Assembly (NCBI GenBank): GCA_038205305.1
Contig: JBBRBZ010000003.1
Location: 440 to 64,439 of the forward strand
Reading direction: 5' to 3'
DNA from: Gemmatimonadales bacterium
Lineage (GTDB): Bacteria; Gemmatimonadota; Gemmatimonadetes; Gemmatimonadales; GWC2-71-9
Length of the DNA stretch: 64,000 nucleotides
Positions 1 through 64,000 of this stretch are shown in pieces. Under the pieces are notes generated by a model, which saw only the letters and a list, made by a program, of their open reading frames with translations, had not been told where the DNA came from and did not search any database. Position 1 is the stretch's first letter. Each line of letters opens with the position of its first letter. A program made the translations under genes and the position numbers.

Positions 1-442
1 CTTCGGCGACCTGACGCACCGCGCCGACTTCCTCGGGCGTGAAGGGATTGACCTGATCGGAATCGACGTCGATCTGTCCCAGAATCTTGCCGCCACGCTG
101 AATCAACACCACCAATTCCGAACGAGTGAAGAGATTGCAGGCGATGTAATTCTCGCGTCCGCGCACGTCGCCGACATTCTGGTCTTCGCCGGTCGCGACG
201 GCGGTGCCGCACACGCCCTTTCCCACCGGGATCGACGTGTGCTCGGTCTCGCGTCCACTCCAGGCCTCGAGAACGAGCTCGTCGCCGTGCAGCATGTACA
301 GATAGACGGAGCTGTAGGGCTCGCCGGCCTCACGCATCAGGTCAGCCGCCTTGGTGAGCAGCTCCTTGCGCGACGCATCGTGGGTGAATGCGGCGTGGAG
401 GCGCTTGACGATCGGTTCGGCCTGGAGAACGGTGGTGCTCAT
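1..442 (-). CDS. GAF-domain protein, free methionine-(R)-sulfoxide reductase-like; C-terminus lies outside the window
   Basis: Absent from the ORF track because it is open at the window edge. Reverse-strand translation from ATG (complement of 440-442) gives MSTTVLQAEPIVKRLHAAFTHDASRKELLTKAADLMREAGEPYSSVYLYMLHGDELVLEAWSGRETEHTSIPVGKGVCGTAVATGEDQNVGDV..YIACNLFTRSELVVLIQRGGKILGQIDVDSD, a GAF/fRMsr-type pattern. Confidence 0.7.
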   Translation of the reverse strand, partial: MSTTVLQAEPIVKRLHAAFTHDASRKELLTKAADLMREAGEPYSSVYLYMLHGDELVLEAWSGRETEHTSIPVGKGVCGTAVATGEDQNVGDVRGRENYIACNLFTRSELVVLIQRGGKILGQIDVDSDQVNPFTPEEVGAVRQVAE

Positions 443-505
443 GCAGCGAATCCCGTGACTGGTCCAAGTACATTCTACCGACCTCGAGCCCCGGGAACCA
501 CGGCC

Positions 506-1081
506 GTGAACGTCTCGCCACGCCTCTTTGCGCTCGTCCCCGCCGCCGTCGCGATCAATCTCGTCGTGGGGCGTGTCGTGGCCGAGCTCGGGCTGCCGGT
601 CTACCTCGACACCCTCGGCACCATGCTGGTCGCCATCCTCACCGGACTTGGCGGGGGCCTGCTGGTGGGAACCCTCAGCCAGATTCTCTCGGGACTGCTC
701 GGGGGCTTCACCTATTTCCCCTTCACGCCAGTCCAGTGGCTCATTGCCCTGCTGGCCACCGTCGCGGCACGGCGTGGCGGCTTCCGCGGGGTGCCCAGCA
801 GTGTCGGCTGGGGAATGACCTGCGGCCTGGCGGCCGGCCTCCTCTCCGCACCGATCTCCTACTTCCTGTTCGGGGGGATCACCACGCCTGGCATGGCTGC
901 CGTGGTCACCCTGCTCCAGGCGCTCGGCCTCGCCAATGTCACGGCCACGGCCACGGCCTCGATCCTCTCCGACGTGGTGGACAAGACCGCCGCGTTCCTG
1001 GTCGTCGGCACCCTGCTGCGGGCGCTGCCCAAGCGGATACTGGGTCGCTTCGCGATGGCCGCCACGGCGGTGGGCAAGTGA
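506..1081 (+). CDS. ECF transporter S (substrate-capture) component, substrate unknown (YkoE/HmpT-like layout)
   Basis: In-frame GTG at 506 inside track ORF 239..1081; the upstream part overlaps the reverse GAF gene. About 190 aa, all hydrophobic helices (LVPAAVAINLVVG, LGTMLVAILTGLGGGLLVG, WLIALLATVAA). Followed by EcfT and EcfA genes with 4-nt overlaps. Confidence 0.7.
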   Translation: MNVSPRLFALVPAAVAINLVVGRVVAELGLPVYLDTLGTMLVAILTGLGGGLLVGTLSQILSGLLGGFTYFPFTPVQWLIALLATVAARRGGFRGVPSSVGWGMTCGLAAGLLSAPISYFLFGGITTPGMAAVVTLLQALGLANVTATATASILSDVVDKTAAFLVVGTLLRALPKRILGRFAMAATAVGK

Positions 1082-1812
1082 ACGGCGCGGCAACAAAGTC
1101 CCACCCGTTCACGCCGGGGGCGGTGGCCCTCGGGCTCATCGCGCTTACGCTGATCCTTCCCGCCCCGCGCGGCACGCTCGCCATGTACGCGCTCACGATT
1201 GTCATCGCCCTTGCCTGCGGACTGGGGCGAAGCGTCTGGCTCGGCCTGCTCGCGGTGGCCCCGCTCTGGCTGCTGCTGTTCATCAGCCAGGGGATGCTCG
1301 GCGAGGGTCCGCGGGTCGCCGCACCGTGGGGCGGAACTCTCTCGGTGGCAGGCCTGCAATGGACCGTGGCGCAGGGCGCCCGTCTCGGGGCGATCATCAC
1401 CGCCTCGCTGGCACTCGCGGCCACCTTCAACGCCCACCGCTTCCTGCAGGCGGCGATGGCGAGGCGATGGCCCTTCGGCGTGGCGTTCCTCATTGTCGCA
1501 ACCTTCGACGCCGCAGCCCGATTCGCGGAACAGGCCAGGCGGCTGCGCGAAGCCCAGCGGAGTCGCGGGCTGCGAGTGCGCGGCAGCATCGCCATTCGCG
1601 CACGCGCCATTCCCGCGCTCGTCTTTCCGCTGCTGCTCGCGTCGATCACCGAGGCCGACGATCACGCCCTCGCCCTCGAGACTCGCGGCCTGACCCTGCC
1701 CGGACCGCGGACCGCCATCGATCCACCTCGCGACACCCTGCTCGATCGGACGGTGCGTTGGGGCACCCTGGCTTTGGTGCTCTTCGCAGCAGGCTGGCGA
1801 GTCTGGCGATGA
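1078..1812 (+). CDS. ECF transporter T component (EcfT/CbiQ family)
   Basis: GTG at 1078 overlaps the upstream stop (GTGA). Polytopic membrane protein with an Arg-rich coupling segment (AARFAEQARRLREAQRSRGLRVRG). The N-terminal part of track ORF 736..1812 is out-of-gene read-through. Confidence 0.75.
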   Translation: MNGAATKSHPFTPGAVALGLIALTLILPAPRGTLAMYALTIVIALACGLGRSVWLGLLAVAPLWLLLFISQGMLGEGPRVAAPWGGTLSVAGLQWTVAQGARLGAIITASLALAATFNAHRFLQAAMARRWPFGVAFLIVATFDAAARFAEQARRLREAQRSRGLRVRGSIAIRARAIPALVFPLLLASITEADDHALALETRGLTLPGPRTAIDPPRDTLLDRTVRWGTLALVLFAAGWRVWR

Positions 1813-3515
1813 GCATCCTGCGCACACAGCAGCTCCGCTTCCGCTATCCGGCACAGCCCAACTGGGCACTCGACGGCGTGGGGTTGGCAATCCGCAGTGG
1901 TGAGCTCACCTGGTTCACCGGTGCGCTTGGCAGTGGCACCAGCACCGCCCTGCTGGCACTCGCCGGACTCGCCCCTCGCCTGACTGGTGGCGAGCGGCAG
2001 GGTGTGGTCGAGCTTGAGGGTCACGACCCCGCCACGCTCAATCCCATTCACGCTGGCATCGCCTACCTCGGCCCTTCGCCTGCGCTGCAACTCAGCGGCA
2101 TCGCCCGGACGGTGCGGGATGAGGTCGCCGTCGGACCGATGAATCTCGGCTGGGATCGCGATCGCATTCTCGACAGCGTTGAGCGTGCGATGACGCGCGT
2201 CCGGGTGGACCACCTCGCCGACCGCGCGCCTGGTGCGCTATCCGGTGGGGAGACCCAACGCGTGCTGATCGCCGCGCTGCTCGCGGTGCGCCCCTCGATC
2301 TGGCTGCTCGATGAACCATTCTCCGCCCTCGATCACCCCAGCCGGGAACTCGTCGGGGCACTCTGCGTCGAGGTCGCGCGCGAAGGCGCCGCGGTCCTGA
2401 TCGCCTCGGATGATGCCGACCAGATGGCACCGCTGGCCGATCGGCTGGTGGTGTTTTCCCGTGGCACCGTCGCGCTCGACGGCTCCGCGGGCGCCCTGCT
2501 GGCAGGCGACGCGTTGCTGCTGACGGGTGCCAGCACCACAGACGCCGGCCGCCTCGCCGCCATGGCTGGCTGGCCCGCACCACGCCCGCTGACCGCCGCC
2601 GCGCTGCTGGCCCAACGGGCGACGCATCAAGCGACCCAAACTGCCGTCAACCGACCTGCCAGGGCAGCCACACCCGTTTCGCCGCGACATCTTCCGACTT
2701 CGTCGCCCGCGCCGATACTTGCCTTGGAAGCAGTGGGATTCGGCTACGACCGTGGTCTCCAGGTCCTTCGGGACGTCTCCCTCGAGCTGGGTGCCAGCGA
2801 GGCGGTGGGACTCTTCGGCCCGAACGGGGCTGGCAAGTCCACCCTGCTGCGGTTGGCGATGGCGCTGGAAGCTCCGGGAAGTGGTGTGGTCCGCACGCTC
2901 GGACGCTCCACCAAAGGGCTCTCCCCCGAGGACCTGGCCCCGCGGGTAGGCTTCCTTTTCCAGCAGCCAGAACGACAGCTCTTCGCCACTTCGGTCCGCG
3001 CCGAATGTGCTGTGGCGCTGCAGCTCGCCGGATGGTCGGCCAGCCGAGTCGGCAAGGCCGTCGATGGAGTACTGGAGGAGCTGGGGTTGTCTGCGGTCGC
3101 AGGAGAGCATCCCTACGACCTGCCGCTGCCGAGCCGACGACTCGTCGCCCTCGCCTCGATCCTGGTGGCCGGCCCGGAGCTGGTGCTGCTCGACGAACCG
3201 ACCGCCGGACTCGACGGCACATCGCAGGAGCGGGTGATTCGCGTCATCCGACAGCGGGTGGAGACGGGGCTGGCGGCGTTGGTGATCACGCACGATGCCA
3301 TCTTTGCGCACGAGACTCTGGATCGTGCGTTGCAACTTCGTGGGGGAACGCTGGTGAGCAATGGATCGGTGAGGGACGTACTCGACGGCACCATCATGTC
3401 GCGCCCAGCGGCCCTGGCGGTGGCGCTGGAGCTCGGCATTCCGGCCGGCGACGATCGCCGCGCCCAAGTTGCGGCCGTGCTGTCCACCACGGCCACTGGC
3501 GAGGTGCGGCCATGA
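1809..3515 (+). CDS. ECF transporter ATPase with two fused ABC domains (EcfA-EcfA', YkoD-like)
   Basis: ATG at 1809 overlaps the upstream stop (ATGA). Walker A occurs twice (GALGSGTST, GPNGAGKST). First signature and Walker B: LSGGETQRV..IWLLDEP. Second Walker B: LVLLDEP, preceded by a degenerate signature (LPLPSRRLVA). Confidence 0.9.
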   Translation: MSILRTQQLRFRYPAQPNWALDGVGLAIRSGELTWFTGALGSGTSTALLALAGLAPRLTGGERQGVVELEGHDPATLNPIHAGIAYLGPSPALQLSGIARTVRDEVAVGPMNLGWDRDRILDSVERAMTRVRVDHLADRAPGALSGGETQRVLIAALLAVRPSIWLLDEPFSALDHPSRELVGALCVEVAREGAAVLIASDDADQMAPLADRLVVFSRGTVALDGSAGALLAGDALLLTGASTTDAGRLAAMAGWPAPRPLTAAALLAQRATHQATQTAVNRPARAATPVSPRHLPTSSPAPILALEAVGFGYDRGLQVLRDVSLELGASEAVGLFGPNGAGKSTLLRLAMALEAPGSGVVRTLGRSTKGLSPEDLAPRVGFLFQQPERQLFATSVRAECAVALQLAGWSASRVGKAVDGVLEELGLSAVAGEHPYDLPLPSRRLVALASILVAGPELVLLDEPTAGLDGTSQERVIRVIRQRVETGLAALVITHDAIFAHETLDRALQLRGGTLVSNGSVRDVLDGTIMSRPAALAVALELGIPAGDDRRAQVAAVLSTTATGEVRP

Positions 3516-4597
3516 GTGTCACGCTCGCCGCGCTCTTCGCCACGACGCTGCATCAGGTCAACGCGCTGAGCGTGGACCCCGAAGCCTTGGACGAACCGAT
3601 CACTCTCCTCGAGCGTGCCGCGCATGGCGCGCCGCTGTCGTTCGAGACGGTCGATGGCAAGCTCTACGTCAACGACGTACCGCTTTCGCCCAACGCTCCC
3701 GGCGTGACCCATGTCGTCAAGGCGCTCGAGGAGCACGGGACTTCCCGACTGACCCTTCCCGCCGGGCTCGATTCCAAACAGTGGCATCAGATCGCCCAGG
3801 TCTTCGCGTCGGTGGCGGCCCTCTACCCCACGGCCGATGACATCCGCGACGCCCTGCGATCTTCGGTCCCGGCTGCCGGAGTCACGGGGCGCAATCCGGG
3901 AACCGGCATCGACCTGCGCGAGGCGATGTTCGAACTCCCCGGCCTGATGACTGACGCTGGGTCTGCCGTGCCCGATCCCGCGGAAGGGCTCATCACGCGC
4001 ACCACCGATCGCTCGAGCTTGTCGGCCCGCCTCGATCCGATCCTCAAGGATGCCGAGGCCGCGGCGAGTGCGCGGGACTATGAGCGGCTTGCCCGACTGA
4101 TCCTCGATGTGGTTGCCATCGGCGAGACGTCCGACGATGCCACCCGCACCATCATCGCGCGCGAACGGCGACGGATGGCGCCACAGTCGGTACTGGCCAT
4201 CATGGTGCGCCTGCTGCCGCGTACCGAGACGTCACCCGCGATGGCCAAGGCCATTGCGGCGACTGGGCGTGATGGTGTCGACGCCCTGATCGACGCAATG
4301 AGCGGCGCGTCGAGCAGTTTCGAGCGCCGGGTCTACATCGAGCTGCTCACCAAATCGCCCGATGCGGAGGAGGCCATCCTTGCCTCACTCGGCAGCGCGC
4401 GCGCCGAGCTGGTGCGCGACGCCGCGGATGTGGCGGGACGGCGTCGGATGGACTCCGCAGTCGGCACCCTTGGGCACCTGCTCAAGCACAACGACGAGCG
4501 CGCGCGTACCGCGGCGTGGCAGGCACTGGAGCGCATCGGCACCGCGGAGGCACTCGAGGTCCTCTACGGCAATCCTACCGCGGGACGAAATCGGTAG
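3512..4597 (+). CDS. Hypothetical protein with C-terminal HEAT/PBS-lyase-like repeats
   Basis: ATG at 3512 overlaps the ATPase stop (ATGA). The C-terminal third has helical repeats (GRDGVDALIDAM.., AILASLGSARAELVRDAADVAGRRR, AVGTLGHLLKHNDERARTAAWQALERIGTAEALEVL). The N-terminal two thirds are unrecognised. Confidence 0.6.
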   Translation: MSVTLAALFATTLHQVNALSVDPEALDEPITLLERAAHGAPLSFETVDGKLYVNDVPLSPNAPGVTHVVKALEEHGTSRLTLPAGLDSKQWHQIAQVFASVAALYPTADDIRDALRSSVPAAGVTGRNPGTGIDLREAMFELPGLMTDAGSAVPDPAEGLITRTTDRSSLSARLDPILKDAEAAASARDYERLARLILDVVAIGETSDDATRTIIARERRRMAPQSVLAIMVRLLPRTETSPAMAKAIAATGRDGVDALIDAMSGASSSFERRVYIELLTKSPDAEEAILASLGSARAELVRDAADVAGRRRMDSAVGTLGHLLKHNDERARTAAWQALERIGTAEALEVLYGNPTAGRNR

Positions 4598-5651
4598 TGA
4601 CATCGATCCGGCGGGCCGTGGCGGCAAGCAGTCGGGCCGCATGATCCACATCGTCCAGTGTCGCCAGCTCATTCGGCGAATGCATGTACCGGAGCGGCAC
4701 TGACACCAGTGCCGTGGCGATGCCGCGCTGCGCGGTGAAGATCGCGTCGGCATCGGTGCCGGTGTAGCGCGCCGCGGCATGCACGACGAACGGGATCTTC
4801 TCCTCCTCCGCCGTCGCCACCAGCAGGTCGAACAGCACGCTGTTCACGCCAGCCCCGCGGGAAAGCACCGGCCCACCCCCAAGCTTCACGTCGCCGTGGC
4901 GCTTTTTCTCCAGTCCCGGCGTGTCGGTGGCATGGGTCACGTCCACCACCAGGGCCGCCCGGGCATCAAGCAGCGTGGCAGACGTGCGTGCACCGCCACC
5001 AGTGAAGGCAATCTCCTCCTGTGTGGTGGCGACCGCCGTCACCGTCATTCGGGGCCGGCTGCTGGCGAGCAGTCGCAGCGCCTCGAGCACCACGTATGCC
5101 CCGATGCGGTTATCAAGCGATCGCGAGACGATCCGTCGATTGGGTAGCCTGGTGACGCTCGAGCCGAGCACCCCGGCGCTGCCCACGCCGACCAGATCCG
5201 CCGCCTCGGCGCGGGTGCGCGCGCCAATGTCGATCCAGAGATCCTGGGGTCGCGAGAGCTTGTCGCGTTCCTCCTTGTCCATCAGGTGAATCGCCTGCTT
5301 GCCGATCACGCCGGCCACCGGCCCCGATCGGCCCAACAGCGTCACCCGCTGGCCGACGAAGACCTGCGAATCCCATCCTCCGACCGGCTCGAAGAAGCAG
5401 AAACCGTCGTCGTCGATGTGGACGATCATCACGCCGATCTCATCGATGTGCCCGGCGAACATCAACCGCGGGCCATCGCGCTGCTCGGGCAACGGGAAGA
5501 TGGTGGCGAGGGAGTTGCCGCTGACATCCACCGTGACATCATCGGCGAACGAGGCCGCCGAGCGCCAGAGGCGGGCGGGGGCCTGTTCGAAGCCCGACGG
5601 GCCTGGGCTGTCGAGCAGGGAGGTCAGGAGTGCGTGCTGGTCGTTGGTCAT
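4575..5651 (-). CDS. M42 family metallopeptidase (FrvX/CelM-type aminopeptidase)
   Basis: Track ORF 4575..5678, start taken at MTNDQHALL (ATG complement 5649-5651). Motifs GHIDEIGVMIVHIDDDGF, SRSLDNRIGAYVVLEAL, TTQEEIAFTGG, LRYMHSPNE. Confidence 0.85.
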   Translation of the reverse strand: MTNDQHALLTSLLDSPGPSGFEQAPARLWRSAASFADDVTVDVSGNSLATIFPLPEQRDGPRLMFAGHIDEIGVMIVHIDDDGFCFFEPVGGWDSQVFVGQRVTLLGRSGPVAGVIGKQAIHLMDKEERDKLSRPQDLWIDIGARTRAEAADLVGVGSAGVLGSSVTRLPNRRIVSRSLDNRIGAYVVLEALRLLASSRPRMTVTAVATTQEEIAFTGGGARTSATLLDARAALVVDVTHATDTPGLEKKRHGDVKLGGGPVLSRGAGVNSVLFDLLVATAEEEKIPFVVHAAARYTGTDADAIFTAQRGIATALVSVPLRYMHSPNELATLDDVDHAARLLAATARRIDVTTDFVPR

Positions 5652-5677
5652 GGTCTGACAAGTTAATCTTCCTGCCA

Positions 5678-6436
5678 ATGCGCACCTTCCTTGCCCGCCT
5701 CCGGACCACCGTCGCCTCGATCTGGACTTGGAGCATTCTCGGCGTCTCGCTCACGCTGGCCCTGCCCTTCATCCTGATCCTGTGGGTCGTGTGCTGGCCG
5801 TTTGATCGTATCAACTATCTCGGGGGCCGGCTCTTCCGGCTGGCCGGCACCATGCCGACGCGGCTCACGCCGGGGTGGCGATTCGAGGTGCGGGGCGTGG
5901 TGCCCGCCGATCCACGACATCCCTATGTCGTAGTCTGCAATCACGAATCGTTCGCGGATATCCTGCTCCTCTCCCGGCTCCCCTGGGAGATGAAATGGCT
6001 CAGCAAGGTCGAAATGATGCGGATCCCGGTGGTGGGCTGGGATATGTGGGCGGCGCGCGACATCGCGGTGAGGCGGGGGCTGGCGGCGAGCGCGCGCGCG
6101 GCGATGGCGGTCTGCGCCGACCGACTGCACCACCGGGTCTCGGTGATGATCTTCCCCGAGGGCACCCGCTCACCAACCCGGGATCTGCTCCCGTTCAAGG
6201 ACGGCGCCTTCCGTCTCGCCATCGAGGCGGGCGTCCCGATCCTCCCCCTCGCCCTGTCGGGCACCCGGGACGCCATCGCGCGACGCGACTGGCGCATCAA
6301 CCCAGCGCACGCGGTAGTGGAAATCCTCGAGCCGGAGCCCACGGACGGCGTCACCGACATCAAGGCGTTGAAGGAAAAAGTTCAGGAACGGATCCGCGTG
6401 GCGCGGGATCGTCTCCGCGCCGAGTTGCACCAGTAG
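5678..6436 (+). CDS. Lysophospholipid (1-acyl-sn-glycerol-3-phosphate) acyltransferase family protein
   Basis: Track ORF 5630..6436, start taken at MRTFLARL (5678) to clear the divergent M42 gene. HX4D motif NHESFAD and FPEGTRS motif present; N-terminal TM helix. Confidence 0.85.
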   Translation: MRTFLARLRTTVASIWTWSILGVSLTLALPFILILWVVCWPFDRINYLGGRLFRLAGTMPTRLTPGWRFEVRGVVPADPRHPYVVVCNHESFADILLLSRLPWEMKWLSKVEMMRIPVVGWDMWAARDIAVRRGLAASARAAMAVCADRLHHRVSVMIFPEGTRSPTRDLLPFKDGAFRLAIEAGVPILPLALSGTRDAIARRDWRINPAHAVVEILEPEPTDGVTDIKALKEKVQERIRVARDRLRAELHQ

Positions 6437-6438
6437 CG

Positions 6439-6909
6439 TCAGGACCGGATCGAATACACCGTCGCGTGTCCCTTCGCGTCGAACTGGTAGATGGTGTACT
6501 TCTCCTTGGTCGGCGAATCCATGCCGGGTGAGCTCGGCGGCATGCCCGGCGCCGCGAGTCCCTTCACCCCGGCCGGATGCTCCTTGAGCAGCTTCTTCAC
6601 CAGGTCGGCCGGGACGTGGCCCTCAATCACATAACCATCGACAAAAGCGGTGTGACACGATTCCAGGTCGGCCGTGACGCCATTGGCTCGCTTGAGCGCG
6701 GTGAACTCGTCCTTGTTCTCCACCGTGACACTGAAGCCTTCCTTCTTCATGTAGTCCACCCACTTGGCGCAGCAACCACATGACGCCGACTTGACCACTT
6801 TGATCGTCGGAAGCGGCGCGGGGGCGGCGCGCCATGCCGCCAAGGTTGCCCCGCCGCCGAGCAGGAGCAGACCGGTCAACATGAATCGGGTGGAGCGAAG
6901 CTTCAGCAT
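6439..6909 (-). CDS. DUF411 (CopG-like) periplasmic metal-binding protein
   Basis: Start at MLKLRSTRFMLTGLLLLGG (signal peptide). Motifs SCGCCAKWVDYMKKEGF, CHTAFVDGYVIEGHVPA, GLAAPGMPPSSPGMD. Confidence 0.8.
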   Translation of the reverse strand: MLKLRSTRFMLTGLLLLGGGATLAAWRAAPAPLPTIKVVKSASCGCCAKWVDYMKKEGFSVTVENKDEFTALKRANGVTADLESCHTAFVDGYVIEGHVPADLVKKLLKEHPAGVKGLAAPGMPPSSPGMDSPTKEKYTIYQFDAKGHATVYSIRS

Positions 6910-7033
6910 GAAATCCTCTGCAGTTGGAGGCGGGGCGACTGTTCGCAATCTAGGTGCGGCAACCCAAACGCAGGAAGGCGGCCCGAGACCGGGCCGCCTT
7001 CCCATATCATGACCGGCCGTCCCGCATGCGCGA

Positions 7034-7927
7034 CTACTGACGGACCAGGATCAGGTACTTGCCGGCATCCCAGAAGGCGGGATCGGCCACGTGCACATCA
7101 CCCTTGAGCTTGCCACCGGACACCGTGCTGGCGCTCAGATACTGCGGGCTCTGCCGGGTGACGATCTTGTACTCCTTCGACGGCTCGGGCACGGTCAGGA
7201 CAGTATCCCGACGCTTGTCGAGGCGCTGGAAGAGCTCCGGCTTCAGGTCGCGAGCCGGCATCAGTGTCTTGCCACCGAAGAAGAGAAACTTGCTCCCTTC
7301 GTTCACCAGGATGCCGCGCTTGATCAGCTCATCCTTGGTGCCGACGGCGTAGTAGACCACGTTCGATTCGTCGATCGCACGAGAGAGCGTGTCCCGGACC
7401 GCGTTGTTGACGGCCGTGAGCGCTACGGTGGCCGCCGTGAGCGTATCCACCCGCGTGGCGAGCGTCTGGATCTGCTCCTTCTGCTGACCGATCATCATTT
7501 CCTGCTGCTGGGCGGTAGTGCGCAGGTCGTCGATCGTCTTCTGCAGCGAGCCGAGCTGATCCTCCAGCGACTTCCGCTGGGTAGTCAGGGTCGAGACGCG
7601 CCGACGCTGCTCGCCGAGCTGCTTTTCGGCCGCGTCGAGCTTGGCGATCACTTCCTTGATCTTGCCGAGCAGGATGGTTCGCTGCTCCGCCTTGTCCGAG
7701 AGCGGGCTATCGCCGGTCGACACCGGACTCACGCCCAGACCCTTGACGTTGGCCAAGTCGGCGTTGATGTCGGTGACCATCTGCGTTGCAGCAAGTACGT
7801 CCGCCACGAGCGAGTCCTTCTGCTCGTTGGCCCGCTGCTGGTCCATGACCAGTTGGTCGTACCGCTTCTTGCTCACGCACCCCGTGAGCGCCGCGACGAT
7901 GCCGAGTGCCAGAACTGTCTTGCGCAT
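7034..7927 (-). CDS. Lipoprotein with long coiled-coil region, function unknown
   Basis: Start at MRKTVLALGIVAALTGC (lipobox LTGC, ATG complement 7925-7927). Heptad-like Q/L/E-rich middle (EQLGEQRRRVSTLTTQRKSLEDQLGSLQKTIDDL). The opposite-strand ORF 7091..7957 is Arg/Leu-rich with no recognisable motif. Confidence 0.7.
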   Translation of the reverse strand: MRKTVLALGIVAALTGCVSKKRYDQLVMDQQRANEQKDSLVADVLAATQMVTDINADLANVKGLGVSPVSTGDSPLSDKAEQRTILLGKIKEVIAKLDAAEKQLGEQRRRVSTLTTQRKSLEDQLGSLQKTIDDLRTTAQQQEMMIGQQKEQIQTLATRVDTLTAATVALTAVNNAVRDTLSRAIDESNVVYYAVGTKDELIKRGILVNEGSKFLFFGGKTLMPARDLKPELFQRLDKRRDTVLTVPEPSKEYKIVTRQSPQYLSASTVSGGKLKGDVHVADPAFWDAGKYLILVRQ

Positions 7928-8187
7928 GCAGGTATCCTGAATAGAAGGCGATGGTAAAGACGTCTCCGTGCGTGAACGATGCACAAACGTCCTCCGCAGA
8001 ACCACCCCCCGAGAGAAATCGATCTGGGGGCCAATCCCTGATTTGCGCGCTCGACGCACCTCTGGTGGAGACCCTGATTCCTTGATATCGCCTGTTCCTG
8101 TCACATTTTGCCCCCCTTCAAGCGTCCTACCACGTCGAGACCGCCGACCCACACACGCCACAGCCAAAGCCCCTGGAGGCTCTGTCG

Positions 8188-8739
8188 ATGACCGCCAAAT
8201 TCCTCTTGCTCCCCCTTGTCCTCATGCCGCTGGTCGCCTGCGGCCCATCGACCGCGCAGATTCCGCCTGCCGCGGCACGCGGAATCTCCCCCACCAACGC
8301 CCCCGAATCGGTGGTCGCTCCGAGTGTGCCGGTGCTGGTCGGCATCCCGCAGGCCATCCGGGTCGGGCTAACCGTCTATCTGTCGGGGATGGTCCCGGTG
8401 GACTCGGCCGGTCGCCTCATCGGCGTCGGGGACCTGACGGCCCAGACTCGGCAGGCGCTCGCCAACCTCGTCGCGGTGGTCCGGGCGTCGCGCGGTGTCC
8501 CGGGCGACATCGTGAAGGTGACCGCCTACGTGAAGGGATTGGATCCGGTCAGCATTGCCGCGGTTCGCGCTGCGGTGCTCGAGGGCCTCGATCACGGTTC
8601 GCCGCCAGCCCTCACCGTGGTGGGGGTGGCCGAGCTACCCGAGCCGACCATGCGGGTGATGCTGGACGGAGTCGCCCAGCTGCGCAGTGAATTCCCCGAT
8701 CGCACCCGGATGGGGGCGGAACGCCGGGGTAGGAACTAG
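8188..8739 (+). CDS. RidA/YjgF/L-PSP family protein with lipoprotein-type signal peptide
   Basis: MTAKFLLLPLVLMPLVACG lipobox, then a RidA-like core (VYLSGMVPVD..G.L..GDLTAQTRQALANL, IVKVTAYV, P.LTVVGVAELP). Confidence 0.8.
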   Translation: MTAKFLLLPLVLMPLVACGPSTAQIPPAAARGISPTNAPESVVAPSVPVLVGIPQAIRVGLTVYLSGMVPVDSAGRLIGVGDLTAQTRQALANLVAVVRASRGVPGDIVKVTAYVKGLDPVSIAAVRAAVLEGLDHGSPPALTVVGVAELPEPTMRVMLDGVAQLRSEFPDRTRMGAERRGRN

Positions 8740-8744
8740 GTGAA

Positions 8745-8828
8745 GGAGATTGGAGAACGGAGAACAGAGAACGGAGGGGCGATATGGTCCGCACCCCAAT
8801 CTCCGTTCTCCAATCTCCGTTCTCCGTT
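8745..8828. repeat. Inverted heptamer-array element, GGAGAAC type, 5+5 units
   Basis: Left arm 8745-8779 is GGAGATT GGAGAAC GGAGAAC AGAGAAC GGAGGGG. Right arm 8794-8828 is CCCCAAT CTCCGTT CTCCAAT CTCCGTT CTCCGTT. Lies between convergent stops at 8739 and 8829. Confidence 0.9.
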
Positions 8829-9191
8829 TCAGTCGTGCTCCTGCCACAGCTCCACCCGGTGTCCTTCCGGGTCGTCGATCCAGGCGAAGTCACCATCCGC
8901 CGTTTCCTGCCGCTTCTCCACTGACACGCCGAGCTCCCCCAGCTGCTCCACGAAGGCATCGAGATCCTTCACTCGCCAGGTGATGGCCACTTGGCGTCGG
9001 TCGTGCCCGAGTGGGTGCTTGCTCTGTTGGATCGAGAACGGGGTGCCCGGAAGATCGCACCACCATTCATGACTGTCCGGTTCCCTGGTGAAGAAGAGGC
9101 CGAGGTGCTTCTCATACCAATGCGCGAGTGCGTCGGCCTGATCCGCAAAAATGACAACGCCACCAATGCCTGCCACGGTCTGCCGCTCCAT
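8829..9191 (-). CDS. VOC (glyoxalase/bleomycin-resistance) family protein
   Basis: 120 aa. IGGVVIFADQADALAHWYEKHLGL ... DAFVEQLGELGVSVEKRQETADGDFAWIDDPEGHRVELWQ, a typical single VOC module. Confidence 0.8.
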   Translation of the reverse strand: MERQTVAGIGGVVIFADQADALAHWYEKHLGLFFTREPDSHEWWCDLPGTPFSIQQSKHPLGHDRRQVAITWRVKDLDAFVEQLGELGVSVEKRQETADGDFAWIDDPEGHRVELWQEHD

Positions 9192-9276
9192 TCATCAACT
9201 CCGGTGCTCGAGAAAAGGGATGAGGTCCAGCCTACCAGCCACGTCGGTTGCGTGCGCTGTCGGAAAGCCTTGGAGG

Positions 9277-10428
9277 CTACGATGGAACGGGCCGTCCCAC
9301 AACCCGAGCCCAGCCGTCGGGATCCGTCGCACCTTCGGTGGACCAGACCAAGACGCGGGGACGCGGCGGAAGTGTCAAGTGAGCCAGCACGGCCGCGTAC
9401 GCCGGATCGGCGTGCAACGCGAGCAAGCCGGCCACGCTCGCCGCCCCTGATTCGCCGGCAACGATCACCGGTTCACCCGCCTGCGGCGTTGCCAGACGTC
9501 GCATCGCCGACTCGGCCCAGTGATCCGGAATCGCCATCAGCGCATCGGCGCCGCGGACGATCACCTCCAGCGCGCTCGTGGACGGCCAGCCGCAGTTGAG
9601 GCCGGCCATGATGGTCTGGAGCGATCCACGCGCTCGAGTCGGTTCGCCCGCTAGAGCGGAGGCGAGCACGCAGTCTGCGGCCACCGGCTCGACCACCAGG
9701 ATGCGCGGGCGGGCCCGGCCGTAGCGGTGCCAAAGGTAGGAGATGATTGAGGCCGGCCAGGTTCCGACGCCGGCATGCAGCATCACCAGGTCCACTTGCG
9801 GGACCTGCGGCGTCAGGAGCGTGGCCTCGAGCTCTCGGGCATGGGTCCAGTAGCCCGCGGCAATCCACTCCGGAATCTCGAGGTATCCTGGCCGTGCCAT
9901 GTCCTGGATGAGCACCCATCCCGATCGGGCCGCCGCCTCGTGTGCCCTCGCGACTGCGGCATCATACCCCTCATCGACGATCACGACCTCTGCGCCTTCG
10001 CGTGCAATCGCGTCGAGACGCGCCGGCGCGGTATTCCCCGGCACGAAGATCACCGCTCGTGCGCCATGTCGTTTCGCGCTCCACGCCACGGCGCGGCCGT
10101 GATTGCCGTCGGTCGCCGTGGTAAACGTCGGATCCTGGGCATCCGGGTGGGTGCCAAGCCAGTGGGCGATCGCGAAGGAGGCGCCAAGCCCCTTGAAGGC
10201 GTTCAGCCCGAAGCGCGATGACTCGTCCTTGAGGTGCAGCGCAGCCAACCCCAATTCGGCGGCAAGGCTTGGCAGTGCATGAACCGAGGTGGGGTGGTAC
10301 TCGGGCAGCCGGCGGTGAAAGTCCCAGGCGGCATCGGCGAGCGCTGGCAGACGGACGAGGTCCGCTGGGGCCTGCGGCGCGCCGACCAGGTGGAACAGCG
10401 GCGTCACCGCGACGACTGGTCCTGCCAC
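9277..10428 (-). CDS. dpaL: Diaminopropionate ammonia-lyase (PLP-dependent, fold type II)
   Basis: LHLKDESSRFGLNAFKGLGASFAI (Lys-PLP region), TATDGNHGRAVAW, GVGTW; 383 aa. Pattern as in YgeX/DpaL. Confidence 0.8.
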   Translation of the reverse strand: MAGPVVAVTPLFHLVGAPQAPADLVRLPALADAAWDFHRRLPEYHPTSVHALPSLAAELGLAALHLKDESSRFGLNAFKGLGASFAIAHWLGTHPDAQDPTFTTATDGNHGRAVAWSAKRHGARAVIFVPGNTAPARLDAIAREGAEVVIVDEGYDAAVARAHEAAARSGWVLIQDMARPGYLEIPEWIAAGYWTHARELEATLLTPQVPQVDLVMLHAGVGTWPASIISYLWHRYGRARPRILVVEPVAADCVLASALAGEPTRARGSLQTIMAGLNCGWPSTSALEVIVRGADALMAIPDHWAESAMRRLATPQAGEPVIVAGESGAASVAGLLALHADPAYAAVLAHLTLPPRPRVLVWSTEGATDPDGWARVVGRPVPS

Positions 10429-10480
10429 GGGAGCACCCTTCGGGCGAAGCGTGGTCCGCTGGTGGTGACGTGCTGTCCAC

Positions 10481-11212
10481 TCACAGGGCGATCTGGATTC
10501 CCGACGTGAAGAGGCGATCGGTGTTGAGGTAGCCCGGCTGTGGCACGCCGTCGAAGCGGACGATGTAGGAGAGTTTGATGCCCACCTGCCTGGTCAGCGG
10601 CGCCAGCAGCGTCGACTCGGAGTTGATCCGGAGATCCTGGCTCTGATGGAAGTTCGGGAGGAATTCGATCGACTGGCTGACCGTCGCGCGCGGGCCGATG
10701 TGGTGCTGGTAGGCCGTTGCAGCCCGGCCACCCAGGAAGTCGAGATTGGAGCCCTTGGTGGTACTGACGGCACGTTGCGACGTCAGGGAGATGCCGCCCT
10801 CGACCACCAGATGGTCCTCCTTGGTCTTGATCACGTCAGCCGACAACCCGGTGACGCCCGAGGCCCGCGACGCCAACCCCGCGAAGACGTTCCGCTCGAA
10901 GGTCAGTGAGGTGTAAACCGCCAACGTTCTCGCGACAGCCGCATCAAGACGCACCGACCCACGCCAGGCGGAGGTCACCGTCTGTCCCTTGCTGCGTCCC
11001 TTGACCACCGAGAACTGCTGACTCACCGTCATCGTCCCCGTCTGAGCGGTGATCTTGTTGCCGAGATTGAGGGTCTGGACCGAGGTATTGCCGGAGGTCG
11101 CGACGTACCCCACATCGCCCGTGAACTTCACGTGCGTCGGCTTCGGGGGGGCCTTGACCGTGTCGGCGCCCACGAGGGAGAGGAGGAGGGGTAACGCCAC
11201 TGCCAGCATCAT
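10481..11212 (-). CDS. DUF481 outer-membrane beta-barrel protein (YdiY-like)
   Basis: Start at MMLAVALPLLLSLVGA (signal peptide). Alternating beta-strand pattern; C-terminus DRLFTSGIQIAL ends in an aromatic/aliphatic OMP-type signature. Confidence 0.7.
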   Translation of the reverse strand: MMLAVALPLLLSLVGADTVKAPPKPTHVKFTGDVGYVATSGNTSVQTLNLGNKITAQTGTMTVSQQFSVVKGRSKGQTVTSAWRGSVRLDAAVARTLAVYTSLTFERNVFAGLASRASGVTGLSADVIKTKEDHLVVEGGISLTSQRAVSTTKGSNLDFLGGRAATAYQHHIGPRATVSQSIEFLPNFHQSQDLRINSESTLLAPLTRQVGIKLSYIVRFDGVPQPGYLNTDRLFTSGIQIAL

Positions 11213-11307
11213 GTTGGGAAGTCTCCTGCCAGCCCGGAAACCGGACGGACGGCCAGGGTGTCCGCCCAAGCTAACCCACTGGGGAGGCTCGCGCCTACTG
11301 GGAGCGG

Positions 11308-12489
11308 TCACTCTGCTCGAGAGGAGGATAGTTGCTGCATCACCCGCTCGAGCGCGTCGGCATCCGGCACGGTCCCCTGCGCCACCTTGGGCGAGCCACC
11401 GCCACGCCCACCGACGGCCGCGAGGGCGGCCTTCAGGGCAGCACCGGCGTCGGTCCCGCTGTTGGCGCCGGTGGCGTAGTAGATCGTTGCCGGCGACGAT
11501 GTCGCCGCCAAGAGGATCACGCCATCGAGCGTCGCGGCGTGTTGCGCCATGGCGCGGAGCAGGGCGGCGGAGTCGGTGTCCGTACGATGGCTGACCCGCC
11601 GGACACCGTCGGCCGAGGGCACGACGCTCGCCACCAGCGCATTCACCCGCGACACCGCTACCTCACGCTCGAGCAGTTCGACCGCGCCGCGCAAGTTCTT
11701 CAGCTCCACCTGCCGCTTCGCCACGAGGTCGGGCAACTCGTTGACCGCACAGGACACCGACTCGGCAAGCGCGGCAAGTTCCTGCTCGTGTGCGTGCAGC
11801 CGTGCGAGCACCCGATTCCCTGCGAGAAAACCGACGCGCACATGCCCGCGAATCTTCTCGATGCCGTGGACCAGAATCGTGCCGATCGCGGCCGTCGATG
11901 CCACGTGCGTCCCGCCGCAGGCACTCCGGTCGAGGCCTGCGATGGTCACGACGCGGATCTCACCCGTGCGCGTCGGAGCCTTGCGCAACCCGCGCGCAAC
12001 GGCGGCATCAGCTTCCTCGAAGGAGAGCGTCACCGGCACCGCCGCCGCAATCGACGCATTCGCCGCCGACTCGAGTTCGCCCAGCGCACCCTCGCTCACG
12101 CTCGCGACGGCGAATTCGATGGTCGAATGTTCCTCGCCAAAATGCACGCTGGCGGTTTCCCAGCCGTAGGCATCGGCGGCGATCGCCGAGAGGAGATGTT
12201 GGGCGGTGTGCTGCTGCATATGATCGTGTCGACGCGCGGCGTTGATCTCGCCGTGCACCGCCCCGAGCGGGAGCGGCGCGTCGAGCAGATGAATGACACG
12301 CGCGTCGTCATCGATCACGTCGATGACGCGAACGCCGTTGAGTGTCCCGATATCATGCGGTTGCCCGCCCGAGGTGGGATAGAATGCACTTCGATCGAGG
12401 ACGACTTCGTGGTCGCTCGCTCCGTGCGAGACAGCCACGGCGTCGAACTCGAGCAACTCGGCATCGCGGTAGTAGAGTCGCTCGGTCAC
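11308..12489 (-). CDS. alaX: Alanyl-tRNA editing protein AlaX-L (AlaRS editing domain plus DHHA1-like C-terminus)
   Basis: MTERLYYRDAELLEFDA, zinc motif HDHMQQHTAQHLLS and CGGTHV, C-terminal GGRGGGSPKVAQG. Confidence 0.85.
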   Translation of the reverse strand: MTERLYYRDAELLEFDAVAVSHGASDHEVVLDRSAFYPTSGGQPHDIGTLNGVRVIDVIDDDARVIHLLDAPLPLGAVHGEINAARRHDHMQQHTAQHLLSAIAADAYGWETASVHFGEEHSTIEFAVASVSEGALGELESAANASIAAAVPVTLSFEEADAAVARGLRKAPTRTGEIRVVTIAGLDRSACGGTHVASTAAIGTILVHGIEKIRGHVRVGFLAGNRVLARLHAHEQELAALAESVSCAVNELPDLVAKRQVELKNLRGAVELLEREVAVSRVNALVASVVPSADGVRRVSHRTDTDSAALLRAMAQHAATLDGVILLAATSSPATIYYATGANSGTDAGAALKAALAAVGGRGGGSPKVAQGTVPDADALERVMQQLSSSRAE

Positions 12490-13286
12490 GTCGCCATCAC
12501 CTCGTCACCGACCCGGAGCACCCCGGGCGCGCACGGCACCATATTCTGTCCGAAGATGGCACCGAATCCCTCCTGCATGCGGAATTGCTTCAGGGTCCGC
12601 AGCGGCTCCTGAGTGGTGTGGCGCACCCCGCTCTCCTGATCGGTGGTGGTGATGACGCAGCGGGCGCACGGCTTCACGCCGTCGAGCTCCATCCCCCCCA
12701 TCCTCACATGCTGCCAACCATCCTCGGCCCAAGGCTCAGCGCCACCGACCACCAGTGTGGGACGGAAGCGCGCCATCGGCACCGGCTGCTCGAGTCGACG
12801 ATTGAGGTCGGCGAGTGACGCCTCAGTGGTCGCCATCACCGGGTAGCCGTCGGTGAACGCTGTCTCGGCATCAGCACGCGGCGAATAGCGGGCACTGATC
12901 GGGTTGCGAGTCATGCTACCGAATCGGACCAAGCGGCAGTTGTGGTCGATTGCCGAAGAGAACCAGGCGGCGGCCTCGTCACCCTGGTCGACAGCCTGAA
13001 GCCCCTCACTCCCCCACACCGTCACCGACCGGATCGTCCCCTCGCCGAGCAGCCGCAGGTCGAGTCGCGACAATCCCGGGGCTTCGGCGCGAAGCGTCTC
13101 GCCCTCCAGATATGGTACCACCGTGGCCATCGCGGCAATCTCGCGTTGCGACAGGAAGCGGCCGTTGCCATCGACCAGCATCAGCCGTCGGTCGCCCACC
13201 GGGCCGAGGCGATCAAAAGGGAGCTCGGTGACCGCATGACCGCGGCAGGACTTGATCGGGTAGCGGTGCAGGGAGGTGATGTGCAT
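12486..13286 (-). CDS. MOSC domain protein (YcbX-like, with N-terminal beta-barrel)
   Basis: MHITSLHRYPIKSCRG ..., RFRPTLVV, KPCARCVITTTDQ (conserved Cys). 4-nt overlap with alaX. Confidence 0.85.
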   Translation of the reverse strand: MHITSLHRYPIKSCRGHAVTELPFDRLGPVGDRRLMLVDGNGRFLSQREIAAMATVVPYLEGETLRAEAPGLSRLDLRLLGEGTIRSVTVWGSEGLQAVDQGDEAAAWFSSAIDHNCRLVRFGSMTRNPISARYSPRADAETAFTDGYPVMATTEASLADLNRRLEQPVPMARFRPTLVVGGAEPWAEDGWQHVRMGGMELDGVKPCARCVITTTDQESGVRHTTQEPLRTLKQFRMQEGFGAIFGQNMVPCAPGVLRVGDEVMAT

Positions 13287-13367
13287 CCCGGAAACCTACT
13301 TCCTCGCACGGGATGACAGGACTGGCGTCACCTGACCATCTTTCCGCCCTCTCTCACGGGACCTCCC

Positions 13368-15377
13368 ATGCGCGCTTCGCTCCTCATGGTCGCCCTCATC
13401 GCTGGTGTGGTGGACCTGTCTGCTCAGGCCGCGCCGCCGCACACCCTGCTGCCGGTCCCCTCGACGGTCTCGATGACCGGGTCCAGGCTCCCGCTCGACA
13501 CCGGCCTCACGGTCGCGATCACCGGCTTTCGCGATGGCCGACTCGAACGGGCCATCGGCCGCGCGCTCGGGCGACTCGAGGGACGGATCACCGTGCCGCT
13601 CTCGCGGAAGTACTCCGCCGATCCATCGGCCCGAGTGGTGATCAAGGTGACCGGGGCAGGCTTCGCGGTGCCCAATGTGGAGGAAAATGAGAGCTACTCC
13701 CTCGACGTCACCGACCAGCAGGCAGTTCTCTCCGCCGCGACCGTCGTGGGCGCGATTCGTGGACTCGAGACGCTGCTGCAACTGCAGTCGGCCGATGCGC
13801 AGGGCTATTTCCTGCAGGGCAGCCACATTCAAGATGCGCCGCGCTTCAAGTGGCGTGGGCTGCTGGAGGACGTGAGTCGCCATTTCGAACCGGTCGACCA
13901 GGTCAAGCGCACTCTCGACGGCATGGCGATGGTCAAGCTGAATGTGCTCCATTGGCACCTCTCGGATGACCAGGGCTTTCGGGTCGAGAGCAAGCGCTAC
14001 CCGCGGCTGCAGGAGTTCGGCTCCGACGGCCTCTACTACACGCAAGCGGAGATCAAAGACATCGTCGCCTACGCCACCGACCGGGGTATTCGCATCGTGC
14101 CGGAGTTCGATGTGCCCGGCCATTCCACCTCGTGGTTGGTGGGCTACCCCGAGCTCGGCACCACGGCAGGGCCGTTCGCCATTTCGCGCACCTGGGGCGT
14201 CCTCCCTGACGTGATGAGTCCGATCAAGGAGAGCACCTTCCGCTTCCTCGACGGCTTCATTGGCGAGATGGCGACGCTCTTTCCCGATGCCTACTGGCAC
14301 ATCGGCGGTGATGAGGTGAACCCGGTCCAGTGGAAGGCGAGCACGACCATTCAGGCCTACATGAAGGCCCACGGCATCAAGAATGAAGACGGCATGCAGG
14401 TGGCCTTCAATCGCCGGCTCTTCGGCATTCTCAAGGCGCACGGCAAGCAGCCGGTGGGCTGGGATGAGATCCTGCAGCCTGACCTGCCGACGGCGGCGGT
14501 GATTCAATCGTGGCGCGGCGTGAACTACCTGACCACCGCCGCCCAGCAGGGTCGTCGCGCCATTCTCTCGGCGCCGTACTATCTCGACCATATCGACCTC
14601 GCACGCGATCTCTATCTGGCCGATCCGCTCCCCGCCAACAACACCCTCACCCCCGGACAGCAGGCGCTGATCCTGGGTGGCGAGGCCTGCATGTGGAGCG
14701 AGTACGTTACGCCGGAAACGATCGAATCACGCATCTGGCCGCGGCTCGGTGCGGTGGCGGAGCGACTCTGGTCGCCGCAGTCGGTCAATGACGTCAATGA
14801 CATGTATCGTCGCCTCGAGGTGACCTCGCGCCGGCTCACCGAATTCGGGCTCACCCATGAGAGCCACACCAACCAGATGATCGCTCGCTTCGCCGGCGGC
14901 GCCGACGCCGCGGTCTTCTCCTCGCTGCTCGACTACGCCCGTCCACGCGGATTCAGTGGGCGTGGCACCAACCAGTTCTCACCGCTCACGCGACTCATCG
15001 ACGCCGCCCGGACCGACCCGTGGAATGGCTGGCGCATGCTCGACCGCGCCCAGCGCGCCGCGGCGGGCGACGGCGAAGCGGTCCGTGCACTGCATGAAGA
15101 CTTTGCGAGGATGGCCGAATTCCGGTCCCAGCTTGAGACGATGCGGGAGCGGATCCCGATGGCCAACGACGGCATCCCGGTGGCAGGCGCCCTGCTCGGT
15201 CTCTCGCAGGTTGGCGATCAGGCGCTCACCCTGATCACGCGGAAGAGCGCCCCCACCGCGGCATGGCGTGCCACGGCCGATTCGGTGCTCAAGGCCACCG
15301 AAGGAAAGACCTTCGGGCTGCTCCGTCCGGTCGGGGCCGACGCGGTGCGCGCGCTCGTGAACGCCGTCCCCAAGTAG
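13368..15377 (+). CDS. Glycoside hydrolase family 20 beta-N-acetylhexosaminidase, secreted
   Basis: Signal peptide MRASLLMVALIAGVVDLSAQA. Motifs RGLLEDVSRHF, NVLHWHLSDDQGFR, PEFDVPGHS, HIGGDEV, GGEACMWSE. Confidence 0.9.
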   Translation: MRASLLMVALIAGVVDLSAQAAPPHTLLPVPSTVSMTGSRLPLDTGLTVAITGFRDGRLERAIGRALGRLEGRITVPLSRKYSADPSARVVIKVTGAGFAVPNVEENESYSLDVTDQQAVLSAATVVGAIRGLETLLQLQSADAQGYFLQGSHIQDAPRFKWRGLLEDVSRHFEPVDQVKRTLDGMAMVKLNVLHWHLSDDQGFRVESKRYPRLQEFGSDGLYYTQAEIKDIVAYATDRGIRIVPEFDVPGHSTSWLVGYPELGTTAGPFAISRTWGVLPDVMSPIKESTFRFLDGFIGEMATLFPDAYWHIGGDEVNPVQWKASTTIQAYMKAHGIKNEDGMQVAFNRRLFGILKAHGKQPVGWDEILQPDLPTAAVIQSWRGVNYLTTAAQQGRRAILSAPYYLDHIDLARDLYLADPLPANNTLTPGQQALILGGEACMWSEYVTPETIESRIWPRLGAVAERLWSPQSVNDVNDMYRRLEVTSRRLTEFGLTHESHTNQMIARFAGGADAAVFSSLLDYARPRGFSGRGTNQFSPLTRLIDAARTDPWNGWRMLDRAQRAAAGDGEAVRALHEDFARMAEFRSQLETMRERIPMANDGIPVAGALLGLSQVGDQALTLITRKSAPTAAWRATADSVLKATEGKTFGLLRPVGADAVRALVNAVPK

Positions 15378-15473
15378 CACCATGCCCATCCGGGGCCGCC
15401 CCCTTTGCATGGCCCCGGCAACGCCGTAACCTTCGAGCTTCCCGTTCTGGCCATCCCATTCCGAGGCACGTCC

Positions 15474-16223
15474 ATGTCCCGTCGAGCGCATGCTCGCGTC
15501 GCGCTGCTCACGGTCGCCCTCTGTGCGGCGTGTGCCGGCCATAGTTCCCGCCCCGCCGCGACCGCGGCCCCCGTGATTCCCGAACCAACCGGCCCAAACA
15601 CCATCACCTCCGCCGAGCGACGGTCGGGGTGGGACCTGCTGTTCGATGGTACCACACTCAACGGCTGGCATACCTACAAGCAGGCGCCTGGTATCACCAC
15701 CGGTTGGACGGTGCAGAACGGCACCATCACCCGCACCGCGTCGGCCGGCGATCTGGTGAGTGATCTCCAGTACGACTCCTTCGAGCTCGACTTGGAATGG
15801 AAGGTTGCTCCGGGAGCCAACAGCGGGGTCTTCTGGTGGGCGAATGAGGGGACCGACGAGGTCTACATGAACGCGCCTGAGATGCAGATTCTCGACAATC
15901 TCGGGCACGGTGACGGCAAGTCGCCGTTGACGGCCGCCGGATCGCTCTATGCCCTCTACCCCACCCGTCTTGACCTGGTGAAGCCGGTCGGCGAGTGGAA
16001 CAGCGCCAGCCTCGTGGTGCACGGCAGCAAGGTGCAGCAGTGGCTCAACGGGGTGAAGGTCGTCGACGTGAATTTCGATTCAAAGGAGATGAAGGAGAAG
16101 ATCGCGGCGAGCAAGTTCAAGGACTGGGATACGTTCGGCAAGGCACGACGGGGCCACATCGCTTTGCAGGAGCATGGCGGCAGCGTCTGGTTCCGCAACA
16201 TCAAACTGAAGGAGTTCCAGTGA
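15474..16223 (+). CDS. DUF1080 (3-keto-disaccharide hydrolase-like, concanavalin fold) protein, secreted
   Basis: Start at [22 protein letters not shown]. Motifs [43 protein letters not shown]. Confidence 0.8.
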
Positions 16224-17410
16224 GCGATCGCCTCAAGCTGCAGGTGATGATGTTTCTCCAGTATTTCATCTGGGGGAGCTGGTTCGTCACCATGGGTACC
16301 TATCTCTCGCAGACCCGGCAGTTCACTGGCGAGCAGGTCGGCTTGGCGTATGGCGCCACCGCGATCGCCGCGCTGGTCTCACCGTTCTTCCTGGGGATCA
16401 TCGCCGACCGGCTCTTCTCATCCGAAAAACTGCTGGCCGTCCTGCACCTGCTCGGCGCCGCGCTGATGTACCACCTCAGCACTCAGCAGACCTTCGGCAC
16501 TTTCTACCCGGTGCTGATTGGCTACGCGCTCTGCTACATGCCGACCCTTTCGCTCACCAACACCGTCGCCTTCCACCACGTCAGTGATCCGGGAAAGGAC
16601 TTTCCCATCATCCGCGTGCTCGGCACCATTGGCTGGATCGTCGCCGGCATCCTGATCGGCAAGGTGCTCCACGCCGACGCGCTGGCCACACCAATGCGCG
16701 TGGCGGCCGGTGCCTCGGTGGTGATGGGATTCTTCTCCCTCACCCTGCCGCACACCCCGCCCAAGGCTGCCGGAACTGCCTTTTCGGTGCGTGACGCCCT
16801 GGGCCTCGATGCACTGCAACTGCTCAAGGATCCTTCGTTCGCGATGTTTGCCCTGGGATCATTCCTGCTCTGCATTCCGTTGCAGTTCTACTACTCGTTC
16901 GCCAACCCCTTCCTGAACGAGATCGGCGTCAAGGACGCCGCCTTCATCCAGACCTTCGGCCAGATGTCCGAGTTCGTCTTCATGCTCGCACTGCCGTTCC
17001 TGCTCAAGCGCCTCGGCATCAAGTGGATCATGGTCGTGGGCATGGCGGCCTGGGCGGCGCGCTATTTCGCCTTCAGCGCCGGCAACGCCGGCAACATGAT
17101 GTGGCTCATCCTCATTGGCATCGTGCTCCATGGCGTCTGCTATGACTTCTTCTTCGTCAGCGGCCAGATCTACACCGACGAGCGCGCCGGCCCCAAGATC
17201 CGCGGTGCTGCCCAGGGCTTCCTCAACTTCCTCACCAATGGCGTCGGCTATTTCATTGGCGCCTTCGTGTCGGGGAAGGTTGTGGATGCCTACTTGATCT
17301 CCCCGGGACATCATGACTGGCACGCGATCTGGCTGGTGCCGGCCATTGGAGCGGCGGGGATTGCGCTGATCTTTGCCGCGGCGTTTCGGCCCAGGGCGAG
17401 CGTGGCGTGA
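16220..17410 (+). CDS. MFS transporter of the nucleoside:H+ symporter (NupG/XapB-like) family, substrate unknown
   Basis: GTG at 16220 overlaps the DUF1080 stop (GTGA). [29 protein letters not shown], 12 hydrophobic segments. Confidence 0.8.
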
Positions 17411-17417
17411 ACAAACA

Positions 17418-17462
17418 CCGAGAGCCGCGAGACGCTTGGTTCCTTGCCTCCTCGTCTCTCGG
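17418..17462. repeat. Short GAGAGAC-type inverted element (terminator-like hairpin)
   Basis: CCGAGAGCCGCGAGACG ... CCTCCTCGTCTCTCGG, beginning 8 nt after the MFS stop (17410). Confidence 0.6.
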
Positions 17463-17480
17463 TTGTTCCGGAGGGCTGTG

Positions 17481-18221
17481 ATGTTTGTGATCGAGGCTTG
17501 TGTTGACTCCTACTCCTCCGCTCTCGCTGCGCAGGCGGGGGGTGCCGATCGTGTCGAGCTCTGTGACAACCTCGCGGACGGCGGCACCACGCCAAGCCAC
17601 GGCGTGCTGGCGGTGGCGCTTGAGCACCTCACCATCCCCGTCTTTCCGATCATCCGACCGCGTGGCGGGAGCTTCATCTATTCGGCCGATGAGATCGAGG
17701 TGATGGAGCGCGACGTATTGCACGCCGCAGAACTGGAGGCGCCCGGGATCGTCATCGGTGCGCTGACACGCGAGGGCCGCGTGGACGAGGCCACCGTTGA
17801 GTTGCTGCAGGCCGTGGCCGAGGATTGCGCCATCACCTTTCATCGCGCCTTCGATGTCTGCCGCGACCCGCATGAGGCATTGGAGTCCCTCATTCGCCTC
17901 GGCGTGCAGCGCGTGCTCACCTCAGGTCAGCGTGAGACTGCTTGGGAGGGACGCGTACTGCTCGCCGAGCTGGTGAAGCAGGCCGGCGATCGGATCGTGA
18001 TCATGGCGGGTGGAGATGTCGATGAAGAGAATGCCGCCGCGCTCGTGCGCGAAACCGGTGTGCAGGAAATCCATGTGCGGGGAACCAAGCGGATCAATGA
18101 ACCGATGGTCTTTCACGATCACCTGGTGCCTTTCCGGCGACCGCTCCCCACCGACGAAACCGCGCGCTCGGTAACCGACCCAGAGCGACTGCTGGCGATT
18201 CGGGCAGCGCTCACCCGCTAG
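17481..18221 (+). CDS. cutC: Copper homeostasis protein CutC family (TIM barrel)
   Basis: Start at MFVIEACVDS after GGAGGG. Motifs AGGADRVELC, GGTTPS, PVFPIIRPRGGSF, HRAFD, RVLTSG. Confidence 0.85.
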   Translation: MFVIEACVDSYSSALAAQAGGADRVELCDNLADGGTTPSHGVLAVALEHLTIPVFPIIRPRGGSFIYSADEIEVMERDVLHAAELEAPGIVIGALTREGRVDEATVELLQAVAEDCAITFHRAFDVCRDPHEALESLIRLGVQRVLTSGQRETAWEGRVLLAELVKQAGDRIVIMAGGDVDEENAAALVRETGVQEIHVRGTKRINEPMVFHDHLVPFRRPLPTDETARSVTDPERLLAIRAALTR

Positions 18222-18226
18222 CGCCG

Positions 18227-19204
18227 CTATCCCTGGGCTTCGAGCGCCTCGGCGAACTGCCGCACCACCTCGCCCGCGGGGAGGATCGTGTCGATCCCCT
18301 CGACGCTCTTGCCGGCCTGCCAGTACTCATCGCCCCCTGTCGGATCGAGCGATGCCGCCTTGAGCTGGCGGAACGATCGCACCGCGTAGAAGAGCCGCAT
18401 CCACTTCTTCCGTTTCCGCCCCTTGAGCATCCACCGCGCGAACGGTCCCGCGTGCAACCCCATGCGATCGATCTTGGGCGTGCGAATCACCGCCACAGGT
18501 ACCCCGGTGATCCGTTCGGTATGCACGATGTCCGCCTCGCGAGCCGTCAGGATCGCCTGCTTGTACGGTTCGCTCGCCTGGCACTCGCTGGTGGCAATGA
18601 AGCGAGTCCCGCATTGCACCCCGGCATAGCCCAAGTCGAGCATCGCACGGAACTCCGCTGGTGTCCCGACGCCCCCGGCGGCGACCACCGGTAGCCCCAG
18701 CGGGGTCAGCTCTGCCAACAGTTCAGCGGCGCCCCGCTCCCCAGCGTGACCACCGGCGCGCCGATTCACCGCGATGAACCCCCTGACGCCTCCCGCTGCC
18801 CCCTTTTCCGCCCACTTCCGCTCGGTCACGTCGTGATAGACAATCCCCCCGACCGGTTCGACCATCTGCACCACCCACTTGGGGTTGCCCAGCGAGGTCA
18901 CGAAGAAGCGCACCCCTTCCTCCAGCGCAATCGCAATCCACTGCTCCATCCGCTTCCGGTAGGTACTGCTCGAATCCTCGATCAGCGCGTTCATGCCGAT
19001 TGGCAGGTTGCTCAGCGAACGGATGAACCGCAGTCCTTCGCGAAAATTGTGGCCATACACATAGGTCAGCGAGATCGGCTGGACGATGCCCATCCCGCCG
19101 GCGGCGGATACGGCAGCCACCAGTTCCGGGTTTGAGCATGGGTACATCGCGCCGCAGAGCAGCGGCACCCGGATTCCCGCATCGCGCGTGAGGGCGGTCT
19201 CCAT
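18227..19204 (-). CDS. Nitronate monooxygenase / FabK-like FMN oxidoreductase
   Basis: Start at METALTRDAGIRVPLLCGAMYPCSNPELVAAVSAAGGMG; the ATG overlaps the upstream stop by 1 nt. Motifs VVAAGGVGTP, GYAGVQCGTRFI. Confidence 0.8.
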   Translation of the reverse strand: METALTRDAGIRVPLLCGAMYPCSNPELVAAVSAAGGMGIVQPISLTYVYGHNFREGLRFIRSLSNLPIGMNALIEDSSSTYRKRMEQWIAIALEEGVRFFVTSLGNPKWVVQMVEPVGGIVYHDVTERKWAEKGAAGGVRGFIAVNRRAGGHAGERGAAELLAELTPLGLPVVAAGGVGTPAEFRAMLDLGYAGVQCGTRFIATSECQASEPYKQAILTAREADIVHTERITGVPVAVIRTPKIDRMGLHAGPFARWMLKGRKRKKWMRLFYAVRSFRQLKAASLDPTGGDEYWQAGKSVEGIDTILPAGEVVRQFAEALEAQG

Positions 19205-19674
19205 CAGAGTGGCGGCGCCAGGCGCCAGGTGGCGGTGATTATTGCGACCGTCTCGCCAGAGGAGTCCGTGATCGCTGCGGTGACCGGCACCTCGATGGGT
19301 TCGGTGACCACGGGTGGCGTTGCGGTACACTCCGCGACCAGGGTGCCGCGCGCCTTCTTCTGGTAGCTGATGTTGATCCCCACCAGGATCCCGCGCGCAT
19401 TTCCCGCCGCAGTGAGCATTGCCATGCCGGTGGCCACCTCCCCGAGGTTGGCGAGCGCGATGGCGTGGATGGAGTGGAGATGGTTCCGCACCGCACGACG
19501 GTCACGCAGCGAGACGCGGGCATGGCCCGGCTCGAGCAGCTCGACGCGCGCCCCGATCGATCCGGTGTAGGGCACCATCCATCCGAGCATTCGCGCGAAG
19601 AGCCACCTCCCGCCGGGAAGTGGCTCCAGTCGGTGCCACCAGCTGAGCAGTCGCTCCGCGATCGGCTCAGCCAT
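19204..19674 (-). CDS. DUF4442 / hotdog-fold (PaaI-type thioesterase-like) protein
   Basis: Start at MAEPIAERLLSWWHRL. Motifs PYTGSIGARVELLEPGHARVSL, NHLHSIHAIALANLGE, INISYQKKARGTL. Confidence 0.7.
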   Translation of the reverse strand: MAEPIAERLLSWWHRLEPLPGGRWLFARMLGWMVPYTGSIGARVELLEPGHARVSLRDRRAVRNHLHSIHAIALANLGEVATGMAMLTAAGNARGILVGINISYQKKARGTLVAECTATPPVVTEPIEVPVTAAITDSSGETVAIITATWRLAPPL

Positions 19675-20047
19675 GCTCGGGAGGCGCCGCCTCCTCGACC
19701 ACCACGGCCGTCCCATAGCAGAGCACTTCGCTGACCCCCCGCATGATCTCGGTGGCGTCGTAGCGCACGCCGATGACAGCGTTGGCACCCAGGTTCTGCG
19801 CCTGCTGCAACATGATCTCGTAGGCGTTCTCGCGTGCCAGCTCGCACATCGAGGTGTAGATGGTGATGTTGCCGCCGAAGATCATCTGCACCCCGGCGCC
19901 GATGTTGCCGAAGATCGACCGCGAGCGCACCACGATACCACGCACCAGTCCGAGCGACTGGGCGACGTAGTATCCCGGCACGTCAAAGGTGGTGCTGGTG
20001 AACTCATGGGGAATCGGGGTGATACCGCGTCGCGTTACGGCTGCCAT
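19667..20047 (-). CDS. YbjQ (UPF0145) family protein
   Basis: GYYVAQSLGLVRGIVVRSRSIFGNIGAG, ELARENAYEIMLQQAQNLGANAVIGVRYD. 8-nt overlap with the next gene. Confidence 0.8.
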   Translation of the reverse strand: MAAVTRRGITPIPHEFTSTTFDVPGYYVAQSLGLVRGIVVRSRSIFGNIGAGVQMIFGGNITIYTSMCELARENAYEIMLQQAQNLGANAVIGVRYDATEIMRGVSEVLCYGTAVVVEEAAPPEHG

Positions 20048-21276
20048 TGGCCCCTCGCCACCGCCGGAATGAATTGATCAAGCCCGCGTGGCGGAAACGC
20101 GAGCGTCTTGCCTTGTTCGGCACTCATGTAGGCGGTCATCAGGATCTGCATCACTGCCACGCCGTCCTGGAAGGTGAGCAACGGCTTCTCCTTCCCCAGG
20201 AACGCTCGCACGAAGTGGCGATCTTCGGCAACATAGCCATATGTCGCCGCCTCATCGGGCACCACCGGCATCAGCCCCATCTCGGCATTCTGTTTCTCGA
20301 CCAGGTCTTCACCGGCGGCGCCCCGCACCTCGCGCGAGAAGAAGCAGGAGAGCTCCGAATTGAGCGTGTTCCAGTTCATCGAGTATTCGGGCCCGAGCAG
20401 TTCGCCGGAGAGGCGGAGTCCCGGTCCGACAAAACTCCACGACGTCGTGGCCTCGCCGATGACCTGCGTCCCCTTGCTGTCTTCGTAGGTGATGGTGACC
20501 GACGCGAAGTCCTCCGACGGCCGCTTGCTATAGTCGACACTCTTGCCGAAGCGCGCCTTCAGCTGCTTGACGTATTCCGGACGGCTCCACTTGAGCGATG
20601 CGATCCGACCATTGATCGATACCGGCTTGAGCGACGCACGCGGCTTTCCCGGTTCGGTGAGCAGGAAGCGCACCACCTCGGCGGAGTGACACATCATGTC
20701 ATTCAGCACACCCCCACCCTGCTGCTCACCCTGCCAGAACCAGGCGTTGTGTGGCCCGGAGTGTTCCTCCGCGGCACGAGCAAGGTAGGGCCTGCCGGTG
20801 GTCTTGGCGCCGCGGGCCCAGATCAGGTCACGACCACGCACCAGGCCGGGTGAGAAGAGTTGGTTCTCGAGATAGCCGTGAGCGATGCCGGCCTTGGTCA
20901 CCAGGCGGAGCACCTCCTTCGCCTCGCCGACATTGCGGGCCAAGGGCTTCTCGCAAGCAATCCCGCGCAGCGTTCCCTTGCCGCGCGTCACCGCATCACA
21001 AATCTCCTCGACATTCTCGATTCGAGCTTGATTGGGACCACAGAGCCAGATCGCGTCGATCGCCGGATCAGTCACCATCTCGGTGATCGACCGATACGCC
21101 TTCGCTTCGCCGACGCCAAGACTGTTCGCCAGCGACGCCGCCGACGCCGCGTTCTTGCCGTTCGGACTCCACACGCCGCGGACATCGCCGTCGCGCACGC
21201 CAGTCCAACCCGCGATGTGGAAGCGGGTGTTGAAGCCGGAACCAATGAAGCCAACACCGAGTGGAGCCTTGGACAT
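20035..21276 (-). CDS. Gfo/Idh/MocA family NAD(P)-dependent oxidoreductase
   Basis: Start at MSKAPLGVGFIGSGFNTRFH (Rossmann GxGxxG). Motifs CEKPLARNVGEA, GGGVLNDMMCH. 13-nt overlap with ybjQ-like gene. Confidence 0.85.
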   Translation of the reverse strand: MSKAPLGVGFIGSGFNTRFHIAGWTGVRDGDVRGVWSPNGKNAASAASLANSLGVGEAKAYRSITEMVTDPAIDAIWLCGPNQARIENVEEICDAVTRGKGTLRGIACEKPLARNVGEAKEVLRLVTKAGIAHGYLENQLFSPGLVRGRDLIWARGAKTTGRPYLARAAEEHSGPHNAWFWQGEQQGGGVLNDMMCHSAEVVRFLLTEPGKPRASLKPVSINGRIASLKWSRPEYVKQLKARFGKSVDYSKRPSEDFASVTITYEDSKGTQVIGEATTSWSFVGPGLRLSGELLGPEYSMNWNTLNSELSCFFSREVRGAAGEDLVEKQNAEMGLMPVVPDEAATYGYVAEDRHFVRAFLGKEKPLLTFQDGVAVMQILMTAYMSAEQGKTLAFPPRGLDQFIPAVARGQWQP

Positions 21277-21291
21277 TGGACGAAGAACCTC

Positions 21292-21389
21292 GAGAGACGA
21301 GAGACGATAGACGAGAAACAAGGGGGGAATGGAAGAGAGTGCGTGTGCTGCGGCAAATTGCAGTTCGCCTCTCTCGCCTCTCGTCTCTC
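21292..21389. repeat. Inverted heptamer-array element, GAGAGAC type, 4+3 units
   Basis: Left arm 21292-21319 is GAGAGAC GAGAGAC GATAGAC GAGAAAC. Right arm 21368-21389 is CCTCTCTCGCCTCTCGTCTCTC. Lies between the stop at 21398 and the next start at 21276. Confidence 0.85.
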
Positions 21390-21397
21390 GGCTGTTG

Positions 21398-22018
21398 CTA
21401 TTTCACCAACCGATTCACCGCCGCTGCCGGGCATCCCTTCCACTCCGCCACGCCGGTGTTGCCCATGTACCCCACGTCCTTGATGCCGATCTTCGACGTA
21501 TAGAAACCGCTGGCGGTAAAGTCACGGAAGGAGTTGAACCAGTTCACACCGGCCATCAGTGCGCGCGGCGCCTTTGCGGGCCACGCGATGTCGTCGAGCA
21601 GCTGACGTCGCTGCGCGTCGGTGATGAGCGTGAAGAACTTGTTGTGCCGGTTGATGCTTTCGGTGTCGAGCCAGATCAGTCCGTTGCGGTGTCTGGTAAT
21701 CAATGGCGTATCGAGACCCAGCATCACGTCCATGAATTCCGGGACGCCAGCATCGGTGGCACTGCCGCTATGGCTGTCGCGCGGGATGATGTAGTCCACC
21801 AGCATCCGCACCGTCCCCCATTCCTGGGGTGTGAAGTTCTTCGGCTGGTACGCTACACCGCTCTCGGCAGCGGCGGTAATCGCTTGATGCGCCTGACGCA
21901 TTGCCTCACCAATATGCGGCGGGAGCAGGAAGGCGCCCGCAGCCATCGTCCCCATGGTGGAAAGCATGTCGCGCCGGCCCTGGTCCACGCCGGTCTCATC
22001 CTCGGAATGGTCGCTCAC
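21398..22018 (-). CDS. Gluconate 2-dehydrogenase subunit 3-family small subunit with Tat signal
   Basis: GTG (complement 22016-22018) overlaps the GMC stop (GTGA). Twin-arginine motif QGRRDMLSTMGTMAAGAFLL. Always paired with a GMC flavoprotein in this family. Confidence 0.75.
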   Translation of the reverse strand: MSDHSEDETGVDQGRRDMLSTMGTMAAGAFLLPPHIGEAMRQAHQAITAAAESGVAYQPKNFTPQEWGTVRMLVDYIIPRDSHSGSATDAGVPEFMDVMLGLDTPLITRHRNGLIWLDTESINRHNKFFTLITDAQRRQLLDDIAWPAKAPRALMAGVNWFNSFRDFTASGFYTSKIGIKDVGYMGNTGVAEWKGCPAAAVNRLVK

Positions 22019-23715
22019 AGTTGGCCCGCCTTCCGCTGATCGGTGATGTACTTGGAGGTGCGCATCGACAGGGCGAGAATCGTCCACGTCGGGTTCTTGT
22101 CTGCCTGCGTGACGAATGGGCCGCCATCAGCGACGAAGAGATTCTTGCAATCCCACGCTTGGCAATTCGCGTTGAGTACGCTGGTGCTCGGATTGTCGCC
22201 CATGCGGGCGCAGCCAACCTCGTGAATGATCGAACCGCCGGTGGAGATGCCGTAGCCGCGCTCCTTGGTCGGCATCGGGGAGCGGACTTCGGCTCCCATC
22301 TCCTGCAACAGGGCGCGGAAGGTCTCCTGCATATGCTTCACCTGCAGGTACTCGTGATCACTCCACTCCCAATGGAAGCGGAGGACCGGGATGCCGTAGA
22401 TGTCTTTCGCGTCGGGGTCGAGCTCGCAGTAGGACTTCTCGTTCGGGATCATCTCGCCGCGGCCGGAGAAGCCGATGTTGGCACCGTAGTACTTGCGGTA
22501 GTCGGCCTTGAGGCCGGCACCGTAGCCGCCACCGCCGGGGAGATTCTGGATGCCGCCCATGAAGCCGGCGCCAGGCATTCCCATGCCGCCATAGATTTCG
22601 ATGTGGTAGCCGCGCGGAAAGTCGAGCTTCTTGTTGTCGATCCACCATGGCATGTAAAGGTGCGCGCCACCCACGCCGTCGCAGTTGTGCCGCGGCTGGT
22701 CCATCAGCGCGGGCACGAAGCCGCCGACATCGGTGCCGGTCGTGTCGGTGAGATACTTGCCAACCATGCCGCTGGAATTGCCGAGCCCTTGGGGGAACTT
22801 CGCGGACTTGGAGTTGAGCAGGATCCGTGCAGATTCGCAGGCCGAGGCGGCCAGCACGACGATCTTGGCATCCACCCGCATCTCGTGACCGGTGGCCTTG
22901 TCGATGTAGATCACACCGTCGGCGAGCCCACGGTCGTTCAGCGTCACCTCGCGGACCATGGCGTTGGTGCGCAGCGTGAGCCGGCCGGTCTGGAGTGCTG
23001 GGTGCACCAGCACGTTGGTCGACGAGAAGTTGGCATTGATGCCGCAGCCGCGATTGCACTGGCCGCAGTAGTGGCACCCCGCGCGTCCATTGAGCGGCCG
23101 GGTGAGGATGCTGAGTCGGGACGGAATGCAGGTGACCTTCTGCTTGTCGGCCGCCTTCTTCACCAGATGTTCCCAGCAGCGCGGCTCCGGTGCGGGCAGG
23201 AAGATCCCGTCGGGATGGTTCCGCATCCCTTCCTTGCTGCCGAAAATCCCCACCAGTCGATCGACTTGGTCGTAGTAGGGCTTGATGTCGTCGTAGGAAA
23301 TCGGCCAGTTCTCGCCCAGGCCGTCGACCGATTTGTGCTTGAAATCATCGGGGCCGAAGCGGAGCGAGATGCGACCCCAGTGGTTGGTCCGTCCCCCGAG
23401 CATGCGCGCGCGCCACCATTGGAAGCGGCTTCCTGGAGCGGTCGTGAACGGCTCGCCAGGAAGGTTCCAGCCACCGATGCAGGCATCGAACTCGCCGAAC
23501 GGTCGCTCCGGGGAGCTGCCCCCGCGGCGATCCGTCTCGTAGGGCCACTTGAGCATGGCCGAGTCCTTGGTGTTGTCCCACATCCCACCGGCCTCGAGCA
23601 GCATCACCTTCGCGCCCGCCTTGGTGAGTTGATGGGCCGCCATGCCTCCGCCGGCCCCTGAGCCGACGATGCAGACGTCATAGATCTCGCGCCGCGCGCC
23701 CTTCAATGTCGACAT
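22015..23715 (-). CDS. GMC family FAD-dependent oxidoreductase (large subunit)
   Basis: Start at MSTLKGARREIYDVCIVGSGAGGGMAAHQLTKAGAKVMLLEAGG (FAD fold). C-terminal HEVGCARMG, NLFVADGGPF. Confidence 0.9.
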   Translation of the reverse strand: MSTLKGARREIYDVCIVGSGAGGGMAAHQLTKAGAKVMLLEAGGMWDNTKDSAMLKWPYETDRRGGSSPERPFGEFDACIGGWNLPGEPFTTAPGSRFQWWRARMLGGRTNHWGRISLRFGPDDFKHKSVDGLGENWPISYDDIKPYYDQVDRLVGIFGSKEGMRNHPDGIFLPAPEPRCWEHLVKKAADKQKVTCIPSRLSILTRPLNGRAGCHYCGQCNRGCGINANFSSTNVLVHPALQTGRLTLRTNAMVREVTLNDRGLADGVIYIDKATGHEMRVDAKIVVLAASACESARILLNSKSAKFPQGLGNSSGMVGKYLTDTTGTDVGGFVPALMDQPRHNCDGVGGAHLYMPWWIDNKKLDFPRGYHIEIYGGMGMPGAGFMGGIQNLPGGGGYGAGLKADYRKYYGANIGFSGRGEMIPNEKSYCELDPDAKDIYGIPVLRFHWEWSDHEYLQVKHMQETFRALLQEMGAEVRSPMPTKERGYGISTGGSIIHEVGCARMGDNPSTSVLNANCQAWDCKNLFVADGGPFVTQADKNPTWTILALSMRTSKYITDQRKAGQL

Positions 23716-23776
23716 GATCCGGAGCCTGGTCAGGAGTGGAACAGGATTTGGCATTAGTTGTCTATACTACTACGTA

Positions 23777-23818
23777 GTCTCTCGTCTCTCGTCTCTCGTC
23801 TCTCGTCTCTCGTCTCTC
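23777..23818. repeat. Single-arm heptamer array (GTCTCTC)x6, perfect
   Basis: Six identical units counted directly and confirmed by the SRLSSLVSRLSSLV read-out in track ORF 23714..24694. Ends 3 nt from the stop at 23822. Confidence 0.95.
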
Positions 23819-23821
23819 GTC

Positions 23822-24658
23822 CTAGAATCGCAAATTGCTCAAATACTCATAACTCGCCTTGATACTCGTCAGTGGATCCGCCGGCGAGTCGTGCTCCACG
23901 AAGTAGTGCTTGATCCCCGCCTCCTTGTGCTTGGCAAAGATCTCCGCCCACTTGATGGTCCCCTTGCCGACGTCGCGCATCTGGTAGTCCGGCGGCGGCC
24001 CGGCGTCCTTCACGTGCACCATCGGGAAGCGCCCCGGCCATTTGGCAAAGTAGGCCAGCGGATCGCCGCCCCCCTTGGTGATCCAGTACAAGTCCATCTC
24101 GACCTGGAGCACGTCGGGAGAGGTCTCCTCCAGCAGCACATCGAAGACCCTGCGCCCCTCAACCAACCGGAACTCCGTTTCGTGGTTGTGGTAGGCGAGT
24201 TTGATCTTGTACATCTTGGCATCATCCGCCGCCTTGTGGATGATGTCGGCCGTCCGCTTGATGGCCTCGATCGAGTTGCGGTCGGCATCATCGAGCGAGG
24301 CGATCACCAGCCACTTGTGGCCCACCTCGGCGGCGTCATTGAGCGTCCTGTTCCAGGCACCCCGGATTTCCCGCATCCCCAGGTGGGCCGCCGGCGACTT
24401 CATCCCGTTGCGGTCGAGCAGCTGGCGGATGGCCCGGGGAGGCCGGTTGAAGTACCCGGCGAACTCGACCTCTTTGTACCCGATGTCGGCGACCTCGGCG
24501 AGCGTCTTCTCGACGCTCACCTGCATCAGGTCGCGCACGGTGTAGAGCTGCACCCCGATCTTCTTGATCTTGTCCTGCGCGTAGAGGTCGTTGCCGAGGG
24601 GGAGCAGCGAGGCGACCCCCGCGGCACCAAGGGCACCAACAAAGCTTCGACGATCCAT
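23822..24658 (-). CDS. Sugar phosphate isomerase/epimerase (xylose isomerase-like TIM barrel) with Tat signal
   Basis: Start at MDRRSFVGALGAAGVASLLPLG (twin-arginine). Motifs IGVQLYTVRD, GYKEVEFAG, LAYHNHETEF, QVEMDLYW. Confidence 0.85.
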   Translation of the reverse strand: MDRRSFVGALGAAGVASLLPLGNDLYAQDKIKKIGVQLYTVRDLMQVSVEKTLAEVADIGYKEVEFAGYFNRPPRAIRQLLDRNGMKSPAAHLGMREIRGAWNRTLNDAAEVGHKWLVIASLDDADRNSIEAIKRTADIIHKAADDAKMYKIKLAYHNHETEFRLVEGRRVFDVLLEETSPDVLQVEMDLYWITKGGGDPLAYFAKWPGRFPMVHVKDAGPPPDYQMRDVGKGTIKWAEIFAKHKEAGIKHYFVEHDSPADPLTSIKASYEYLSNLRF

Positions 24659-24869
24659 GGCAAACTCCTTGGACACGGGGGACGCGGGTCGTGACACTCG
24701 GGGTGCGGTCGCGCGGATCCGTGGAACGATTGGCGATGATTGAATGTGCCGCCGTTGGCGCCGGAGGGCAACGATGATCCGCCCTGTCGCCGCAATCCGC
24801 TTTCCAAGCGGAGTCCTGCCTGTCATGAGCACCATGGCGTGTCACCTGTACCCACCGGTTGAGGCAAAG

Positions 24870-26423
24870 ATGAGCTGGATCCAAAACAACGACCCCAGCG
24901 GCTTCTCCCTCCAGATCCCGGAGGGGTGGCAAGTGCAGCAGCTAGATTGGGGAACTGTCATCGTCTTCGATCCGCAGGGTGGCTCTCTGGCGCTGCTGCA
25001 GCGACTCGCGGCTCCGATTCCTGGTACTCCAGCAGAGATCCTGCAGTTCGGGCGCTTCTCCTCGGCCCGACTCTTTCGGCAGGCTCAACCCGGACCGATC
25101 GAATCCATACCCGGGGGCGGAGTGGCGACAACGCTCCGCTTCCCTTTCCAGGATGGCACACCAGCACTGGCGCGGGTGAGCTGCAGGCCCGATGCAGCAG
25201 GAGCGATGGTGACCGCCTGCGCCGGGCCGGCGGCCATCTTTGCCGAATCAGAACCATCGATTCGCTACATCGTCGAATCATTCTCTGCGAGTGACCGTTG
25301 GCCCGGTGCTGGCGGCGAGCAGCCTGGCAGTACCGCTCAACCCGTTCCTCCCGGCGGCCACCAGACGGTGATGCAGGCGACACTCCCCGCTGGCACTCCT
25401 CCACTCTTTGTCTCGTATACCGATCCCCAGCTCGGCGCCTTCACCGTCGACGTCCCGCGCGGCTGGCGGGTGCAGGGCGGGCTGAATCACCCTTCGCTTG
25501 GTGATCGTCGCCCGTTCGTGCAGGTCGAATCGCCGGACGGAATACAGGTGCTCTTCGGCGACCCAGAGTGTCCGCAGAGCTTCTACCATGTGCTCCTCGG
25601 GATCGAAGGCACGATGGTGCCCTATGCCACAGGCTGTGCCTTCCTCAACCTGCGCCCGAGCGCCGAACGACTCGCGCAGTACTACCTCAAATCCATTGCA
25701 CCAAAACGGATCGGACCGTTCCAGATGTCCGGTCACCGCGATCGCCGTGACGTCATCGATCGCGCGCTCGATCAGGCGCGGAAGAATGGGACGACCATCC
25801 CGCGCGGTCTCGACATGGAAGCGCACGAAGTGAACTTCCTTGCGGGTGCTCGGTCAGGCAGCTGCCTCGGCGCTTCTGCTGTGAATCGCGGGGCGAGTTT
25901 CGGTTTCGGCACCATGTGGGAAGGCAACGTCACGCTCTGGCTGGCCCCTCCCGCGCTTATGCCGATGGCCGAGCAGGTCGCGATGCGGTTGATGCTGTCG
26001 TACCGCCCGACGGCGCGGATGTATCAGCTGGTGCAGCAGGACGAGATGGCGATCGCCGGCAACGGGATGGTGGCTAACATGGGTCAGCAGCAATGGTTCG
26101 CGGCACAACAGGCCGGGCACCAGGCGCAACTCGGGTTCGGCAATGCCATCGTTGGGAACTACTGGCAGCAGCAACAGGTCAACGACGGATTGATGCAGAG
26201 CTATACCGATCGTCAGCAATCCGAGGATCGCGTCTTCCAGAACTACAGCGACGCGACACTGGACCGCCAGCGACTCACCGATGATGGCATGGGAAAGAGC
26301 TACGAAGTGGCTTCGGGATCCAACTACTACTGGGTCGATCAGCAGAGCGGGCAGGTGATCGGCACCAACACCGATCAACCGCCCGACGTGCAGCGCAACT
26401 ACACGCAACTGCGAAAGGAGTAG
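24870..26423 (+). CDS. Hypothetical protein, two PxGW-type domains plus Gln-rich C-terminal tail
   Basis: Start chosen at MSWIQNN (GAGG 8 nt upstream); in-frame starts at 24744/24774 are possible. Duplicated motif FSLQIPEGWQVQQ and FTVDVPRGWRVQGG. Tail MGQQQWFAAQQAGHQAQ..YWQQQQV. No family recognised. Confidence 0.6.
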   Translation: MSWIQNNDPSGFSLQIPEGWQVQQLDWGTVIVFDPQGGSLALLQRLAAPIPGTPAEILQFGRFSSARLFRQAQPGPIESIPGGGVATTLRFPFQDGTPALARVSCRPDAAGAMVTACAGPAAIFAESEPSIRYIVESFSASDRWPGAGGEQPGSTAQPVPPGGHQTVMQATLPAGTPPLFVSYTDPQLGAFTVDVPRGWRVQGGLNHPSLGDRRPFVQVESPDGIQVLFGDPECPQSFYHVLLGIEGTMVPYATGCAFLNLRPSAERLAQYYLKSIAPKRIGPFQMSGHRDRRDVIDRALDQARKNGTTIPRGLDMEAHEVNFLAGARSGSCLGASAVNRGASFGFGTMWEGNVTLWLAPPALMPMAEQVAMRLMLSYRPTARMYQLVQQDEMAIAGNGMVANMGQQQWFAAQQAGHQAQLGFGNAIVGNYWQQQQVNDGLMQSYTDRQQSEDRVFQNYSDATLDRQRLTDDGMGKSYEVASGSNYYWVDQQSGQVIGTNTDQPPDVQRNYTQLRKE

Positions 26424-26435
26424 CGCGCGAGGCGC

Positions 26436-26999
26436 TCAGCGCGGAACCATTCCCGGACACTGTTCTGCGCCCGACGGTTCGGCTGCCCCGAATCGTGAGC
26501 GAACGGTCCTGCCCTTCCCCGCCGCAGTCGACACCGTAAACATCGTCGCATAGTTCGCATCGCAGAGATCAGCGCCGACTGGTCCCCCCAGGGCGTGCAC
26601 AATTTTCGGGATGGTGTTGCTGTGGCCGACCACCAGCACCACACCATCATGCGCCATCGCCGCCTTCGCCACCGCCGCTACATGCGCATCCAGATTGTTT
26701 GCGTCAATCGCGACGACTATCGGCGTGAGGTGATGCCGCGCCGCAACCAGCGCCGCGGTTTCCGCCGTCCGCCGATACGGAGTCACGATGATCGCCGTCA
26801 CGTGCACATCCATCAAGGCGGTGTCGAGTGCAGCCGCCCGTGCCCGACCGATGTCACTCAAGTCGGGGTCGCGATCGGTGTTGCTGCTCTTCTCAGCATG
26901 ACGGACCAGCACGATGGTCGGGGTGTAGCCGGTGTCGATCGGTGCGACCGGTAGGACCGGCGCGCGGAACAATGCCAGCCACAGCAGCGCGTTCATCAC
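26436..26999 (-). CDS. Histidine phosphatase family protein (SixA-like), secreted
   Basis: Signal peptide MMNALLWLALF. Motifs IVLVRHAEK (RHG-type), TPYRRTAETA, VVLVVGHSNT. Confidence 0.8.
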   Translation of the reverse strand: MMNALLWLALFRAPVLPVAPIDTGYTPTIVLVRHAEKSSNTDRDPDLSDIGRARAAALDTALMDVHVTAIIVTPYRRTAETAALVAARHHLTPIVVAIDANNLDAHVAAVAKAAMAHDGVVLVVGHSNTIPKIVHALGGPVGADLCDANYATMFTVSTAAGKGRTVRSRFGAAEPSGAEQCPGMVPR

Positions 27000-27340
27000 C
27001 GCTTCCCCTCCATGTGGAAGGCGTGCAGCACCCTATGCAACACCGGGGCAAGCAGCAGCGCCGACACGGTGATCAGGACCAAGCCAGAGTAGAGCGAGAA
27101 GCAGCCGGCAAAGATCTTTCCAGCCGTGGTGGAAATCTCCCCGACTGGTCCCATCCCACCGAGCAGCATGGCGGAGTTGAGAAAGGAATCGATCCAGGCG
27201 AAGCCGGCGAGATAGTGATAGCCGGCAATGCCGATCAGCAGCGACCCGAAAACCAACAATTGCGACATGATGAAGTGGCGGAGGAGGCGGTGGACGAAGC
27301 CATGCCTCGTCAGCATCGGAGCCGAAACGTGCTCGTACAT
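26996..27340 (-). CDS. Small integral membrane protein, function unknown
   Basis: 114 aa, three hydrophobic segments (LLVFGSLLIGIAGYHYL, IFAGCFSLYSGLVLITVSALLLAPVL). 4-nt overlap with the downstream gene. Confidence 0.6.
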   Translation of the reverse strand: MYEHVSAPMLTRHGFVHRLLRHFIMSQLLVFGSLLIGIAGYHYLAGFAWIDSFLNSAMLLGGMGPVGEISTTAGKIFAGCFSLYSGLVLITVSALLLAPVLHRVLHAFHMEGKR

Positions 27341-27351
27341 CGGTTGGTACC

Positions 27352-28731
27352 TCAGCGCACTCGACGCGCGGTTTGGTCGATTCCGTTCTGGCGAAGCAGC
27401 AGACCCGTGACGACACCCTTGGCGTCCAGCTGGAAGAGCAATTCCGCCTTGACCGCCTTGATGGCGAAGGTGGTCGCCGACTCAGGAGAGAGCGCGAAAC
27501 GCTGCTGGCCAGTCGCCTGAGCATACAGCCGATTCCCTTCCCGGGTAACCTCGATAGCGAACTGGGGGCTCAATGTATACCGTCCCACCAGCGGCTCGAG
27601 CGCTTCGGCGGTGAGCGTGATTTCCGGCGCGACATTCACCGCGGGAGGCGGGGTGAGCGGCCCGCCGCGCAGCAACCCCACGCCCATCGCGTCGGCGGGA
27701 AACTCTCCCCCGACATTGGCCAGTACCACTACCGCCCGGTGCGTCTTGACGTCCGCGCCAAGGAAAGAGCGGAAGCCGCCGGTGCCGCCGTTGTGCCAGA
27801 CGATGTCGGCGCCATTCAGGTGCAGATGATGCCATGCCAGCCCAATCGAGTCCGCACCACGAAACGGGCGCCTTGGACGAATGGCGAAGGCCATCGCTCG
27901 GGCAATCGGCCCCGTGGTGGTGTCGCGCAGCGCATCGGCAAACTTGAGCAGGTCCGGTGCAGTGGAATGGATTCCCCCAGCCGCCGCGAAGAGCTCGAGG
28001 TGCCACGGCTTGGTTGGACGTAAATCAGTGGTGTGAGGGGTAGCGGCCAGGGCCTGCTGCGACTGCACCAGCGAGAGGTGGCTGTCGTGCATGCCGAGCG
28101 GATCGAGGATGCGTGTGCGCAACAACGTCTCGTACGAGGTGCCTGCACGCTTCGCGAGGGCGACGCCGAGCAGCGCCATGCCGAGATTGGAATAGGCGTA
28201 GGTCACACCGGGAGCGCGCGTCAGGCGATATCCCTTCAGGAAATCGATCAGTTGCGATTCCGTATAACCGATGTACGGATCGTCTGGATCGGTTGGTCGG
28301 AAATTGTCGGGGAGCGTGGGCAGACCCGAACTGTGGGTCGCCAGGTCAAGCAGCGTGATCGGCTGCCCGTTGTAGCTGGGGAGGGTCCAACCGGGGAGGT
28401 ATTTCGCCACCGGATCATCGAGGGCGACCTCGCCGTGCAGCACCATGTCGGCCAACAGCGTCCCGGTGAACGCCTTGGTGATCGACCCCGCCTCGAAATC
28501 GCTGCGGGGTCGAATGGCGGAATCGCTGCCCAGCCGTCGGACTCCAGCGGTCACCACACTGCTGGTACCACCCTCCCATCGCCCGATCGCTACGCCAATC
28601 AGGCGATGCTCCGTCGCCCACTGGGAGAGCACCGCCTGAAGTTCGCTGTCAGGAAGCCGCTGCTGTGCCGGGAGGGGAGCCCACCAACCGCTCCCCAGCA
28701 GGACCCCGGCCAGCACGTTCCAGCGGTGCAT
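27352..28731 (-). CDS. Serine hydrolase, beta-lactamase/transpeptidase-like (class C-type) with C-terminal extra domain
   Basis: Signal peptide MHRWNVLAGVLLGSGWWA. SxxK motif SITKAFT, YSNLG motif, HNGGTGG. Confidence 0.85.
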   Translation of the reverse strand: MHRWNVLAGVLLGSGWWAPLPAQQRLPDSELQAVLSQWATEHRLIGVAIGRWEGGTSSVVTAGVRRLGSDSAIRPRSDFEAGSITKAFTGTLLADMVLHGEVALDDPVAKYLPGWTLPSYNGQPITLLDLATHSSGLPTLPDNFRPTDPDDPYIGYTESQLIDFLKGYRLTRAPGVTYAYSNLGMALLGVALAKRAGTSYETLLRTRILDPLGMHDSHLSLVQSQQALAATPHTTDLRPTKPWHLELFAAAGGIHSTAPDLLKFADALRDTTTGPIARAMAFAIRPRRPFRGADSIGLAWHHLHLNGADIVWHNGGTGGFRSFLGADVKTHRAVVVLANVGGEFPADAMGVGLLRGGPLTPPPAVNVAPEITLTAEALEPLVGRYTLSPQFAIEVTREGNRLYAQATGQQRFALSPESATTFAIKAVKAELLFQLDAKGVVTGLLLRQNGIDQTARRVR

Positions 28732-28732
28732 C

Positions 28733-28969
28733 CTACTTGTTGTTGACAGCCCGATAGACCCAGAGGATGACGAGCGCGCCGATCACCGAGCCGATCAGCC
28801 CCACGTTCGGGTTCATCCCAAGCGCCCCGAACAGCATGCTTCCCACCCATGATCCGCCAATGCCGAGCAGGGTGGTCACGATGAATCCGCCGGCGTCCTT
28901 CCCCGGCATGATGGCCTTGGCGATCAGGCCCACGACAAAACCAATGATGATCACAAAGAGCAGATGCAC
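28733..28969 (-). CDS. GlsB/YeaQ/YmgE (transglycosylase-associated) stress membrane protein
   Basis: 78 aa. MHLLFVIIIGFVVGLIAKAIMPGKD.GGFIVTTLLGIGGSWVG, typical of this family. Confidence 0.85.
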   Translation of the reverse strand: MHLLFVIIIGFVVGLIAKAIMPGKDAGGFIVTTLLGIGGSWVGSMLFGALGMNPNVGLIGSVIGALVILWVYRAVNNK

Positions 28970-29077
28970 GGATCCTCCTCGTCGGTGGTGGTGCCGCCGT
29001 CGGCACCATCGGGGGGCGGTGTCCCGCCTCGTGGGGGCCCTACGGTGAAAGATGAAACGGTGTTTCCGATCCCAGAC

Positions 29078-30343
29078 TCACGGCTTGGGGGCGACCGCTG
29101 CCGGGCGTGTGAGTCGGTAGACCTCGAGCGCTATCATCCCGGTGCTGGTGTCCTCCCGACGGAGGAGGATCCGATCCCCGGCGATCGCGAGCACCGACCC
29201 CAGAGGAGTGTCCACCCGTCCGATCGCCTCGCCGTTGGCGTTGAAGATGATCCAGGAACGCACCTTGTCCAGCAGCGAGAAGCCGCGGTTGACCCAGAAA
29301 TTTCCCGCGTTGTCAGTAAGCAACTGGGCGACCGGCGGAAGCTTCTCTGCAAAGACCGTCTCGTCCACCTTCTTGAGTTCCGCGTCCATGACATCGGGCG
29401 GCACCATCCCCTTCATTCGGCCGTACGCCTCGCGCACTGTGGCTTTGTACTTCTCCTGGTCAGCGGCGACGACGGCGCGTTCGGGCAGCTTCATTCGCAC
29501 CACGCGCAGCAGCTTGCCGCTGGCATCGTGGACTTCCACCTCCATCTGATCTCCGGCGCTCAGGTACCACCGGTCCGTGCCGGCGACCACCTGCGGCACG
29601 GCGCCGAAGATCACCGGCTTGGGAATCGACGTCGCCTGCCCCGCCAGCATCGTCGTCGCGGTCACCATCTCGACGCCGCGGGAGACGGCCAGCGTGTCGT
29701 AGCGATCGGTCCGTGGGTTGAGGCCGAGGACCACAAGCCGATTGCGATATGGCTTCGGTGGGCCGGCCGGCGCGGAATCGCTGGTCATGTCGAGAGTGAA
29801 GAGAAAGGTGCCGTCCTGCAGACGCCCGCGAAGCGAAGCCGGAACTCGCGCATTCACCGGCGGCAGCACCCGCTCCCCGAGTGGCATCCCGTTCGCCGCA
29901 AAGGTGAGGCCCTTCATCTGCGTCGCGTCGAATGCGAAGATGGTGTCGGCGCCAATCGGGAAGAGTCGAGAGACGACCTGGAACTCACCCGGACCATTGC
30001 CGGGCGCGCCGAGTCGGGCTTCACGAGAACCGGCGGGCGAGAAGAGCAGGAGCTCCGCCGGATTGTTGGTCGAGACCACCGCGCGGCCATCAGCCAACAG
30101 CGTGCCCGCCACCGTCGACGAAAGATTCATTGTCGCATCCACCGAATCGCCACCAAGCTGCAGGAGCGGCTTGTCGGAAATCGCCCAGTGTGAGGTCGAG
30201 TCCCAGGCGCTCGCGGGGTAGCTGAGGATCGTGACACCCGAAGAATCACGGGTAACCAGCGTGGTCGGGTTGTCGCTGCTGCCGCAGGCGGTCATGAGGG
30301 CGAGCAGCAGTGGCAGGGACACGAGGGATATTGGACGCCGCAT
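29078..30343 (-). CDS. Lipoprotein, putative beta-propeller, paralog 1
   Basis: MRRPISLVSLPLLLALMTAC lipobox. Shares architecture and short motifs with the next gene (RDSSGVTIL / RDSAGVIIV; GNFWV / GRLWV; C-terminal RILLRRED..ALEVYRL / RVVLRQLD..HLEVRRL). Confidence 0.65.
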   Translation of the reverse strand: MRRPISLVSLPLLLALMTACGSSDNPTTLVTRDSSGVTILSYPASAWDSTSHWAISDKPLLQLGGDSVDATMNLSSTVAGTLLADGRAVVSTNNPAELLLFSPAGSREARLGAPGNGPGEFQVVSRLFPIGADTIFAFDATQMKGLTFAANGMPLGERVLPPVNARVPASLRGRLQDGTFLFTLDMTSDSAPAGPPKPYRNRLVVLGLNPRTDRYDTLAVSRGVEMVTATTMLAGQATSIPKPVIFGAVPQVVAGTDRWYLSAGDQMEVEVHDASGKLLRVVRMKLPERAVVAADQEKYKATVREAYGRMKGMVPPDVMDAELKKVDETVFAEKLPPVAQLLTDNAGNFWVNRGFSLLDKVRSWIIFNANGEAIGRVDTPLGSVLAIAGDRILLRREDTSTGMIALEVYRLTRPAAVAPKP

Positions 30344-30370
30344 CGGGGCAACTCCAAAAATGAGCGCTGT

Positions 30371-31615
30371 TCAGGGATCGGACTTCAAGCTACCAAGTCG
30401 GCGTACTTCGAGGTGGCCCACCCCATCGGCGTCGAGTTGACGGAGGACGACCCGATCGGTGTCCGCGGCCAGCAGCCGTTGTTTGACGGGCACTGCCAGC
30501 CGACCCGCCAGCTTTCCCGCCTCGCTGAAGACGGCATAGTACCGCAGTGAGTCGAGCGGTCCGACGTACTCACCGACCCAGAGACGGCCGTCACGACCAG
30601 CGATGAAATCCTCGTACGGTGGCAACGAGTCGGCGAACTGCATCCGCTTGATGCGGGCAATCCAGTTTGCGATGATCGGATCGTTGGCTGGCCTGGTGTG
30701 GTTGCTGAAGGCGCGCCGCAACTCCCTGGCCCGGGTCGAATCGCGCATCTCCCCGATCACCGGCCGGCTCCCTTCGTGGAGCACCACCCGGCGAACCAGT
30801 ACCCCGGCCGCGTTGCGGACCTCGAACGTCCGGCCATTGCTCTCCGCCACCACGATCATGTTCTGCCATGGTGTCGCGGACGACTCCTTGCCAAACTCGT
30901 AATACTCCGGCCCACTGTTCTTGGTGTCGCCGCCAGCACTGGGCGAGTTGGCGTACTGCTCCCCCAGTCGATGACTCGCCACGGTGTCGATTTTCCCATG
31001 GGGGTGCAGCCGCACCAGCAACATATGATCGCGATGAATTGGGCCGGGATCACTTCGCGAACCCCTCTCGTCGTAGGTCATCGCCAGCATGGTGCCATCC
31101 GCCTCGCGGGCCAGCACGCTGCCCATCTGGCGTGGTCCAGTTCCTCCGGGAAGTTCCGTCGTCAGAAAGTTGAGGTCGGCATCGAGCAGCGCGACGCGTC
31201 CGTTGGACAAGTCCATGATCATGAGCGTGTCGGGCGCAATCCAGTGCATCTCACTGGCACCGTTGAACTCTTCAGGACCGGCGCCTTTTCGTCCAGCGAC
31301 CTTCACCAATTGTCCTGCTGTGTCATAGGCCATCACGCGCTGATCGCGCAGATCGAGCATCAGGAGTTGATGCTCCTTGCCAAACAGCACGCCTCGCGCG
31401 AAGACCCCTGTGCCGGGAAAGTCGTCGACACCTTCGACGTACGGCGCAATGGTATCGCCGAGCGAGAGTTGCCGAGTCGTGGCGAGGGCGTTGAGCGGAT
31501 GTTCGACAATGATGACACCGGCCGAGTCGCGCACGACAAGGCTGGCCGGCACCTTCGCCGTTGGTCGACACGCAGTGACGAGGGAAGCAAGGATCAACAG
31601 GTGCCAGAGTTTCAT
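30371..31615 (-). CDS. Lipoprotein, putative beta-propeller, paralog 2
   Basis: MKLWHLLILASLVTAC lipobox. Collinear similarity to 29078..30343 (see that entry). Confidence 0.65.
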   Translation of the reverse strand: MKLWHLLILASLVTACRPTAKVPASLVVRDSAGVIIVEHPLNALATTRQLSLGDTIAPYVEGVDDFPGTGVFARGVLFGKEHQLLMLDLRDQRVMAYDTAGQLVKVAGRKGAGPEEFNGASEMHWIAPDTLMIMDLSNGRVALLDADLNFLTTELPGGTGPRQMGSVLAREADGTMLAMTYDERGSRSDPGPIHRDHMLLVRLHPHGKIDTVASHRLGEQYANSPSAGGDTKNSGPEYYEFGKESSATPWQNMIVVAESNGRTFEVRNAAGVLVRRVVLHEGSRPVIGEMRDSTRARELRRAFSNHTRPANDPIIANWIARIKRMQFADSLPPYEDFIAGRDGRLWVGEYVGPLDSLRYYAVFSEAGKLAGRLAVPVKQRLLAADTDRVVLRQLDADGVGHLEVRRLGSLKSDP

Positions 31616-31654
31616 GGGTACGTCCTTGTGGAGGTCCGTCCTCGCCCCTCGCTT

Positions 31655-31675
31655 CTCCGTTCTCCGTTCTCCGTT
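31655..31675. repeat. Single-arm heptamer array (CTCCGTT)x3
   Basis: Three perfect units ending 3 nt before the Nif3-like stop (31679). Confidence 0.85.
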
Positions 31676-31678
31676 TTT

Positions 31679-32446
31679 CTACATCCCCGTCGGATGATCG
31701 TGGAACTCGCACTTCAAGCCGAACTGCGCCGCGACCAGTTCACCCAGGGCCTTCACGCCAACCGTCTCCGTGGCGTAGTGACCGGCGTAGATGAGATTCA
31801 CGCCCCCCTCCAGCGCGTCGAAGGTGGTATGGTGACTCCCTTCGCCGGTGATGAAGGTGTCGAGCCCCGCCGCGGCCGCGGCCCCGACTCGCCCCCCTGC
31901 CCCACCAGTGATGATCCCGACCCTGGTGGTGGTCTCGGGACCGCCAGGCACCAGATGCACCCTGGTGTGGAGGAGTTCACCGATTCGGGTGACGAGGGTG
32001 TCCCGTGGCATGATCAGCACACCGGACGCTCCGAAGGGGAGCCCCTTGTAGCTGTCGAATGGCACCGGATCGAGCACGCCGAGCAGCTGGGCCAGCACGG
32101 CGTTGTTCCCCACCACTGGGTGCATGTCGAGCGGAAGGTGGCTGGAATAGAGTGCGATGTCCCGATCGAGCAGTGCCTTCACCCGGCGGTAGCGCCGATC
32201 AGTCATCGGGAGATTGCCATCCCAGAACAGTCCGTGATGCACCAGCAGCATGATGCCGGGGTCGCATTCCTGCACCACGCGATCGATCGTCTGCTGGGAC
32301 GCATCCACCGCCGACACGAAGCCGGTGACTTCACCGCTATTGCTCACCTGCAATCCGTTGAGCGCGCCATCATAGTCCGGGATGCGGGACGTCTCGAGGT
32401 AGCCATCGAGGTAGTCCACCACCGTGTCGAGCGCGATTGACCTCAT
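31679..32446 (-). CDS. Nif3-like dinuclear metal-centre protein (GTP cyclohydrolase I type 2 family)
   Basis: Start at MRSIALDTVVDYLDGYL. Motifs NGLQV, AVDASQ, LLVHHGLFW, LYSSHLPLDMHP, FITGEGSHH, AGHYATE. Confidence 0.85.
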   Translation of the reverse strand: MRSIALDTVVDYLDGYLETSRIPDYDGALNGLQVSNSGEVTGFVSAVDASQQTIDRVVQECDPGIMLLVHHGLFWDGNLPMTDRRYRRVKALLDRDIALYSSHLPLDMHPVVGNNAVLAQLLGVLDPVPFDSYKGLPFGASGVLIMPRDTLVTRIGELLHTRVHLVPGGPETTTRVGIITGGAGGRVGAAAAAGLDTFITGEGSHHTTFDALEGGVNLIYAGHYATETVGVKALGELVAAQFGLKCEFHDHPTGM

Positions 32447-32489
32447 GAGGTTTCCCTGCCCGCGAGCAGCAGCAATCGGCGCATGAACC

Positions 32490-33377
32490 TCACCCTTCGA
32501 AGGGCGCACCGAGAATGATCTCGAGCAGGCGCGCCAAGTCGTCGTTGGAGTAGTAGGAGATGGTGAGCAGTCCGCGTCCTCGTCGCTTGGCGGTGAGGCG
32601 GGCGTCGGTGCCGAGGCGCTGGCGTAGCGCCTCCTCCACGCGACGCGCATCGGCGCTCGCGGGACGCGCGGCGGCGGGCTTCTTCATCATCTTGCCGCGG
32701 GGCTTTTCGAGCGTCTCGCCGCGCACCATCGCCTCGACCTCGCGCACCGAGCGGCCATGCTCCACGATGTCGCGCGCCATGCGGGAAATCTCGCCCGGAT
32801 GCTCGAGTGCGAGCAGCGAGCGGGCATGGCCTTCCGAGAGTTTCTTGGCCTGCAGCAGATCCTGCACATCGACCGGCAACTTGAGCAGTCGCAAGGTGTT
32901 GGCGATGGTCGACCGATCCTTGCCGACCAGTCGCGCAACTTCTGCGGCGGTGACATTGAACTCCGACACCAGACGCTGGTAACCGACCGCGGCGTCGATG
33001 GCCGAGAGGTCGTCGCGCTGCAGGTTCTCGATCAGCGCGAGCGTCAGGACGGTGCGGTCGTCGTAGTCGCGCACCACGGCGGGGATCTTGGACCAGCCGA
33101 GGCGCTGGACCGCGCGCCACCGGCGCTCCCCCGCGATCAGCTCGAAGCGGGAGCCGACAGCGCGCACGATGATCGGTTGCAGCAGCCCCGATGCGGCGAT
33201 CGACGCGGCAAGCTCCGCCAGACCCTCGTCGTCGAAGGTACGGCGGGGCTGGAACGGGTTGGCCGATATCGAGGTGACCGGCAGCTCCTTCAGGGCGCCG
33301 CTGGCCTCGGCCTGTTGCCGGGATACTGGTCCGAGCAGAGCTTCAAGTCCGCGTCCAAGTCGTTTGCTGTCAGTCAC
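32490..33377 (-). CDS. parB: Chromosome partitioning protein ParB/Spo0J
   Basis: MTDSKRLGRGLEALLG, NPFQPRRTFD, GLLQPIIVR, ELIAGERRWRA, ALIENLQRDDL, HTH region VARLVGKDRSTIANTLRLL. Confidence 0.95.
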   Translation of the reverse strand: MTDSKRLGRGLEALLGPVSRQQAEASGALKELPVTSISANPFQPRRTFDDEGLAELAASIAASGLLQPIIVRAVGSRFELIAGERRWRAVQRLGWSKIPAVVRDYDDRTVLTLALIENLQRDDLSAIDAAVGYQRLVSEFNVTAAEVARLVGKDRSTIANTLRLLKLPVDVQDLLQAKKLSEGHARSLLALEHPGEISRMARDIVEHGRSVREVEAMVRGETLEKPRGKMMKKPAAARPASADARRVEEALRQRLGTDARLTAKRRGRGLLTISYYSNDDLARLLEIILGAPFEG

Positions 33378-34171
33378 TTAGATGCCTCCTCGCCCTTGTG
33401 AAGCGCCTCGGTGCGTTTGATCAACTCCTGGGCGACAGCGAGGTAGCTCTTGGCGCCAATGGACTGGACGTCATAGAGCAGGATCGGCTTCCCGAACGAC
33501 GGCGCTTCGGCCAAGCGGACATTGCGCGGGATGACGGTACGGAAGACCGTGGGCCCGAAGTACTCCCGCGCCTCGCTCACCACCTGCTTGGAGAGATTGA
33601 GACGGGCGTCATACATGGTGAGGAGGACGCCGTCGATGGCGAAGTCGGGGTTGAAGTTCTGCTGTACGAGGCGTATCGTGTTGATAAGTTGCGAGATACC
33701 TTCCAACGCATAGTACTCGCACTGGATCGGAATGATCACGGCATCGGCTGCAGTCAGAACGTTCAGCGTCACCAAGCCAAGGGATGGCGGGCAGTCGATC
33801 AGGATGTAGTCGTAGTCGTCCTGGACCGTCGCGAGCGCTCTGCGCAATATCGTCTCCCGTTCGCCGATCGCCACCAGCTCGATCTCCGCCCCAATCAGGT
33901 CTTGGGTGGCTGGGATCACATGGAGGAAGGGGAGCTGTGGATCGTGACGGATCACCTCGCTCACTGGCATCGAGTCAATCATCACGTCGTAGAGCGACCG
34001 CTCCACCGCCCCCTTCTCAATGCCGACCCCAGATGTGGCGTTCCCCTGTGGGTCAGCGTCGATCAGCAGCGTTCTCCGCTCCCCGATAGCCAGGGAGGCA
34101 GCGAGGTTCACGGCGGTGGTGGTCTTTCCAACCCCACCCTTCTGGTTGGCAATCGCGATCGTTCTGGCCAT
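33374..34171 (-). CDS. parA: Chromosome partitioning ATPase ParA/Soj
   Basis: Start at MARTIAIANQKGGVGKTTTAVNLAASLA (deviant Walker A; ATG complement 34169-34171). The rest of track ORF 33374..34480 reads through repeats. 4-nt overlap with parB. Confidence 0.95.
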   Translation of the reverse strand: MARTIAIANQKGGVGKTTTAVNLAASLAIGERRTLLIDADPQGNATSGVGIEKGAVERSLYDVMIDSMPVSEVIRHDPQLPFLHVIPATQDLIGAEIELVAIGERETILRRALATVQDDYDYILIDCPPSLGLVTLNVLTAADAVIIPIQCEYYALEGISQLINTIRLVQQNFNPDFAIDGVLLTMYDARLNLSKQVVSEAREYFGPTVFRTVIPRNVRLAEAPSFGKPILLYDVQSIGAKSYLAVAQELIKRTEALHKGEEASK

Positions 34172-34243
34172 GGCTGGTCGGAATCCCGGGGAAACGAGGA
34201 AATTCTGACCAATAATACCCGGGGCAGAGCTCAATCGACAGCA

Positions 34244-34327
34244 GGAGAGGAGAACGGAGAACAGAGGACAGAGAACAGAGGACAGAGAACGGAGGGCGGA
34301 GGGCGGAGGGCGGAGGGCGGAAAACGG
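34244..34327. repeat. Heptamer array, purine arm, 12 units (longest in window)
   Basis: Units are GGAGAGG AGAACGG AGAACAG AGGACAG AGAACAG AGGACAG AGAACGG, then AGGGCGG x4, then AAAACGG. Confirmed by the read-out in track ORF 33398..34360. Confidence 0.9.
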
Positions 34328-34348
34328 ATGACGCAGCAGAAGCGGGTT

Positions 34349-34364
34349 CGTTTCACGTGAAACG
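34349..34364. promoter_or_regulatory. parS: parS centromere-like site (ParB binding)
   Basis: CGTTTCACGTGAAACG is a perfect 16-bp palindrome. It matches the canonical TGTTNCACGTGAAACA at the inner 14 positions and lies about 180 bp upstream of parA. Confidence 0.85.
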
Positions 34365-34553
34365 TGCCCTTTCGATGCCGGGGCCAGGCGACCACCAACC
34401 GGGTACCACCCGTTCCTCGATCGATAACGATACATTCGACCGTAAACAATTACACCGCAAACACTTACTAGTAGCAGCACAACAAACTACTTCACTACGA
34501 TAGCGCCACACAAACAGTTCCTCGAGACTTCAGGCGACTCGGATCCTCCACCC

Positions 34554-35906
<1,353 letters not shown>

Positions 35907-35910
<4 letters not shown>

Positions 35911-36857
35911 GCGACCTCCTGGTTCGCCGGCGCCTTGGCGGCATCGCCCACCTTGGCGATAAAGATCGACTGCAGCGAAGGCTCGACCACTTCAAAGCGG
36001 CGCAATCCAACACCCTCACCCACCAGTGCTGCGAGGAGCGCATCCGCCGTGCCGGTGGACGCGAGCTCCACCTCGGCGCTCGCCCCGTAGTCGTCCACTC
36101 TGGCAATCAGCTGACGATCGGCCAGGATGCGCGCCGCCCGCTCCTTGTCATGCGTGAACTCCAGCGCAATATGGTTGCCGCCGAATTCAGCTTTAACCTC
36201 AGCAAGCGAACCGTCGACGACCTTCTCGCCCCGAGCGATGATCACCACCCGGTCGCACATCTTCTCCGCCTGCTCCATGATGTGGGTCGAGAAGAGCACG
36301 GTGCGACCACTCTTGGCGATGTCCACCACCACGTCCTTCATCACCTGAGAATTGACCGGATCGAGACCGGAAAACGGCTCATCCAGAATGACCAGATCCG
36401 GATCATGGAGGAGCGTCCCGGCAAACTGCACCTTCTGCTGCATCCCCTTGGACAGATCCTCGACCTTCTTCTGACTCCACTCGCCCAGTCCGAGGCGCTC
36501 CAACCAGGCAAGCGAGCGGCGCTTCGCCTCGGACGTCTTGAGCCCCTTGATCTCGCCCAGAAAGACGAGCTGGTCGAGCACCTTCATCTTCTTGTAGAGG
36601 CCGCGCTCCTCGGGGAGGTAGCCAAGCCGCTCCGACATCTCGCGCGGCGACTTCTCCGACCCAAAGAGCATGATCTTCCCCTCGTCCGGTTCGATGATGT
36701 CCATCATCATCCGGATCGACGTCGACTTTCCCGCCCCGTTGGGTCCGAGCAGACCGAAGATCCCCCCGGTGGGGACGTCAAGCGAAAGGGACTTTACGGC
36801 GGTGTGGCCAGAGAAACGCTTGGTCACACCCTCCACTCGGACGGCATACGATGACAT
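35907..36857 (-). CDS. ABC transporter ATP-binding protein (NatA-like)
   Basis: Start at MSSYAVRVEGVTKRF. Walker A GPNGAGKST, signature LSKGMQQKV, Walker B LVILDEP. Confidence 0.9.
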
Positions 36858-36977
36858 CTGGGGCTCCTCAACAAGGAATACTCGGAGACACGTACTGCAA
36901 CGTGTCCCCGATGGTTTCATCGGATCGAATGTAAGGGGGAGTTGGGGAGGGGGGGGTTGAGAGCCCCTCCTGGTCAG

Positions 36978-37253
36978 CTACGCAGAGAAGCGGCGGACCC
37001 CGCCGAACTGATCGTCGGGGATGAGGATGTGCTTCTGGTCAACCGGCACCCCAAATTTCAGTAGTTGCGCTAACCACTCCTCCTTGGGAATGGTCACCGA
37101 AGCCGGATCATAGATCGCGAGGTCATGCAGCAGCACCCCGCGCGGGGTCTTTTCGTGCCAACGACCGACCACGGTCCGGCCATCGCGGAGCTCGACCACC
37201 ACGGTCACCCCGTGGAGGTCGTCGTGGCCGGGGTGGAAGACGTGCCCGCTCAC
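36978..37253 (-). CDS. Hypothetical 91-aa protein, last gene of the suf-brx transcription unit
   Basis: GTG start overlaps the bacilliredoxin stop (GTGA). MSGHVFHPGHDDLHGVTVVVELRDGRTVVGRWHEK.. looks like a small beta-rich domain. No family recognised. Confidence 0.55.
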   Translation of the reverse strand: MSGHVFHPGHDDLHGVTVVVELRDGRTVVGRWHEKTPRGVLLHDLAIYDPASVTIPKEEWLAQLLKFGVPVDQKHILIPDDQFGGVRRFSA

Positions 37254-37669
37254 CCGCAGTGAGCGTCGAAAGCGGTGATGAGGTCCGCCGCGACCTGCTC
37301 CGCCGAGCGCCCCTCGATCTGGTGCCGATGGACGAAGGCCACCACCTCGCCCCCCTTGAGCAGGGCGACCGACGGCGATGACGGCCGGTACTCACCGAAG
37401 TAAGAGCGCGCCCGCGCCGTGGCCTCAAGATCCTGCCCGGCAAAGACCGTGTAGCTCTTGTTCGGAAGCTTGGCGTTGGCCAGTGCCTTGGTGAGCGCCG
37501 GACGAGCCATGCCCGCCGCACAGCCGCACACCGAATTGACGAACACCAGCGCAGTGCCTTCATGGGCAGCGAGCGCGGCGTCGACATCGGCGACGGTACG
37601 AAGTTCCTGCACGCCGAGGCGAGTGACTTCCTCACGCATCGGCTTGACCATCATTTCTGGATACGGCAT
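37250..37669 (-). CDS. Bacilliredoxin BrxA/BrxB (YphP/YqiW, DUF1094) family thiol-disulfide protein
   Basis: Start at MPYPEMMVKPMREE. Active-site CGC in VFVNSVCGCAAG; motifs YTVFAGQD, PSSPSVALLKGGE. Confidence 0.8.
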   Translation of the reverse strand: MPYPEMMVKPMREEVTRLGVQELRTVADVDAALAAHEGTALVFVNSVCGCAAGMARPALTKALANAKLPNKSYTVFAGQDLEATARARSYFGEYRPSSPSVALLKGGEVVAFVHRHQIEGRSAEQVAADLITAFDAHCG

Positions 37670-37697
37670 TTCACAAGACTCCGAGTATTGGGTTGGA

Positions 37698-37791
37698 GGA
37701 GAATAGAGAACAGAGAACAGAGAACAGAGAACCGCGAACAACCGCCCGTCCCCCAGCTCAATCCTCCGTTCTCCGTTCTCCGTTCTCTGTC
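37698..37791. repeat. Inverted heptamer-array element, GGAGAAC type, 6+4 units
   Basis: Left arm 37698-37739 is GGAGAAT, AGAGAAC x4, CGCGAAC. Right arm 37764-37791 is CTCCGTT x3 then CTCTGTC. The right arm lies inside the last codons of sufU. Confidence 0.9.
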
Positions 37792-38204
37792 AGCGCTTCC
37801 TTCATCACATGCCACCCCATCGTGGCGCACTTGACCCGCATCGGATACGCGGCGACTCCCTTGAAGGCGACCAGCTTGCCGAGCGCCGCTTCGTCGGTGG
37901 GCTCACCTGTCACCAGCGCATGAAAGCGGTCGAAGAGTTCCCGGGCCTCGGCGATGGTCTTCCCCTTGATGGCGGCCGTCATCATCGAGACCGACGCCTT
38001 GGAGATGGCACAGCCCTGCCCCTGGAATCCCACGTCGGTAATCTTGCTGTCGGCGTCGATGACGAGGTCGAGCGAGACTTCGTCGCCACAGAGCGGATTC
38101 CGGCCGTCGCAGTGATGGGTCGGCGCCGCCAGCGGCTGGTAGTTCCTGGGTGAGCGCGCATGCTCGATGATGACGGCCTGGTACATCTCGTCGGTGGCGG
38201 CCAT
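37758..38204 (-). CDS. sufU: SUF system Fe-S scaffold/sulfur acceptor SufU (NifU N-terminal-like)
   Basis: YQAVIIEHARSPRN, NPLCGDEV, GQGCAISKASVSMM, VKCATMGW. The C-terminal TENGERRTED is read from the repeat arm. Confidence 0.9.
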   Translation of the reverse strand: MAATDEMYQAVIIEHARSPRNYQPLAAPTHHCDGRNPLCGDEVSLDLVIDADSKITDVGFQGQGCAISKASVSMMTAAIKGKTIAEARELFDRFHALVTGEPTDEAALGKLVAFKGVAAYPMRVKCATMGWHVMKEALTENGERRTED

Positions 38205-39413
38205 CTAGTTGAACATCCGCTGGATGCGGACCAGTCCGTGAGCCAGCGTTTCGAGATCGGCCCGCGACGAATACATCGCCAGCGAGGCTCGGGCAGTGGC
38301 CTGAAGACCCAACCGGTGGTGCAACGGCTGGGTGCAGTGATGTCCGGCGCGAATGCAGACACCATCGCCATCGAGCATCGAGGCGATATCGTGGGGGTGC
38401 ACGCCGTCGATCACGAAGGTAAGAATTCCTGCCTTCTCGCGCGCCGTGCCCACCAACCGGAGCCCGGGAATCTCGCCGAGAAGACCGGTGCCGTAGGCGA
38501 GCAGCTCCAGCTCGTCGTGGTGAATGGCGGCGCGGTCGAGCGACTGCAGCCACTGCAGCGCCACGCCAAGACCGAGCGCCCCGGCGATGTGGGGCGTCCC
38601 CGCCTCGAACCGACCCGGCGCGCGCGCGAAGGTGGTGTGCTCGAAGGTGACACGATCAATCATGTCGCCGCCGCCCTGGTAGGGAGGCATCGCCTTCAGC
38701 AGTTCACCACGCACCCAGAGGGCGCCGATTCCGGTGGGGCCGTAAACCTTGTGACCGGAGAAGCAGTAGAAATCACAGCCGAGTGCCTGCACGTCGATGG
38801 GCAAGTGGGGCGCCGCTTGCGCGCCGTCGATCAGCACCGGCACGCCGTGCCGCTTGGCCATTCGGACGAGCTCGGCCACCGGATTGACGGTGCCGAGCGC
38901 GTTCGAAACGTGACAGACTGCGAGCAGGGCTGGACCATTCGCAAGCAGCCGTTCAGCCGCCGCCAGATCCAGCTCCCCGTTGTCGAAGATCGGGATGGCA
39001 ACCGTCTTCGCGCCAGCGAGCTGCCACGGAACGATGTTGGCGTGATGCTCCATCTCGGTGACCAGCACGGTCGTGCCGGGCGTGATCTTCGGCTTGAGGT
39101 ACGACTCGGCGATCAGGTTGATCGCCTCGGTGGTGCCGCGAACAAAGACGATTTCCTCGGCGGACGGTGCCCCCAGAAAACGAGCGACCTCCTCCCGGGC
39201 AGCGTCCCACGCCAAGGTGGCGCGCTCGCTCAGCTCATACACCCCCCGATGGATGGTGCCGTAATCGTGGGCATAGAAACGCGTGATTGCATCGATGACC
39301 ACCTGCGGTTTCTGGGCGGTGGCGGCGCTGTCGAGATAGACGGTGGCCCGCCCCCGCGAGAGCGTCTCGAGGACCGGGAACTCAGCCCGGAGCACAGCTG
39401 CCACGGCGGTCAT
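38205..39413 (-). CDS. sufS: Cysteine desulfurase SufS (group II)
   Basis: FPVL..VYLDSAATAQKP, TVLVTEMEHHANIVPW, SNALGT, FSGHKVYGPTGIG (Lys-PLP), RAGHHCTQP (catalytic Cys). Confidence 0.95.
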   Translation of the reverse strand: MTAVAAVLRAEFPVLETLSRGRATVYLDSAATAQKPQVVIDAITRFYAHDYGTIHRGVYELSERATLAWDAAREEVARFLGAPSAEEIVFVRGTTEAINLIAESYLKPKITPGTTVLVTEMEHHANIVPWQLAGAKTVAIPIFDNGELDLAAAERLLANGPALLAVCHVSNALGTVNPVAELVRMAKRHGVPVLIDGAQAAPHLPIDVQALGCDFYCFSGHKVYGPTGIGALWVRGELLKAMPPYQGGGDMIDRVTFEHTTFARAPGRFEAGTPHIAGALGLGVALQWLQSLDRAAIHHDELELLAYGTGLLGEIPGLRLVGTAREKAGILTFVIDGVHPHDIASMLDGDGVCIRAGHHCTQPLHHRLGLQATARASLAMYSSRADLETLAHGLVRIQRMFN

Positions 39414-39417
39414 CGAG

Positions 39418-40748
39418 TCATCCGATCATCGTTTCGAGCTCGGCTCGCACCAGTGTCTCCAGCCTCTCGCGGATGCCCGCATCCGTGATCTCGGCCAGCA
39501 CCTCGGCCGTGAAGGCCCAGATCAGCAGACCCTCTGCGACTCGACCGGCGATCCCGCGGGTCTTGAGATAGTAGCGCTGCTGTTCGTCCACCTTGCCGAT
39601 CGTGGCGCCGTGGGTGCAACGAACATCATCGGCAAAGATTTCGAGTTGGGGTTTGGTGTCGACCTTCGCGGTGTCGGAGAGGAGCAGGTTTCGGTTGGTC
39701 TGCTTCGCGTCGGTCTTCTGCGCGATGGGCTGCACAATGACCTTGCCGTTGAACACGGCGTGCGCGCGATCGGTCAGGACGCCCTTGTACACTTCCCACG
39801 AATTGCCGTTGGGCTGATCGTGGAAGATGGCGGTGTGGTTGTCGAGCAGTTGCTCGTCGCGGCCGAGGTAGAGCCCGTACAGGAGCGTCTCGACGTTCTC
39901 GGCACTGAGTCGGGCGCGAAGGTCGTGTCGCGAGAGCTTGGCACCAAGCGCCAGGGTAAAGGAGCGGTAGTGCGAATCGCGCTGCTGGGAAACCTCGGTG
40001 AGTCCGATGTGCCAGGCCGCCTTCGCCTCGCGCTGGACTCGGAGATGCTCGAAGCGCGCGTTGGCGCCGAGAACGATCTCGGTGACGCCATTGGTGAAGT
40101 AGTGCGTCCCACCGATGGCCGCGAAACTCTCCACCACCGACGCCCGCGCGCCACCATCGAGAAGGAAGAGGTTGCGGGGCGCGAGCAGCGCCGAGCCGCC
40201 GGTGCTGACATTGAGCAGTTGGATCGGCGAGTCGATGGCGGTGTTCGCCGGGAGGTGGAGAAAGAGGCCATCGGTGAAGAGGGCGCCGTTCAGCGCCACG
40301 AACGGGGTTGTCTCGATCGCGGCGTGTTGTCCAAGCTGAGCCTCCACCTCGGGCACACCCTCGGCGATCGCCGCCGCGAGCGACATCAGGCGCGCGCCAG
40401 CGGGAAGCAACGGGATGCGCGACAGCGCGGGATTGAAGCGACCATCCACCAGCACGATGAGCGCACTGCGTTCATCGCCGAGGAGGAACGGCTTCAGCGC
40501 CTCGGCCGTGACGCCGCCCGAAACCATGGCGGTCGCGAACGATTCGCGGGCGAGCCCGAGCACCGGTGTAAAGCGCCAATCCTCGTCACGCGAGGTGGGC
40601 AGACCCACCACGGCATATCGCTGCGCCGCCCGACGCCGAAACCCCGCCAGCCACTCCGGCGCCGCGCCCCGCGCGCGTTCGGCCATGAAGTCGGCGAACG
40701 GCACCGACGGCTGGTCGTTGCCGACGCGAGTGGGCATGGTGGCCGTGG

Positions 40749-40752
<4 letters not shown>
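39418..40752 (-). CDS. sufD: Fe-S cluster assembly protein SufD
   Basis: Start at MTTATMPTR; the ATG overlaps the sufC stop (ATGA). C-terminal beta-helix motifs NGKVIVQPIAQKTDAKQTNRNLLLSD, PQLEIFADDVRCTHGATIG, YYLKTRGI. Confidence 0.9.
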
Positions 40753-41516
<764 letters not shown>

Positions 41517-41534
41517 TGATTCAGTTCCTTTAAT

Positions 41535-41603
41535 GGAGAACAGAGAACAGAGAACGGAGAACGGATGGTCCGGGTCGCCCCGTTCTCCGTTCTCCGTTCT
41601 CCG

Positions 41604-41607
<4 letters not shown>
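41535..41607. repeat. Inverted heptamer-array element, GGAGAAC type, about 5+4 units, between sufB and sufC
   Basis: Left arm is GGAGAAC AGAGAAC AGAGAAC GGAGAAC GGATGGT. Loop is about 10 nt. Right arm is CCGTTCT x3 then CCGTCAT, whose TCA is the complement of the sufB stop codon. Confidence 0.9.
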
Positions 41608-43033
<1,426 letters not shown>

Positions 43034-43037
<4 letters not shown>

Positions 43038-43717
43038 TGGTCCTCCCCGGCCGTCGGCGACGTCGGAACGAGATAACTGCAGGTGCCGCAACCATCGGCG
43101 ATGCGGGACTGCCGTGCCACCGGCCCGCGAAAAACCTGGATGAGGAAGCTCTCCTCGGCGGCACAGATTTCCGGAAACCGCTCGGCGACGAGCTGATGGG
43201 GGCAGTTGTGCTCCGTGAGCATCCCGCCGCTCTCCGCCCCCGACCACGTGGCCATGTACCCCTCGGCGGCCAGCATCCGGGCCACCGCCTCGCCCCGGCG
43301 TGCGGGCGGGAGGTGCGCCGTCTCGGCGACGATCCGCTGCTGGAGGGCCCGGTAGTGACTCTCGAGGAGGGAAACGGCCATGGCGCGGCCCTGACTTGCC
43401 ACCACGTGGTCGAGGAGGTCAGCTACGGTCTGCTCGTAGCGGTCGGGGAAGAGGGCCTGGCCTTCCGGGGAGAGTCGCCAGGCATGGGACGGCGCCCCGA
43501 CCCCGTGGTGGGTCCGGTCGAAAGTAACTACGCCGTCGGCCTCTAACTCCTTGATATGATGGCGGATAGCTGTGATGGAGTAGCCCAGTGCCACGGCCAG
43601 TTCCCGCACGGTTGCCTTCCCTTCCCGCTTCAGGTGAAGCAGTAACTCGGCACGCGGCCCCCGGTGTCCAGCTGGGGCAGCGAAATCGTCGTGGCGGGAA
43701 TGCGGTAAGGCGTGCAT
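43034..43717 (-). CDS. sufR: SufR-like winged-helix transcriptional regulator with C-terminal Cys cluster
   Basis: HTH region [32 protein letters not shown]. Four C-terminal cysteines (NCPH, EICAAE, DGCGTC). First gene of the suf operon. Confidence 0.7.
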
Positions 43718-43726
43718 GGTAGGCTA

Positions 43727-43755
43727 ATCCTATGAACCGGAAGGAGTTTTGTCAA
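43727..43755 (-). promoter_or_regulatory. Candidate sigma70-type promoter of the suf operon
   Basis: The reverse strand reads TTGACA (43755-43750), a 17-nt spacer, then TAGGAT (43732-43727). The -10 element ends 9 nt before the sufR ATG, which implies a near-leaderless transcript. Located in an AT-rich patch. Confidence 0.3.
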
Positions 43756-43866
43756 TTTGTACTAAGAATTTGGCGTTAAGTGTCAGGCGAAGCTCCTCGC
43801 CACCTTTCCGAGGGGGGCATGCGTACCTTCCCTGACGCTTCCTCTCAACCTCATCAGGATCGACCG

Positions 43867-44268
43867 ATGACCCACCGCTGGCTCCTCCGCGCCCTTGCCC
43901 TGCCCCTCCTGGTGTCGCCCCTCGCGGCGCAGCAGACTGACACGGCAGCCACAATGGCTTCAGGCAAGTACACCATCGAGGCGCGGGATACGGCCAAGGC
44001 CTTCCCGCCGATTCCCTTCGAGCTCAAGGGGAACGGCAACTGGGTCATCACGATGGACGGGGGGACCTTCAGTGGAACGTTGAAGTTCAAGGACGGGACT
44101 GTCACCTATTCGGATCAGGGCTGTCTGGATGACTCCAACAACCAGCGTCCGGGGAGCTACGCCCTCCGGACCGATCGCGGCGGCTATTGGTTCGCCCTGC
44201 GGTCCGATCCGTGTGAGGGGCGAGGCCTGTCGCTGGCCGAGTGGCTCTTCCGACCGGCGAAGAAGTAG
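43867..44268 (+). CDS. Small secreted hypothetical protein
   Basis: Start at MTHRWLLRALALPLLVSPLAAQ (signal peptide). 133 aa with two Cys (DQGCLDD, DPCEG). No family recognised. Confidence 0.6.
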   Translation: MTHRWLLRALALPLLVSPLAAQQTDTAATMASGKYTIEARDTAKAFPPIPFELKGNGNWVITMDGGTFSGTLKFKDGTVTYSDQGCLDDSNNQRPGSYALRTDRGGYWFALRSDPCEGRGLSLAEWLFRPAKK

Positions 44269-44273
44269 TCCCC

Positions 44274-46427
44274 TCAGAACCACTTGCCGACGCGGAGCAG
44301 CAGCGCTCCGCGATCGGCGCTGTTCCAACCGTACTCAATGCGCGCCGGACCGAGCGGTGTTGGGCTCTCCACCCCGACGCGAAGCCCCATCTGCCACGCA
44401 CCCGGACCAAAGAGGCTTGACCGCACTTCGATTCCTCGGGGCATGGCGAGGGCGCTGTCCAACGCGCCGGTGGAGAAGACCGCGCGACCGATCGCACCGG
44501 TGAGCTTGAAGCGGAGCTGCCCCACAATGCGGTGCGAGAGCGCCAGTGAGGTAAACGCCTCGCGATCGCCGCGATGTTCGCCGATATGGAATCCTGGAAA
44601 TCCCTGATCACCACCAAGCGCGAAGCTCTGTCCTGTGGGCAGGGTCGCCCCTGCCCCGAGACGGAGCCGATGTTCGAGCTCAATTCCGTGCAGCTCGAGA
44701 TGCACCAAGGTCTCGAATGCGGCGCGCCAGTACTGATTGGTCCACGCCAGGTCCAGCCGCGCGAGGTCGGCGTGATCGATGCCGACCTTTTCGAGTGAGA
44801 GGGTGGGACCCACCGCCTCACGACTTCGCGGCGCACGTGTGTCGAAGGCGAGCTCGTTCCAGATGCGCGCCTCACCGCCAGCGATCAGGTGCACCGACGC
44901 ACCGAGGTCCCGTTCGATGCCGGCCATCGCCGCCACGTCGCGATAGCGATCGGCCTCGAGCTCCACACCGTCCGGAGCGAACTCACGGATCTGTTCCCCC
45001 ACCAGATTGAGACGGAACACGGGGGAGAGCGTCGGATGTCCGAGCAGTGACTGGCGTCGAATGCCAAGGTCGAGATTGCTGTTGTAGCGGCTGAGGGTAA
45101 GCACTGCGGAGGCCTCGCCGCGAATGATCGGCGCGCGACGATCGAGCAGGCCGAGCCACGCGCGGCCGCCAAGCTCCTGATCGTACGCCAGCCCAATTCC
45201 CGCACTGCGCCTGGGAAGGGACCGCACCGTGGGGTGAAAGGTGACGGAGTCCCCGGTGCCAGTCGGGACGAGCCACATCTCCCGAAAAACCTCCCGACGA
45301 CCGAAGGCGAAGAGCCGCTGCTGCAACGCGTGCAGATCGAGCTCGGCGCCCGGCGTGAGGAACAGGGCGCGGGTGAGCAGCCGGGTGGCGTCACTGTCCC
45401 GCGCCGACGTTGCCACGCCGACGATCACCCTTGGCAGAACGCCCACCGCCGACACGCGCATAGCGGGTCGACCCTCGGGGCGACACGACCAGCTCGCGAG
45501 CATGCGCCGACCCGCCGCGCGACCGAGCTGCAGCAGCGAATCGACAGAGTGGGCCGAGAAGTCGAGCGAGGCGAAGCCGTCTACGTCGACACGGACGTAG
45601 AGATCTTCATCGGCAAGCGAGTCGGCGGGCTGTCGGAACAACCAATTGACGACCCGATCCGCCACGACGAGAGACGACTCGAGATTGAGGGTGTCGGTAG
45701 GTCGCGCCGTGACATCACTGACGATGACATGCGCGGCACCGGCCGAGCGTGCGACACCAATGGGGATGTTGGCGGACAGCCCACCGTCGATCAGGACGCG
45801 GTGGCCAATGCGTTCCGGGGCAAAGACCAGCGGAATCGCGATGCTGGCCCGGACAGCCTGCGCCAGATCGCCCTTGTCGAGCACCACCACGCTGCGGTCA
45901 CGCAGATCGGTGGCGACCACGCGCAACGGAATGGGCAGTCGATTGAAATCACCACGGGCGAGCAGGTTGGCACGCAACAGCGCAACATTGAGCGGCCCGT
46001 TGGCATCCGACTGCCGCAGCGCCGAGCTCTGGACTGTGAAACCCCCGGTGCCCTCTTCCCAGATCACCAGCGGCAGCCGGGTACCCCACGCCACCGGACC
46101 GTGCAACTCACCGGGCGTGGTCACCTGGGCAATCGCCAGCGCCCGGGTGAGTGAATCGATCGCCCGTCCCGTGAGGCCGGAGGCGTAGAGCGCCCCGACG
46201 ATCGCACCCATCGAGGTGCCGACGACGAGATCGGGACGCACCCCGGCCGAGTCGAGCATCTCAATCACACCGATGTGGGCGAGCCCCTTGGCTCCGCCGC
46301 CACTGAGCACGAGTGCGGTCGGACCCGGGCGACAGGCCGGCGCCCCCCCCTGCCCGGGGAGTGGCGCACTCGCCGACAACACGAGGAGGGTGGTGACACC
46401 GAACGCGAGGAACGGGCGCGAAACCAT
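44274..46427 (-). CDS. Patatin-like phospholipase fused to Omp85/surface-antigen beta-barrel (PlpD-like, type Vd autotransporter architecture)
   Basis: Start at [21 protein letters not shown]. Patatin motifs [19 protein letters not shown] (GxSxG), DGG. The C-terminal half is alternating beta-strands ending in LLRVGKWF. Confidence 0.85.
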
Positions 46428-46618
46428 CTCGAAAACGTAACGTGCCGACCGTCCAGGGCCCCCACCCTTCCCTGATTCGCTGCCGCGGGGCTTGCGCACA
46501 CCGGGGGATCGTTCCTACTCTCTCCCGTCGCCGAATTTCCCCCGCTCGGCTCAACAGCGGCGACCGGATCGCTTCGCCCCGATGGTGGGCACGGCGACCA
46601 CACTGCAAGGAGTGAACG

Positions 46619-46882
46619 ATGCCGTACGTGATCACCGAGGCGTGCATTGGCGTGAAGGATCGCGCGTGCGTTGATGTGTGCCCTGTCGATTGCATCTACG
46701 AAGGGGAGAATCAGCTCTTCATTCACCCCGACGAGTGCATCGATTGTGGTGCATGTGAACCGGAGTGCCCGGTGAACGCCATCTTCCCTGAGGAAGACGT
46801 CCCAGATGGGCTGCGGCCGTTCATCGCCCTGAACCGCGACGTGTTCGATTCCGACACCCCGCCGGGTCGGCCCCAGAAGTAG
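46619..46882 (+). CDS. fdxA: 7Fe-type ferredoxin (3Fe-4S plus 4Fe-4S)
   Basis: AAGGAG 6 nt upstream. [29 protein letters not shown]...[20 protein letters not shown]. Confidence 0.95.
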
Positions 46883-46908
46883 GACGGGTCGTGGCCGGAG
46901 AAATACTC

Positions 46909-46936
46909 GGGCGCTCCGTACCTTCACGGAGCGCCC
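46909..46936 (+). terminator. Hairpin downstream of ferredoxin gene
   Basis: GGGCGCTCCGT-ACCTTC-ACGGAGCGCCC, a perfect 11-bp stem. The trailing sequence GTTCTGCTCC is only weakly U-rich. Confidence 0.55.
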
Positions 46937-47165
46937 GTTCTGCTCCAAAGAGGAGCGCTCACCGCCCACGACCAGTTGGTCATGATGCCAGTGAGCGTCT
47001 CGGGTGGCAGGCTTTCTATTGCGTGTAAGCGGTGACAGAGGGAGAGGTTCTGTCGGCCCGCACAGCATATGACGTTTGACCATAGAAGTTGTTTCACACC
47101 GACGTCCCGGAGACCCTCTCGCCGGCCAACTACTTACGTTTCGCGGACCACCGATTGGAGCACCA

Positions 47166-47339
47166 ATGGCCCCCTCGACTGACTACATCCGCCACGCCGC
47201 CAAGCTGTCGAGAAAGCTCTCTCTCGATGCCTCGATGGGCACCCCCACCACCCCGGACGCCGAGTTCTACAAGACCCTGGCGAAGGCGCTGGAAGACATC
47301 GCCGATGGGCTCGAGTTCGCCAGCAAGCGGCGGGACTGA
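47166..47339 (+). CDS. Small hypothetical protein (57 aa) translationally coupled to rnd
   Basis: Start at MAPSTDYIRH with GGAG 6 nt upstream. The stop overlaps the rnd ATG (TGATG). No family recognised. Confidence 0.45.
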   Translation: MAPSTDYIRHAAKLSRKLSLDASMGTPTTPDAEFYKTLAKALEDIADGLEFASKRRD

Positions 47340-48472
47340 TGGACCTCCTCCTGATTGATCGTCCAGACTCCTTCCGGGAGCTGCTCGCCGCCGTGGCCGA
47401 CGAGGCGATCATCGCACTCGACACCGAGGCCGCCTCGTTTCACCACTACCACGACCGGGTCTACTTGGTCCAGCTCAGCTCCCCCTCGGTGACGGCAGTG
47501 ATCGATCCGCTGGTGGTGGGTGATCTCGCGCCGATTGGCGAGCTCCTCGCCGACCCGAAGGTGGAGAAGATCTTCCACGACGCCGATTACGATCTCCGGC
47601 TGCTGGACAAGCAGCACGGTTTCCGGGCCCGACACCTGTTCGACACCCGGATCGCCGCCCAATTCCTCAATGAACCGGGGATTGGCCTCGGCGCCCTGCT
47701 GGAGAAGTACTTCGGCGTCAAGGCTGACAAGCGTTTCCAGCGGGCAGATTGGTCGGCGCGGCCGCTCTCAGCGGAGATGCTTCATTATGCCTATGGCGAC
47801 ACACTAAACCTCTGTGAGTTGCGTACACTACTACTTAACCAACTCATTGCTATGGGAAGAGATAGCTGGGTTGCTGAGGAGTTTGCGCTGCTCGAGAATA
47901 CTCGCTGGACAGCTGGAGAGCTTGACCAGCAGACCAGCTACCTGGAACTGAAGGGCGCCAAGGCACTCGAACGCCGGGCGCTGGCGGTGCTGCGCGAGGT
48001 CTATTTCTGGCGCGAGACGACGGCGGCGGAACTGGATCGGGCCTCATTCCGGGTGATGGGGAATGAAGCGCTCTTCCTGCTGGCGACCCACCCAGTGACC
48101 ACCGAGGCAGAGCTCGCCAAGGTCCGGGGCGTGGGGCGGGAGGCGGTCTCGCGGTGGGGCAAGGAGCTTCTCGCCGCCATCGGGCGTGGGCTCGACGTCC
48201 CGGACGCGGAGCTGCCGAGGGTGGAGCGGCCGCCGCGCCGTGCCATCGACCCGGAATTTCTGGCACGGGTTGATCGCCTCAAGGCCGTGCGCAACGCGGC
48301 GGCCACCAGACTGGCGCTCGCCCCCGGCGTACTCTGTCCCAACGGCACCCTGGAAGCGATCGCCCGGACCGGGCCGAAGGGTGTCGAGGAACTCCTGGAC
48401 GTCCCGGGTGTTCGGAAGTGGCAGGCCGGCGCCATCGGGCCCGACCTGCTGGCCGCGCTGGCCCCAGTGTGA
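47339..48472 (+). CDS. rnd: Ribonuclease D (DEDDy 3'-5' exonuclease plus HRDC domain)
   Basis: IALDTEAASF, VYLVQLS, KIFHDADYDLRLL, HYAYGDT. HRDC-like region ALAVLREVYFWRE..AAELD and a second helical domain. Confidence 0.9.
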   Translation: MDLLLIDRPDSFRELLAAVADEAIIALDTEAASFHHYHDRVYLVQLSSPSVTAVIDPLVVGDLAPIGELLADPKVEKIFHDADYDLRLLDKQHGFRARHLFDTRIAAQFLNEPGIGLGALLEKYFGVKADKRFQRADWSARPLSAEMLHYAYGDTLNLCELRTLLLNQLIAMGRDSWVAEEFALLENTRWTAGELDQQTSYLELKGAKALERRALAVLREVYFWRETTAAELDRASFRVMGNEALFLLATHPVTTEAELAKVRGVGREAVSRWGKELLAAIGRGLDVPDAELPRVERPPRRAIDPEFLARVDRLKAVRNAAATRLALAPGVLCPNGTLEAIARTGPKGVEELLDVPGVRKWQAGAIGPDLLAALAPV

Positions 48473-48566
48473 TTGCCGACGGAGAAGAGCACGCGGCGAA
48501 CCGGTCGGCCCGGAATGGGGACCATTACGGTATCATTCGCAGACAGCAAGTGAGCGGGGGAGGGAA

Positions 48567-48869
48567 GTGGTGATTTCGGCGGAACTGGCGCGCAAGGCGC
48601 TCCGAGCAGTGAAAGACCCGGAACTCGGCCTGAATGTCATCGACATCGGGCTGATCTACGATATCGACGTCGACGAGGCTGGGGTGGTGCACGTCAAGAT
48701 GACGCTGACCTCACCGGGTTGCCCGTCGAGCGGCGAGATCATGGATGATATTCGTCAGACACTCGCCGACCTCGAAGGGGTGACGTCGGTTGATCTGGAG
48801 CTGGTGTGGGAGCCGTACTGGACGCCGGAGAAGATGGATCCAAGGGTACGGGCGTTTCTGGGGCATTAG
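48567..48869 (+). CDS. DUF59 / SufT-like metal-sulfur cluster assembly factor
   Basis: GTG at 48567 after GGGGGAGGGAA. VKDPELGLNVIDIGLIYDI, MTLTSPGCPSSGEI, VWEPYWTPEKM. Confidence 0.85.
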   Translation: MVISAELARKALRAVKDPELGLNVIDIGLIYDIDVDEAGVVHVKMTLTSPGCPSSGEIMDDIRQTLADLEGVTSVDLELVWEPYWTPEKMDPRVRAFLGH

Positions 48870-48908
48870 AGACGAGAGACGAGAGACGAGAGACGAGAGA
48901 CGAGAGAC
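48867..48908. repeat. Single-arm heptamer array TAGAGAC + (GAGAGAC)x5
   Basis: The first unit contains the TAG stop of the DUF59 gene. Exact reverse complement of the 23777-23818 array units. Confidence 0.95.
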
Positions 48909-48940
48909 GCGGGAAGCTACCAACTGCGTCGAAGGCTCAA

Positions 48941-48968
48941 GGGTGACCCGCGGAGGGTCGCCCTTTTT
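48941..48968 (+). terminator. Intrinsic terminator
   Basis: GGGTGACCC-GCGGA-GGGTCGCCC (9 bp with one G.U pair) followed by TTTTT. Lies between convergent genes ending at 48869 and 48973. Confidence 0.75.
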
Positions 48969-48972
48969 CACT

Positions 48973-50118
48973 TCACGCGCAACCACCAAGCGCGGCACGC
49001 ACCGCATCAGAGACCTGTGAGCGCACCAGCTTGAGCTGAGCGAAGGATTGCTTTGGTGCGCGCGGCGCATAGCTCCGATTGGTCAGAAAAATCACGAAGA
49101 GGTTCTGCGAGCGATCGAGCCAGAGCACCGTGCCGGTCCACCCGGTGTGGCCAATCGTGGTGGCTGTGGCGCACTGTCCGTACGCGGACAGGGCAGTGTC
49201 GCCGCTGGCGGGCGGGGTATCCCAGCCGAGGGCACGGGTGCCACTGGCAGGCTGGCGTTCGAGGAACTGGTCGAGCGTGCTCGGATCGAGCCAAGGCTTC
49301 GAGGCTCGAGTGGAATCGCGCAGCCAACCCTGGGCGAAGTGGGCGAGATCGATACCGGTGGAGAAGAGGCCGGCGTGCCCCGCGACGCCACCAAGCACAC
49401 GCGCGTTCTGATCGTTCACCACGCCGGCAACAGGCTTCCCCTTGAATACCGACGTAGGAACCACGTTGGGCTGATCGGTGGAACCGGGGCGGTAGCGCGT
49501 GGTGGACATGCCGAGCGGTTGGAAGATGGCCGAATCGGCGAAGGCATCGAGGCCCTCCCCCGACACCTTTTCGACGACGAGTCCGGCGAGCATCGCGTTG
49601 AGGTCACTGTAGAGCGGACTCTGTCCCGGTTCGCGCGACAACGGCACCTTGAAGAGCCGTTGCAATGCGCCGGGAATCGTGGTCGCTTCGCGGTAGAGCG
49701 GAGCGTACGGCGGCAGGCCACTGGTGTGGTCAAGCAGCATGCGTACGGTGACCTGGTCCTTGCCGGCACCGGAAAATTCAGGGACGTACGACGAGACCGG
49801 TGCATCGAGATCGAGGCGGCCCTCATCGACCAGCACCGCCGCCGCGGTGGTGGTGCCGACCACCTTGCTCACCGACGCGAGATCCCAGAGTGACGTGGCG
49901 GGATCGGGCACGCTCGACGTGCGACTCCACGTGAAGCGCCCGTACCCCTTGGAGTAGAGGATGGTATCGGCCCGACCCACCACGACGACGGCTCCGGGGT
50001 AGATGCCCTGTGCAATGCCGTGCTTCACCGCCGCATCAACGGCAGCGAACTCCTGGGCCGCGAGCGGCGGTGCCAAGAGAAACGCGAGCAGGGCAAGAGC
50101 GGCAGGGCGACGGGTCAT
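48973..50118 (-). CDS. Serine hydrolase, beta-lactamase/esterase family, secreted
   Basis: Start at MTRRPAALALLAFLLAPPLAAQ. SxxK motif SVSKVVGTT, YSDLN, HTGWTG. Confidence 0.85.
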   Translation of the reverse strand: MTRRPAALALLAFLLAPPLAAQEFAAVDAAVKHGIAQGIYPGAVVVVGRADTILYSKGYGRFTWSRTSSVPDPATSLWDLASVSKVVGTTTAAAVLVDEGRLDLDAPVSSYVPEFSGAGKDQVTVRMLLDHTSGLPPYAPLYREATTIPGALQRLFKVPLSREPGQSPLYSDLNAMLAGLVVEKVSGEGLDAFADSAIFQPLGMSTTRYRPGSTDQPNVVPTSVFKGKPVAGVVNDQNARVLGGVAGHAGLFSTGIDLAHFAQGWLRDSTRASKPWLDPSTLDQFLERQPASGTRALGWDTPPASGDTALSAYGQCATATTIGHTGWTGTVLWLDRSQNLFVIFLTNRSYAPRAPKQSFAQLKLVRSQVSDAVRAALGGCA

Positions 50119-50166
50119 GATGATTCGGGGCTGCAAGTTCGGGTCCAGAAAGGGCTTCCGTTGAGG

Positions 50167-50982
50167 CTACTGCTGCGGAACGTGGAGCGATCCGGTCGGG
50201 ACGGCATAGAGCAGTTGCAGGGTCGCCTGATCGCGTCGTGATGGAGACGACGCCAGCGTGCCGGGGAACATCAGGTCGTCGCGACGACCGGAGTGGGGCA
50301 GTCCGATGGCGTGACCCAGTTCGTGCGCCGCGACCCGCTGCCGGACCGATACCGGCAAATCGGTATGGTGCGCGCCTTCCTGCAGTGCGAGGGTAATGTC
50401 GGCGCCGTGAATCTCGCCGTCGGGACTCCAGTTCAGGTTGGTGACCCCGACTCGCGTGCTGTCGGGCAGCGCCACGACCCAGCGCACCCGGATGTCGGCG
50501 GAGTCGGGGCTCGTGACCTCCCGGAACCCAAGGCCTGCCGAATTGCCATCCCAACTGTGCATCCCGGCCCTGGCGTCGTCGAGGATCGACTCGCTCCACC
50601 CCGTCAGCGAGGTGTCGCGGACAAAGGCGACAGTAAGCGGGGCTCCGCTGCGATCGGCCCAGCGGACCACCATCGAGTCGGTGTTGGCCAGCAGGGAGTC
50701 GAGATAGACCGCCTCGCCCTCGCGGGCAATCCGGCGACGGATGGCGAGTCTTGCCAGCAGGTCGAGGGTGGGCGTGCCTCCCGACGGCGCGTCGATCCCA
50801 GGCAACGGGCCCAGTTGCCGGGGTGGCGGCGCCGCGGCGGACCCCCCGGAGTGCGGGGCCGCCGGTGGCGGGGCGACCGGCGCCGAAGCGGGGGGGCCGT
50901 GCCGGCGGAGGGCATCGAAGCCGACGAGAGCGGCGAAGAGACCGACGACGATGAGAAGCGGGCGACTGTTCATGGATTCCAC
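50167..50982 (-). CDS. Matrixin-like (M10, metzincin) zinc metalloprotease
   Basis: N-terminal TM/signal MESMNSRPLLIVVGLFAALVG. Zinc motif HELGHAIGLPHS followed by DLMFP (Met-turn). Confidence 0.85.
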   Translation of the reverse strand: MESMNSRPLLIVVGLFAALVGFDALRRHGPPASAPVAPPPAAPHSGGSAAAPPPRQLGPLPGIDAPSGGTPTLDLLARLAIRRRIAREGEAVYLDSLLANTDSMVVRWADRSGAPLTVAFVRDTSLTGWSESILDDARAGMHSWDGNSAGLGFREVTSPDSADIRVRWVVALPDSTRVGVTNLNWSPDGEIHGADITLALQEGAHHTDLPVSVRQRVAAHELGHAIGLPHSGRRDDLMFPGTLASSPSRRDQATLQLLYAVPTGSLHVPQQ

Positions 50983-51054
50983 TATCGGTTCAAGTTGGCC
51001 GGGATTGCGACCTTACGCTAGCGCCCGGGGGGGGTCGTTCCCTACCATTGTGCC

Positions 51055-53404
<2,350 letters not shown>

Positions 53405-53405
<1 letters not shown>

Positions 53406-56248
53406 TAGCTTTTCGCGTCCATCCAATTATCTCCAATCCCCACCGTCACCAGCAGCGGCACACTCAGCGATGCGGCGCCTTCCATGTGCTCCTTGACGAG
53501 GGCGGCGGTGGCATCGGCTTCGGCGGCCGGGGCCTCGACCACGAGTTCGTCGTGCACCTGGAGCAGCAGCCGCGACTGCAGGCCGGCGGCCGGCAGGGCG
53601 TGGTGAATGCTGATCATGGCGAGCTTGATCAAGTCGGCCGCGGAGCCCTGCAACGGCGTATTCTGCGCCGTGCGCTCGCCGAAGGAGCGGATGTTGAAGT
53701 TGCGATCGTTGATTTCGTTGATGTAGCGTCGCCGCCCGAAGAGGGTTTCGACGTAGCCTTTGTCGCGCGCAATGGTCACCTGATTGTCGAGGAAGGCGCG
53801 CACGCCGGCGAATCGGGTGAAGTAGTCGCCGATGAAACGCTTGGCCTCCTCCTGCGTGATCCCCAGCTGTTTGGAGAGCGCGAACGGTCCCTGCCCATAG
53901 ATGGTGCCGAAGTTGATGGTCTTGGCCCGCGCGCGCATCTCGCTGGTCACCTCGGTGAGCGGCACGCCGAAGATGATGGCCGCGGTCTGCCGATGAATGT
54001 CCTCGCCCCGACGGAACGCCTCAATGAAGGCTGGATCGCCCGAGAGGTGCGCCATCAGGCGCAACTCGATCTGCGAGTAGTCGGCCACCACAAATTTCCA
54101 GCCGCGTTGGGGAATGAAGCCCCGTCGGATCGCCTCGCCGCGCGGTGAGCGAATGGGAATGTTCTGGAGGTTGGGATCGGTCGAGGAGAGCCGACCGGTC
54201 TGCGCGCCGACCTGATTGAACGAGGTGTGAATCCGCCCGGTCTCACGATTGACCTTGGTGGGAAGCACGTCGACGTAGGTGCTCTTCAGTTTTTGCAACT
54301 CACGATAGGCCAGGATCCGCTTGGGGAACTCGTGCCCCATCTCGGCGAGCTGCTCGAGCACGTCGGCGTCGGTCGACGGACCGGTCTTGGTCTTCTTGAG
54401 GACGGGGAGGCCAAGGTCGGTGAAGAGGATCACCGCCAGCTGACGGGGCGAATTGATGTTGAGCGGCTTGTCGCCGGCCATCTGCTGGATTTCCTGCTCC
54501 AGCAACTGAAGATCGTGCGCCAGCTCTCGGCCGAGCCGCGCGAAGTGCTCGCCGTCGATGGCAATCCCGGCCCATTCCATGTCGACCAGCACGGGGAGCA
54601 GCGGCAACTCGATCTGTTCGAGCAGCGGTCGCAGCGCGGTGCGGTCGAGATCGGGGGAGAAGATCTCGTGCAGTCCGAGCACGGTCGCGCTGTCGGCGCC
54701 GCAGTACTTGGCGGCCTTCTCCACCGGAACCTCGGCGAAGGGTATCTGTGACTTTCCCTTGCCGGTGAGATCGGTGTACTGCGTCATCGTCTGGCCGAGG
54801 AACTCGAGGGCCAGCGCGTCGAGGCCGAAGGAGCGCCGTGAGGGGTCGAGGACGAACGCGGAGAGCATGGTGTCACAGGCGATACCCGCGACCTCGATGC
54901 CGGCGCGGCGCAGCACCTGGACGTCGTACTTGAGGTTGTGTCCTGCCTTGGGCACCGTGGCGTCGCGGAGAAGGTCGGCGATCGGGGCGCAGCGTGCGTC
55001 GGTGATCGGCGGCAGGTTCCTCACCGTCACGCTGGGCGAAGAGTCGGTCTGTTCCTCAGGAAAGAGCCCCTGCATCGGCGCGCGGTGCCCGAACGGGAGG
55101 TACCAGACCTCGGTCGGGCTCGCGGCCAGTGACAAGCCGATGAGCTCGGCGTCGTGCGGCTCGAGTGAGGACGTCTCGGTGTCGATGGCCAGCAGCGGCG
55201 CCTGTCGCAGCCGGGCGGCGAGAGCGGGCAGCGCGGTCGGATCGTCCACCACGGGCACCACGAGCTCGGGCACCGGCGGCAGGATCGCTGCTGCGACGGC
55301 CACGCCGTCGGCCGACGCTGGATCGGCGCCCGTGGTCACGCCACCCCCCAGACGATCGACCCGCGACATCAGCGAATGGAATTCCAGCTCGGCACAGAGC
55401 TTCGCCAGCGCCTGACGATCGGGGGGCTCGATCTCCGCGGCGGCGAGATCGAGTTCGACCGGCACGTCGAGCATGATGGTCACCAGCTGCTTGGAGAGCC
55501 TTGCCATGTCGGCTTGGGTCTCGAGCGCCGTGCGGGACCGCTTCTGCTTCACCTCGGAGACGTGCTCGAGAATCGCCTCGAGCGAGCCGAATTCCTGCAG
55601 CAGCAGGACAGCGCCCTTCTCACCAATGCCCTTCACGCCGGGCACGTTGTCGGAGGAGTCGCCGAGCAGGGCGAGATAGTCGCGCACCTGGGAGGGCGGC
55701 ACACCGAGTCGGTCGGAGGCATTCGCCTCGGTGACCCACACTTCGTCGACGCCCGCGGGGCCGCCGCGACCGGGGTTGAGCAGGGTGACGCCAGGGCGAA
55801 TCAGCTGGTAGAAGTCCTTGTCGCCGGAGACGATCACGGCCTCGAGTCCGCTGGACGCCGCCTTCACGGCGAGCGTTCCGATCACGTCGTCGGCTTCGTA
55901 GCCATCAACCTCGACCAGGGGAATGCGGAACGCGGCGAGCAGCGCGCGGACCCGCTCGACGGCCGTGTCGAAATCGGCCTGCAACTCGGCGTCGAGCTTT
56001 TCGCGGGTGGACTTGTACTCGGCGTACGCCGCGGTGCGGAACGAGTCGCCTGCATCGTTGACCCAGAGCAGGTAGTCGGGGCGGTACTTCTCGCGCAGAC
56101 GGAGGAGAAAGTTGATGACGCCCCACGCCGCCGAGGTGTTCTCTCCCTTGGCGGTGCGAAGCGGCCGGCTGATGAGGGCGAAGAACGCCCGGTAGATGAG
56201 CGCGTAGCCGTCGATCAGGAACAGTTGCGGCGGATCGTGCTCCGGCAT
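53405..56248 (-). CDS. polA: DNA polymerase I
   Basis: 947 aa. 5'-nuclease N-terminus (LFLIDGYALIYRAFFA), a 3'-5' exonuclease-like domain and polymerase motifs (DYSQIELR, RRxAKTINFGxIYG, QVHDELV). Confidence 0.97.
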
Positions 56249-56258
56249 CAGCGGCGGA

Positions 56259-57629
56259 CTACCGCTGGCGCTGGACGCGCGTCTTGATCCTCTCGAAGTC
56301 GGAACGCGACGTGGGCGTCAAGCGGAATCGCCCGAAGCCGGTCTGGTCCTGAAAGTAGAGCGTGATGCGATACTCGGTGTAGTTCCACTGGTAGTACCGC
56401 CCATTGAATTGCAGTGTCGGCGACGCGTCGAGGATCTCGTCGGGATCTCCGAGAACGATAAACACCTCACCCCGATCGGTGCGCCACCCGGCGCCGCCCT
56501 CACTCCGGTAGCGCTGATTGGCGATCGCCACCCGGCTGAAGTAGAGATCCATTGCCTCGTTGTTGGGCGTGCTGGGCACCGGATCGGTCTCGTGGTAGAA
56601 CTGCTTCCAGAGCTCGACGCGATCGGTCGCCTTGGCCTTCTGGATCTTGGAGAGCTTGTTGTCCTCGCCGAAATAGCGGAGGAGGGAGATCAGGTCGTCG
56701 AAATTGGTGACCACCCATGCCGCCGAGAAGGAGACCAGGGCGTTGGTCCGCCGGGTGCCCATGGTGGTGTCGCCCAAGATGATCTCGAGCTGCCCCAGCG
56801 GGACCGAATCGGGAGCGATGCGAAGATACTGGCTCTCCACCTGCCGTTCGCCGGTGAAATGGATGCTGGTGCTGAACACCAGGCTGTCCTGGTCGTCACG
56901 CACCTGCAGCGGCACCGAGGTGGGCTTGGAGTAACCGACTCCTTCGAGGTAGATGAGGAGGGTATCGCCGCCGTAGGCGACCGTCCCCCGCGGATTCATC
57001 ACGATGGAGAGCGAATCAGCGCGGGAGCCCCTGGCACGGACTTCATAGGCGAGGATCGGCGCGGTGAAGGAGCCGGCCCGGAAGGCAGGGACGACGAGCT
57101 TCTGCGTCGCGGTGCCCACCTGCGCGTTGGTGAGGTCCCGAACCCGGACAGTGAGGGTGTAATCACCGGGGGTCAGGGTGAACTGTTCCTGAAGCAGGAC
57201 ACTTTCGTCGCTGCGAACCGTTTCGGCGAAGGTGGCGACCCGAATGGCCTGATCGTGCCCCACCGTCACCGGCGGTGCCCCCGGCCGATCGAACTGGTAG
57301 TCCACCCGGTAGCGGGCGCCGAACCCCTGACCATCGCGCTGGAAGGCGAATTCCCGGTTGGCGAGGGAGAGTCCCACCAGCGCCCGGGTCGAGTCGCCGT
57401 GCCCGGGGACGAAGGCGACACTGCCGACGTAGTGGACCTGGTCGGTGGAAATCAGGTGCCCGAGGCGTCCGTAGCTGGTGCTGACGTTCAGCAGCTGGAC
57501 CAGCTGGTCCTCGGGCGTGGGGGTGTTGGTGGAGCCCACGCGTTGCCAAGAGCCACATCCTGCCACAAGCGGCAGGGAGACGAGCAGCACCCAAAGGGCG
57601 CGACGGAGACCGGGATGGAGTGGGTGCAT
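56259..57629 (-). CDS. GWxTD domain-containing lipoprotein
   Basis: Start at MHPLHPGLRRALWVLLVSLPLVAGC (lipobox). C-terminal GGAGWRTDRGEVFIVLGDPDE motif. 10 nt upstream of polA. Confidence 0.8.
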   Translation of the reverse strand: MHPLHPGLRRALWVLLVSLPLVAGCGSWQRVGSTNTPTPEDQLVQLLNVSTSYGRLGHLISTDQVHYVGSVAFVPGHGDSTRALVGLSLANREFAFQRDGQGFGARYRVDYQFDRPGAPPVTVGHDQAIRVATFAETVRSDESVLLQEQFTLTPGDYTLTVRVRDLTNAQVGTATQKLVVPAFRAGSFTAPILAYEVRARGSRADSLSIVMNPRGTVAYGGDTLLIYLEGVGYSKPTSVPLQVRDDQDSLVFSTSIHFTGERQVESQYLRIAPDSVPLGQLEIILGDTTMGTRRTNALVSFSAAWVVTNFDDLISLLRYFGEDNKLSKIQKAKATDRVELWKQFYHETDPVPSTPNNEAMDLYFSRVAIANQRYRSEGGAGWRTDRGEVFIVLGDPDEILDASPTLQFNGRYYQWNYTEYRITLYFQDQTGFGRFRLTPTSRSDFERIKTRVQRQR

Positions 57630-57739
57630 GGTTTGTAAACTATATGACGAATGAGACGCCCCGGATATGACCGGGGGCGGGCGACCCCGCGTCGGCGCTT
57701 GCCGCCGGACCGGGGCGTGGGATACCTTTGCGGCATCCC

Positions 57740-58627
57740 ATGGCACAAGATCCTTTGATCGGGCAGACCATCGCGGGCTACACCATCCGGCGAGCGGTGG
57801 GCGAGGGCGGCACCGCCCAAGTCTATCTCGCCGAGCACGCTGAGCGCGGAAAAGTCGCACTCAAGGTGCTTCGGCCGCGCCTGGCCACCGATCCGGTGGC
57901 CATCAAGCGCTTCCTGCGGGAGTCAGAATTTGGCGCCCGGGTGATCCACCCCAATGTGGTGCGCACCTTCGAGTTCGGCGAATCGAACGGGGTCCAATAC
58001 CTGGCACTGGAATGGGCCGACGGCGAGCCGCTGGAGACCTTCATCACCAAGGCCGGCAAGCTGACGCCACCAGTCGCGGCCAACATCGTCAGCCAGATCG
58101 GCAACGCCCTTCAGGCAGCACACGGCCAGGGCATCATCCACCGCGACCTGAAGCCAGCCAACATCATGTACGACCCGGTCACGCAGACGGCTCGGCTGCT
58201 CGACTTCGGCATCGCGCGCGACGCCGAACTGCCAGCTGAGGAGCGGTTGACGCGCGCCGGCTTTTTCGTCGGCACGCTGCAATACGTGGCACCCGAGGCA
58301 CTGTCGGGCGAACTGGTCGGGGAGCAGGCGGACGTTTATTCGCTGGCCGTGATCGCCTATCAGCTGCTCACCGAGGTCACGCCGTTCCCGGGAAAGAACC
58401 CCCGTGAACTGTTCCAGCAGCTGCTCACGCAGGACCCAATCTCGCTCAACCAGGCCGACAAGAGCGTGAAGTTTTCGCCGCGCCTGGAAGAAGTCGTGAT
58501 GAAGGGACTCTCCCGCGACATCAGCAAGCGCTGGAGGACGGTGGGCGATTTCACCGCCGCCTTCGCCGAAGCCGCGACCGCAGAACCGGAGAAGAAGGGA
58601 TTCTTCTCTTCTCTCTTCAAGAAGTAG
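57740..58627 (+). CDS. Ser/Thr protein kinase (Hanks type), kinase domain only
   Basis: Start at MAQDPLIGQ. GEGGTAQVY, VALKVL, HRDLKPANIM, DFGIA, APE. No TM or sensor domain after the catalytic core. Confidence 0.9.
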   Translation: MAQDPLIGQTIAGYTIRRAVGEGGTAQVYLAEHAERGKVALKVLRPRLATDPVAIKRFLRESEFGARVIHPNVVRTFEFGESNGVQYLALEWADGEPLETFITKAGKLTPPVAANIVSQIGNALQAAHGQGIIHRDLKPANIMYDPVTQTARLLDFGIARDAELPAEERLTRAGFFVGTLQYVAPEALSGELVGEQADVYSLAVIAYQLLTEVTPFPGKNPRELFQQLLTQDPISLNQADKSVKFSPRLEEVVMKGLSRDISKRWRTVGDFTAAFAEAATAEPEKKGFFSSLFKK

Positions 58628-58630
58628 CCC

Positions 58631-59419
58631 ATGCCTGCGGCCCATGACGCGCTCGTGGCGCTGCTCAAGCAGCGCTCGGTGAAGTTCGGCGATTTCACCC
58701 TCGCCTCCGGCGCCAAGTCCGACTGGTACATCGATTGTCGCCTCACCACCATGTCAGCACAGGGCCAGCACTTGATCGGCCGCATTGGTCTCGAGGCGAT
58801 CTTGGCGGCGCAGTGGTCGCCGCGCAGCGTCGGCGGGCTCACCATGGGCGCCGATCCGGTGAGCTACGCCATCGCGGCGGCGAGCGCGGGGCGCCACATC
58901 GATCCGATCGATGCCTTCTCGGTGCGCAAGGAAGCGAAGCAGCATGGCACCGGCCGACGCATCGAGGGGAACTTCGCCGCCGGTGACGCGGTGGTGGTGA
59001 TCGAAGATGTGATCACCTCGGGCGCCTCGGCCCTGCTGGCCATCGACGCCGTGCGCCACGAGGGCGGCACGGTCATCGGTGTGCTGGCGGTGGTCGATCG
59101 CGAGGCGGGTGGCGTGGAGAAGATCGAAGCCGCCGGGGTGCCGGTCGTCGCGCTCGTGAAGGCGAGTGAGCTTCGAGCACCGTGTTGGGGGGGGCGACGA
59201 ATGCGTCGCCCCCGCCATGCACGTGCCTCCTCGCCCCTCCGTTCTCCGTCATCCCCTCCCCGGCGCCAACGGCCGGAACTGCCGCCACAACTGGACATGC
59301 GGGCGCACGAATCGCGACAGAAATCGATCGAGCACCATCGAGAAAGGAAAGCGCGCCCGGAATTCACTCGGCGTGATTCCCAACACCACGCGCAGGTGTC
59401 GACCGAACGATTGTGGTGA
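58631..59419 (+). CDS. pyrE: Orotate phosphoribosyltransferase; 3' boundary doubtful
   Basis: FGDFTLASGAKSDWYIDCR, PRPP loop VVVIEDVITSGAS. The conserved part ends near 59175. The ORF continues about 80 codons (Arg/Pro-rich) into the convergent regulator gene before the first stop. Confidence 0.8.
   Translation: MPAAHDALVALLKQRSVKFGDFTLASGAKSDWYIDCRLTTMSAQGQHLIGRIGLEAILAAQWSPRSVGGLTMGADPVSYAIAAASAGRHIDPIDAFSVRKEAKQHGTGRRIEGNFAAGDAVVVIEDVITSGASALLAIDAVRHEGGTVIGVLAVVDREAGGVEKIEAAGVPVVALVKASELRAPCWGGRRMRRPRHARASSPLRSPSSPPRRQRPELPPQLDMRAHESRQKSIEHHRERKARPEFTRRDSQHHAQVSTERLW
59237..59250. repeat. Two-unit heptamer remnant (CTCCGTT CTCCGTC)
   Basis: Same CCGTTCTCCGTCATCCC string as at the sufB stop (41594-41610). 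The TCA is the complement of the regulator stop codon. Confidence 0.6.
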
Positions 59420-60088
59420 GGCGTAGTCGAGTCGGTACGCCACATCGGCGACGTTGAGATCGCCCTCGTCGAAGAGTCGTGCGGCGTGGCAGAGCCGCAC
59501 CGCGACGAGATGATCCTTGGGGCTCGCCAGTCCGGTGCGAACGAAGCGCGAAACGAAGGTCGATGGCGTGATCGACAATCGCAGGGCGAGCTGCCGCACC
59601 GTGGTGGTTTCCGGCGCACTGCGCACCAACTCCTCCCAGAAGCGGCGACCACTGGGTGTCAGACCGCCGACCGTTTCCAGCACCGGGCCGAGAATGGACT
59701 GCGCCCGTTCGGCGGGTGGCGCGCCGAGGACTTCGCGGAGCCGGCGCCAGCCGGAGGGGTCGGTGGCATCGACCACCTGGCGCACGCCGGTGGCGCCAAG
59801 CCGGAGGAGCGCTTCGGCATCGCCGGGCTCGCGCGACGTGACCAGTGCGATGGTGGGGATGGCGGGGAAGGCGCGAGCGAACTGCTCGAGCAAGGCGGGG
59901 GAATCGCCGGTGCAGCGACGCACCGACACCAGCATCGCGTCGACAGGTCGTTCGCGGACCACGCGGATCGCCTCGCGAATCGACTCGCGGTGCACCAGGG
60001 AGAAGCAGCCGCTGCCCGCGGCGTCGGCACGAGTGCGTTCGGTTGGTTCCAGGACGGCGGCAATGGTCGGCGTAGCGCTGCTCGGCAT
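59249..60088 (-). CDS. AraC/XylS family transcriptional regulator with N-terminal receiver-like (probably non-phosphorylatable) domain
   Basis: C-terminal double HTH (TVRQLALRLSITPSTFVSRF, VADVAYRLDYASPQSFGRHLRVVLGITPSEFR). N-terminal alpha/beta domain resembles a receiver but has LVSV where the acceptor Asp is expected. Confidence 0.8.
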   Translation of the reverse strand: MPSSATPTIAAVLEPTERTRADAAGSGCFSLVHRESIREAIRVVRERPVDAMLVSVRRCTGDSPALLEQFARAFPAIPTIALVTSREPGDAEALLRLGATGVRQVVDATDPSGWRRLREVLGAPPAERAQSILGPVLETVGGLTPSGRRFWEELVRSAPETTTVRQLALRLSITPSTFVSRFVRTGLASPKDHLVAVRLCHAARLFDEGDLNVADVAYRLDYASPQSFGRHLRVVLGITPSEFRARFPFSMVLDRFLSRFVRPHVQLWRQFRPLAPGRG

Positions 60089-60221
60089 CGGATCCCTCGG
60101 GTTGGGGTGCCGACACGATGGCGATCTCTCATCAACCGCCCCTCAATTGCCACCACCACCCGCTTGCGGCTCGGCGCGACCGCACAACGCATCGGGGGGT
60201 GCGCAGTGCTACTTTGGGGCA

Positions 60222-60607
60222 CGGGTTGGACGCGATGATCGCGGTCCTGGGCGCGAGCCCGGGGTCGAGGAAAGTCCGAGCTCCACAGGGCAGATCGCCA
60301 GGTAACGCCTGGGCACCGCAAGGTGACGGACAGGGCAACAGAGAACAGACCGCCGATGGCCCGGCGCGCAAGCAACGGGATCAGGCAAGGGTGAAACGGT
60401 GGGGTAAGAGCCCACCGCCTCTCATGTAAGTGAGGGGGCACGGCAACCCCCGGTCGGAGCAAGGCCAAATAGGCGGCAAGGTGCGGCCCGCACCGTCTGA
60501 GCCGCGGGTAGGCTGCTCGAGGCCGTCGGCGACGACGGTCCCAGACAGATGATCATCTCCCAAGCCTCACGGCGAGGGAAACAAAACTCGGCTTACGGTC
60601 CGACCCG
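60222..60607 (+). ncRNA. rnpB: RNase P RNA, bacterial type A
   Basis: Near-identical to universally conserved blocks: GAGGAAAGTCCGAGCTCCACAGGGCAG, CCAGGTAACGCCTGGG, ACAGAGAACAGACCGCCGATGGCC, GATCAGGCAAGGGTGAAACGGTGGGGTAAGAGCCCACCG, GGAGCAAGGCCAAATAGG, GGTAGGCTGCT, ACAAAACTCGGCTTAC. Ends set by P1 pairing CGGGTTGGAC / GTCCGACCCG. Confidence 0.95.
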
Positions 60608-60642
60608 CGCGCCCCTCGATGCCTCTGGCCTCGAGGGGCGCG
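60608..60642 (+). terminator. Hairpin immediately after rnpB
   Basis: CGCGCCCCTCGA-11 nt loop-TCGAGGGGCGCG, a perfect 12-bp stem, followed by ATTGTGTGG. Confidence 0.65.
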
Positions 60643-60796
60643 ATTGTGTGGCGGCTGACCGAATCCTCGTCCCCACCTCCCTCGTACGGCCCCAACCGCT
60701 AAATTGCGGGCGGGAAGCGGCACTCCCCCGGAAACGCTCCGGGCGGACGGAACATTCCACGCGTTGGCGAGACGCGTCTACACGGGAGTCACACTG

Positions 60797-61588
60797 ATGC
60801 TGGCAGCACTTCTTGCCCTTGCAGGCTCAGGACCAGGCCCGGTCAAGCCGATCGTCGTGCCGGCCCCGGTTCACTACCGCATCGATGCCAAGTTGCGTCA
60901 GGACGTCGACCTCACCGCGGTGGGACAGCCGCCGATGTCCTCCGACCTGACGGCGAACATCTTCCTCAGCCTGACGATGTCGGACACCACCGGCGGGAAG
61001 CTGGCGCATGTGATCATCGATTCGATGAGGCTTGCCGCGACCGGCCAGTTGCAGCAGGCCTATCCGCAGTCGGTCGCCGACTCGGCCGAGGGGACCTTCA
61101 TGAACGCCTACATCGTTGGCGGCCGGGTGCAGGGCAACCCCACGCTGCGGGGCATGAAGGACAACGCCGCGCAGGATGTCGAGAATTCCGCCACGTCGCT
61201 TGCTCGGCAGACCCTCTCCCTCCTGTTCGCGGGCACCCGCAGTGGCAAGCAGGTCGGCGAGGGCTGGACCGATACCACTGAGTCAAGCAACACCAGCCCG
61301 AGCGGCACACAGAAGACCAAGGTCATCCATGACTGGAAGGTGACTGGCGTCGAGGGTGGGGTGATCACGATTGAAGGCAGCGGCAACAGCACGTTGAGCC
61401 TTGATGGTGGGCAGCAGACCTACATCGGCACCGCCACCAGCAAGACGACGGTCACCTCGCCCGCCGGGGGTCCCTCCACACATGCCACGATGCACTCGAA
61501 CCAGGCACTGCAGGTGACCGCGCCCGGCCTTCCCGAGCCGATCCCGGTGACGGCGGTGTCGGACCTGACGCTCACGATCCTGCACTGA
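60797..61588 (+). CDS. Secreted hypothetical protein (beta-rich)
   Basis: Start at MLAALLALAGSG with GGGAG upstream. Thr/Ser/Gly-rich strands. No family recognised. Confidence 0.55.
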   Translation: MLAALLALAGSGPGPVKPIVVPAPVHYRIDAKLRQDVDLTAVGQPPMSSDLTANIFLSLTMSDTTGGKLAHVIIDSMRLAATGQLQQAYPQSVADSAEGTFMNAYIVGGRVQGNPTLRGMKDNAAQDVENSATSLARQTLSLLFAGTRSGKQVGEGWTDTTESSNTSPSGTQKTKVIHDWKVTGVEGGVITIEGSGNSTLSLDGGQQTYIGTATSKTTVTSPAGGPSTHATMHSNQALQVTAPGLPEPIPVTAVSDLTLTILH

Positions 61589-61698
61589 CGTCGCCCGGCC
61601 CCCATCCGCCCGCCACCGGTCGCGAGACCAGTGGCGGGTTGGTGTTTCCAGGCGATGCCTCGTTCGTCGTGTTGTTGCACCCTGCAGCGGCGGAGCCT

Positions 61699-62553
61699 AT
61701 GCGGTTCTTGGACCTGAAGTGCTCACCACGAAAGCTGTTGGCCCTCACCTTCGGCACACTGCTGGCTGCCTGCGGCGGAAAGCCACCAGTCACCACCCCG
61801 ACGCCAACGACATCCCGGGCCGCCACAGTCAGGATGGCGATGGGCTGGAGCGCCGCCGTGACGCTCAGTCGCAACGACTCGATCGTGCTGACCATGCCGG
61901 GCAACGAGACACAGCTGCAGCAGACCAGCCGCCGGGCCGCCTTCACCCTGACGGTGGATCAGCGCGGTGGGATGACGCTTCGGCTCGACTCCCTCAGTCT
62001 GGTCCCTTTTCCGGAGCGGGCCTCCATCCCGATGGTTGGAACGGTCTGGACCGGGCGGATGCTGGGCAACCGGGTGGAGTGGTACGCGACCGCCGGGGCC
62101 GGGCCAGTGATCGAGAATCTGACGACTGACATCGCCGGTTTCTTCCCCCATTTGCCGGCTGGCGGAGTCAGCCCCTCCTCCCGCTGGAGCGATACATCGA
62201 CATCGCGGGGCAGGGTAGACATCTTCGAGACCAGCGAGCGTTCCACGGCGAACTGGGTTGCCGGGGCCGACACGCTAATTTTGGGGCAGCCGGGACTGTT
62301 GATCACGGAGGAGCGCTCGCTGGAACAGTCCGGCAAGGGCGCAGAGGGGAGCATGACGATGTCGATGACAGGACAGGGCGTTCGTAGTAACACATACTAC
62401 CTAAGGACAAGCGGGGAAATTTCCTCGGTAACCCGTCGTGACTCGATGGCCGTGCTGATCAGCGTCCCCGCGTCGCACCAGCTCGTCCCCACGACCCGGT
62501 TCATCCGGAGCAAGGTGGTCTTTTCGCCGATGATGCGTGGCCGCACTCCGTAA
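61699..62553 (+). CDS. Hypothetical lipoprotein
   Basis: Start at MRFLDLKCSPRKLLALTFGTLLAACGG (lipobox) with GGAG upstream. Loosely similar layout to the preceding gene. Confidence 0.6.
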   Translation: MRFLDLKCSPRKLLALTFGTLLAACGGKPPVTTPTPTTSRAATVRMAMGWSAAVTLSRNDSIVLTMPGNETQLQQTSRRAAFTLTVDQRGGMTLRLDSLSLVPFPERASIPMVGTVWTGRMLGNRVEWYATAGAGPVIENLTTDIAGFFPHLPAGGVSPSSRWSDTSTSRGRVDIFETSERSTANWVAGADTLILGQPGLLITEERSLEQSGKGAEGSMTMSMTGQGVRSNTYYLRTSGEISSVTRRDSMAVLISVPASHQLVPTTRFIRSKVVFSPMMRGRTP

Positions 62554-63355
62554 GAAACGGAGCCTGCTGCGAAAGCTCCTCCTCGGCCTGGTGTTGGCGG
62601 TGGGGCTCTTCGTCATCTGGCTTTTCGCGGTCTGGCCCCCGCCACTCTGGTATCGCTTTGCCTTCCCCCACGAGACGGCGTTCATGGCGATGCGGCGCCA
62701 CGAGGACCCGCTCGCGGCCACCAAGCGGCGCTACCAGCCGGTCCCGATGGAGCAAATCGCCCCGGCGCTGACGCGGGCCGTGATGATCGGCGAGGACAAT
62801 CGCTTCTACGACCACGGCGTCTTCGACTGGGTGGAAGTCCGCCATGCCATGGGATATCCGCGCGATTCCTTCGCCTGGGGCAGTGCCCGGGATCGCGGCG
62901 AGCTCTGGCGAAGCTACCGGCGCACCATGGCGGGCAAGAAGCCAATGCGCGGCGCCAGCACGCTCACCCAGCAGCTCGCGAAGAACCTCTACCTCTCCCC
63001 CTCCCGGAACCCGCTCCGCAAGGTCAAGGAGGCGTTCACCGCCTGGCGGCTCGAGCTCTGGCTCCCCAAGGACCGGATCATGGCGCTCTACCTCAACACC
63101 GCCGAGATGGGCAACGAGGTGTGGGGGGCAGAGGCGGCGAGCCGACTCTATTTTGGGAAGGGTGCGCGCGCGCTCTCCTCAGAAGAGGCGGCGACCTTGG
63201 CTGGCCTGCTGCCATTTCCGCGGAGTAGTAATCCCAACTACCGACCAGGAAGAATGGCTTGGCGGCGGGATCTGATTTACCAACGGATGACGGGGAGGAG
63301 TGTAGAGGTACCTGTGGATACTACTAGCATTGTGGGGGCGGACAGCCTCAGGTGA
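62537..63355 (+). CDS. mtgA: Monofunctional peptidoglycan glycosyltransferase (GT51)
   Basis: GTG start, N-terminal TM anchor. GT51 motifs IGEDNRFYDHGVFDW, GASTLTQQLAKNLYL, RKVKEAFTAWRLE, ILALYLN-type MALYLNTAEMG. Confidence 0.9.
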   Translation: MAALRKKRSLLRKLLLGLVLAVGLFVIWLFAVWPPPLWYRFAFPHETAFMAMRRHEDPLAATKRRYQPVPMEQIAPALTRAVMIGEDNRFYDHGVFDWVEVRHAMGYPRDSFAWGSARDRGELWRSYRRTMAGKKPMRGASTLTQQLAKNLYLSPSRNPLRKVKEAFTAWRLELWLPKDRIMALYLNTAEMGNEVWGAEAASRLYFGKGARALSSEEAATLAGLLPFPRSSNPNYRPGRMAWRRDLIYQRMTGRSVEVPVDTTSIVGADSLR

Positions 63356-63474
63356 ACGGTGAACGGTGAACGGTGAACGGTGAACGGAACCGAGAACGAA
63401 GTCGGCTGAAGGGTAAAAGGAAGGGGCCATCTTTCTGGCCCCCACCGTTCTCCAATCTCCGTTCTCTGTTCTCC
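63351..63474. repeat. Inverted heptamer-array element with GGTGAAC-type left arm and GTTCTCC-type right arm
   Basis: Left arm is (GGTGAAC)x5 at 63351-63385, decaying to GGAACCGAGAACGAAG. Central perfect 7-bp hairpin GGGGCCA/TGGCCCC at 63423-63442. Right arm 63443-63474 is CACCGTT CTCCAAT CTCCGTT CTCTGTT CTCC. Confidence 0.9.
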
Positions 63475-63478
63475 AGCG

Positions 63479-64000
63479 TTATCGGCCGCAGCTCGGCATG
63501 CTGGGATCTGCTCCGCTGATGGCGGGGCGATCGGCCCGATCGGCGACGGCGGTCATCACGCGGTGGATGAAGCGGCCGAGGCGGGCGGCGTGGTCGTAGT
63601 CGATGTACTGCGGCTCGTCGGTCGGCTGGTGGTAGTCACGCGCGTAGCCGAGCGAGAAGTAGGTGACAGGGATGTTGTGGTTGACGTAGTTGACCTGGTC
63701 GGAGCGGCAGAAGCGGTTGAGCGGGTTGGCCGGGATGTCCCAGGTCTTGTCGATCGCCATCGGTTCGGCGCTGATGGCGTTGACCGAGTCGATGATGTTG
63801 CCAAACTCGTAGGAGAGCCGTCGCGAGCCGAGGGTCTGGACCGACGCCGGGCCACCCATGTCGACGTCGGTGACGCGACCCTTGCCGAGCATATCCATGT
63901 TGTGGGCCGCCACGACCGAATCGAGTGGAATGGTCGGGTGCGCGGTGAACCACGCCGAACCGAGCAGGCCGGCTTCTTCGCCCTGGTGCGAAATGAAGAT
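63479..64000 (-). CDS. M28 family metallopeptidase; N-terminus lies outside the window
   Basis: The frame stays open to the window edge (..ISHQGEEAGLLGSAWFTAHPTIPLDSVVAAHNMDMLG..). Motifs FCRSDQVNYVNHNIPVTYFSLG, DYHQPTDE. Confidence 0.8.
   Translation of the reverse strand: MFISHQGEEAGLLGSAWFTAHPTIPLDSVVAAHNMDMLGKGRVTDVDMGGPASVQTLGSRRLSYEFGNIIDSVNAISAEPMAIDKTWDIPANPLNRFCRSDQVNYVNHNIPVTYFSLGYARDYHQPTDEPQYIDYDHAARLGRFIHRVMTAVADRADRPAISGADPSMPSCGR

Follow-up and report, generated by a model that had tools for sequence, protein, structure and literature searches.

The 64-kb stretch of DNA analyzed here (the window), from the genome of a soil bacterium of the Gemmatimonadales, contains 11 loci of heptamer arrays, seven with two arms and four with a single arm, and at all 11 one edge lies at most 7 nt from a genuine stop codon or overlaps one. 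The arrays add a further case to a class of bacterial heptamer repeats known from earlier work. The reading that we favor, and to which we give about an even chance of being correct, is that they are REP-like hypervariable heptanucleotide microsatellite palindromes (long-SSR class) limited to gene 3′ ends. As a rule they are inverted repeats in which a G/purine-rich arm comes first and a C/pyrimidine-rich arm second, the two enclosing a short loop with a GGGG...CCCC clamp. The GGGAATC arrays of Xanthomonas and the GGGGAYT arrays of Nostoc are located on the coding strand 0–50 bp past stops, with some overlapping the stop, and they also form inverted pairs that are convergent (Rehm 2015, PMC4692102); the window arrays follow the same positional and orientation rule. 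In their behavior they also resemble extragenic palindromes of the REP/REPIN type, but are assembled from 7-nt units. Arrays of (GGAGAAC)n are found in many phyla, and in Kiritimatiellaeota MAGs the array forms part of a dispersed repeat of greater length and is flanked on each side by fixed GC hairpins.

Heptamer arrays of the window

A search with TRF and a period-7 scan of the window reproduced the loci listed in an earlier sequence-only reading and yielded no additional ones. Flanking genes were identified by Pfam/NCBIfam, and stop codons were read directly. The dimer (GGAGAAC)2, with at most 2 mismatches allowed, was observed 43 times against 0.6 expected, and all occurrences except one fall inside array loci, nine in number. 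The unit GAGAGAC is used at three loci and GGTGAAC in one arm.

Two-arm locus A1 (8740–8828) has a purine arm (8740–8779, + strand; GTGAAGG AGATTGG AGAACGG AGAACAG AGAACGG AGGGG) immediately preceded by the RidA stop TAG (8737–8739), and a pyrimidine arm (8796–8828, − strand) that the VOC mRNA carries in its purine version; this arm directly adjoins the VOC stop TGA (8829–8831). A variant unit, GGAGATT, is mirrored between both arms, and the GGAGATTGGAGAAC variant is common to A1 (both arms) and A11. At A2 (21291–21393), the arm on the side of gluconate-2-dehydrogenase subunit 3 (21365–21393, − strand) is purine in the − strand mRNA and lies 4–7 nt past the stop TAG (21398–21400). The opposite arm (21291–21319, + strand; GAGAGAC type) is purine-rich on the + strand, has no stop at its edge and faces, at 14 nt, the start ATG (21274–21276, − strand) of a GFO/IDH/MocA oxidoreductase. 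The sequence-only reading had placed the stop of an MFS permease 7 nt from an array edge here and had named the subunit 3 gene a Tat small subunit; both assignments have to be corrected. A5 (34249–34597) comprises a proximal arm (34552–34597, − strand; (GGAGAAC)6 in the − strand mRNA), whose terminal unit GTAGAAC contains the ABC-2 permease stop TAG (34594–34596), and a distal arm of 12 units (34249–34333, + strand; GGAGAAC, AGAGGAC, GGAGGGC) that is purine-rich on the + strand. The parA start (34169–34171, − strand) lies ~75 nt downstream of the distal arm, and a gap of 218 nt parts this arm from the proximal one; each may be an array in its own right.

The SufU-side arm of A6 (37699–37790) is purine in the suf mRNA (37762–37790, − strand) and is translated by SufU, which stops at TGA 37758–37760. 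The arm towards the bacilliredoxin-like gene (37699–37739, + strand; AGAGAAC four times) is purine-rich on the + strand but pyrimidine in this mRNA, and lies ~29 nt upstream of that gene's start (37667–37669). A7 (41535–41606) is organized likewise, with a sufB-side arm that is purine in the suf mRNA (41578–41606, − strand), its unit-like heptamer GGATGAC containing the sufB stop TGA (41604–41606), and a sufC-side arm (41535–41565, + strand) that is purine-rich on the + strand, pyrimidine in the mRNA and 18 nt upstream of the sufC start (41514–41516). The purine arm of A9 (53295–53404), (GGAGAAC)4.7 at 53295–53327 on the + strand, is translated as the tail of MMPL (ending in KENGERRTENGDPRSER), with the MMPL stop TAG (53344–53346) beyond the arm; the polA-side arm (53378–53404, − strand) is purine in the polA mRNA and flush with the polA stop TAG (53405–53407). 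A11 (63351–63474) carries (GGTGAAC)5.3 on the mtgA side (63351–63387, + strand), with the mtgA stop TGA (63353–63355) within the first unit. Its M28 peptidase-side arm (63445–63474, − strand; GGAGAAC, AGAGAAC, GGAGATT) is purine in the M28 mRNA and lies 4 nt past the stop TAA (63479–63481).

The single arms are A3, A4, A8 and A10. A3 (23777–23821, − strand) reads (GAGAGAC)6 in the − strand mRNA and directly follows the stop TAG (23822–23824) of a xylose-isomerase-like TIM-barrel gene, and a GMC oxidoreductase starts 22 nt downstream of it. A4 (31653–31675, − strand) is (GGAGAAC)3 in the − strand mRNA, 3 nt past the NIF3 stop TAG (31679–31681); the motif GCGAGGGGCGAGGA, which also occurs at A10, comes next. 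A8 (48867–48909, + strand) consists of TAGAGAC, whose first three bases are the DUF59 stop TAG, and (GAGAGAC)5; the stop of a convergent beta-lactamase gene lies 63 nt past the array. A10 (59237–59251, − strand), which has only two units (GGATGAC GGAGAAC in the AraC mRNA), was missed by objective detection and is marginal as an array; the AraC stop TGA (59249–59251) lies within its first unit, and GGAGGGGCGAGGA and a GC hairpin (59190–59213) follow.

Position and orientation at stop codons

An array-free version of the window has 8.4% of its non-coding positions within 7 nt of a stop, and the probability of all 11 loci lying near a stop under uniform insertion is ~1e-12. The earlier claim that every array abuts a stop holds per locus (11/11 within 7 nt) but not per arm, since the six co-directional loci have their second edge at a start codon 14–73 nt off. 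The distances reported before agree within ~3 nt with those re-measured here (RidA 0–5, VOC 0, gluconate-2-dehydrogenase subunit 3 4–7, TIM-barrel 0–3, NIF3 3 and M28 4 nt). Stops inside terminal units were recovered as described for the ABC-2 permease, SufB and AraC (both GGATGAC), DUF59 and mtgA, but not for polA, where the stop is flush with the array. SufU and MMPL do read units as their last codons, four of them preceding the SufU stop and the purine arm forming the MMPL tail. The order of stop followed by purine array breaks down at MMPL, where the arm is coding and the stop comes 17 nt after it. The beta-lactamase gene reads the pyrimidine version, 63 nt past its stop.

Purine-sense edges cluster between −6 and +9 nt relative to the stop, 20/38 of them at ≤0, and no pyrimidine-sense edges were found at ≤0 nt. 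One substitution would turn a purine-type unit into a stop (TGAGAAC, GTAGAAC, GGTGAAC, TAGAGAC); this would not be possible for a pyrimidine-type unit, so that only the purine version could overlap a stop. According to the microsatellite reading, the stop-codon rule would result from the intrinsic polarity of the palindrome combined with purifying selection in a genome of which ~5% is non-coding. Arrays would survive only between the 3′ end of an ORF and the ribosome-binding site or promoter of the next gene; because these signals must stay, the stop side would be nearly the sole permissible place. The absence of arrays from divergent junctions (0/8) argues for such a selection filter, and arrays occupy 5/10 convergent and 6/40 co-directional junctions (convergent versus the remaining 6/48: Fisher p=0.015).

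All seven two-arm loci read purine arm, loop, pyrimidine arm, and the four single-arm loci are consistent with this polarity (11/11, p=0.001). The two-arm layout is identical when read from either strand, and the stop-then-purine order is therefore automatic at those loci: their orientation rule is the fixed polarity of the palindrome, with no per-gene rule. For single arms, the proposal that the purine version follows the stop of the adjacent gene was borne out at 4/4 loci. Elements with the G-rich arm first outnumber the reverse 15:0 in Gemmatimonadota and 17:1 in other phyla (32:1 overall; p=8e-9). The orientation bias relative to stops is confined to arrays that touch them, with ratios of 22:5 and 21:6 within 10 nt versus 16:19 beyond 50 nt. 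Beyond this lineage the rule, called strict before, is less than strict and not universal, with pyrimidine arrays that touch stops in L018, L032, L035 and L051. Gene calls for the 108 cross-phylum loci were made by a crude in-house caller; 95 array edges in other phyla face start codons.

A tolerance filter alone leaves the 32:1 polarity unexplained, even between convergent genes. A transcription-linked orientation filter or bias is put forward purely by inference in two versions and is quite unlikely in our estimation. In the first, C-rich, G-poor untranslated RNA after a stop would be a Rho loading site and would be purged, so that G-rich-first arrays survive; in the second, G/purine-rich nascent RNA without ribosome cover would form R-loops, and the repeat would expand from the stop onward. 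The common denominator of the first arms, which is an excess of G over C and not purine content (GGTCGAT, GTCGTGA, GGCGACA), agrees with this proposal, as do the bias of single arms (21:6) and the coincidence of the array boundary with the end of translation. The Rho filter should be inactive between convergent genes, yet the polarity there is identical.

Orthologous junctions and turnover of units

Comparison with syntenic Gemmatimonadales genomes reveals that the arrays are insertions in spacers that otherwise measure 0–12 nt or overlap. Where the array is absent, sufB and sufC overlap at ATGA (L113, L114), and the DUF59|beta-lactamase spacer is 1–12 nt (L110, L113, L021). The stops and C-termini of SufB, the ABC-2 permease, NIF3, DUF59 and PolA are unaltered where the array is present, as the comparison of orthologues suggested earlier could reveal. 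Arrays begin exactly at the native stop of proteins with a conserved C-terminus and overwrite it where the C-terminus is variable; the tails of SufU and MMPL vary among orthologues, and the window array encodes an ENGERRTEN tail. The ORF-side boundary would thus be set by constraint on the C-terminus, a conserved tail giving an array flush with or containing the native stop and a free tail being overwritten.

The sufB|sufC spacer contains four heptamer units in four species (GGAGAAC in the window, GAGAGAC in L109, GGTGAAC in L110, GTCGTGA in L111; no array in L113 and L114), with the G-rich arm first in every one, and the identity matrix shows that the array arose by at least two gains. Three species at ~80% nucleotide identity all retain the two-arm hairpin at this spacer and the purine run after the ABC-2 stop, with both arms having switched unit. 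The pattern resembles compensatory maintenance, and the hairpin could be under selection; such apparent upkeep speaks against the microsatellite reading. Genomes L111 and L112 differ by 0.4%, and the 158 nt of arrays account for 5/87 substitutions (P=5e-4), all five being switches between unit variants. Arrays gain substitutions ~8 times faster than their flanks.

This turnover weakens the idea, raised earlier as a post-termination role, of an SD-like ribosome landing or retention site affecting recycling or re-initiation. GGAGAAC does carry the SD core GGAG every 7 nt right after stops, and it recurs in many phyla. Sister genomes use units without GGAG at the same junctions (GTCGTGA, GGTGAAC, GAGAGAC, GGTCGAT), as do the GAGAGAC and GGTGAAC arrays of the window; the purine arm is paired to the pyrimidine arm in the hairpin and is separated from the next start by 45–100 nt that include the pyrimidine arm, and 4–5 loci are convergent and have no downstream cistron. 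We consider this role very improbable.

One unit, rare variant units included, recurs at unlinked loci within a genome, and sister genomes use other units; the stops of sufB and AraC, for example, both carry GGATGACGGAGAAC. Local slippage cannot account for one unit at 8–9 unlinked loci, and a copying mechanism or trans-acting selection is needed. One alternative is a stop-codon-targeted mobile element modelled on REPIN/RAYT or IS200/IS605 elements: an enzyme recognizing stops, or the ssDNA or hairpin context at gene ends, would insert arrays or whole two-arm units. The shared units and variants, the separate unit families of each genome, the insertions exact at native stops, a palindrome at the DNA level with no RNA strand signature and the dispersed Kiritimatiellaeota repeat would all suit this alternative. 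We judge it unlikely, as no transposase, target-site duplication or conserved termini were seen, stop distances range from −57 to +9 nt with a variable phase of the stop in the unit, and arrays of other phyla are often at start codons. The 64 kb contain neither a transposase nor a RAYT gene. The statement that arrays insert at or beside stop codons is sound as a description, given the orthologous junctions and unaltered C-termini, but not as a stop-specific mechanism, given the lack of target duplications and conserved junctions.

Hairpins and possible effects on the transcript

Two-arm elements fold as hairpins with MFE values of −38 to −63 kcal/mol (z −3 to −8.8), and a GGGG...CCCC clamp tops most stems. 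This stability makes a terminator or 3′ stabilizer effect physically plausible. No consistent sense-strand G·U advantage was found in the two-arm hairpins, which fits a DNA-level palindrome.

Selection as bidirectional, U-tract-independent terminators or 3′ stabilizers is a possible but doubtful alternative. Purine arm, GC clamp and pyrimidine arm would be the high-GC counterpart of A-tract, stem and U-tract, and with the purine arm first, the transcription bubble would hold pyrimidine-rich RNA while the hairpin closes. No class of RNA:DNA hybrid is weaker than that of pyrimidine-rich RNA with purine-rich DNA, and the hairpin could therefore free the transcript in either direction. The strong clamped hairpins right after stops, the enrichment at convergent junctions, the 32:1 polarity, which parallels that of A-tract/U-tract terminators, and the sufB|sufC hairpin kept in three species despite the change of unit are in line with this proposal. 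It is weakened by the co-directional setting of 6/11 loci, sufB|sufC and sufU|brx in the interior of the suf operon among them; these pairs are translationally coupled in L113 and L114, and termination there would starve sufC. Single arms A3, A4 and A8 are unable to form a hairpin, no hairpin enrichment was found beside 135 single arms, the sense-strand G·U signature is absent, and the sharing of one unit among loci is left unexplained.

Under the microsatellite reading, a transcribed two-arm element would necessarily give a 20–35 bp stem-loop directly after the stop, with a likely REP-like consequence: it would hinder 3′ exonucleases or partially terminate transcription both ways. We regard such an effect as a by-product or occasional co-option, not as the reason why the arrays exist. 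A canonical-looking terminator hairpin, which counts in favor of selected terminators, lies within the A11 loop (63422–63443, − strand; GGGGGCCAGAAAGATGGCCCC followed by TTCCTTTT).

Inventory and placement of the arrays

Tandem Repeats Finder and period-7 scans recover eleven heptamer loci in the window, seven with two arms and four with a single arm; these are the loci listed by the sequence-only reading, and none extra was found. The two-arm elements, each an inverted pair of arrays around a loop, lie at 8740–8828 (A1, RidA/VOC genes), 21291–21393 (A2, gluconate 2-dehydrogenase subunit 3, previously taken for a Tat small subunit), 34249–34597 (A5, ABC-2 permease/parA), 37699–37790 (A6, sufU), 41535–41606 (A7, sufB|sufC), 53295–53404 (A9, MMPL/polA) and 63351–63474 (A11, mtgA/M28 peptidase). 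The arms of A5 are 218 nt apart; all seven elements read, on the + strand, as a purine arm, a spacer and a pyrimidine arm. Single arms are found at 23777–23821 (A3), 31653–31675 (A4, NIF3), 48867–48909 (A8, DUF59|beta-lactamase) and 59237–59251 (A10, AraC-type gene).

Eight or nine loci are built from GGAGAAC and its near variants and three from GAGAGAC; one arm consists of GGTGAAC. A search for (GGAGAAC)2 with up to two mismatches returns 43 matches against 0.6 expected, all but one of them inside arrays. Tandem Repeats Finder reports period 7 at ten loci, with 3.3–12 copies; perfect runs reach 6.4 copies. The arrays qualify as heptameric long simple sequence repeats (SSRs), with at least three 7-nt units head to tail, A10 having only two units.

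The GC content is 62–69% over the 64 kb. As longest-ORF calling was unusable in DNA of 65% GC, genes were called by their codon-position composition, with Pfam-confirmed genes as a check on the score. This caller is crude and missed several genes; the flanking genes were verified by Pfam and NCBIfam, and every stop codon was read directly. Rfam and tRNA scans of the window find nothing at the arrays and no tRNA gene, the only match being a single RNase P RNA gene (class A, 275 bits, 60222–60611, + strand).

Arrays account for 747 of the 3,344 nt of non-coding DNA in the window. With the arrays removed, only 8.4% of non-coding positions have a stop codon 7 nt or less away, as compared with 11/11 array loci. 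Half of the convergent junctions carry an array (5/10), as do six of the 40 co-directional and none of the eight divergent ones. The arrays are intergenic, are depleted between divergent ORFs, and overlap coding sequence only at the SufU and MMPL tails. Convergent spacers devoid of an array measure 2–12 nt, apart from one overlapping pair, and co-directional junctions without one mostly show a 4-nt overlap. Array position is very non-random relative to uniform insertion. Because the genome is very compact, and promoters and ribosome-binding sites are excluded, there is little room for arrays except directly after stops.

The earlier statement that every array abuts a stop codon holds for loci, as one or both edges of each overlap a stop or come within 7 nt of it, and fails for individual arms. 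The distances originally given to stops are correct to within about 3 nt. One edge of A2, attributed to an MFS permease stop at 7 nt, instead faces the start (ATG, 21274–21276) of a GFO/IDH/MocA oxidoreductase gene and no stop. At each of the six co-directional loci, a start codon lies 14–73 nt beyond the far edge. The order of stop and then array is not kept at MMPL, where the stop lies 17 nt past the purine arm, which is consequently translated. At 11/11 loci the gene whose stop is touched nevertheless reads the purine version, the MMPL arm preceding its stop, and the orientation asserted for the four single arms is borne out in each case. At A8, the neighbouring beta-lactamase gene has the pyrimidine version in its sense, 63 nt past its stop.

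The PyrE ORF (58631–59419, + strand; TIGR00336 spans residues 11–180) lacks a stop where its end would be expected and extends about 75 codons further, through a GC hairpin (59190–59213) preceded by a run of eight G, pyrimidine-type units and then the antisense of the AraC gene. Either the tail is genuinely longer or the G run contains an assembly error.

Polarity of the palindromes within and beyond Gemmatimonadota

The actual regularity is the polarity of the palindromes, in which the purine (G-rich) arm always comes first. The order of purine arm, loop and pyrimidine arm is identical on both strands, so that a gene on either side meets the purine arm first. The G-rich arm is first in 7/7 elements of the window, in 15:0 of the Gemmatimonadota sequence collected, and in 17:1 of those from other phyla (p = 8e-9). 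The inverted pairs are in convergent orientation, a feature of heptameric long SSRs.

A one-genome-per-species scan, made with this unit alone, found (GGAGAAC)3 in over 108 stretches from a wide range of phyla. The repeat occurs in Gemmatimonadota, Acidobacteriota, Planctomycetota, Kiritimatiellota, Bacteroidales, Treponema and Chloroflexi metagenome-assembled genomes (MAGs). Across phyla, the counts of purine against pyrimidine sense near stops are 22:5 and, for single arms touching a stop among 108 loci, 21:6. Purine-sense edges cluster from −6 to +9 nt relative to the stop, with 20/38 at or inside it, and no pyrimidine-sense edge overlaps a stop. The orientation bias is absent for cross-phylum arrays more than 10 nt from a stop. 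Real exceptions to the orientation rule are found in Acidobacteriota, Acidimicrobiia and Planctomycetota MAGs. A filter on orientation based on Rho or on R-loops might be envisaged for this pattern, and we hold it to be very improbable.

A consensus of the units that co-occur at the 108 loci proved uninformative, since the loci had been found with GGAGAAC itself and ascertainment dominates. In Kiritimatiellaeota MAGs, (GGAGAAC)n forms the middle of a longer dispersed repeat with many copies per genome, in the order GGGGCGnnnnCGCCCC hairpin, array, AGAACGCCCCTGCGGGGCGAC hairpin (loci L001, L004, L026, L072, L074, L078, L082, L083, L091, L094 and L097). At four further loci (L028, L031, L034 and L107), (GGAGAAC)n stands at the very end of a MAG contig, which indicates that the arrays break short-read assemblies.

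Orthologous junctions and turnover of units

The SufB protein of the window (477 aa) has close relatives of 85–97% amino-acid identity, all of them in MAGs of Gemmatimonadales or Gemmatimonadota. The window was compared with five syntenic loci for which genes had been called (L109, L110, L111/L112, L113 and L114/L115), and these are 72–83% identical to it over sufBCDS; sufBCDS identity groups the window with L109 and L110, and L111 with L114. A further Gemmatimonadales MAG contig, L021, is syntenic with the window over 43–51.6 kb. The SufB relatives and this synteny identify the host as a Gemmatimonadales bacterium that is uncultured.

The sufB|sufC junction carries a different unit in each genome that has an element. 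In L113 and L114, the genes overlap by ATGA and the array is absent. In the window, the TGA stop is followed by (GGAGAAC)3, a loop and (GTTCTCC)4; in L109, TAA is followed by GAGAGAC-type arms; in L110, TAG is followed by GGTGAAC-type arms; and in L111, TAG is followed by (GTCGTGA)4, a loop and (TCACGAC)5. All four elements have two arms, with the G-rich arm first and touching the stop. The tree of the relatives implies that the element was gained at least twice. The SufC N-terminus reads MALL in every genome compared. In L114/L115, SufC (L114 7434–8258) is called at 274 aa, against 247–255 aa elsewhere, with the same N-terminus.

Presence also varies at other junctions. The sufU|brx array occurs in the window and L110 and is absent from L109, L111 and L113; the DUF59|beta-lactamase array occurs in the window, L111 and L114 and is absent from L110, L113 and L021. 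A (GGAGAAC) array follows the stop of a patatin-like orthologue in L021, the same site in the window being a 5-nt spacer. At the A8 site gene content differs in L109, where no DUF59 (FeS_assembly_P) gene is called between RNase D and beta-lactamase (L109 4505–4718) and the beta-lactamase ORF has a different, longer C-terminus.

The sequence-only reading had proposed that the elements insert at or beside stop codons. A mobile element targeted to stops is in our view very unlikely. Of the two hallmarks of miniature inverted-repeat transposable elements, terminal inverted repeats and a target-site duplication, the arms provide inverted repeats; the filled and empty sites compared come from genomes 72–83% identical, a divergence that would hide a duplication. 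For SufB, ABC-2 permease, NIF3, DUF59 and PolA, the length of the C-terminus does not depend on the presence of an array. The tails of SufU and MMPL vary between species, with unrelated sequences of similar length in the orthologues. In the window they are array-encoded (SufU 37758–37790; MMPL 53295–53346, ending in KENGERRTENGDPRSER*), with a heptapeptide periodicity of the ENGERRTEN type. The conserved and the array-encoded C-termini together indicate that the ORF-side boundary of the array tracks protein constraint.

Between the near-identical strains L111 and L112, 87 of 21,437 positions differ, and five of these differences fall inside 158 nt of arrays, against 0.64 expected (P = 5e-4). 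All five switch a unit to another variant at constant copy number. Substitutions of this kind lie at 2279–2281, 6605 and 11493; at 2279/2281, two changes 2 nt apart (GCGAATG to GAGAATG) look like conversion, not point mutation. A rare variant, GGAGATTGGAGAAC, is common to both arms of A1 and to A11, which are unlinked, and the dominant units are genome-specific. The sharing of variants together with the genome-specific units points to copying or conversion between loci and not to independent slippage at each site. A description of turnover as very fast has to be tempered, as the relatives are only 72–83% identical over sufBCDS and the near-identical L114 and L115 show no array change.

Structure, known systems and interpretation

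All two-arm elements fold as a long hairpin (minimum free energy −38 to −63 kcal/mol; z −3 to −8.8). An RNA-level hairpin of the sense strand with G·U pairs was considered and dropped because the G·U asymmetry test gave no signal. The sense-strand excess in stability is not consistent across two-arm elements, the more stable strand being sense in A6 and A7, antisense in L109, L110 (sufU) and L111, and neither in A2 and L110 (sufB). GGGG ends most purine arms and CCCC precedes most pyrimidine arms, forming a GC clamp. Only one motif outside the repeat units recurs, GGGG.../GAGGGGCGAGGA at the inner end, which by itself is not above chance, and the inner motif GGAGGGGCGAGGA is not significant (7 matches against 5.4 expected). 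The idea of a central GC hairpin beside all single arms arose from A10, A11, L007 and L066 and was rejected, as the two sides of 135 single arms are equal in folding energy (Wilcoxon p = 0.25).

The strongest rival explanation is a selected bidirectional terminator, independent of a U-tract, or a 3′ stabiliser. Like bidirectional intrinsic (Rho-independent) terminators, the elements have a GC-rich stem with complementary purine 5′ and pyrimidine 3′ tracts, follow stops immediately and are over-represented at convergent junctions; this reading explains that over-representation as well as the polarity. By contrast with those terminators, they lack a U-tract, their stems are much longer, and many lie inside operons. 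A hairpin-plus-T-run scan of 50–64 kb finds 10 cases against 6.8 expected and, among arrays, flags only the inner hairpin of A11, whose loop holds a canonical terminator of this kind. Arrays inside the suf operon and single arms fit this explanation poorly, and we judge it rather unlikely. The Shine–Dalgarno-like ribosome landing site put forward earlier is disfavoured because sister genomes have GGAG-free units at the same sites: the GGAGG-type core is missing from GAGAGAC, GGTGAAC and the orthologous arrays of L109, L110 and L111. In addition, the purine arm is 45–100 nt from the next start, compared with 5–10 nt for a Shine–Dalgarno sequence.

A reading of the elements as palindromic microsatellites resembling REP or REPIN sequences, with intrinsic polarity and held by selection to the side of a junction where the stop lies, has in our estimate an even chance of being correct. 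The purine version alone would be able to contain a stop codon. As with the REP, BIME and REPIN elements of Proteobacteria, these are genome-specific dispersed palindromes that lie outside genes at 3′ ends, both within operons and where two genes converge, and are absent from promoters; they occur singly or as inverted pairs and form 3′ stem-loops in mRNA. REPs differ in having a fixed length of 20–40 nt and a conserved GTAG-type end recognised by the RAYT transposase. The arms described here are tandem heptamers variable in length and unit, with neither a fixed unit nor a conserved terminal tetranucleotide, and none of the genes identified within the 64 kb encodes a RAYT (Y1 transposase).

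The closest known arrays are GGGAATC in Xanthomonas and GGGGA(C/T)T in Nostoc (Rehm et al. 2015, PLoS One, PMC4692102). They are intergenic, rare between divergent genes, mostly 0–50 bp past the stop on the coding strand with some overlapping it, and kept in position between species while varying in length and sequence; about 70 convergent inverted pairs, G-rich arm first, occur per Xanthomonas genome (PMC4692102). The tandem 7-nt units, the stop-side coding-strand rule, the G-rich-first pairs and, for Xanthomonas, the high-GC host are common to both systems; here the host is Gemmatimonadota and species differ in the unit found at a given junction. Rehm et al. favoured G-quadruplexes as the explanation (PMC4692102), which cannot apply to GGAGAAC, GAGAGAC and GGTGAAC, as these lack G-tracts. 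Of the units in the window, only the four GGAGGGC units of A5 provide at least four G-tracts of three or more G. The stop-abutting, G-rich-first rule extends, therefore, to units unable to form G-quadruplexes, and the published structural explanation is removed. A Nostoc preprint places heptamers near promoters and offers no mechanism.

TAACTGA direct repeats of marine Beggiatoaceae, cyanobacteria and some Bacteroidetes (MacGregor 2015, PMC4679880) are likewise intergenic, cross-phylum heptamer arrays (2–6 copies), some of which overlap the stop of the upstream gene because the unit has stop codons in all frames. They differ in lying mostly a few nucleotides upstream of starts, in forward orientation, with inverted pairs in 1/170, and were proposed as binding sites for a translational regulator (PMC4679880). 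Heptamers are the commonest long SSRs (Mrazek 2007, as summarised in PMC4679880). Our searches found no literature specific to GGAGAAC or to heptamers of Gemmatimonadetes/Gemmatimonadota. Short tandemly repeated repetitive (STRR) heptamers were reportedly described in Calothrix and Anabaena by Mazel and colleagues in 1990. These share with the present arrays several heptamer families per genome, tandem arrangement, intergenic and intra-operon positions and lineage-specific units; they differ in their low-GC hosts, other units and few inverted pairs, and the part of the STRR literature available to us describes no stop-abutment rule.

An excess of heptanucleotides in bacterial genomes has been noted since 2007, to our knowledge with no accepted explanation. 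The present data add that palindrome polarity is nearly absolute across phyla, that the same junction bears different units by species with both arms altered together, and that a protein C-terminus free of constraint can be turned by an array into an ENGERRTEN-type tail. For annotation the arrays are relevant too, as a source of miscalled starts and stops and of breaks in MAG contigs. It is conceivable, and we think quite unlikely, that purine-first heptamer palindromes form a cross-phylum class whose 32:1 polarity and start at the end of translation stem from a general mechanism, with a putative copying activity spreading the unit. Such a mechanism might be U-tract-independent bidirectional termination through a weak hybrid of pyrimidine-rich RNA and purine-rich DNA, or R-loop-driven repeat growth where ribosome cover ends; either would need a copying activity that spreads one unit through the genome.

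The spacer upstream of parA–parB contains CGTTTCACGTGAAACG at 34349–34364, a near-consensus parS site, the consensus being TGTTNCACGTGAAACA. The core TTTCACGTGAAA is also found upstream of parA in L109, L110, L111 and L113. The cumulative GC skew has its minimum at 36–38 kb, adjoining parS/parAB, and the window probably spans or adjoins the replication origin.

Follow-up and report, generated by a model that had tools for sequence, protein, structure and literature searches.

A 64,000-nucleotide stretch of genomic DNA from a soil bacterium of the Gemmatimonadales (hereafter, the window) carries tandem arrays of 7-bp units at many of its gene ends, which raises the question of whether they constitute a new kind of element and what role, if any, they play. 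The original prediction had listed twelve loci with head-to-tail copies of GGAGAAC, GAGAGAC or GGTGAAC, located between genes and assignable to no named repeat class.

Occurrence and placement of the arrays

Period-7 arrays were called by Tandem Repeats Finder at all twelve loci, each at its predicted position, and the unit counts made by eye were correct within one unit. A relaxed scan of the window, accepting as few as two units of any of the three flavours as well as weak period-7 runs, yielded no further locus, so the list of twelve is complete. When the whole window was searched with a period-specific run detector, we obtained 13 runs of period 7, one of period 6 and none of periods 4, 5 or 8-12, whereas 100 first-order Markov simulations of the window produced a mean of 0.01 period-7 runs (maximum 1), in agreement with the predicted density far above chance. 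The density is high (20 runs per 100 kb): about one quarter of the gene ends bear an array, although only 5% of the window is non-coding. Heptamer arrays at gene ends are thus a real and striking pattern. The three flavours coexist in the window, GGAGAAC at 8 loci, and even the variant GGAGATT is repeated at distant loci. On the strand read outward from the gene, all unit types observed contain a single C and three or more G. GGAG, which had been attributed to each purine unit, is present in the GGAGAAC flavour and missing from GAGAGAC and GGTGAAC.

The purine-rich strand begins at the border of the adjacent ORF. In most cases this is the stop codon, and a T-substituted first unit of the array often supplies that codon. 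At all stop-adjacent arms of the window the purine strand is the sense strand, and the predicted geometry, with the purine arm first, was observed at 8 of 8 two-armed loci; the remaining four of the twelve are single, unstructured arms. Gene models span about 95% of the window and the arrays are confined mostly to the remainder. Their predicted intergenic siting holds as regards gene boundaries, but the MMPL and NifU/SufU ORFs run into arrays, which are therefore not strictly non-coding.

At the convergent junction at 8745-8828, a + strand purine arm of GGAGATT, GGAGAAC and AGAGAAC units (8745..8776) starts 5 nt past the TAG stop of a RidA-like gene (8188-8739), and the complementary arm (8796..8828), whose - strand reads (GGAGAAC/GGAGATT)n, abuts the TGA stop of a glyoxalase gene (8829-9191); the whole element folds at -49.4 kcal/mol (z -7.1). 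Element 53295-53404, at the convergent MMPL-polA junction, folds at -62.6 kcal/mol (z -6.4). Its purine arm, (GGAGAAC)4.7 on the + strand (53295..53329), lies within the 3'-terminal 17 codons of the MMPL ORF (ending at 53346; tail ...KENGERRTENGDPRSER*, which includes ENGERRTE), and its complementary arm on the - strand (53378..53404) abuts the polA TAG stop (53405). The element at 63351-63474 (-59.2 kcal/mol, z -4.0) has a (GGTGAAC)5 arm on the + strand (63351..63387), whose first unit contains the TGA stop of a transglycosylase gene, and a - strand arm of GGAGAAC, AGAGAAC and GGAGATT units (63445..63474), 4 nt past the TAA stop of an M28 peptidase gene, that flanks the core hairpin GGGGCCA-TCTTTC-TGGCCCC.

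Two-armed elements were also found beyond convergent junctions. Between two - strand genes, a distal + strand arm of four GAGAGAC units (21292..21319) is paired with a proximal arm that is purine-rich on the - strand (21365..21390), 8 nt past the TAG stop of a gluconate-dehydrogenase subunit gene (21398-22087); element 21292-21390 folds at -46.2 kcal/mol (z -4.2). Behind the final suf operon gene, six AGAGAAC units on the + strand (37698..37740) face a proximal - strand arm (37764..37791) inside the 3'-terminal 11 codons of the NifU/SufU ORF (ending at 37758, tail ...ENGERRTE...), and the element 37698-37791 folds at -54.1 kcal/mol (z -6.4). The intercistronic sufB-sufC element (41535-41604; -49.4 kcal/mol, z -8.0) consists of a distal + strand arm (41535..41565) and a proximal - strand arm (41580..41604) in which (GGAGAAC)3 comes after GGATGAC, a unit-like heptamer that contains the sufB TGA stop. 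The largest array, with 12 units on the + strand (34244..34333; GGAGAAC, AGAGGAC, then GGAGGGC x4), precedes the parA start (34171, - strand) by about 70 nt, is rich in pyrimidines when read in the sense of parA, and is the distal partner, across a 220-nt spacer, of a (GGAGAAC)6 arm on the - strand (34554..34595), whose first unit, GTAGAAC, carries the TAG stop of an ABC-2 permease gene (34594-35910). Finally, a short degenerate hairpin of the GAGAGAC type (17418..17462, + strand; -21.7 kcal/mol, z -3.1) lies 7 nt past the TGA stop of a nucleoside symporter gene (15995-17410), upstream of cutC.

Among the single arms, (GAGAGAC)6.4 on the - strand (23777..23821; -1.3 kcal/mol, unstructured) begins 0-3 nt past the TAG stop of gene 23822-24835, its other end lying 22 nt short of the ATG of a GMC oxidoreductase gene, and an unstructured (GGAGAAC)3 arm (31653..31675, - strand) follows the TAG stop of a NIF3 gene (31679-32650) by 3 nt. 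The first unit, TAGAGAC, of a + strand (GAGAGAC)6 arm (48867..48909) is the TAG stop of an FeS-assembly gene; 3' of this arm there is a canonical hairpin-plus-U-tract terminator that ends about 6 nt before the stop of a convergent beta-lactamase gene (48973). Only two units, GGAGAAC and GGAGGGG (59237..59250, - strand), follow the TGA stop of an AraC-type (HTH_18) gene, which again lies in GGATGAC.

Six two-armed elements, the degenerate hairpin at 17418 not being among them, fold at -46 to -63 kcal/mol (z -4 to -8) and so form, as predicted, very stable hairpins tolerant of register slippage, whereas single arms are unstructured (about -1 to -2 kcal/mol). At the two-armed loci the arrays lengthen a short GC-rich core hairpin (GGGG...CCCC) outward on both sides. 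No U-tract was found in any array hairpin of the window.

Arrays in relatives

Relatives bear arrays at the same gene junctions but with other units (GGTGATC, GACGTGA, GTGAAAC, CGAAGAG and GCAGTAG among them), and the two arms always match. At the orthologous polA-MMPL junction, at least eight different units were found, each with a matching complementary arm; an array was present at 27 of the 81 polA stops examined, many relatives having none at this junction. In three relatives the orthologous HTH_18 stop is followed by arrays of GGAGAAC, GAGAGAC or GAGAAGG, and at one site the series GGAGAAC, GGTGAAC/GGTGATT, GGTGATC/GATGATC was observed. At one orthologous junction the unit changes between close relatives while period, position and arm complementarity are kept. 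Unit number is also polymorphic, with 4 versus 5 units in near-identical contigs whose flanks are 99.7-100% identical, so that the proposed comparison of orthologous regions revealed both shared arrays and variable copy number. Dominant units differ between relatives (CGAGAAG, for instance, occurs at 3 loci in L117).

Over the whole set of loci retrieved, 52 single arms located directly at a sense stop were purine-rich and 12 pyrimidine-rich, and paired arms ran purine-then-pyrimidine in 66 cases versus 14 in reverse; the strong orientation bias was limited to arms that touch an ORF boundary. The period-7 excess and the purine-first rule hold in unrelated phyla too.

Relation to described repeats

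As summarised in PMC4679880, heptanucleotide tandem repeats are the most abundant class of prokaryotic long simple sequence repeats (SSRs), and 7 nt has been proposed to reflect the polymerase contact length (Mrazek 2007). In the accounts given in PMC4692102 and PMC4679880, the cyanobacterial STRR and other prokaryotic long heptanucleotide SSRs (Mazel 1990; Mrazek 2007) share with our arrays the head-to-tail 7-bp units, a period 7 far commoner than neighbouring periods, many dispersed and mostly intergenic loci, a small set of genome-specific units, a patchy phylum distribution and an unexplained function. The present arrays differ from them, as there described, in phylum (Gemmatimonadota), in unit sequence (GGAGAAC/GAGAGAC/GGTGAAC) and in their high density.

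The arrays also resemble the G-rich GGGAATC and GGGGAYT repeats of Xanthomonas and Nostoc (Rehm et al. 2015, PMC4692102). In both systems the G-rich sequence is on the coding strand and either overlaps the stop or is at most 50 bp away from it; the array lies nearer to the ORF 5' of it, regardless of how that ORF is oriented; inverted pairs occur between convergent genes; and no link to gene function or mobile elements is apparent. Rehm et al. also found no link to expression changes. Their units contain GGG tracts, prefer four copies and form G-quadruplexes in vitro, which the main units here, lacking such tracts, cannot do; in the window, that potential is limited to the (GGAGGGC)4 block at 34290-34321. 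Although no description of the GGAGAAC family in Gemmatimonadota, or of its GAGAGAC and GGTGAAC units, was found in the searched literature, these traits had already been described, and the claimed novelty does not stand: the arrays are a fresh example of known, still unexplained bacterial heptanucleotide repeats and not a new kind of element.

Other heptamer families have been described as well. The TAACTGA repeats of marine Beggiatoaceae and of some Cyanobacteria and Bacteroidetes (MacGregor 2015, PMC4679880) are likewise genome-wide intergenic arrays with no evident mobilising gene, of 2-6 copies and with the same unit in distant phyla, but most of them precede a start codon by a few bases, and inversion is very rare (one case in 170), whereas our arrays abut stops and often form inverted pairs. 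In Geobacter metallireducens (PMC2700814), GGGACCG x4 at 49 sites and MTYCTGA at 5 sites likewise form tandem heptamer arrays, specific to the genome and present at tens of loci, and are annotated as putative elements of global regulation; some lie within genes and their relation to stop codons is unreported there. Regulatory effects of heptamer repeats, with a postulated binding protein, have been described in a Nostoc preprint.

The REP/BIME elements of enterobacteria and pseudomonads are also intergenic, often intercistronic, stable stem-loops in 3' UTRs, which can protect upstream mRNA and attenuate read-through, a role that the two-armed elements here may share. REPs, however, are imperfect palindromes of 20-40 nt with conserved sequence and a link to RAYT, whereas the arms here are tandem heptamers around unrelated cores, with no RAYT in the window. 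Hairpin terminators lacking a U-tract ('I-shaped') are described for high-GC Actinobacteria. They resemble our elements as GC-rich stem-loops right after stops in a high-GC genome, without a U-run, but they are ordinary unique hairpins, whereas here the stems are lengthened by repeats and the 5' arm is purine-rich throughout.

Possible roles and origins

We favour, with a probability of about one half, the view that the arrays are heptanucleotide SSRs akin to STRR and to Xanthomonas GGGAATC, built by slippage into register-tolerant stem-loops that would mark transcript ends. Arrays would grow by slipped-strand replication, drift and become re-homogenised, the two arms being held complementary by template switching, gene conversion and/or selection. 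A transcript from either flanking gene would read stop codon, (GGAGAAC)n, core hairpin and (GUUCUCC)n, and would fold into a very stable stem-loop; a two-armed element might thus mark transcript ends in both directions by blocking read-through and/or 3' exonucleases, as REP/BIME or terminators without U-tracts do. The purine arm may come first because a pyrimidine-rich 3' arm would weaken the RNA:DNA hybrid and favour release. Single purine arms would be unstructured half-elements, probably tolerated beside stop codons because read-in gives a short hydrophilic tail and any purine-to-T change makes a stop.

Several observations count against these slippage-built stem-loops. Since the array hairpins lack a U-tract and a canonical terminator occurs elsewhere in the window, array elements are in principle dispensable for termination. 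A very stable element lies inside the suf operon (sufB/sufC), where full termination would be harmful, and the hairpin model offers no function for the four single-arm loci of the twelve. The recurrence of GGAGAAC at 8 loci requires inter-locus gene conversion or selection beyond slippage in situ, and the preference for 7 over 6 or 8 is explained neither by slippage stem-loops nor by any published model.

A possible alternative, to which we give clearly less than even odds, is a non-adaptive by-product: a 7-bp slippage bias in replication or repair would seed and expand arrays wherever they are tolerated, and the arms of a hairpin would serve as templates for one another through template switching (quasipalindrome correction). 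Arrays that harm translation would then be removed by purifying selection, leaving a remainder that looks ordered and does nothing. Read-through into a pyrimidine-rich array behind a stop would add long hydrophobic tails that do not readily terminate, and a purine-rich array before a start, prone to start codons or resembling ribosome-binding sites, would cause spurious initiation. The quick turnover of unit sequence and number, the array at only 27 of 81 polA stops, the harmless hydrophilic tails of overlapped ORFs and the restriction of the bias to boundary-touching arms are all consistent with such a process, as are the polymerase-contact proposal (Mrazek 2007, as summarised in PMC4679880) and the negative findings of Rehm et al. 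(PMC4692102). However, the arrays are very dense for a compact genome, arm complementarity has survived at least eight independent unit changes, and GGAGAAC and even GGAGATT recur at distant loci, which together suggest selection or an active homogenising process.

Rho prefers C-rich, G-poor, unstructured RNA. The arrays might be directional transcription insulators, in which polymerase moving towards the gene makes such RNA, (GUUCUCC)n, a good Rho loading site at which antisense and read-through transcripts would be cut off, while the G/A-rich RNA of polymerase leaving the gene would be ignored. The outbound composition of all unit types agrees with this idea, and so does the orientation rule, which is seen at either end of genes, past stops and also upstream of parA, and, according to Rehm et al. 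(PMC4692102), irrespective of ORF orientation. We nevertheless consider it unlikely: in two-armed elements the C-rich arm is paired and out of Rho's reach. Cyanobacteria are not known to possess Rho. That the orientation rule has also been reported for Nostoc (PMC4692102) likewise counts against this reading.

Still more doubtful is a role as multivalent sites for a trans-acting factor, either GGAG units, originally pointed out as a Shine-Dalgarno core, pairing with the anti-Shine-Dalgarno end of 16S rRNA, so that ribosomes or 30S subunits would be held on 3' UTRs, or a protein of the cold-shock, S1, CsrA or HutP-like kind that would bind RNA or DNA, read heptads and recognise a genome-specific unit. 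A small number of units dominate each genome (GGAGAAC here, CGAGAAG in L117) and they differ among relatives, as co-evolution with a reader would give; moreover, GGAG and a CsrA-like core, ACGGA, can be read within the GGAGAAC arrays, and S1, Csp or CsrA had been proposed for TAACTGA repeats (MacGregor 2015, PMC4679880), in line with the binding protein of the Nostoc preprint. Against this, three units coexist in the window and GGAG is missing from two of them and from most units of relatives at the same junctions, where no shared motif was found, which speaks against the Shine-Dalgarno/anti-Shine-Dalgarno reading. In addition, the purine units of two-armed elements are buried in the stem, the regions upstream of parA, the GMC oxidoreductase gene and sufC have, by eye, little Shine-Dalgarno signal, and viral contigs contain (GGAGAAC)3 no more often than a control sequence of matched composition (8 versus 5).

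Finally, it is very improbable that the two-armed loci are non-autonomous, MITE- or REP-like mobile elements spread by a transposase or RAYT whose gene lies in another part of the genome, since, despite their inverted-repeat architecture and many dispersed copies with the same arm sequence, single arms occur, Rehm et al. (PMC4692102) found no mobile-element association, a Pfam search of the approximately 58 ORFs of the window detected, as predicted, no transposase, RAYT or reverse transcriptase domain, the copies have internal sequences unrelated in sequence and length as well as different arm lengths and unit order, and at orthologous sites the unit mutates in place instead of being present or absent as a block.

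Heptanucleotide arrays and gene content of the window

Period-7 arrays with 2 to 12 head-to-tail copies were detected by Tandem Repeats Finder at all 12 loci named in the original prediction (starting at 8745, 17418, 21292, 23777, 31655, 34244/34554, 37698, 41535, 48867, 53295, 59237 and 63351). A run detector found 13 runs of period 7 in the window, one of period 6 and none of periods 4, 5 and 8 to 12, whereas the chance expectation from 100 first-order Markov simulations of the window was a mean of 0.01 runs. A relaxed scan of the window, which accepted as few as two units of any flavour as well as weak period-7 runs, yielded no further locus, so that the list of 12 proved to be real, complete and far above chance. 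Reading the sequences bore out the three proposed unit flavours, GGAGAAC (present at 8 of the 12 loci in 64 kb), GAGAGAC (at 4) and GGTGAAC (at 1), and the unit counts made by eye were right to within one unit.

The window has a G+C content of about 65%, and gene models occupy about 95% of it, with the arrays placed almost wholly in the remaining 5% or so. The claim that the arrays are non-coding thus stood for nearly all of them and failed for two, since the MMPL transporter ORF enters its array by 17 codons and the NifU/SufU ORF by 11, both with tails of the form ...ENGERRTE.... The MMPL C-terminus, ...KENGERRTENGDPRSER*, is array-encoded at 53290-53346 (+), and so is that of SufU at 37758-37795 (-); these tails would change with the gain or loss of units, and gene callers would report them as lineage-specific extensions. 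In practice, arrays of this kind displace the stop codons predicted for genes and lengthen proteins by artefact-like tails. A phosphoribosyltransferase-like ORF (58631-59419, +) has 262 amino acids, compared with 183-189 in two relatives (metagenome loci L111 and L109); its Arg/Pro-rich tail crosses the 59237 array and overlaps the convergent AraC-type HTH_18 gene by about 170 nucleotides; loss of a stop codon, a frameshift or a start codon set too far upstream could be the cause.

A Pfam scan of about 58 ORFs in the window revealed housekeeping functions (polA, the MMPL transporter, sufBCDSU, parAB, peptidases, oxidoreductases and a Ser/Thr kinase) and no transposase, reverse transcriptase or RAYT domain, in agreement with the earlier statement that RAYT-like and transposase genes are absent from the window. 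The complete suf operon lies on the minus strand (37758-43717), with a winged-helix regulator gene (43034-43717) upstream of sufB (41604-43247), sufC (40749-41516), sufD (39418-40785), sufS (38205-39413) and sufU/nifU (37758-38204). The window contains no tRNA genes, and no array matched an Rfam family at gathering score, the sole match in the window being a full-length bacterial class A RNase P RNA (60222-60611, +, 275 bits).

Orientation, stop codons and predicted folding

For each arm (a run of units) that adjoins a gene end in the window, the purine-rich strand is the sense strand of that gene, and the arm lies -5 to +12 nucleotides from the stop codon. The stop codon is often a T-substituted first unit of the array. 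Unit parsing gave GTAGAAC followed by (GGAGAAC)5, TAGAGAC followed by (GAGAGAC)6, GGTGAAC, where the unit itself carries the TGA, and a stop-bearing GGATGAC ahead of GGAGAAC both at sufB and at the HTH_18 gene. Provision of stop codons in all three frames was rejected as a purpose of the arrays, the main units having no T. The rule that the purine-rich arm always comes first was upheld; this geometry is palindromic and therefore reads identically on both strands, and it arises because each arm begins, purine strand leading, at its neighbouring ORF. The same rule emerged from 272 arrays tallied over all fetched loci. Paired arrays were purine-then-pyrimidine in 66 cases and the reverse in 14, and single arms touching a sense-strand stop codon were purine-rich in 52 cases and pyrimidine-rich in 12, with the opposite lean (59 to 32) in arms more distant from such a stop. 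Across phyla, stop adjacency was derived from crude long-ORF gene ends and appeared as a weak bias, which became clear once single and paired arms were separated.

Two-armed elements lie between convergent genes at 8745, 53295 (MMPL and polA) and 63351, and between co-directional genes at 41535 (sufB-sufC), 17418, 21292 and 37698; the largest pair (34244/34554) extends across the 420-nucleotide spacer that separates parA from an ABC-2 permease gene. At its far end the purine arm merges into GGAGGGG or GGGGC, with which a short GC-rich core hairpin begins; the complementary arm follows beyond this hairpin. Six two-armed elements had folding energies of -46 to -63 kcal/mol (z of -4 to -8) and the degenerate 17418 hairpin one of -21.7 kcal/mol (z of -3.1), while single arms were unstructured. 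The long, register-tolerant hairpins proposed for the two-armed loci are thus strong predicted stems; one of them (-49 kcal/mol) separates sufB and sufC, and a second heptamer hairpin is located 3' of sufU. That such hairpins are accidental, each convergent gene supplying its own 3' arm, is an insufficient account, given that co-directional genes, too, have two-armed elements between them (sufB-sufC, 21292 and 37698).

Intrinsic terminators combine a GC-rich stem with a U-tract; the arrays form stable stems and lack the U-tract, with no T-run after either arm at the seven two-armed loci checked. A canonical hairpin and T-run terminator is present at 48935-48970 (GGGTGACCC...GGGTCGCCC followed by TTTTT), 3' of the single arm at 48867, and a second canonical shape with a 15-bp stem at 6971-7004. 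Terminator-like patterns were not enriched in the first 20 kb (8, against 8.6 in shuffles).

Unit turnover in relatives and occurrence in other lineages

An exact-sequence lookup matched no record to the PolA protein of the window, and the window was placed by homologues of this protein. The three closest ones, all metagenomic, share 94%, 87% and 86% identity with it, and many proteins named Gemmatimonadales or Gemmatimonadota by their sources share 68-78%. The polA regions of these three relatives, together with 80 metagenome loci selected by polA without regard to repeats, were used for comparison. Many Gemmatimonadota relatives have the same architecture at the convergent polA-MMPL junction, with other units (among them GGTGAAC/GGTGATT, GGTGATC/GATGATC, GACGTGA, GTGAAAC, CGAGTAG/CGAAGAG, GCGGTGA and GTCAGGG), and in every array the second arm complements the first; in the remaining relatives the junction has a simple hairpin or no element at all. 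Among the three closest relatives the units make up a one-step mutational series starting at GGAGAAC. The orthologous HTH_18 gene has the same final codon in three genomes, followed by GGAGAAC, (GAGAGAC)3 or (GAGAAGG)4, and the FeS-assembly gene is followed by (GAGAGAC)6 in the window versus (GAGAGAA)n in the relative with the 94%-identical PolA. The near-identical contigs L130 and L131 differ by exactly one unit (4 versus 5) between flanks that are 99.7-100% identical. This difference and the junction comparisons indicate that arrays gain and lose units. Judging from these comparisons, unit sequences drift and become homogeneous again, with no loss of period, position or arm complementarity. 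For strain typing of uncultured Gemmatimonadota, such arrays offer natural variable-number markers.

In one relative (L117; 83% identity over the PolA C-terminal region, 399-residue query), two copies of a palindromic GGGCGCAGCATGCTGCGCCC element with conserved flanks take the place of heptamers 3' of polA (11198-11340). This element is reminiscent of REP elements; three other loci on this contig carry CGAGAAG heptamer arrays.

In the polA-selected loci, the density of period-7 runs was 6.7 per 100 kb for Gemmatimonadota relatives and 5.2 per 100 kb for a soil lineage with a PolA about 48% identical, with all other periods at 2 per 100 kb or fewer. A period-7 signal within 70 nucleotides past the polA stop codon was found at 27 of 81 loci, as against one each for periods 5 and 9. 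In the soil lineage the polA stop codon lies inside (GCAGTAG/GCAGTAA/GCAGAAG)n arrays of variable length (L155, L159, L164, L165, L169, L170, L172, L175-L179, L181, L184 and L186), and whole-unit copy-number variation was seen there in the post-polA (GCAGTAA)n(GCAGAAG)m as it was between L130 and L131, all of these being relatives of the window genome. PolA ends in ...DAKKQ* where these stop-codon arrays are present and in ...DAKH* in array-free relatives, and the array seems to have given PolA its last codons.

Exact (GGAGAAC)3 occurred in many phyla among the matches listed, at loci that also hold many arrays of other units, and the polA-selected loci carry about 5-7 heptamer arrays per 100 kb, of many units, with no exact GGAGAAC array among them. 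As arrays are so common, one unit shared by several phyla is no evidence of a universal motif, and the listed matches were set aside as uninterpretable on that point and on horizontal spread. In viral contigs (GGAGAAC)3 was as rare as a composition-matched control (8 and 5 matches), and controls of other period gave more than 120 matches for period 6, probably coding repeats, and one for period 8.

Known repeat classes and candidate explanations

According to the summaries in PMC4692102 and PMC4679880, heptanucleotide repeats were first described in Calothrix in 1990, and a 2007 survey found heptanucleotides to be the most abundant class of long simple repeats in most prokaryotic genomes and suggested that 7 nucleotides is the length contacted by DNA polymerase. 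In Xanthomonas and Nostoc, Rehm et al. [quoted passage not shown] Other examples are TAACTGA repeats in Beggiatoaceae, Cyanobacteria and Bacteroidetes (PMC4679880), GGGACCG and MTYCTGA elements in Geobacter metallireducens (PMC2700814), and heptamers near recF and recO in Nostoc (preprint).

The arrays are very probably heptanucleotide SSR (STRR-like) arrays, with which they share 7-bp head-to-tail units (2-12 copies, where the class calls for three or more), an excess of period 7 over chance and over other periods, many dispersed and mainly intergenic loci with few genome-specific units, and whole-unit copy-number variation as seen in the window's relatives. With the repeats of Rehm et al. 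they also share the stop-proximal G-rich coding strand and the convergent inverted pairs (8745, 53295 and 63351). The original view that they belong to no named repeat class, its central claim to novelty, therefore fails, the class and its main positional rules being already published. They belong to an established but mechanistically unexplained class, for which the searched literature contains no report on arrays in Gemmatimonadota or on GGAGAAC arrays.

G3+ tracts in at least four copies, the G-quadruplex feature of the Rehm-type repeats, are missing from GGAGAAC, GAGAGAC and GGTGAAC; only (GGAGGGC)4 at 34290-34321 (+), of the canonical form G3N4G3N4G3N4G3, has such potential among the array blocks of the window. 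This block is on the antisense strand of parA (33374-34171, -; parB, 32490-33377, -), about 120-150 nucleotides upstream of the parA start. In this spacer (34172-34593) the two largest arrays flank a relatively AT-rich stretch of 220 nucleotides, and a TATTAT box is found about 45 nucleotides ahead of the parA ATG; the spacer may serve solely as promoter region of parA or may have a link to replication as well.

The window is a dense heptamer example in a little-studied phylum, to which the relatives add quick unit replacement at a junction with period, position and arm complementarity kept, a stop codon that is often the first unit, and rules that also hold in unrelated lineages. The pattern bears on the old question of what sets the period to 7, why the G/purine strand faces away from the nearest gene and what role the arrays have, a question that the window alone does not make newly testable.

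We favour, with a probability of about one half, a composite explanation in which arrays built by slippage form stem-loops at transcript ends. Arrays would arise and change through slipped-strand replication, and arm complementarity may be upheld by template switching, gene conversion and/or selection. A transcribed two-armed element would act as a bidirectional transcript-end stem-loop, like REP/BIME or hairpin terminators that lack a U-tract, and a ribosome at the stop codon would cover one or two initial units of the 5' arm. An RNA:DNA hybrid is weaker when its RNA strand is rich in pyrimidines than when it is rich in purines. With (GUUCUCC)n as the 3' arm, hairpin invasion and release would therefore be favoured whichever way the element is transcribed, and this would account for the fixed geometry. 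Single purine arms would fit best as half-elements, tolerated perhaps because read-through tails are short and hydrophilic and single purine-to-T changes create stops. The RNA-level function is the more tentative part of this explanation. Should they indeed work as bidirectional terminators or insulators without a U-tract, the elements would provide simple modular parts for high-GC hosts.

The main rival, that the arrays do nothing and owe their order to mutation bias plus purifying selection, is rather unlikely in our estimate. The sharp preference for 7 bases and the presence of one unit at 8 loci are accounted for by neither, nor by the insulator, trans-acting-reader and mobile-element readings below. 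A more far-reaching and improbable alternative is a cross-phylum directional gene-boundary system in which a lineage-variable trans-acting factor, and not passive slippage, installs, homogenises or reads the arrays; this could be an enzyme that adds repeats from a template, a nucleic-acid-binding protein that recognises heptads or a dedicated process of gene conversion. Such a writer or reader is conceivable since the period is 7 throughout, the purine strand begins at an ORF boundary in every case, often at the stop codon, the arms are kept complementary, and a dominant unit common to many loci is replaced between relatives with 86-94% PolA identity. A Rho-loading insulator is likewise improbable and ranks below the main rival. 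A trans-acting reader of the units, including the Shine-Dalgarno mimicry proposed from a GGAG in every purine unit, is very unlikely; GGAG is missing from GAGAGAC, GGTGAAC and most units at orthologous junctions, and motifs of the CsrA, Hfq or HutP type fit GGAGAAC and not the other units.

A mobile element is the least probable reading. REP/BIME was rejected, as the repeated unit is a 7-mer that changes in place around unrelated central parts and not a conserved imperfect palindrome of 20-40 nucleotides, and so was a MITE, given internal sequences that differ in length and sequence, flanks that are stop codons of different genes without duplication, single arms and in-place unit change. CRISPR arrays have repeats of 23-50 nucleotides with unique spacers of similar length, and the units here are 7 nucleotides long and contiguous.

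The rare GGAGATT alternates with GGAGAAC as a 14-nucleotide super-unit in arms at 8745-8828 and 63445-63474, 55 kb apart, which hints at copying or gene conversion between these loci; the variant also occurs once in an unrelated MAG locus (L043).
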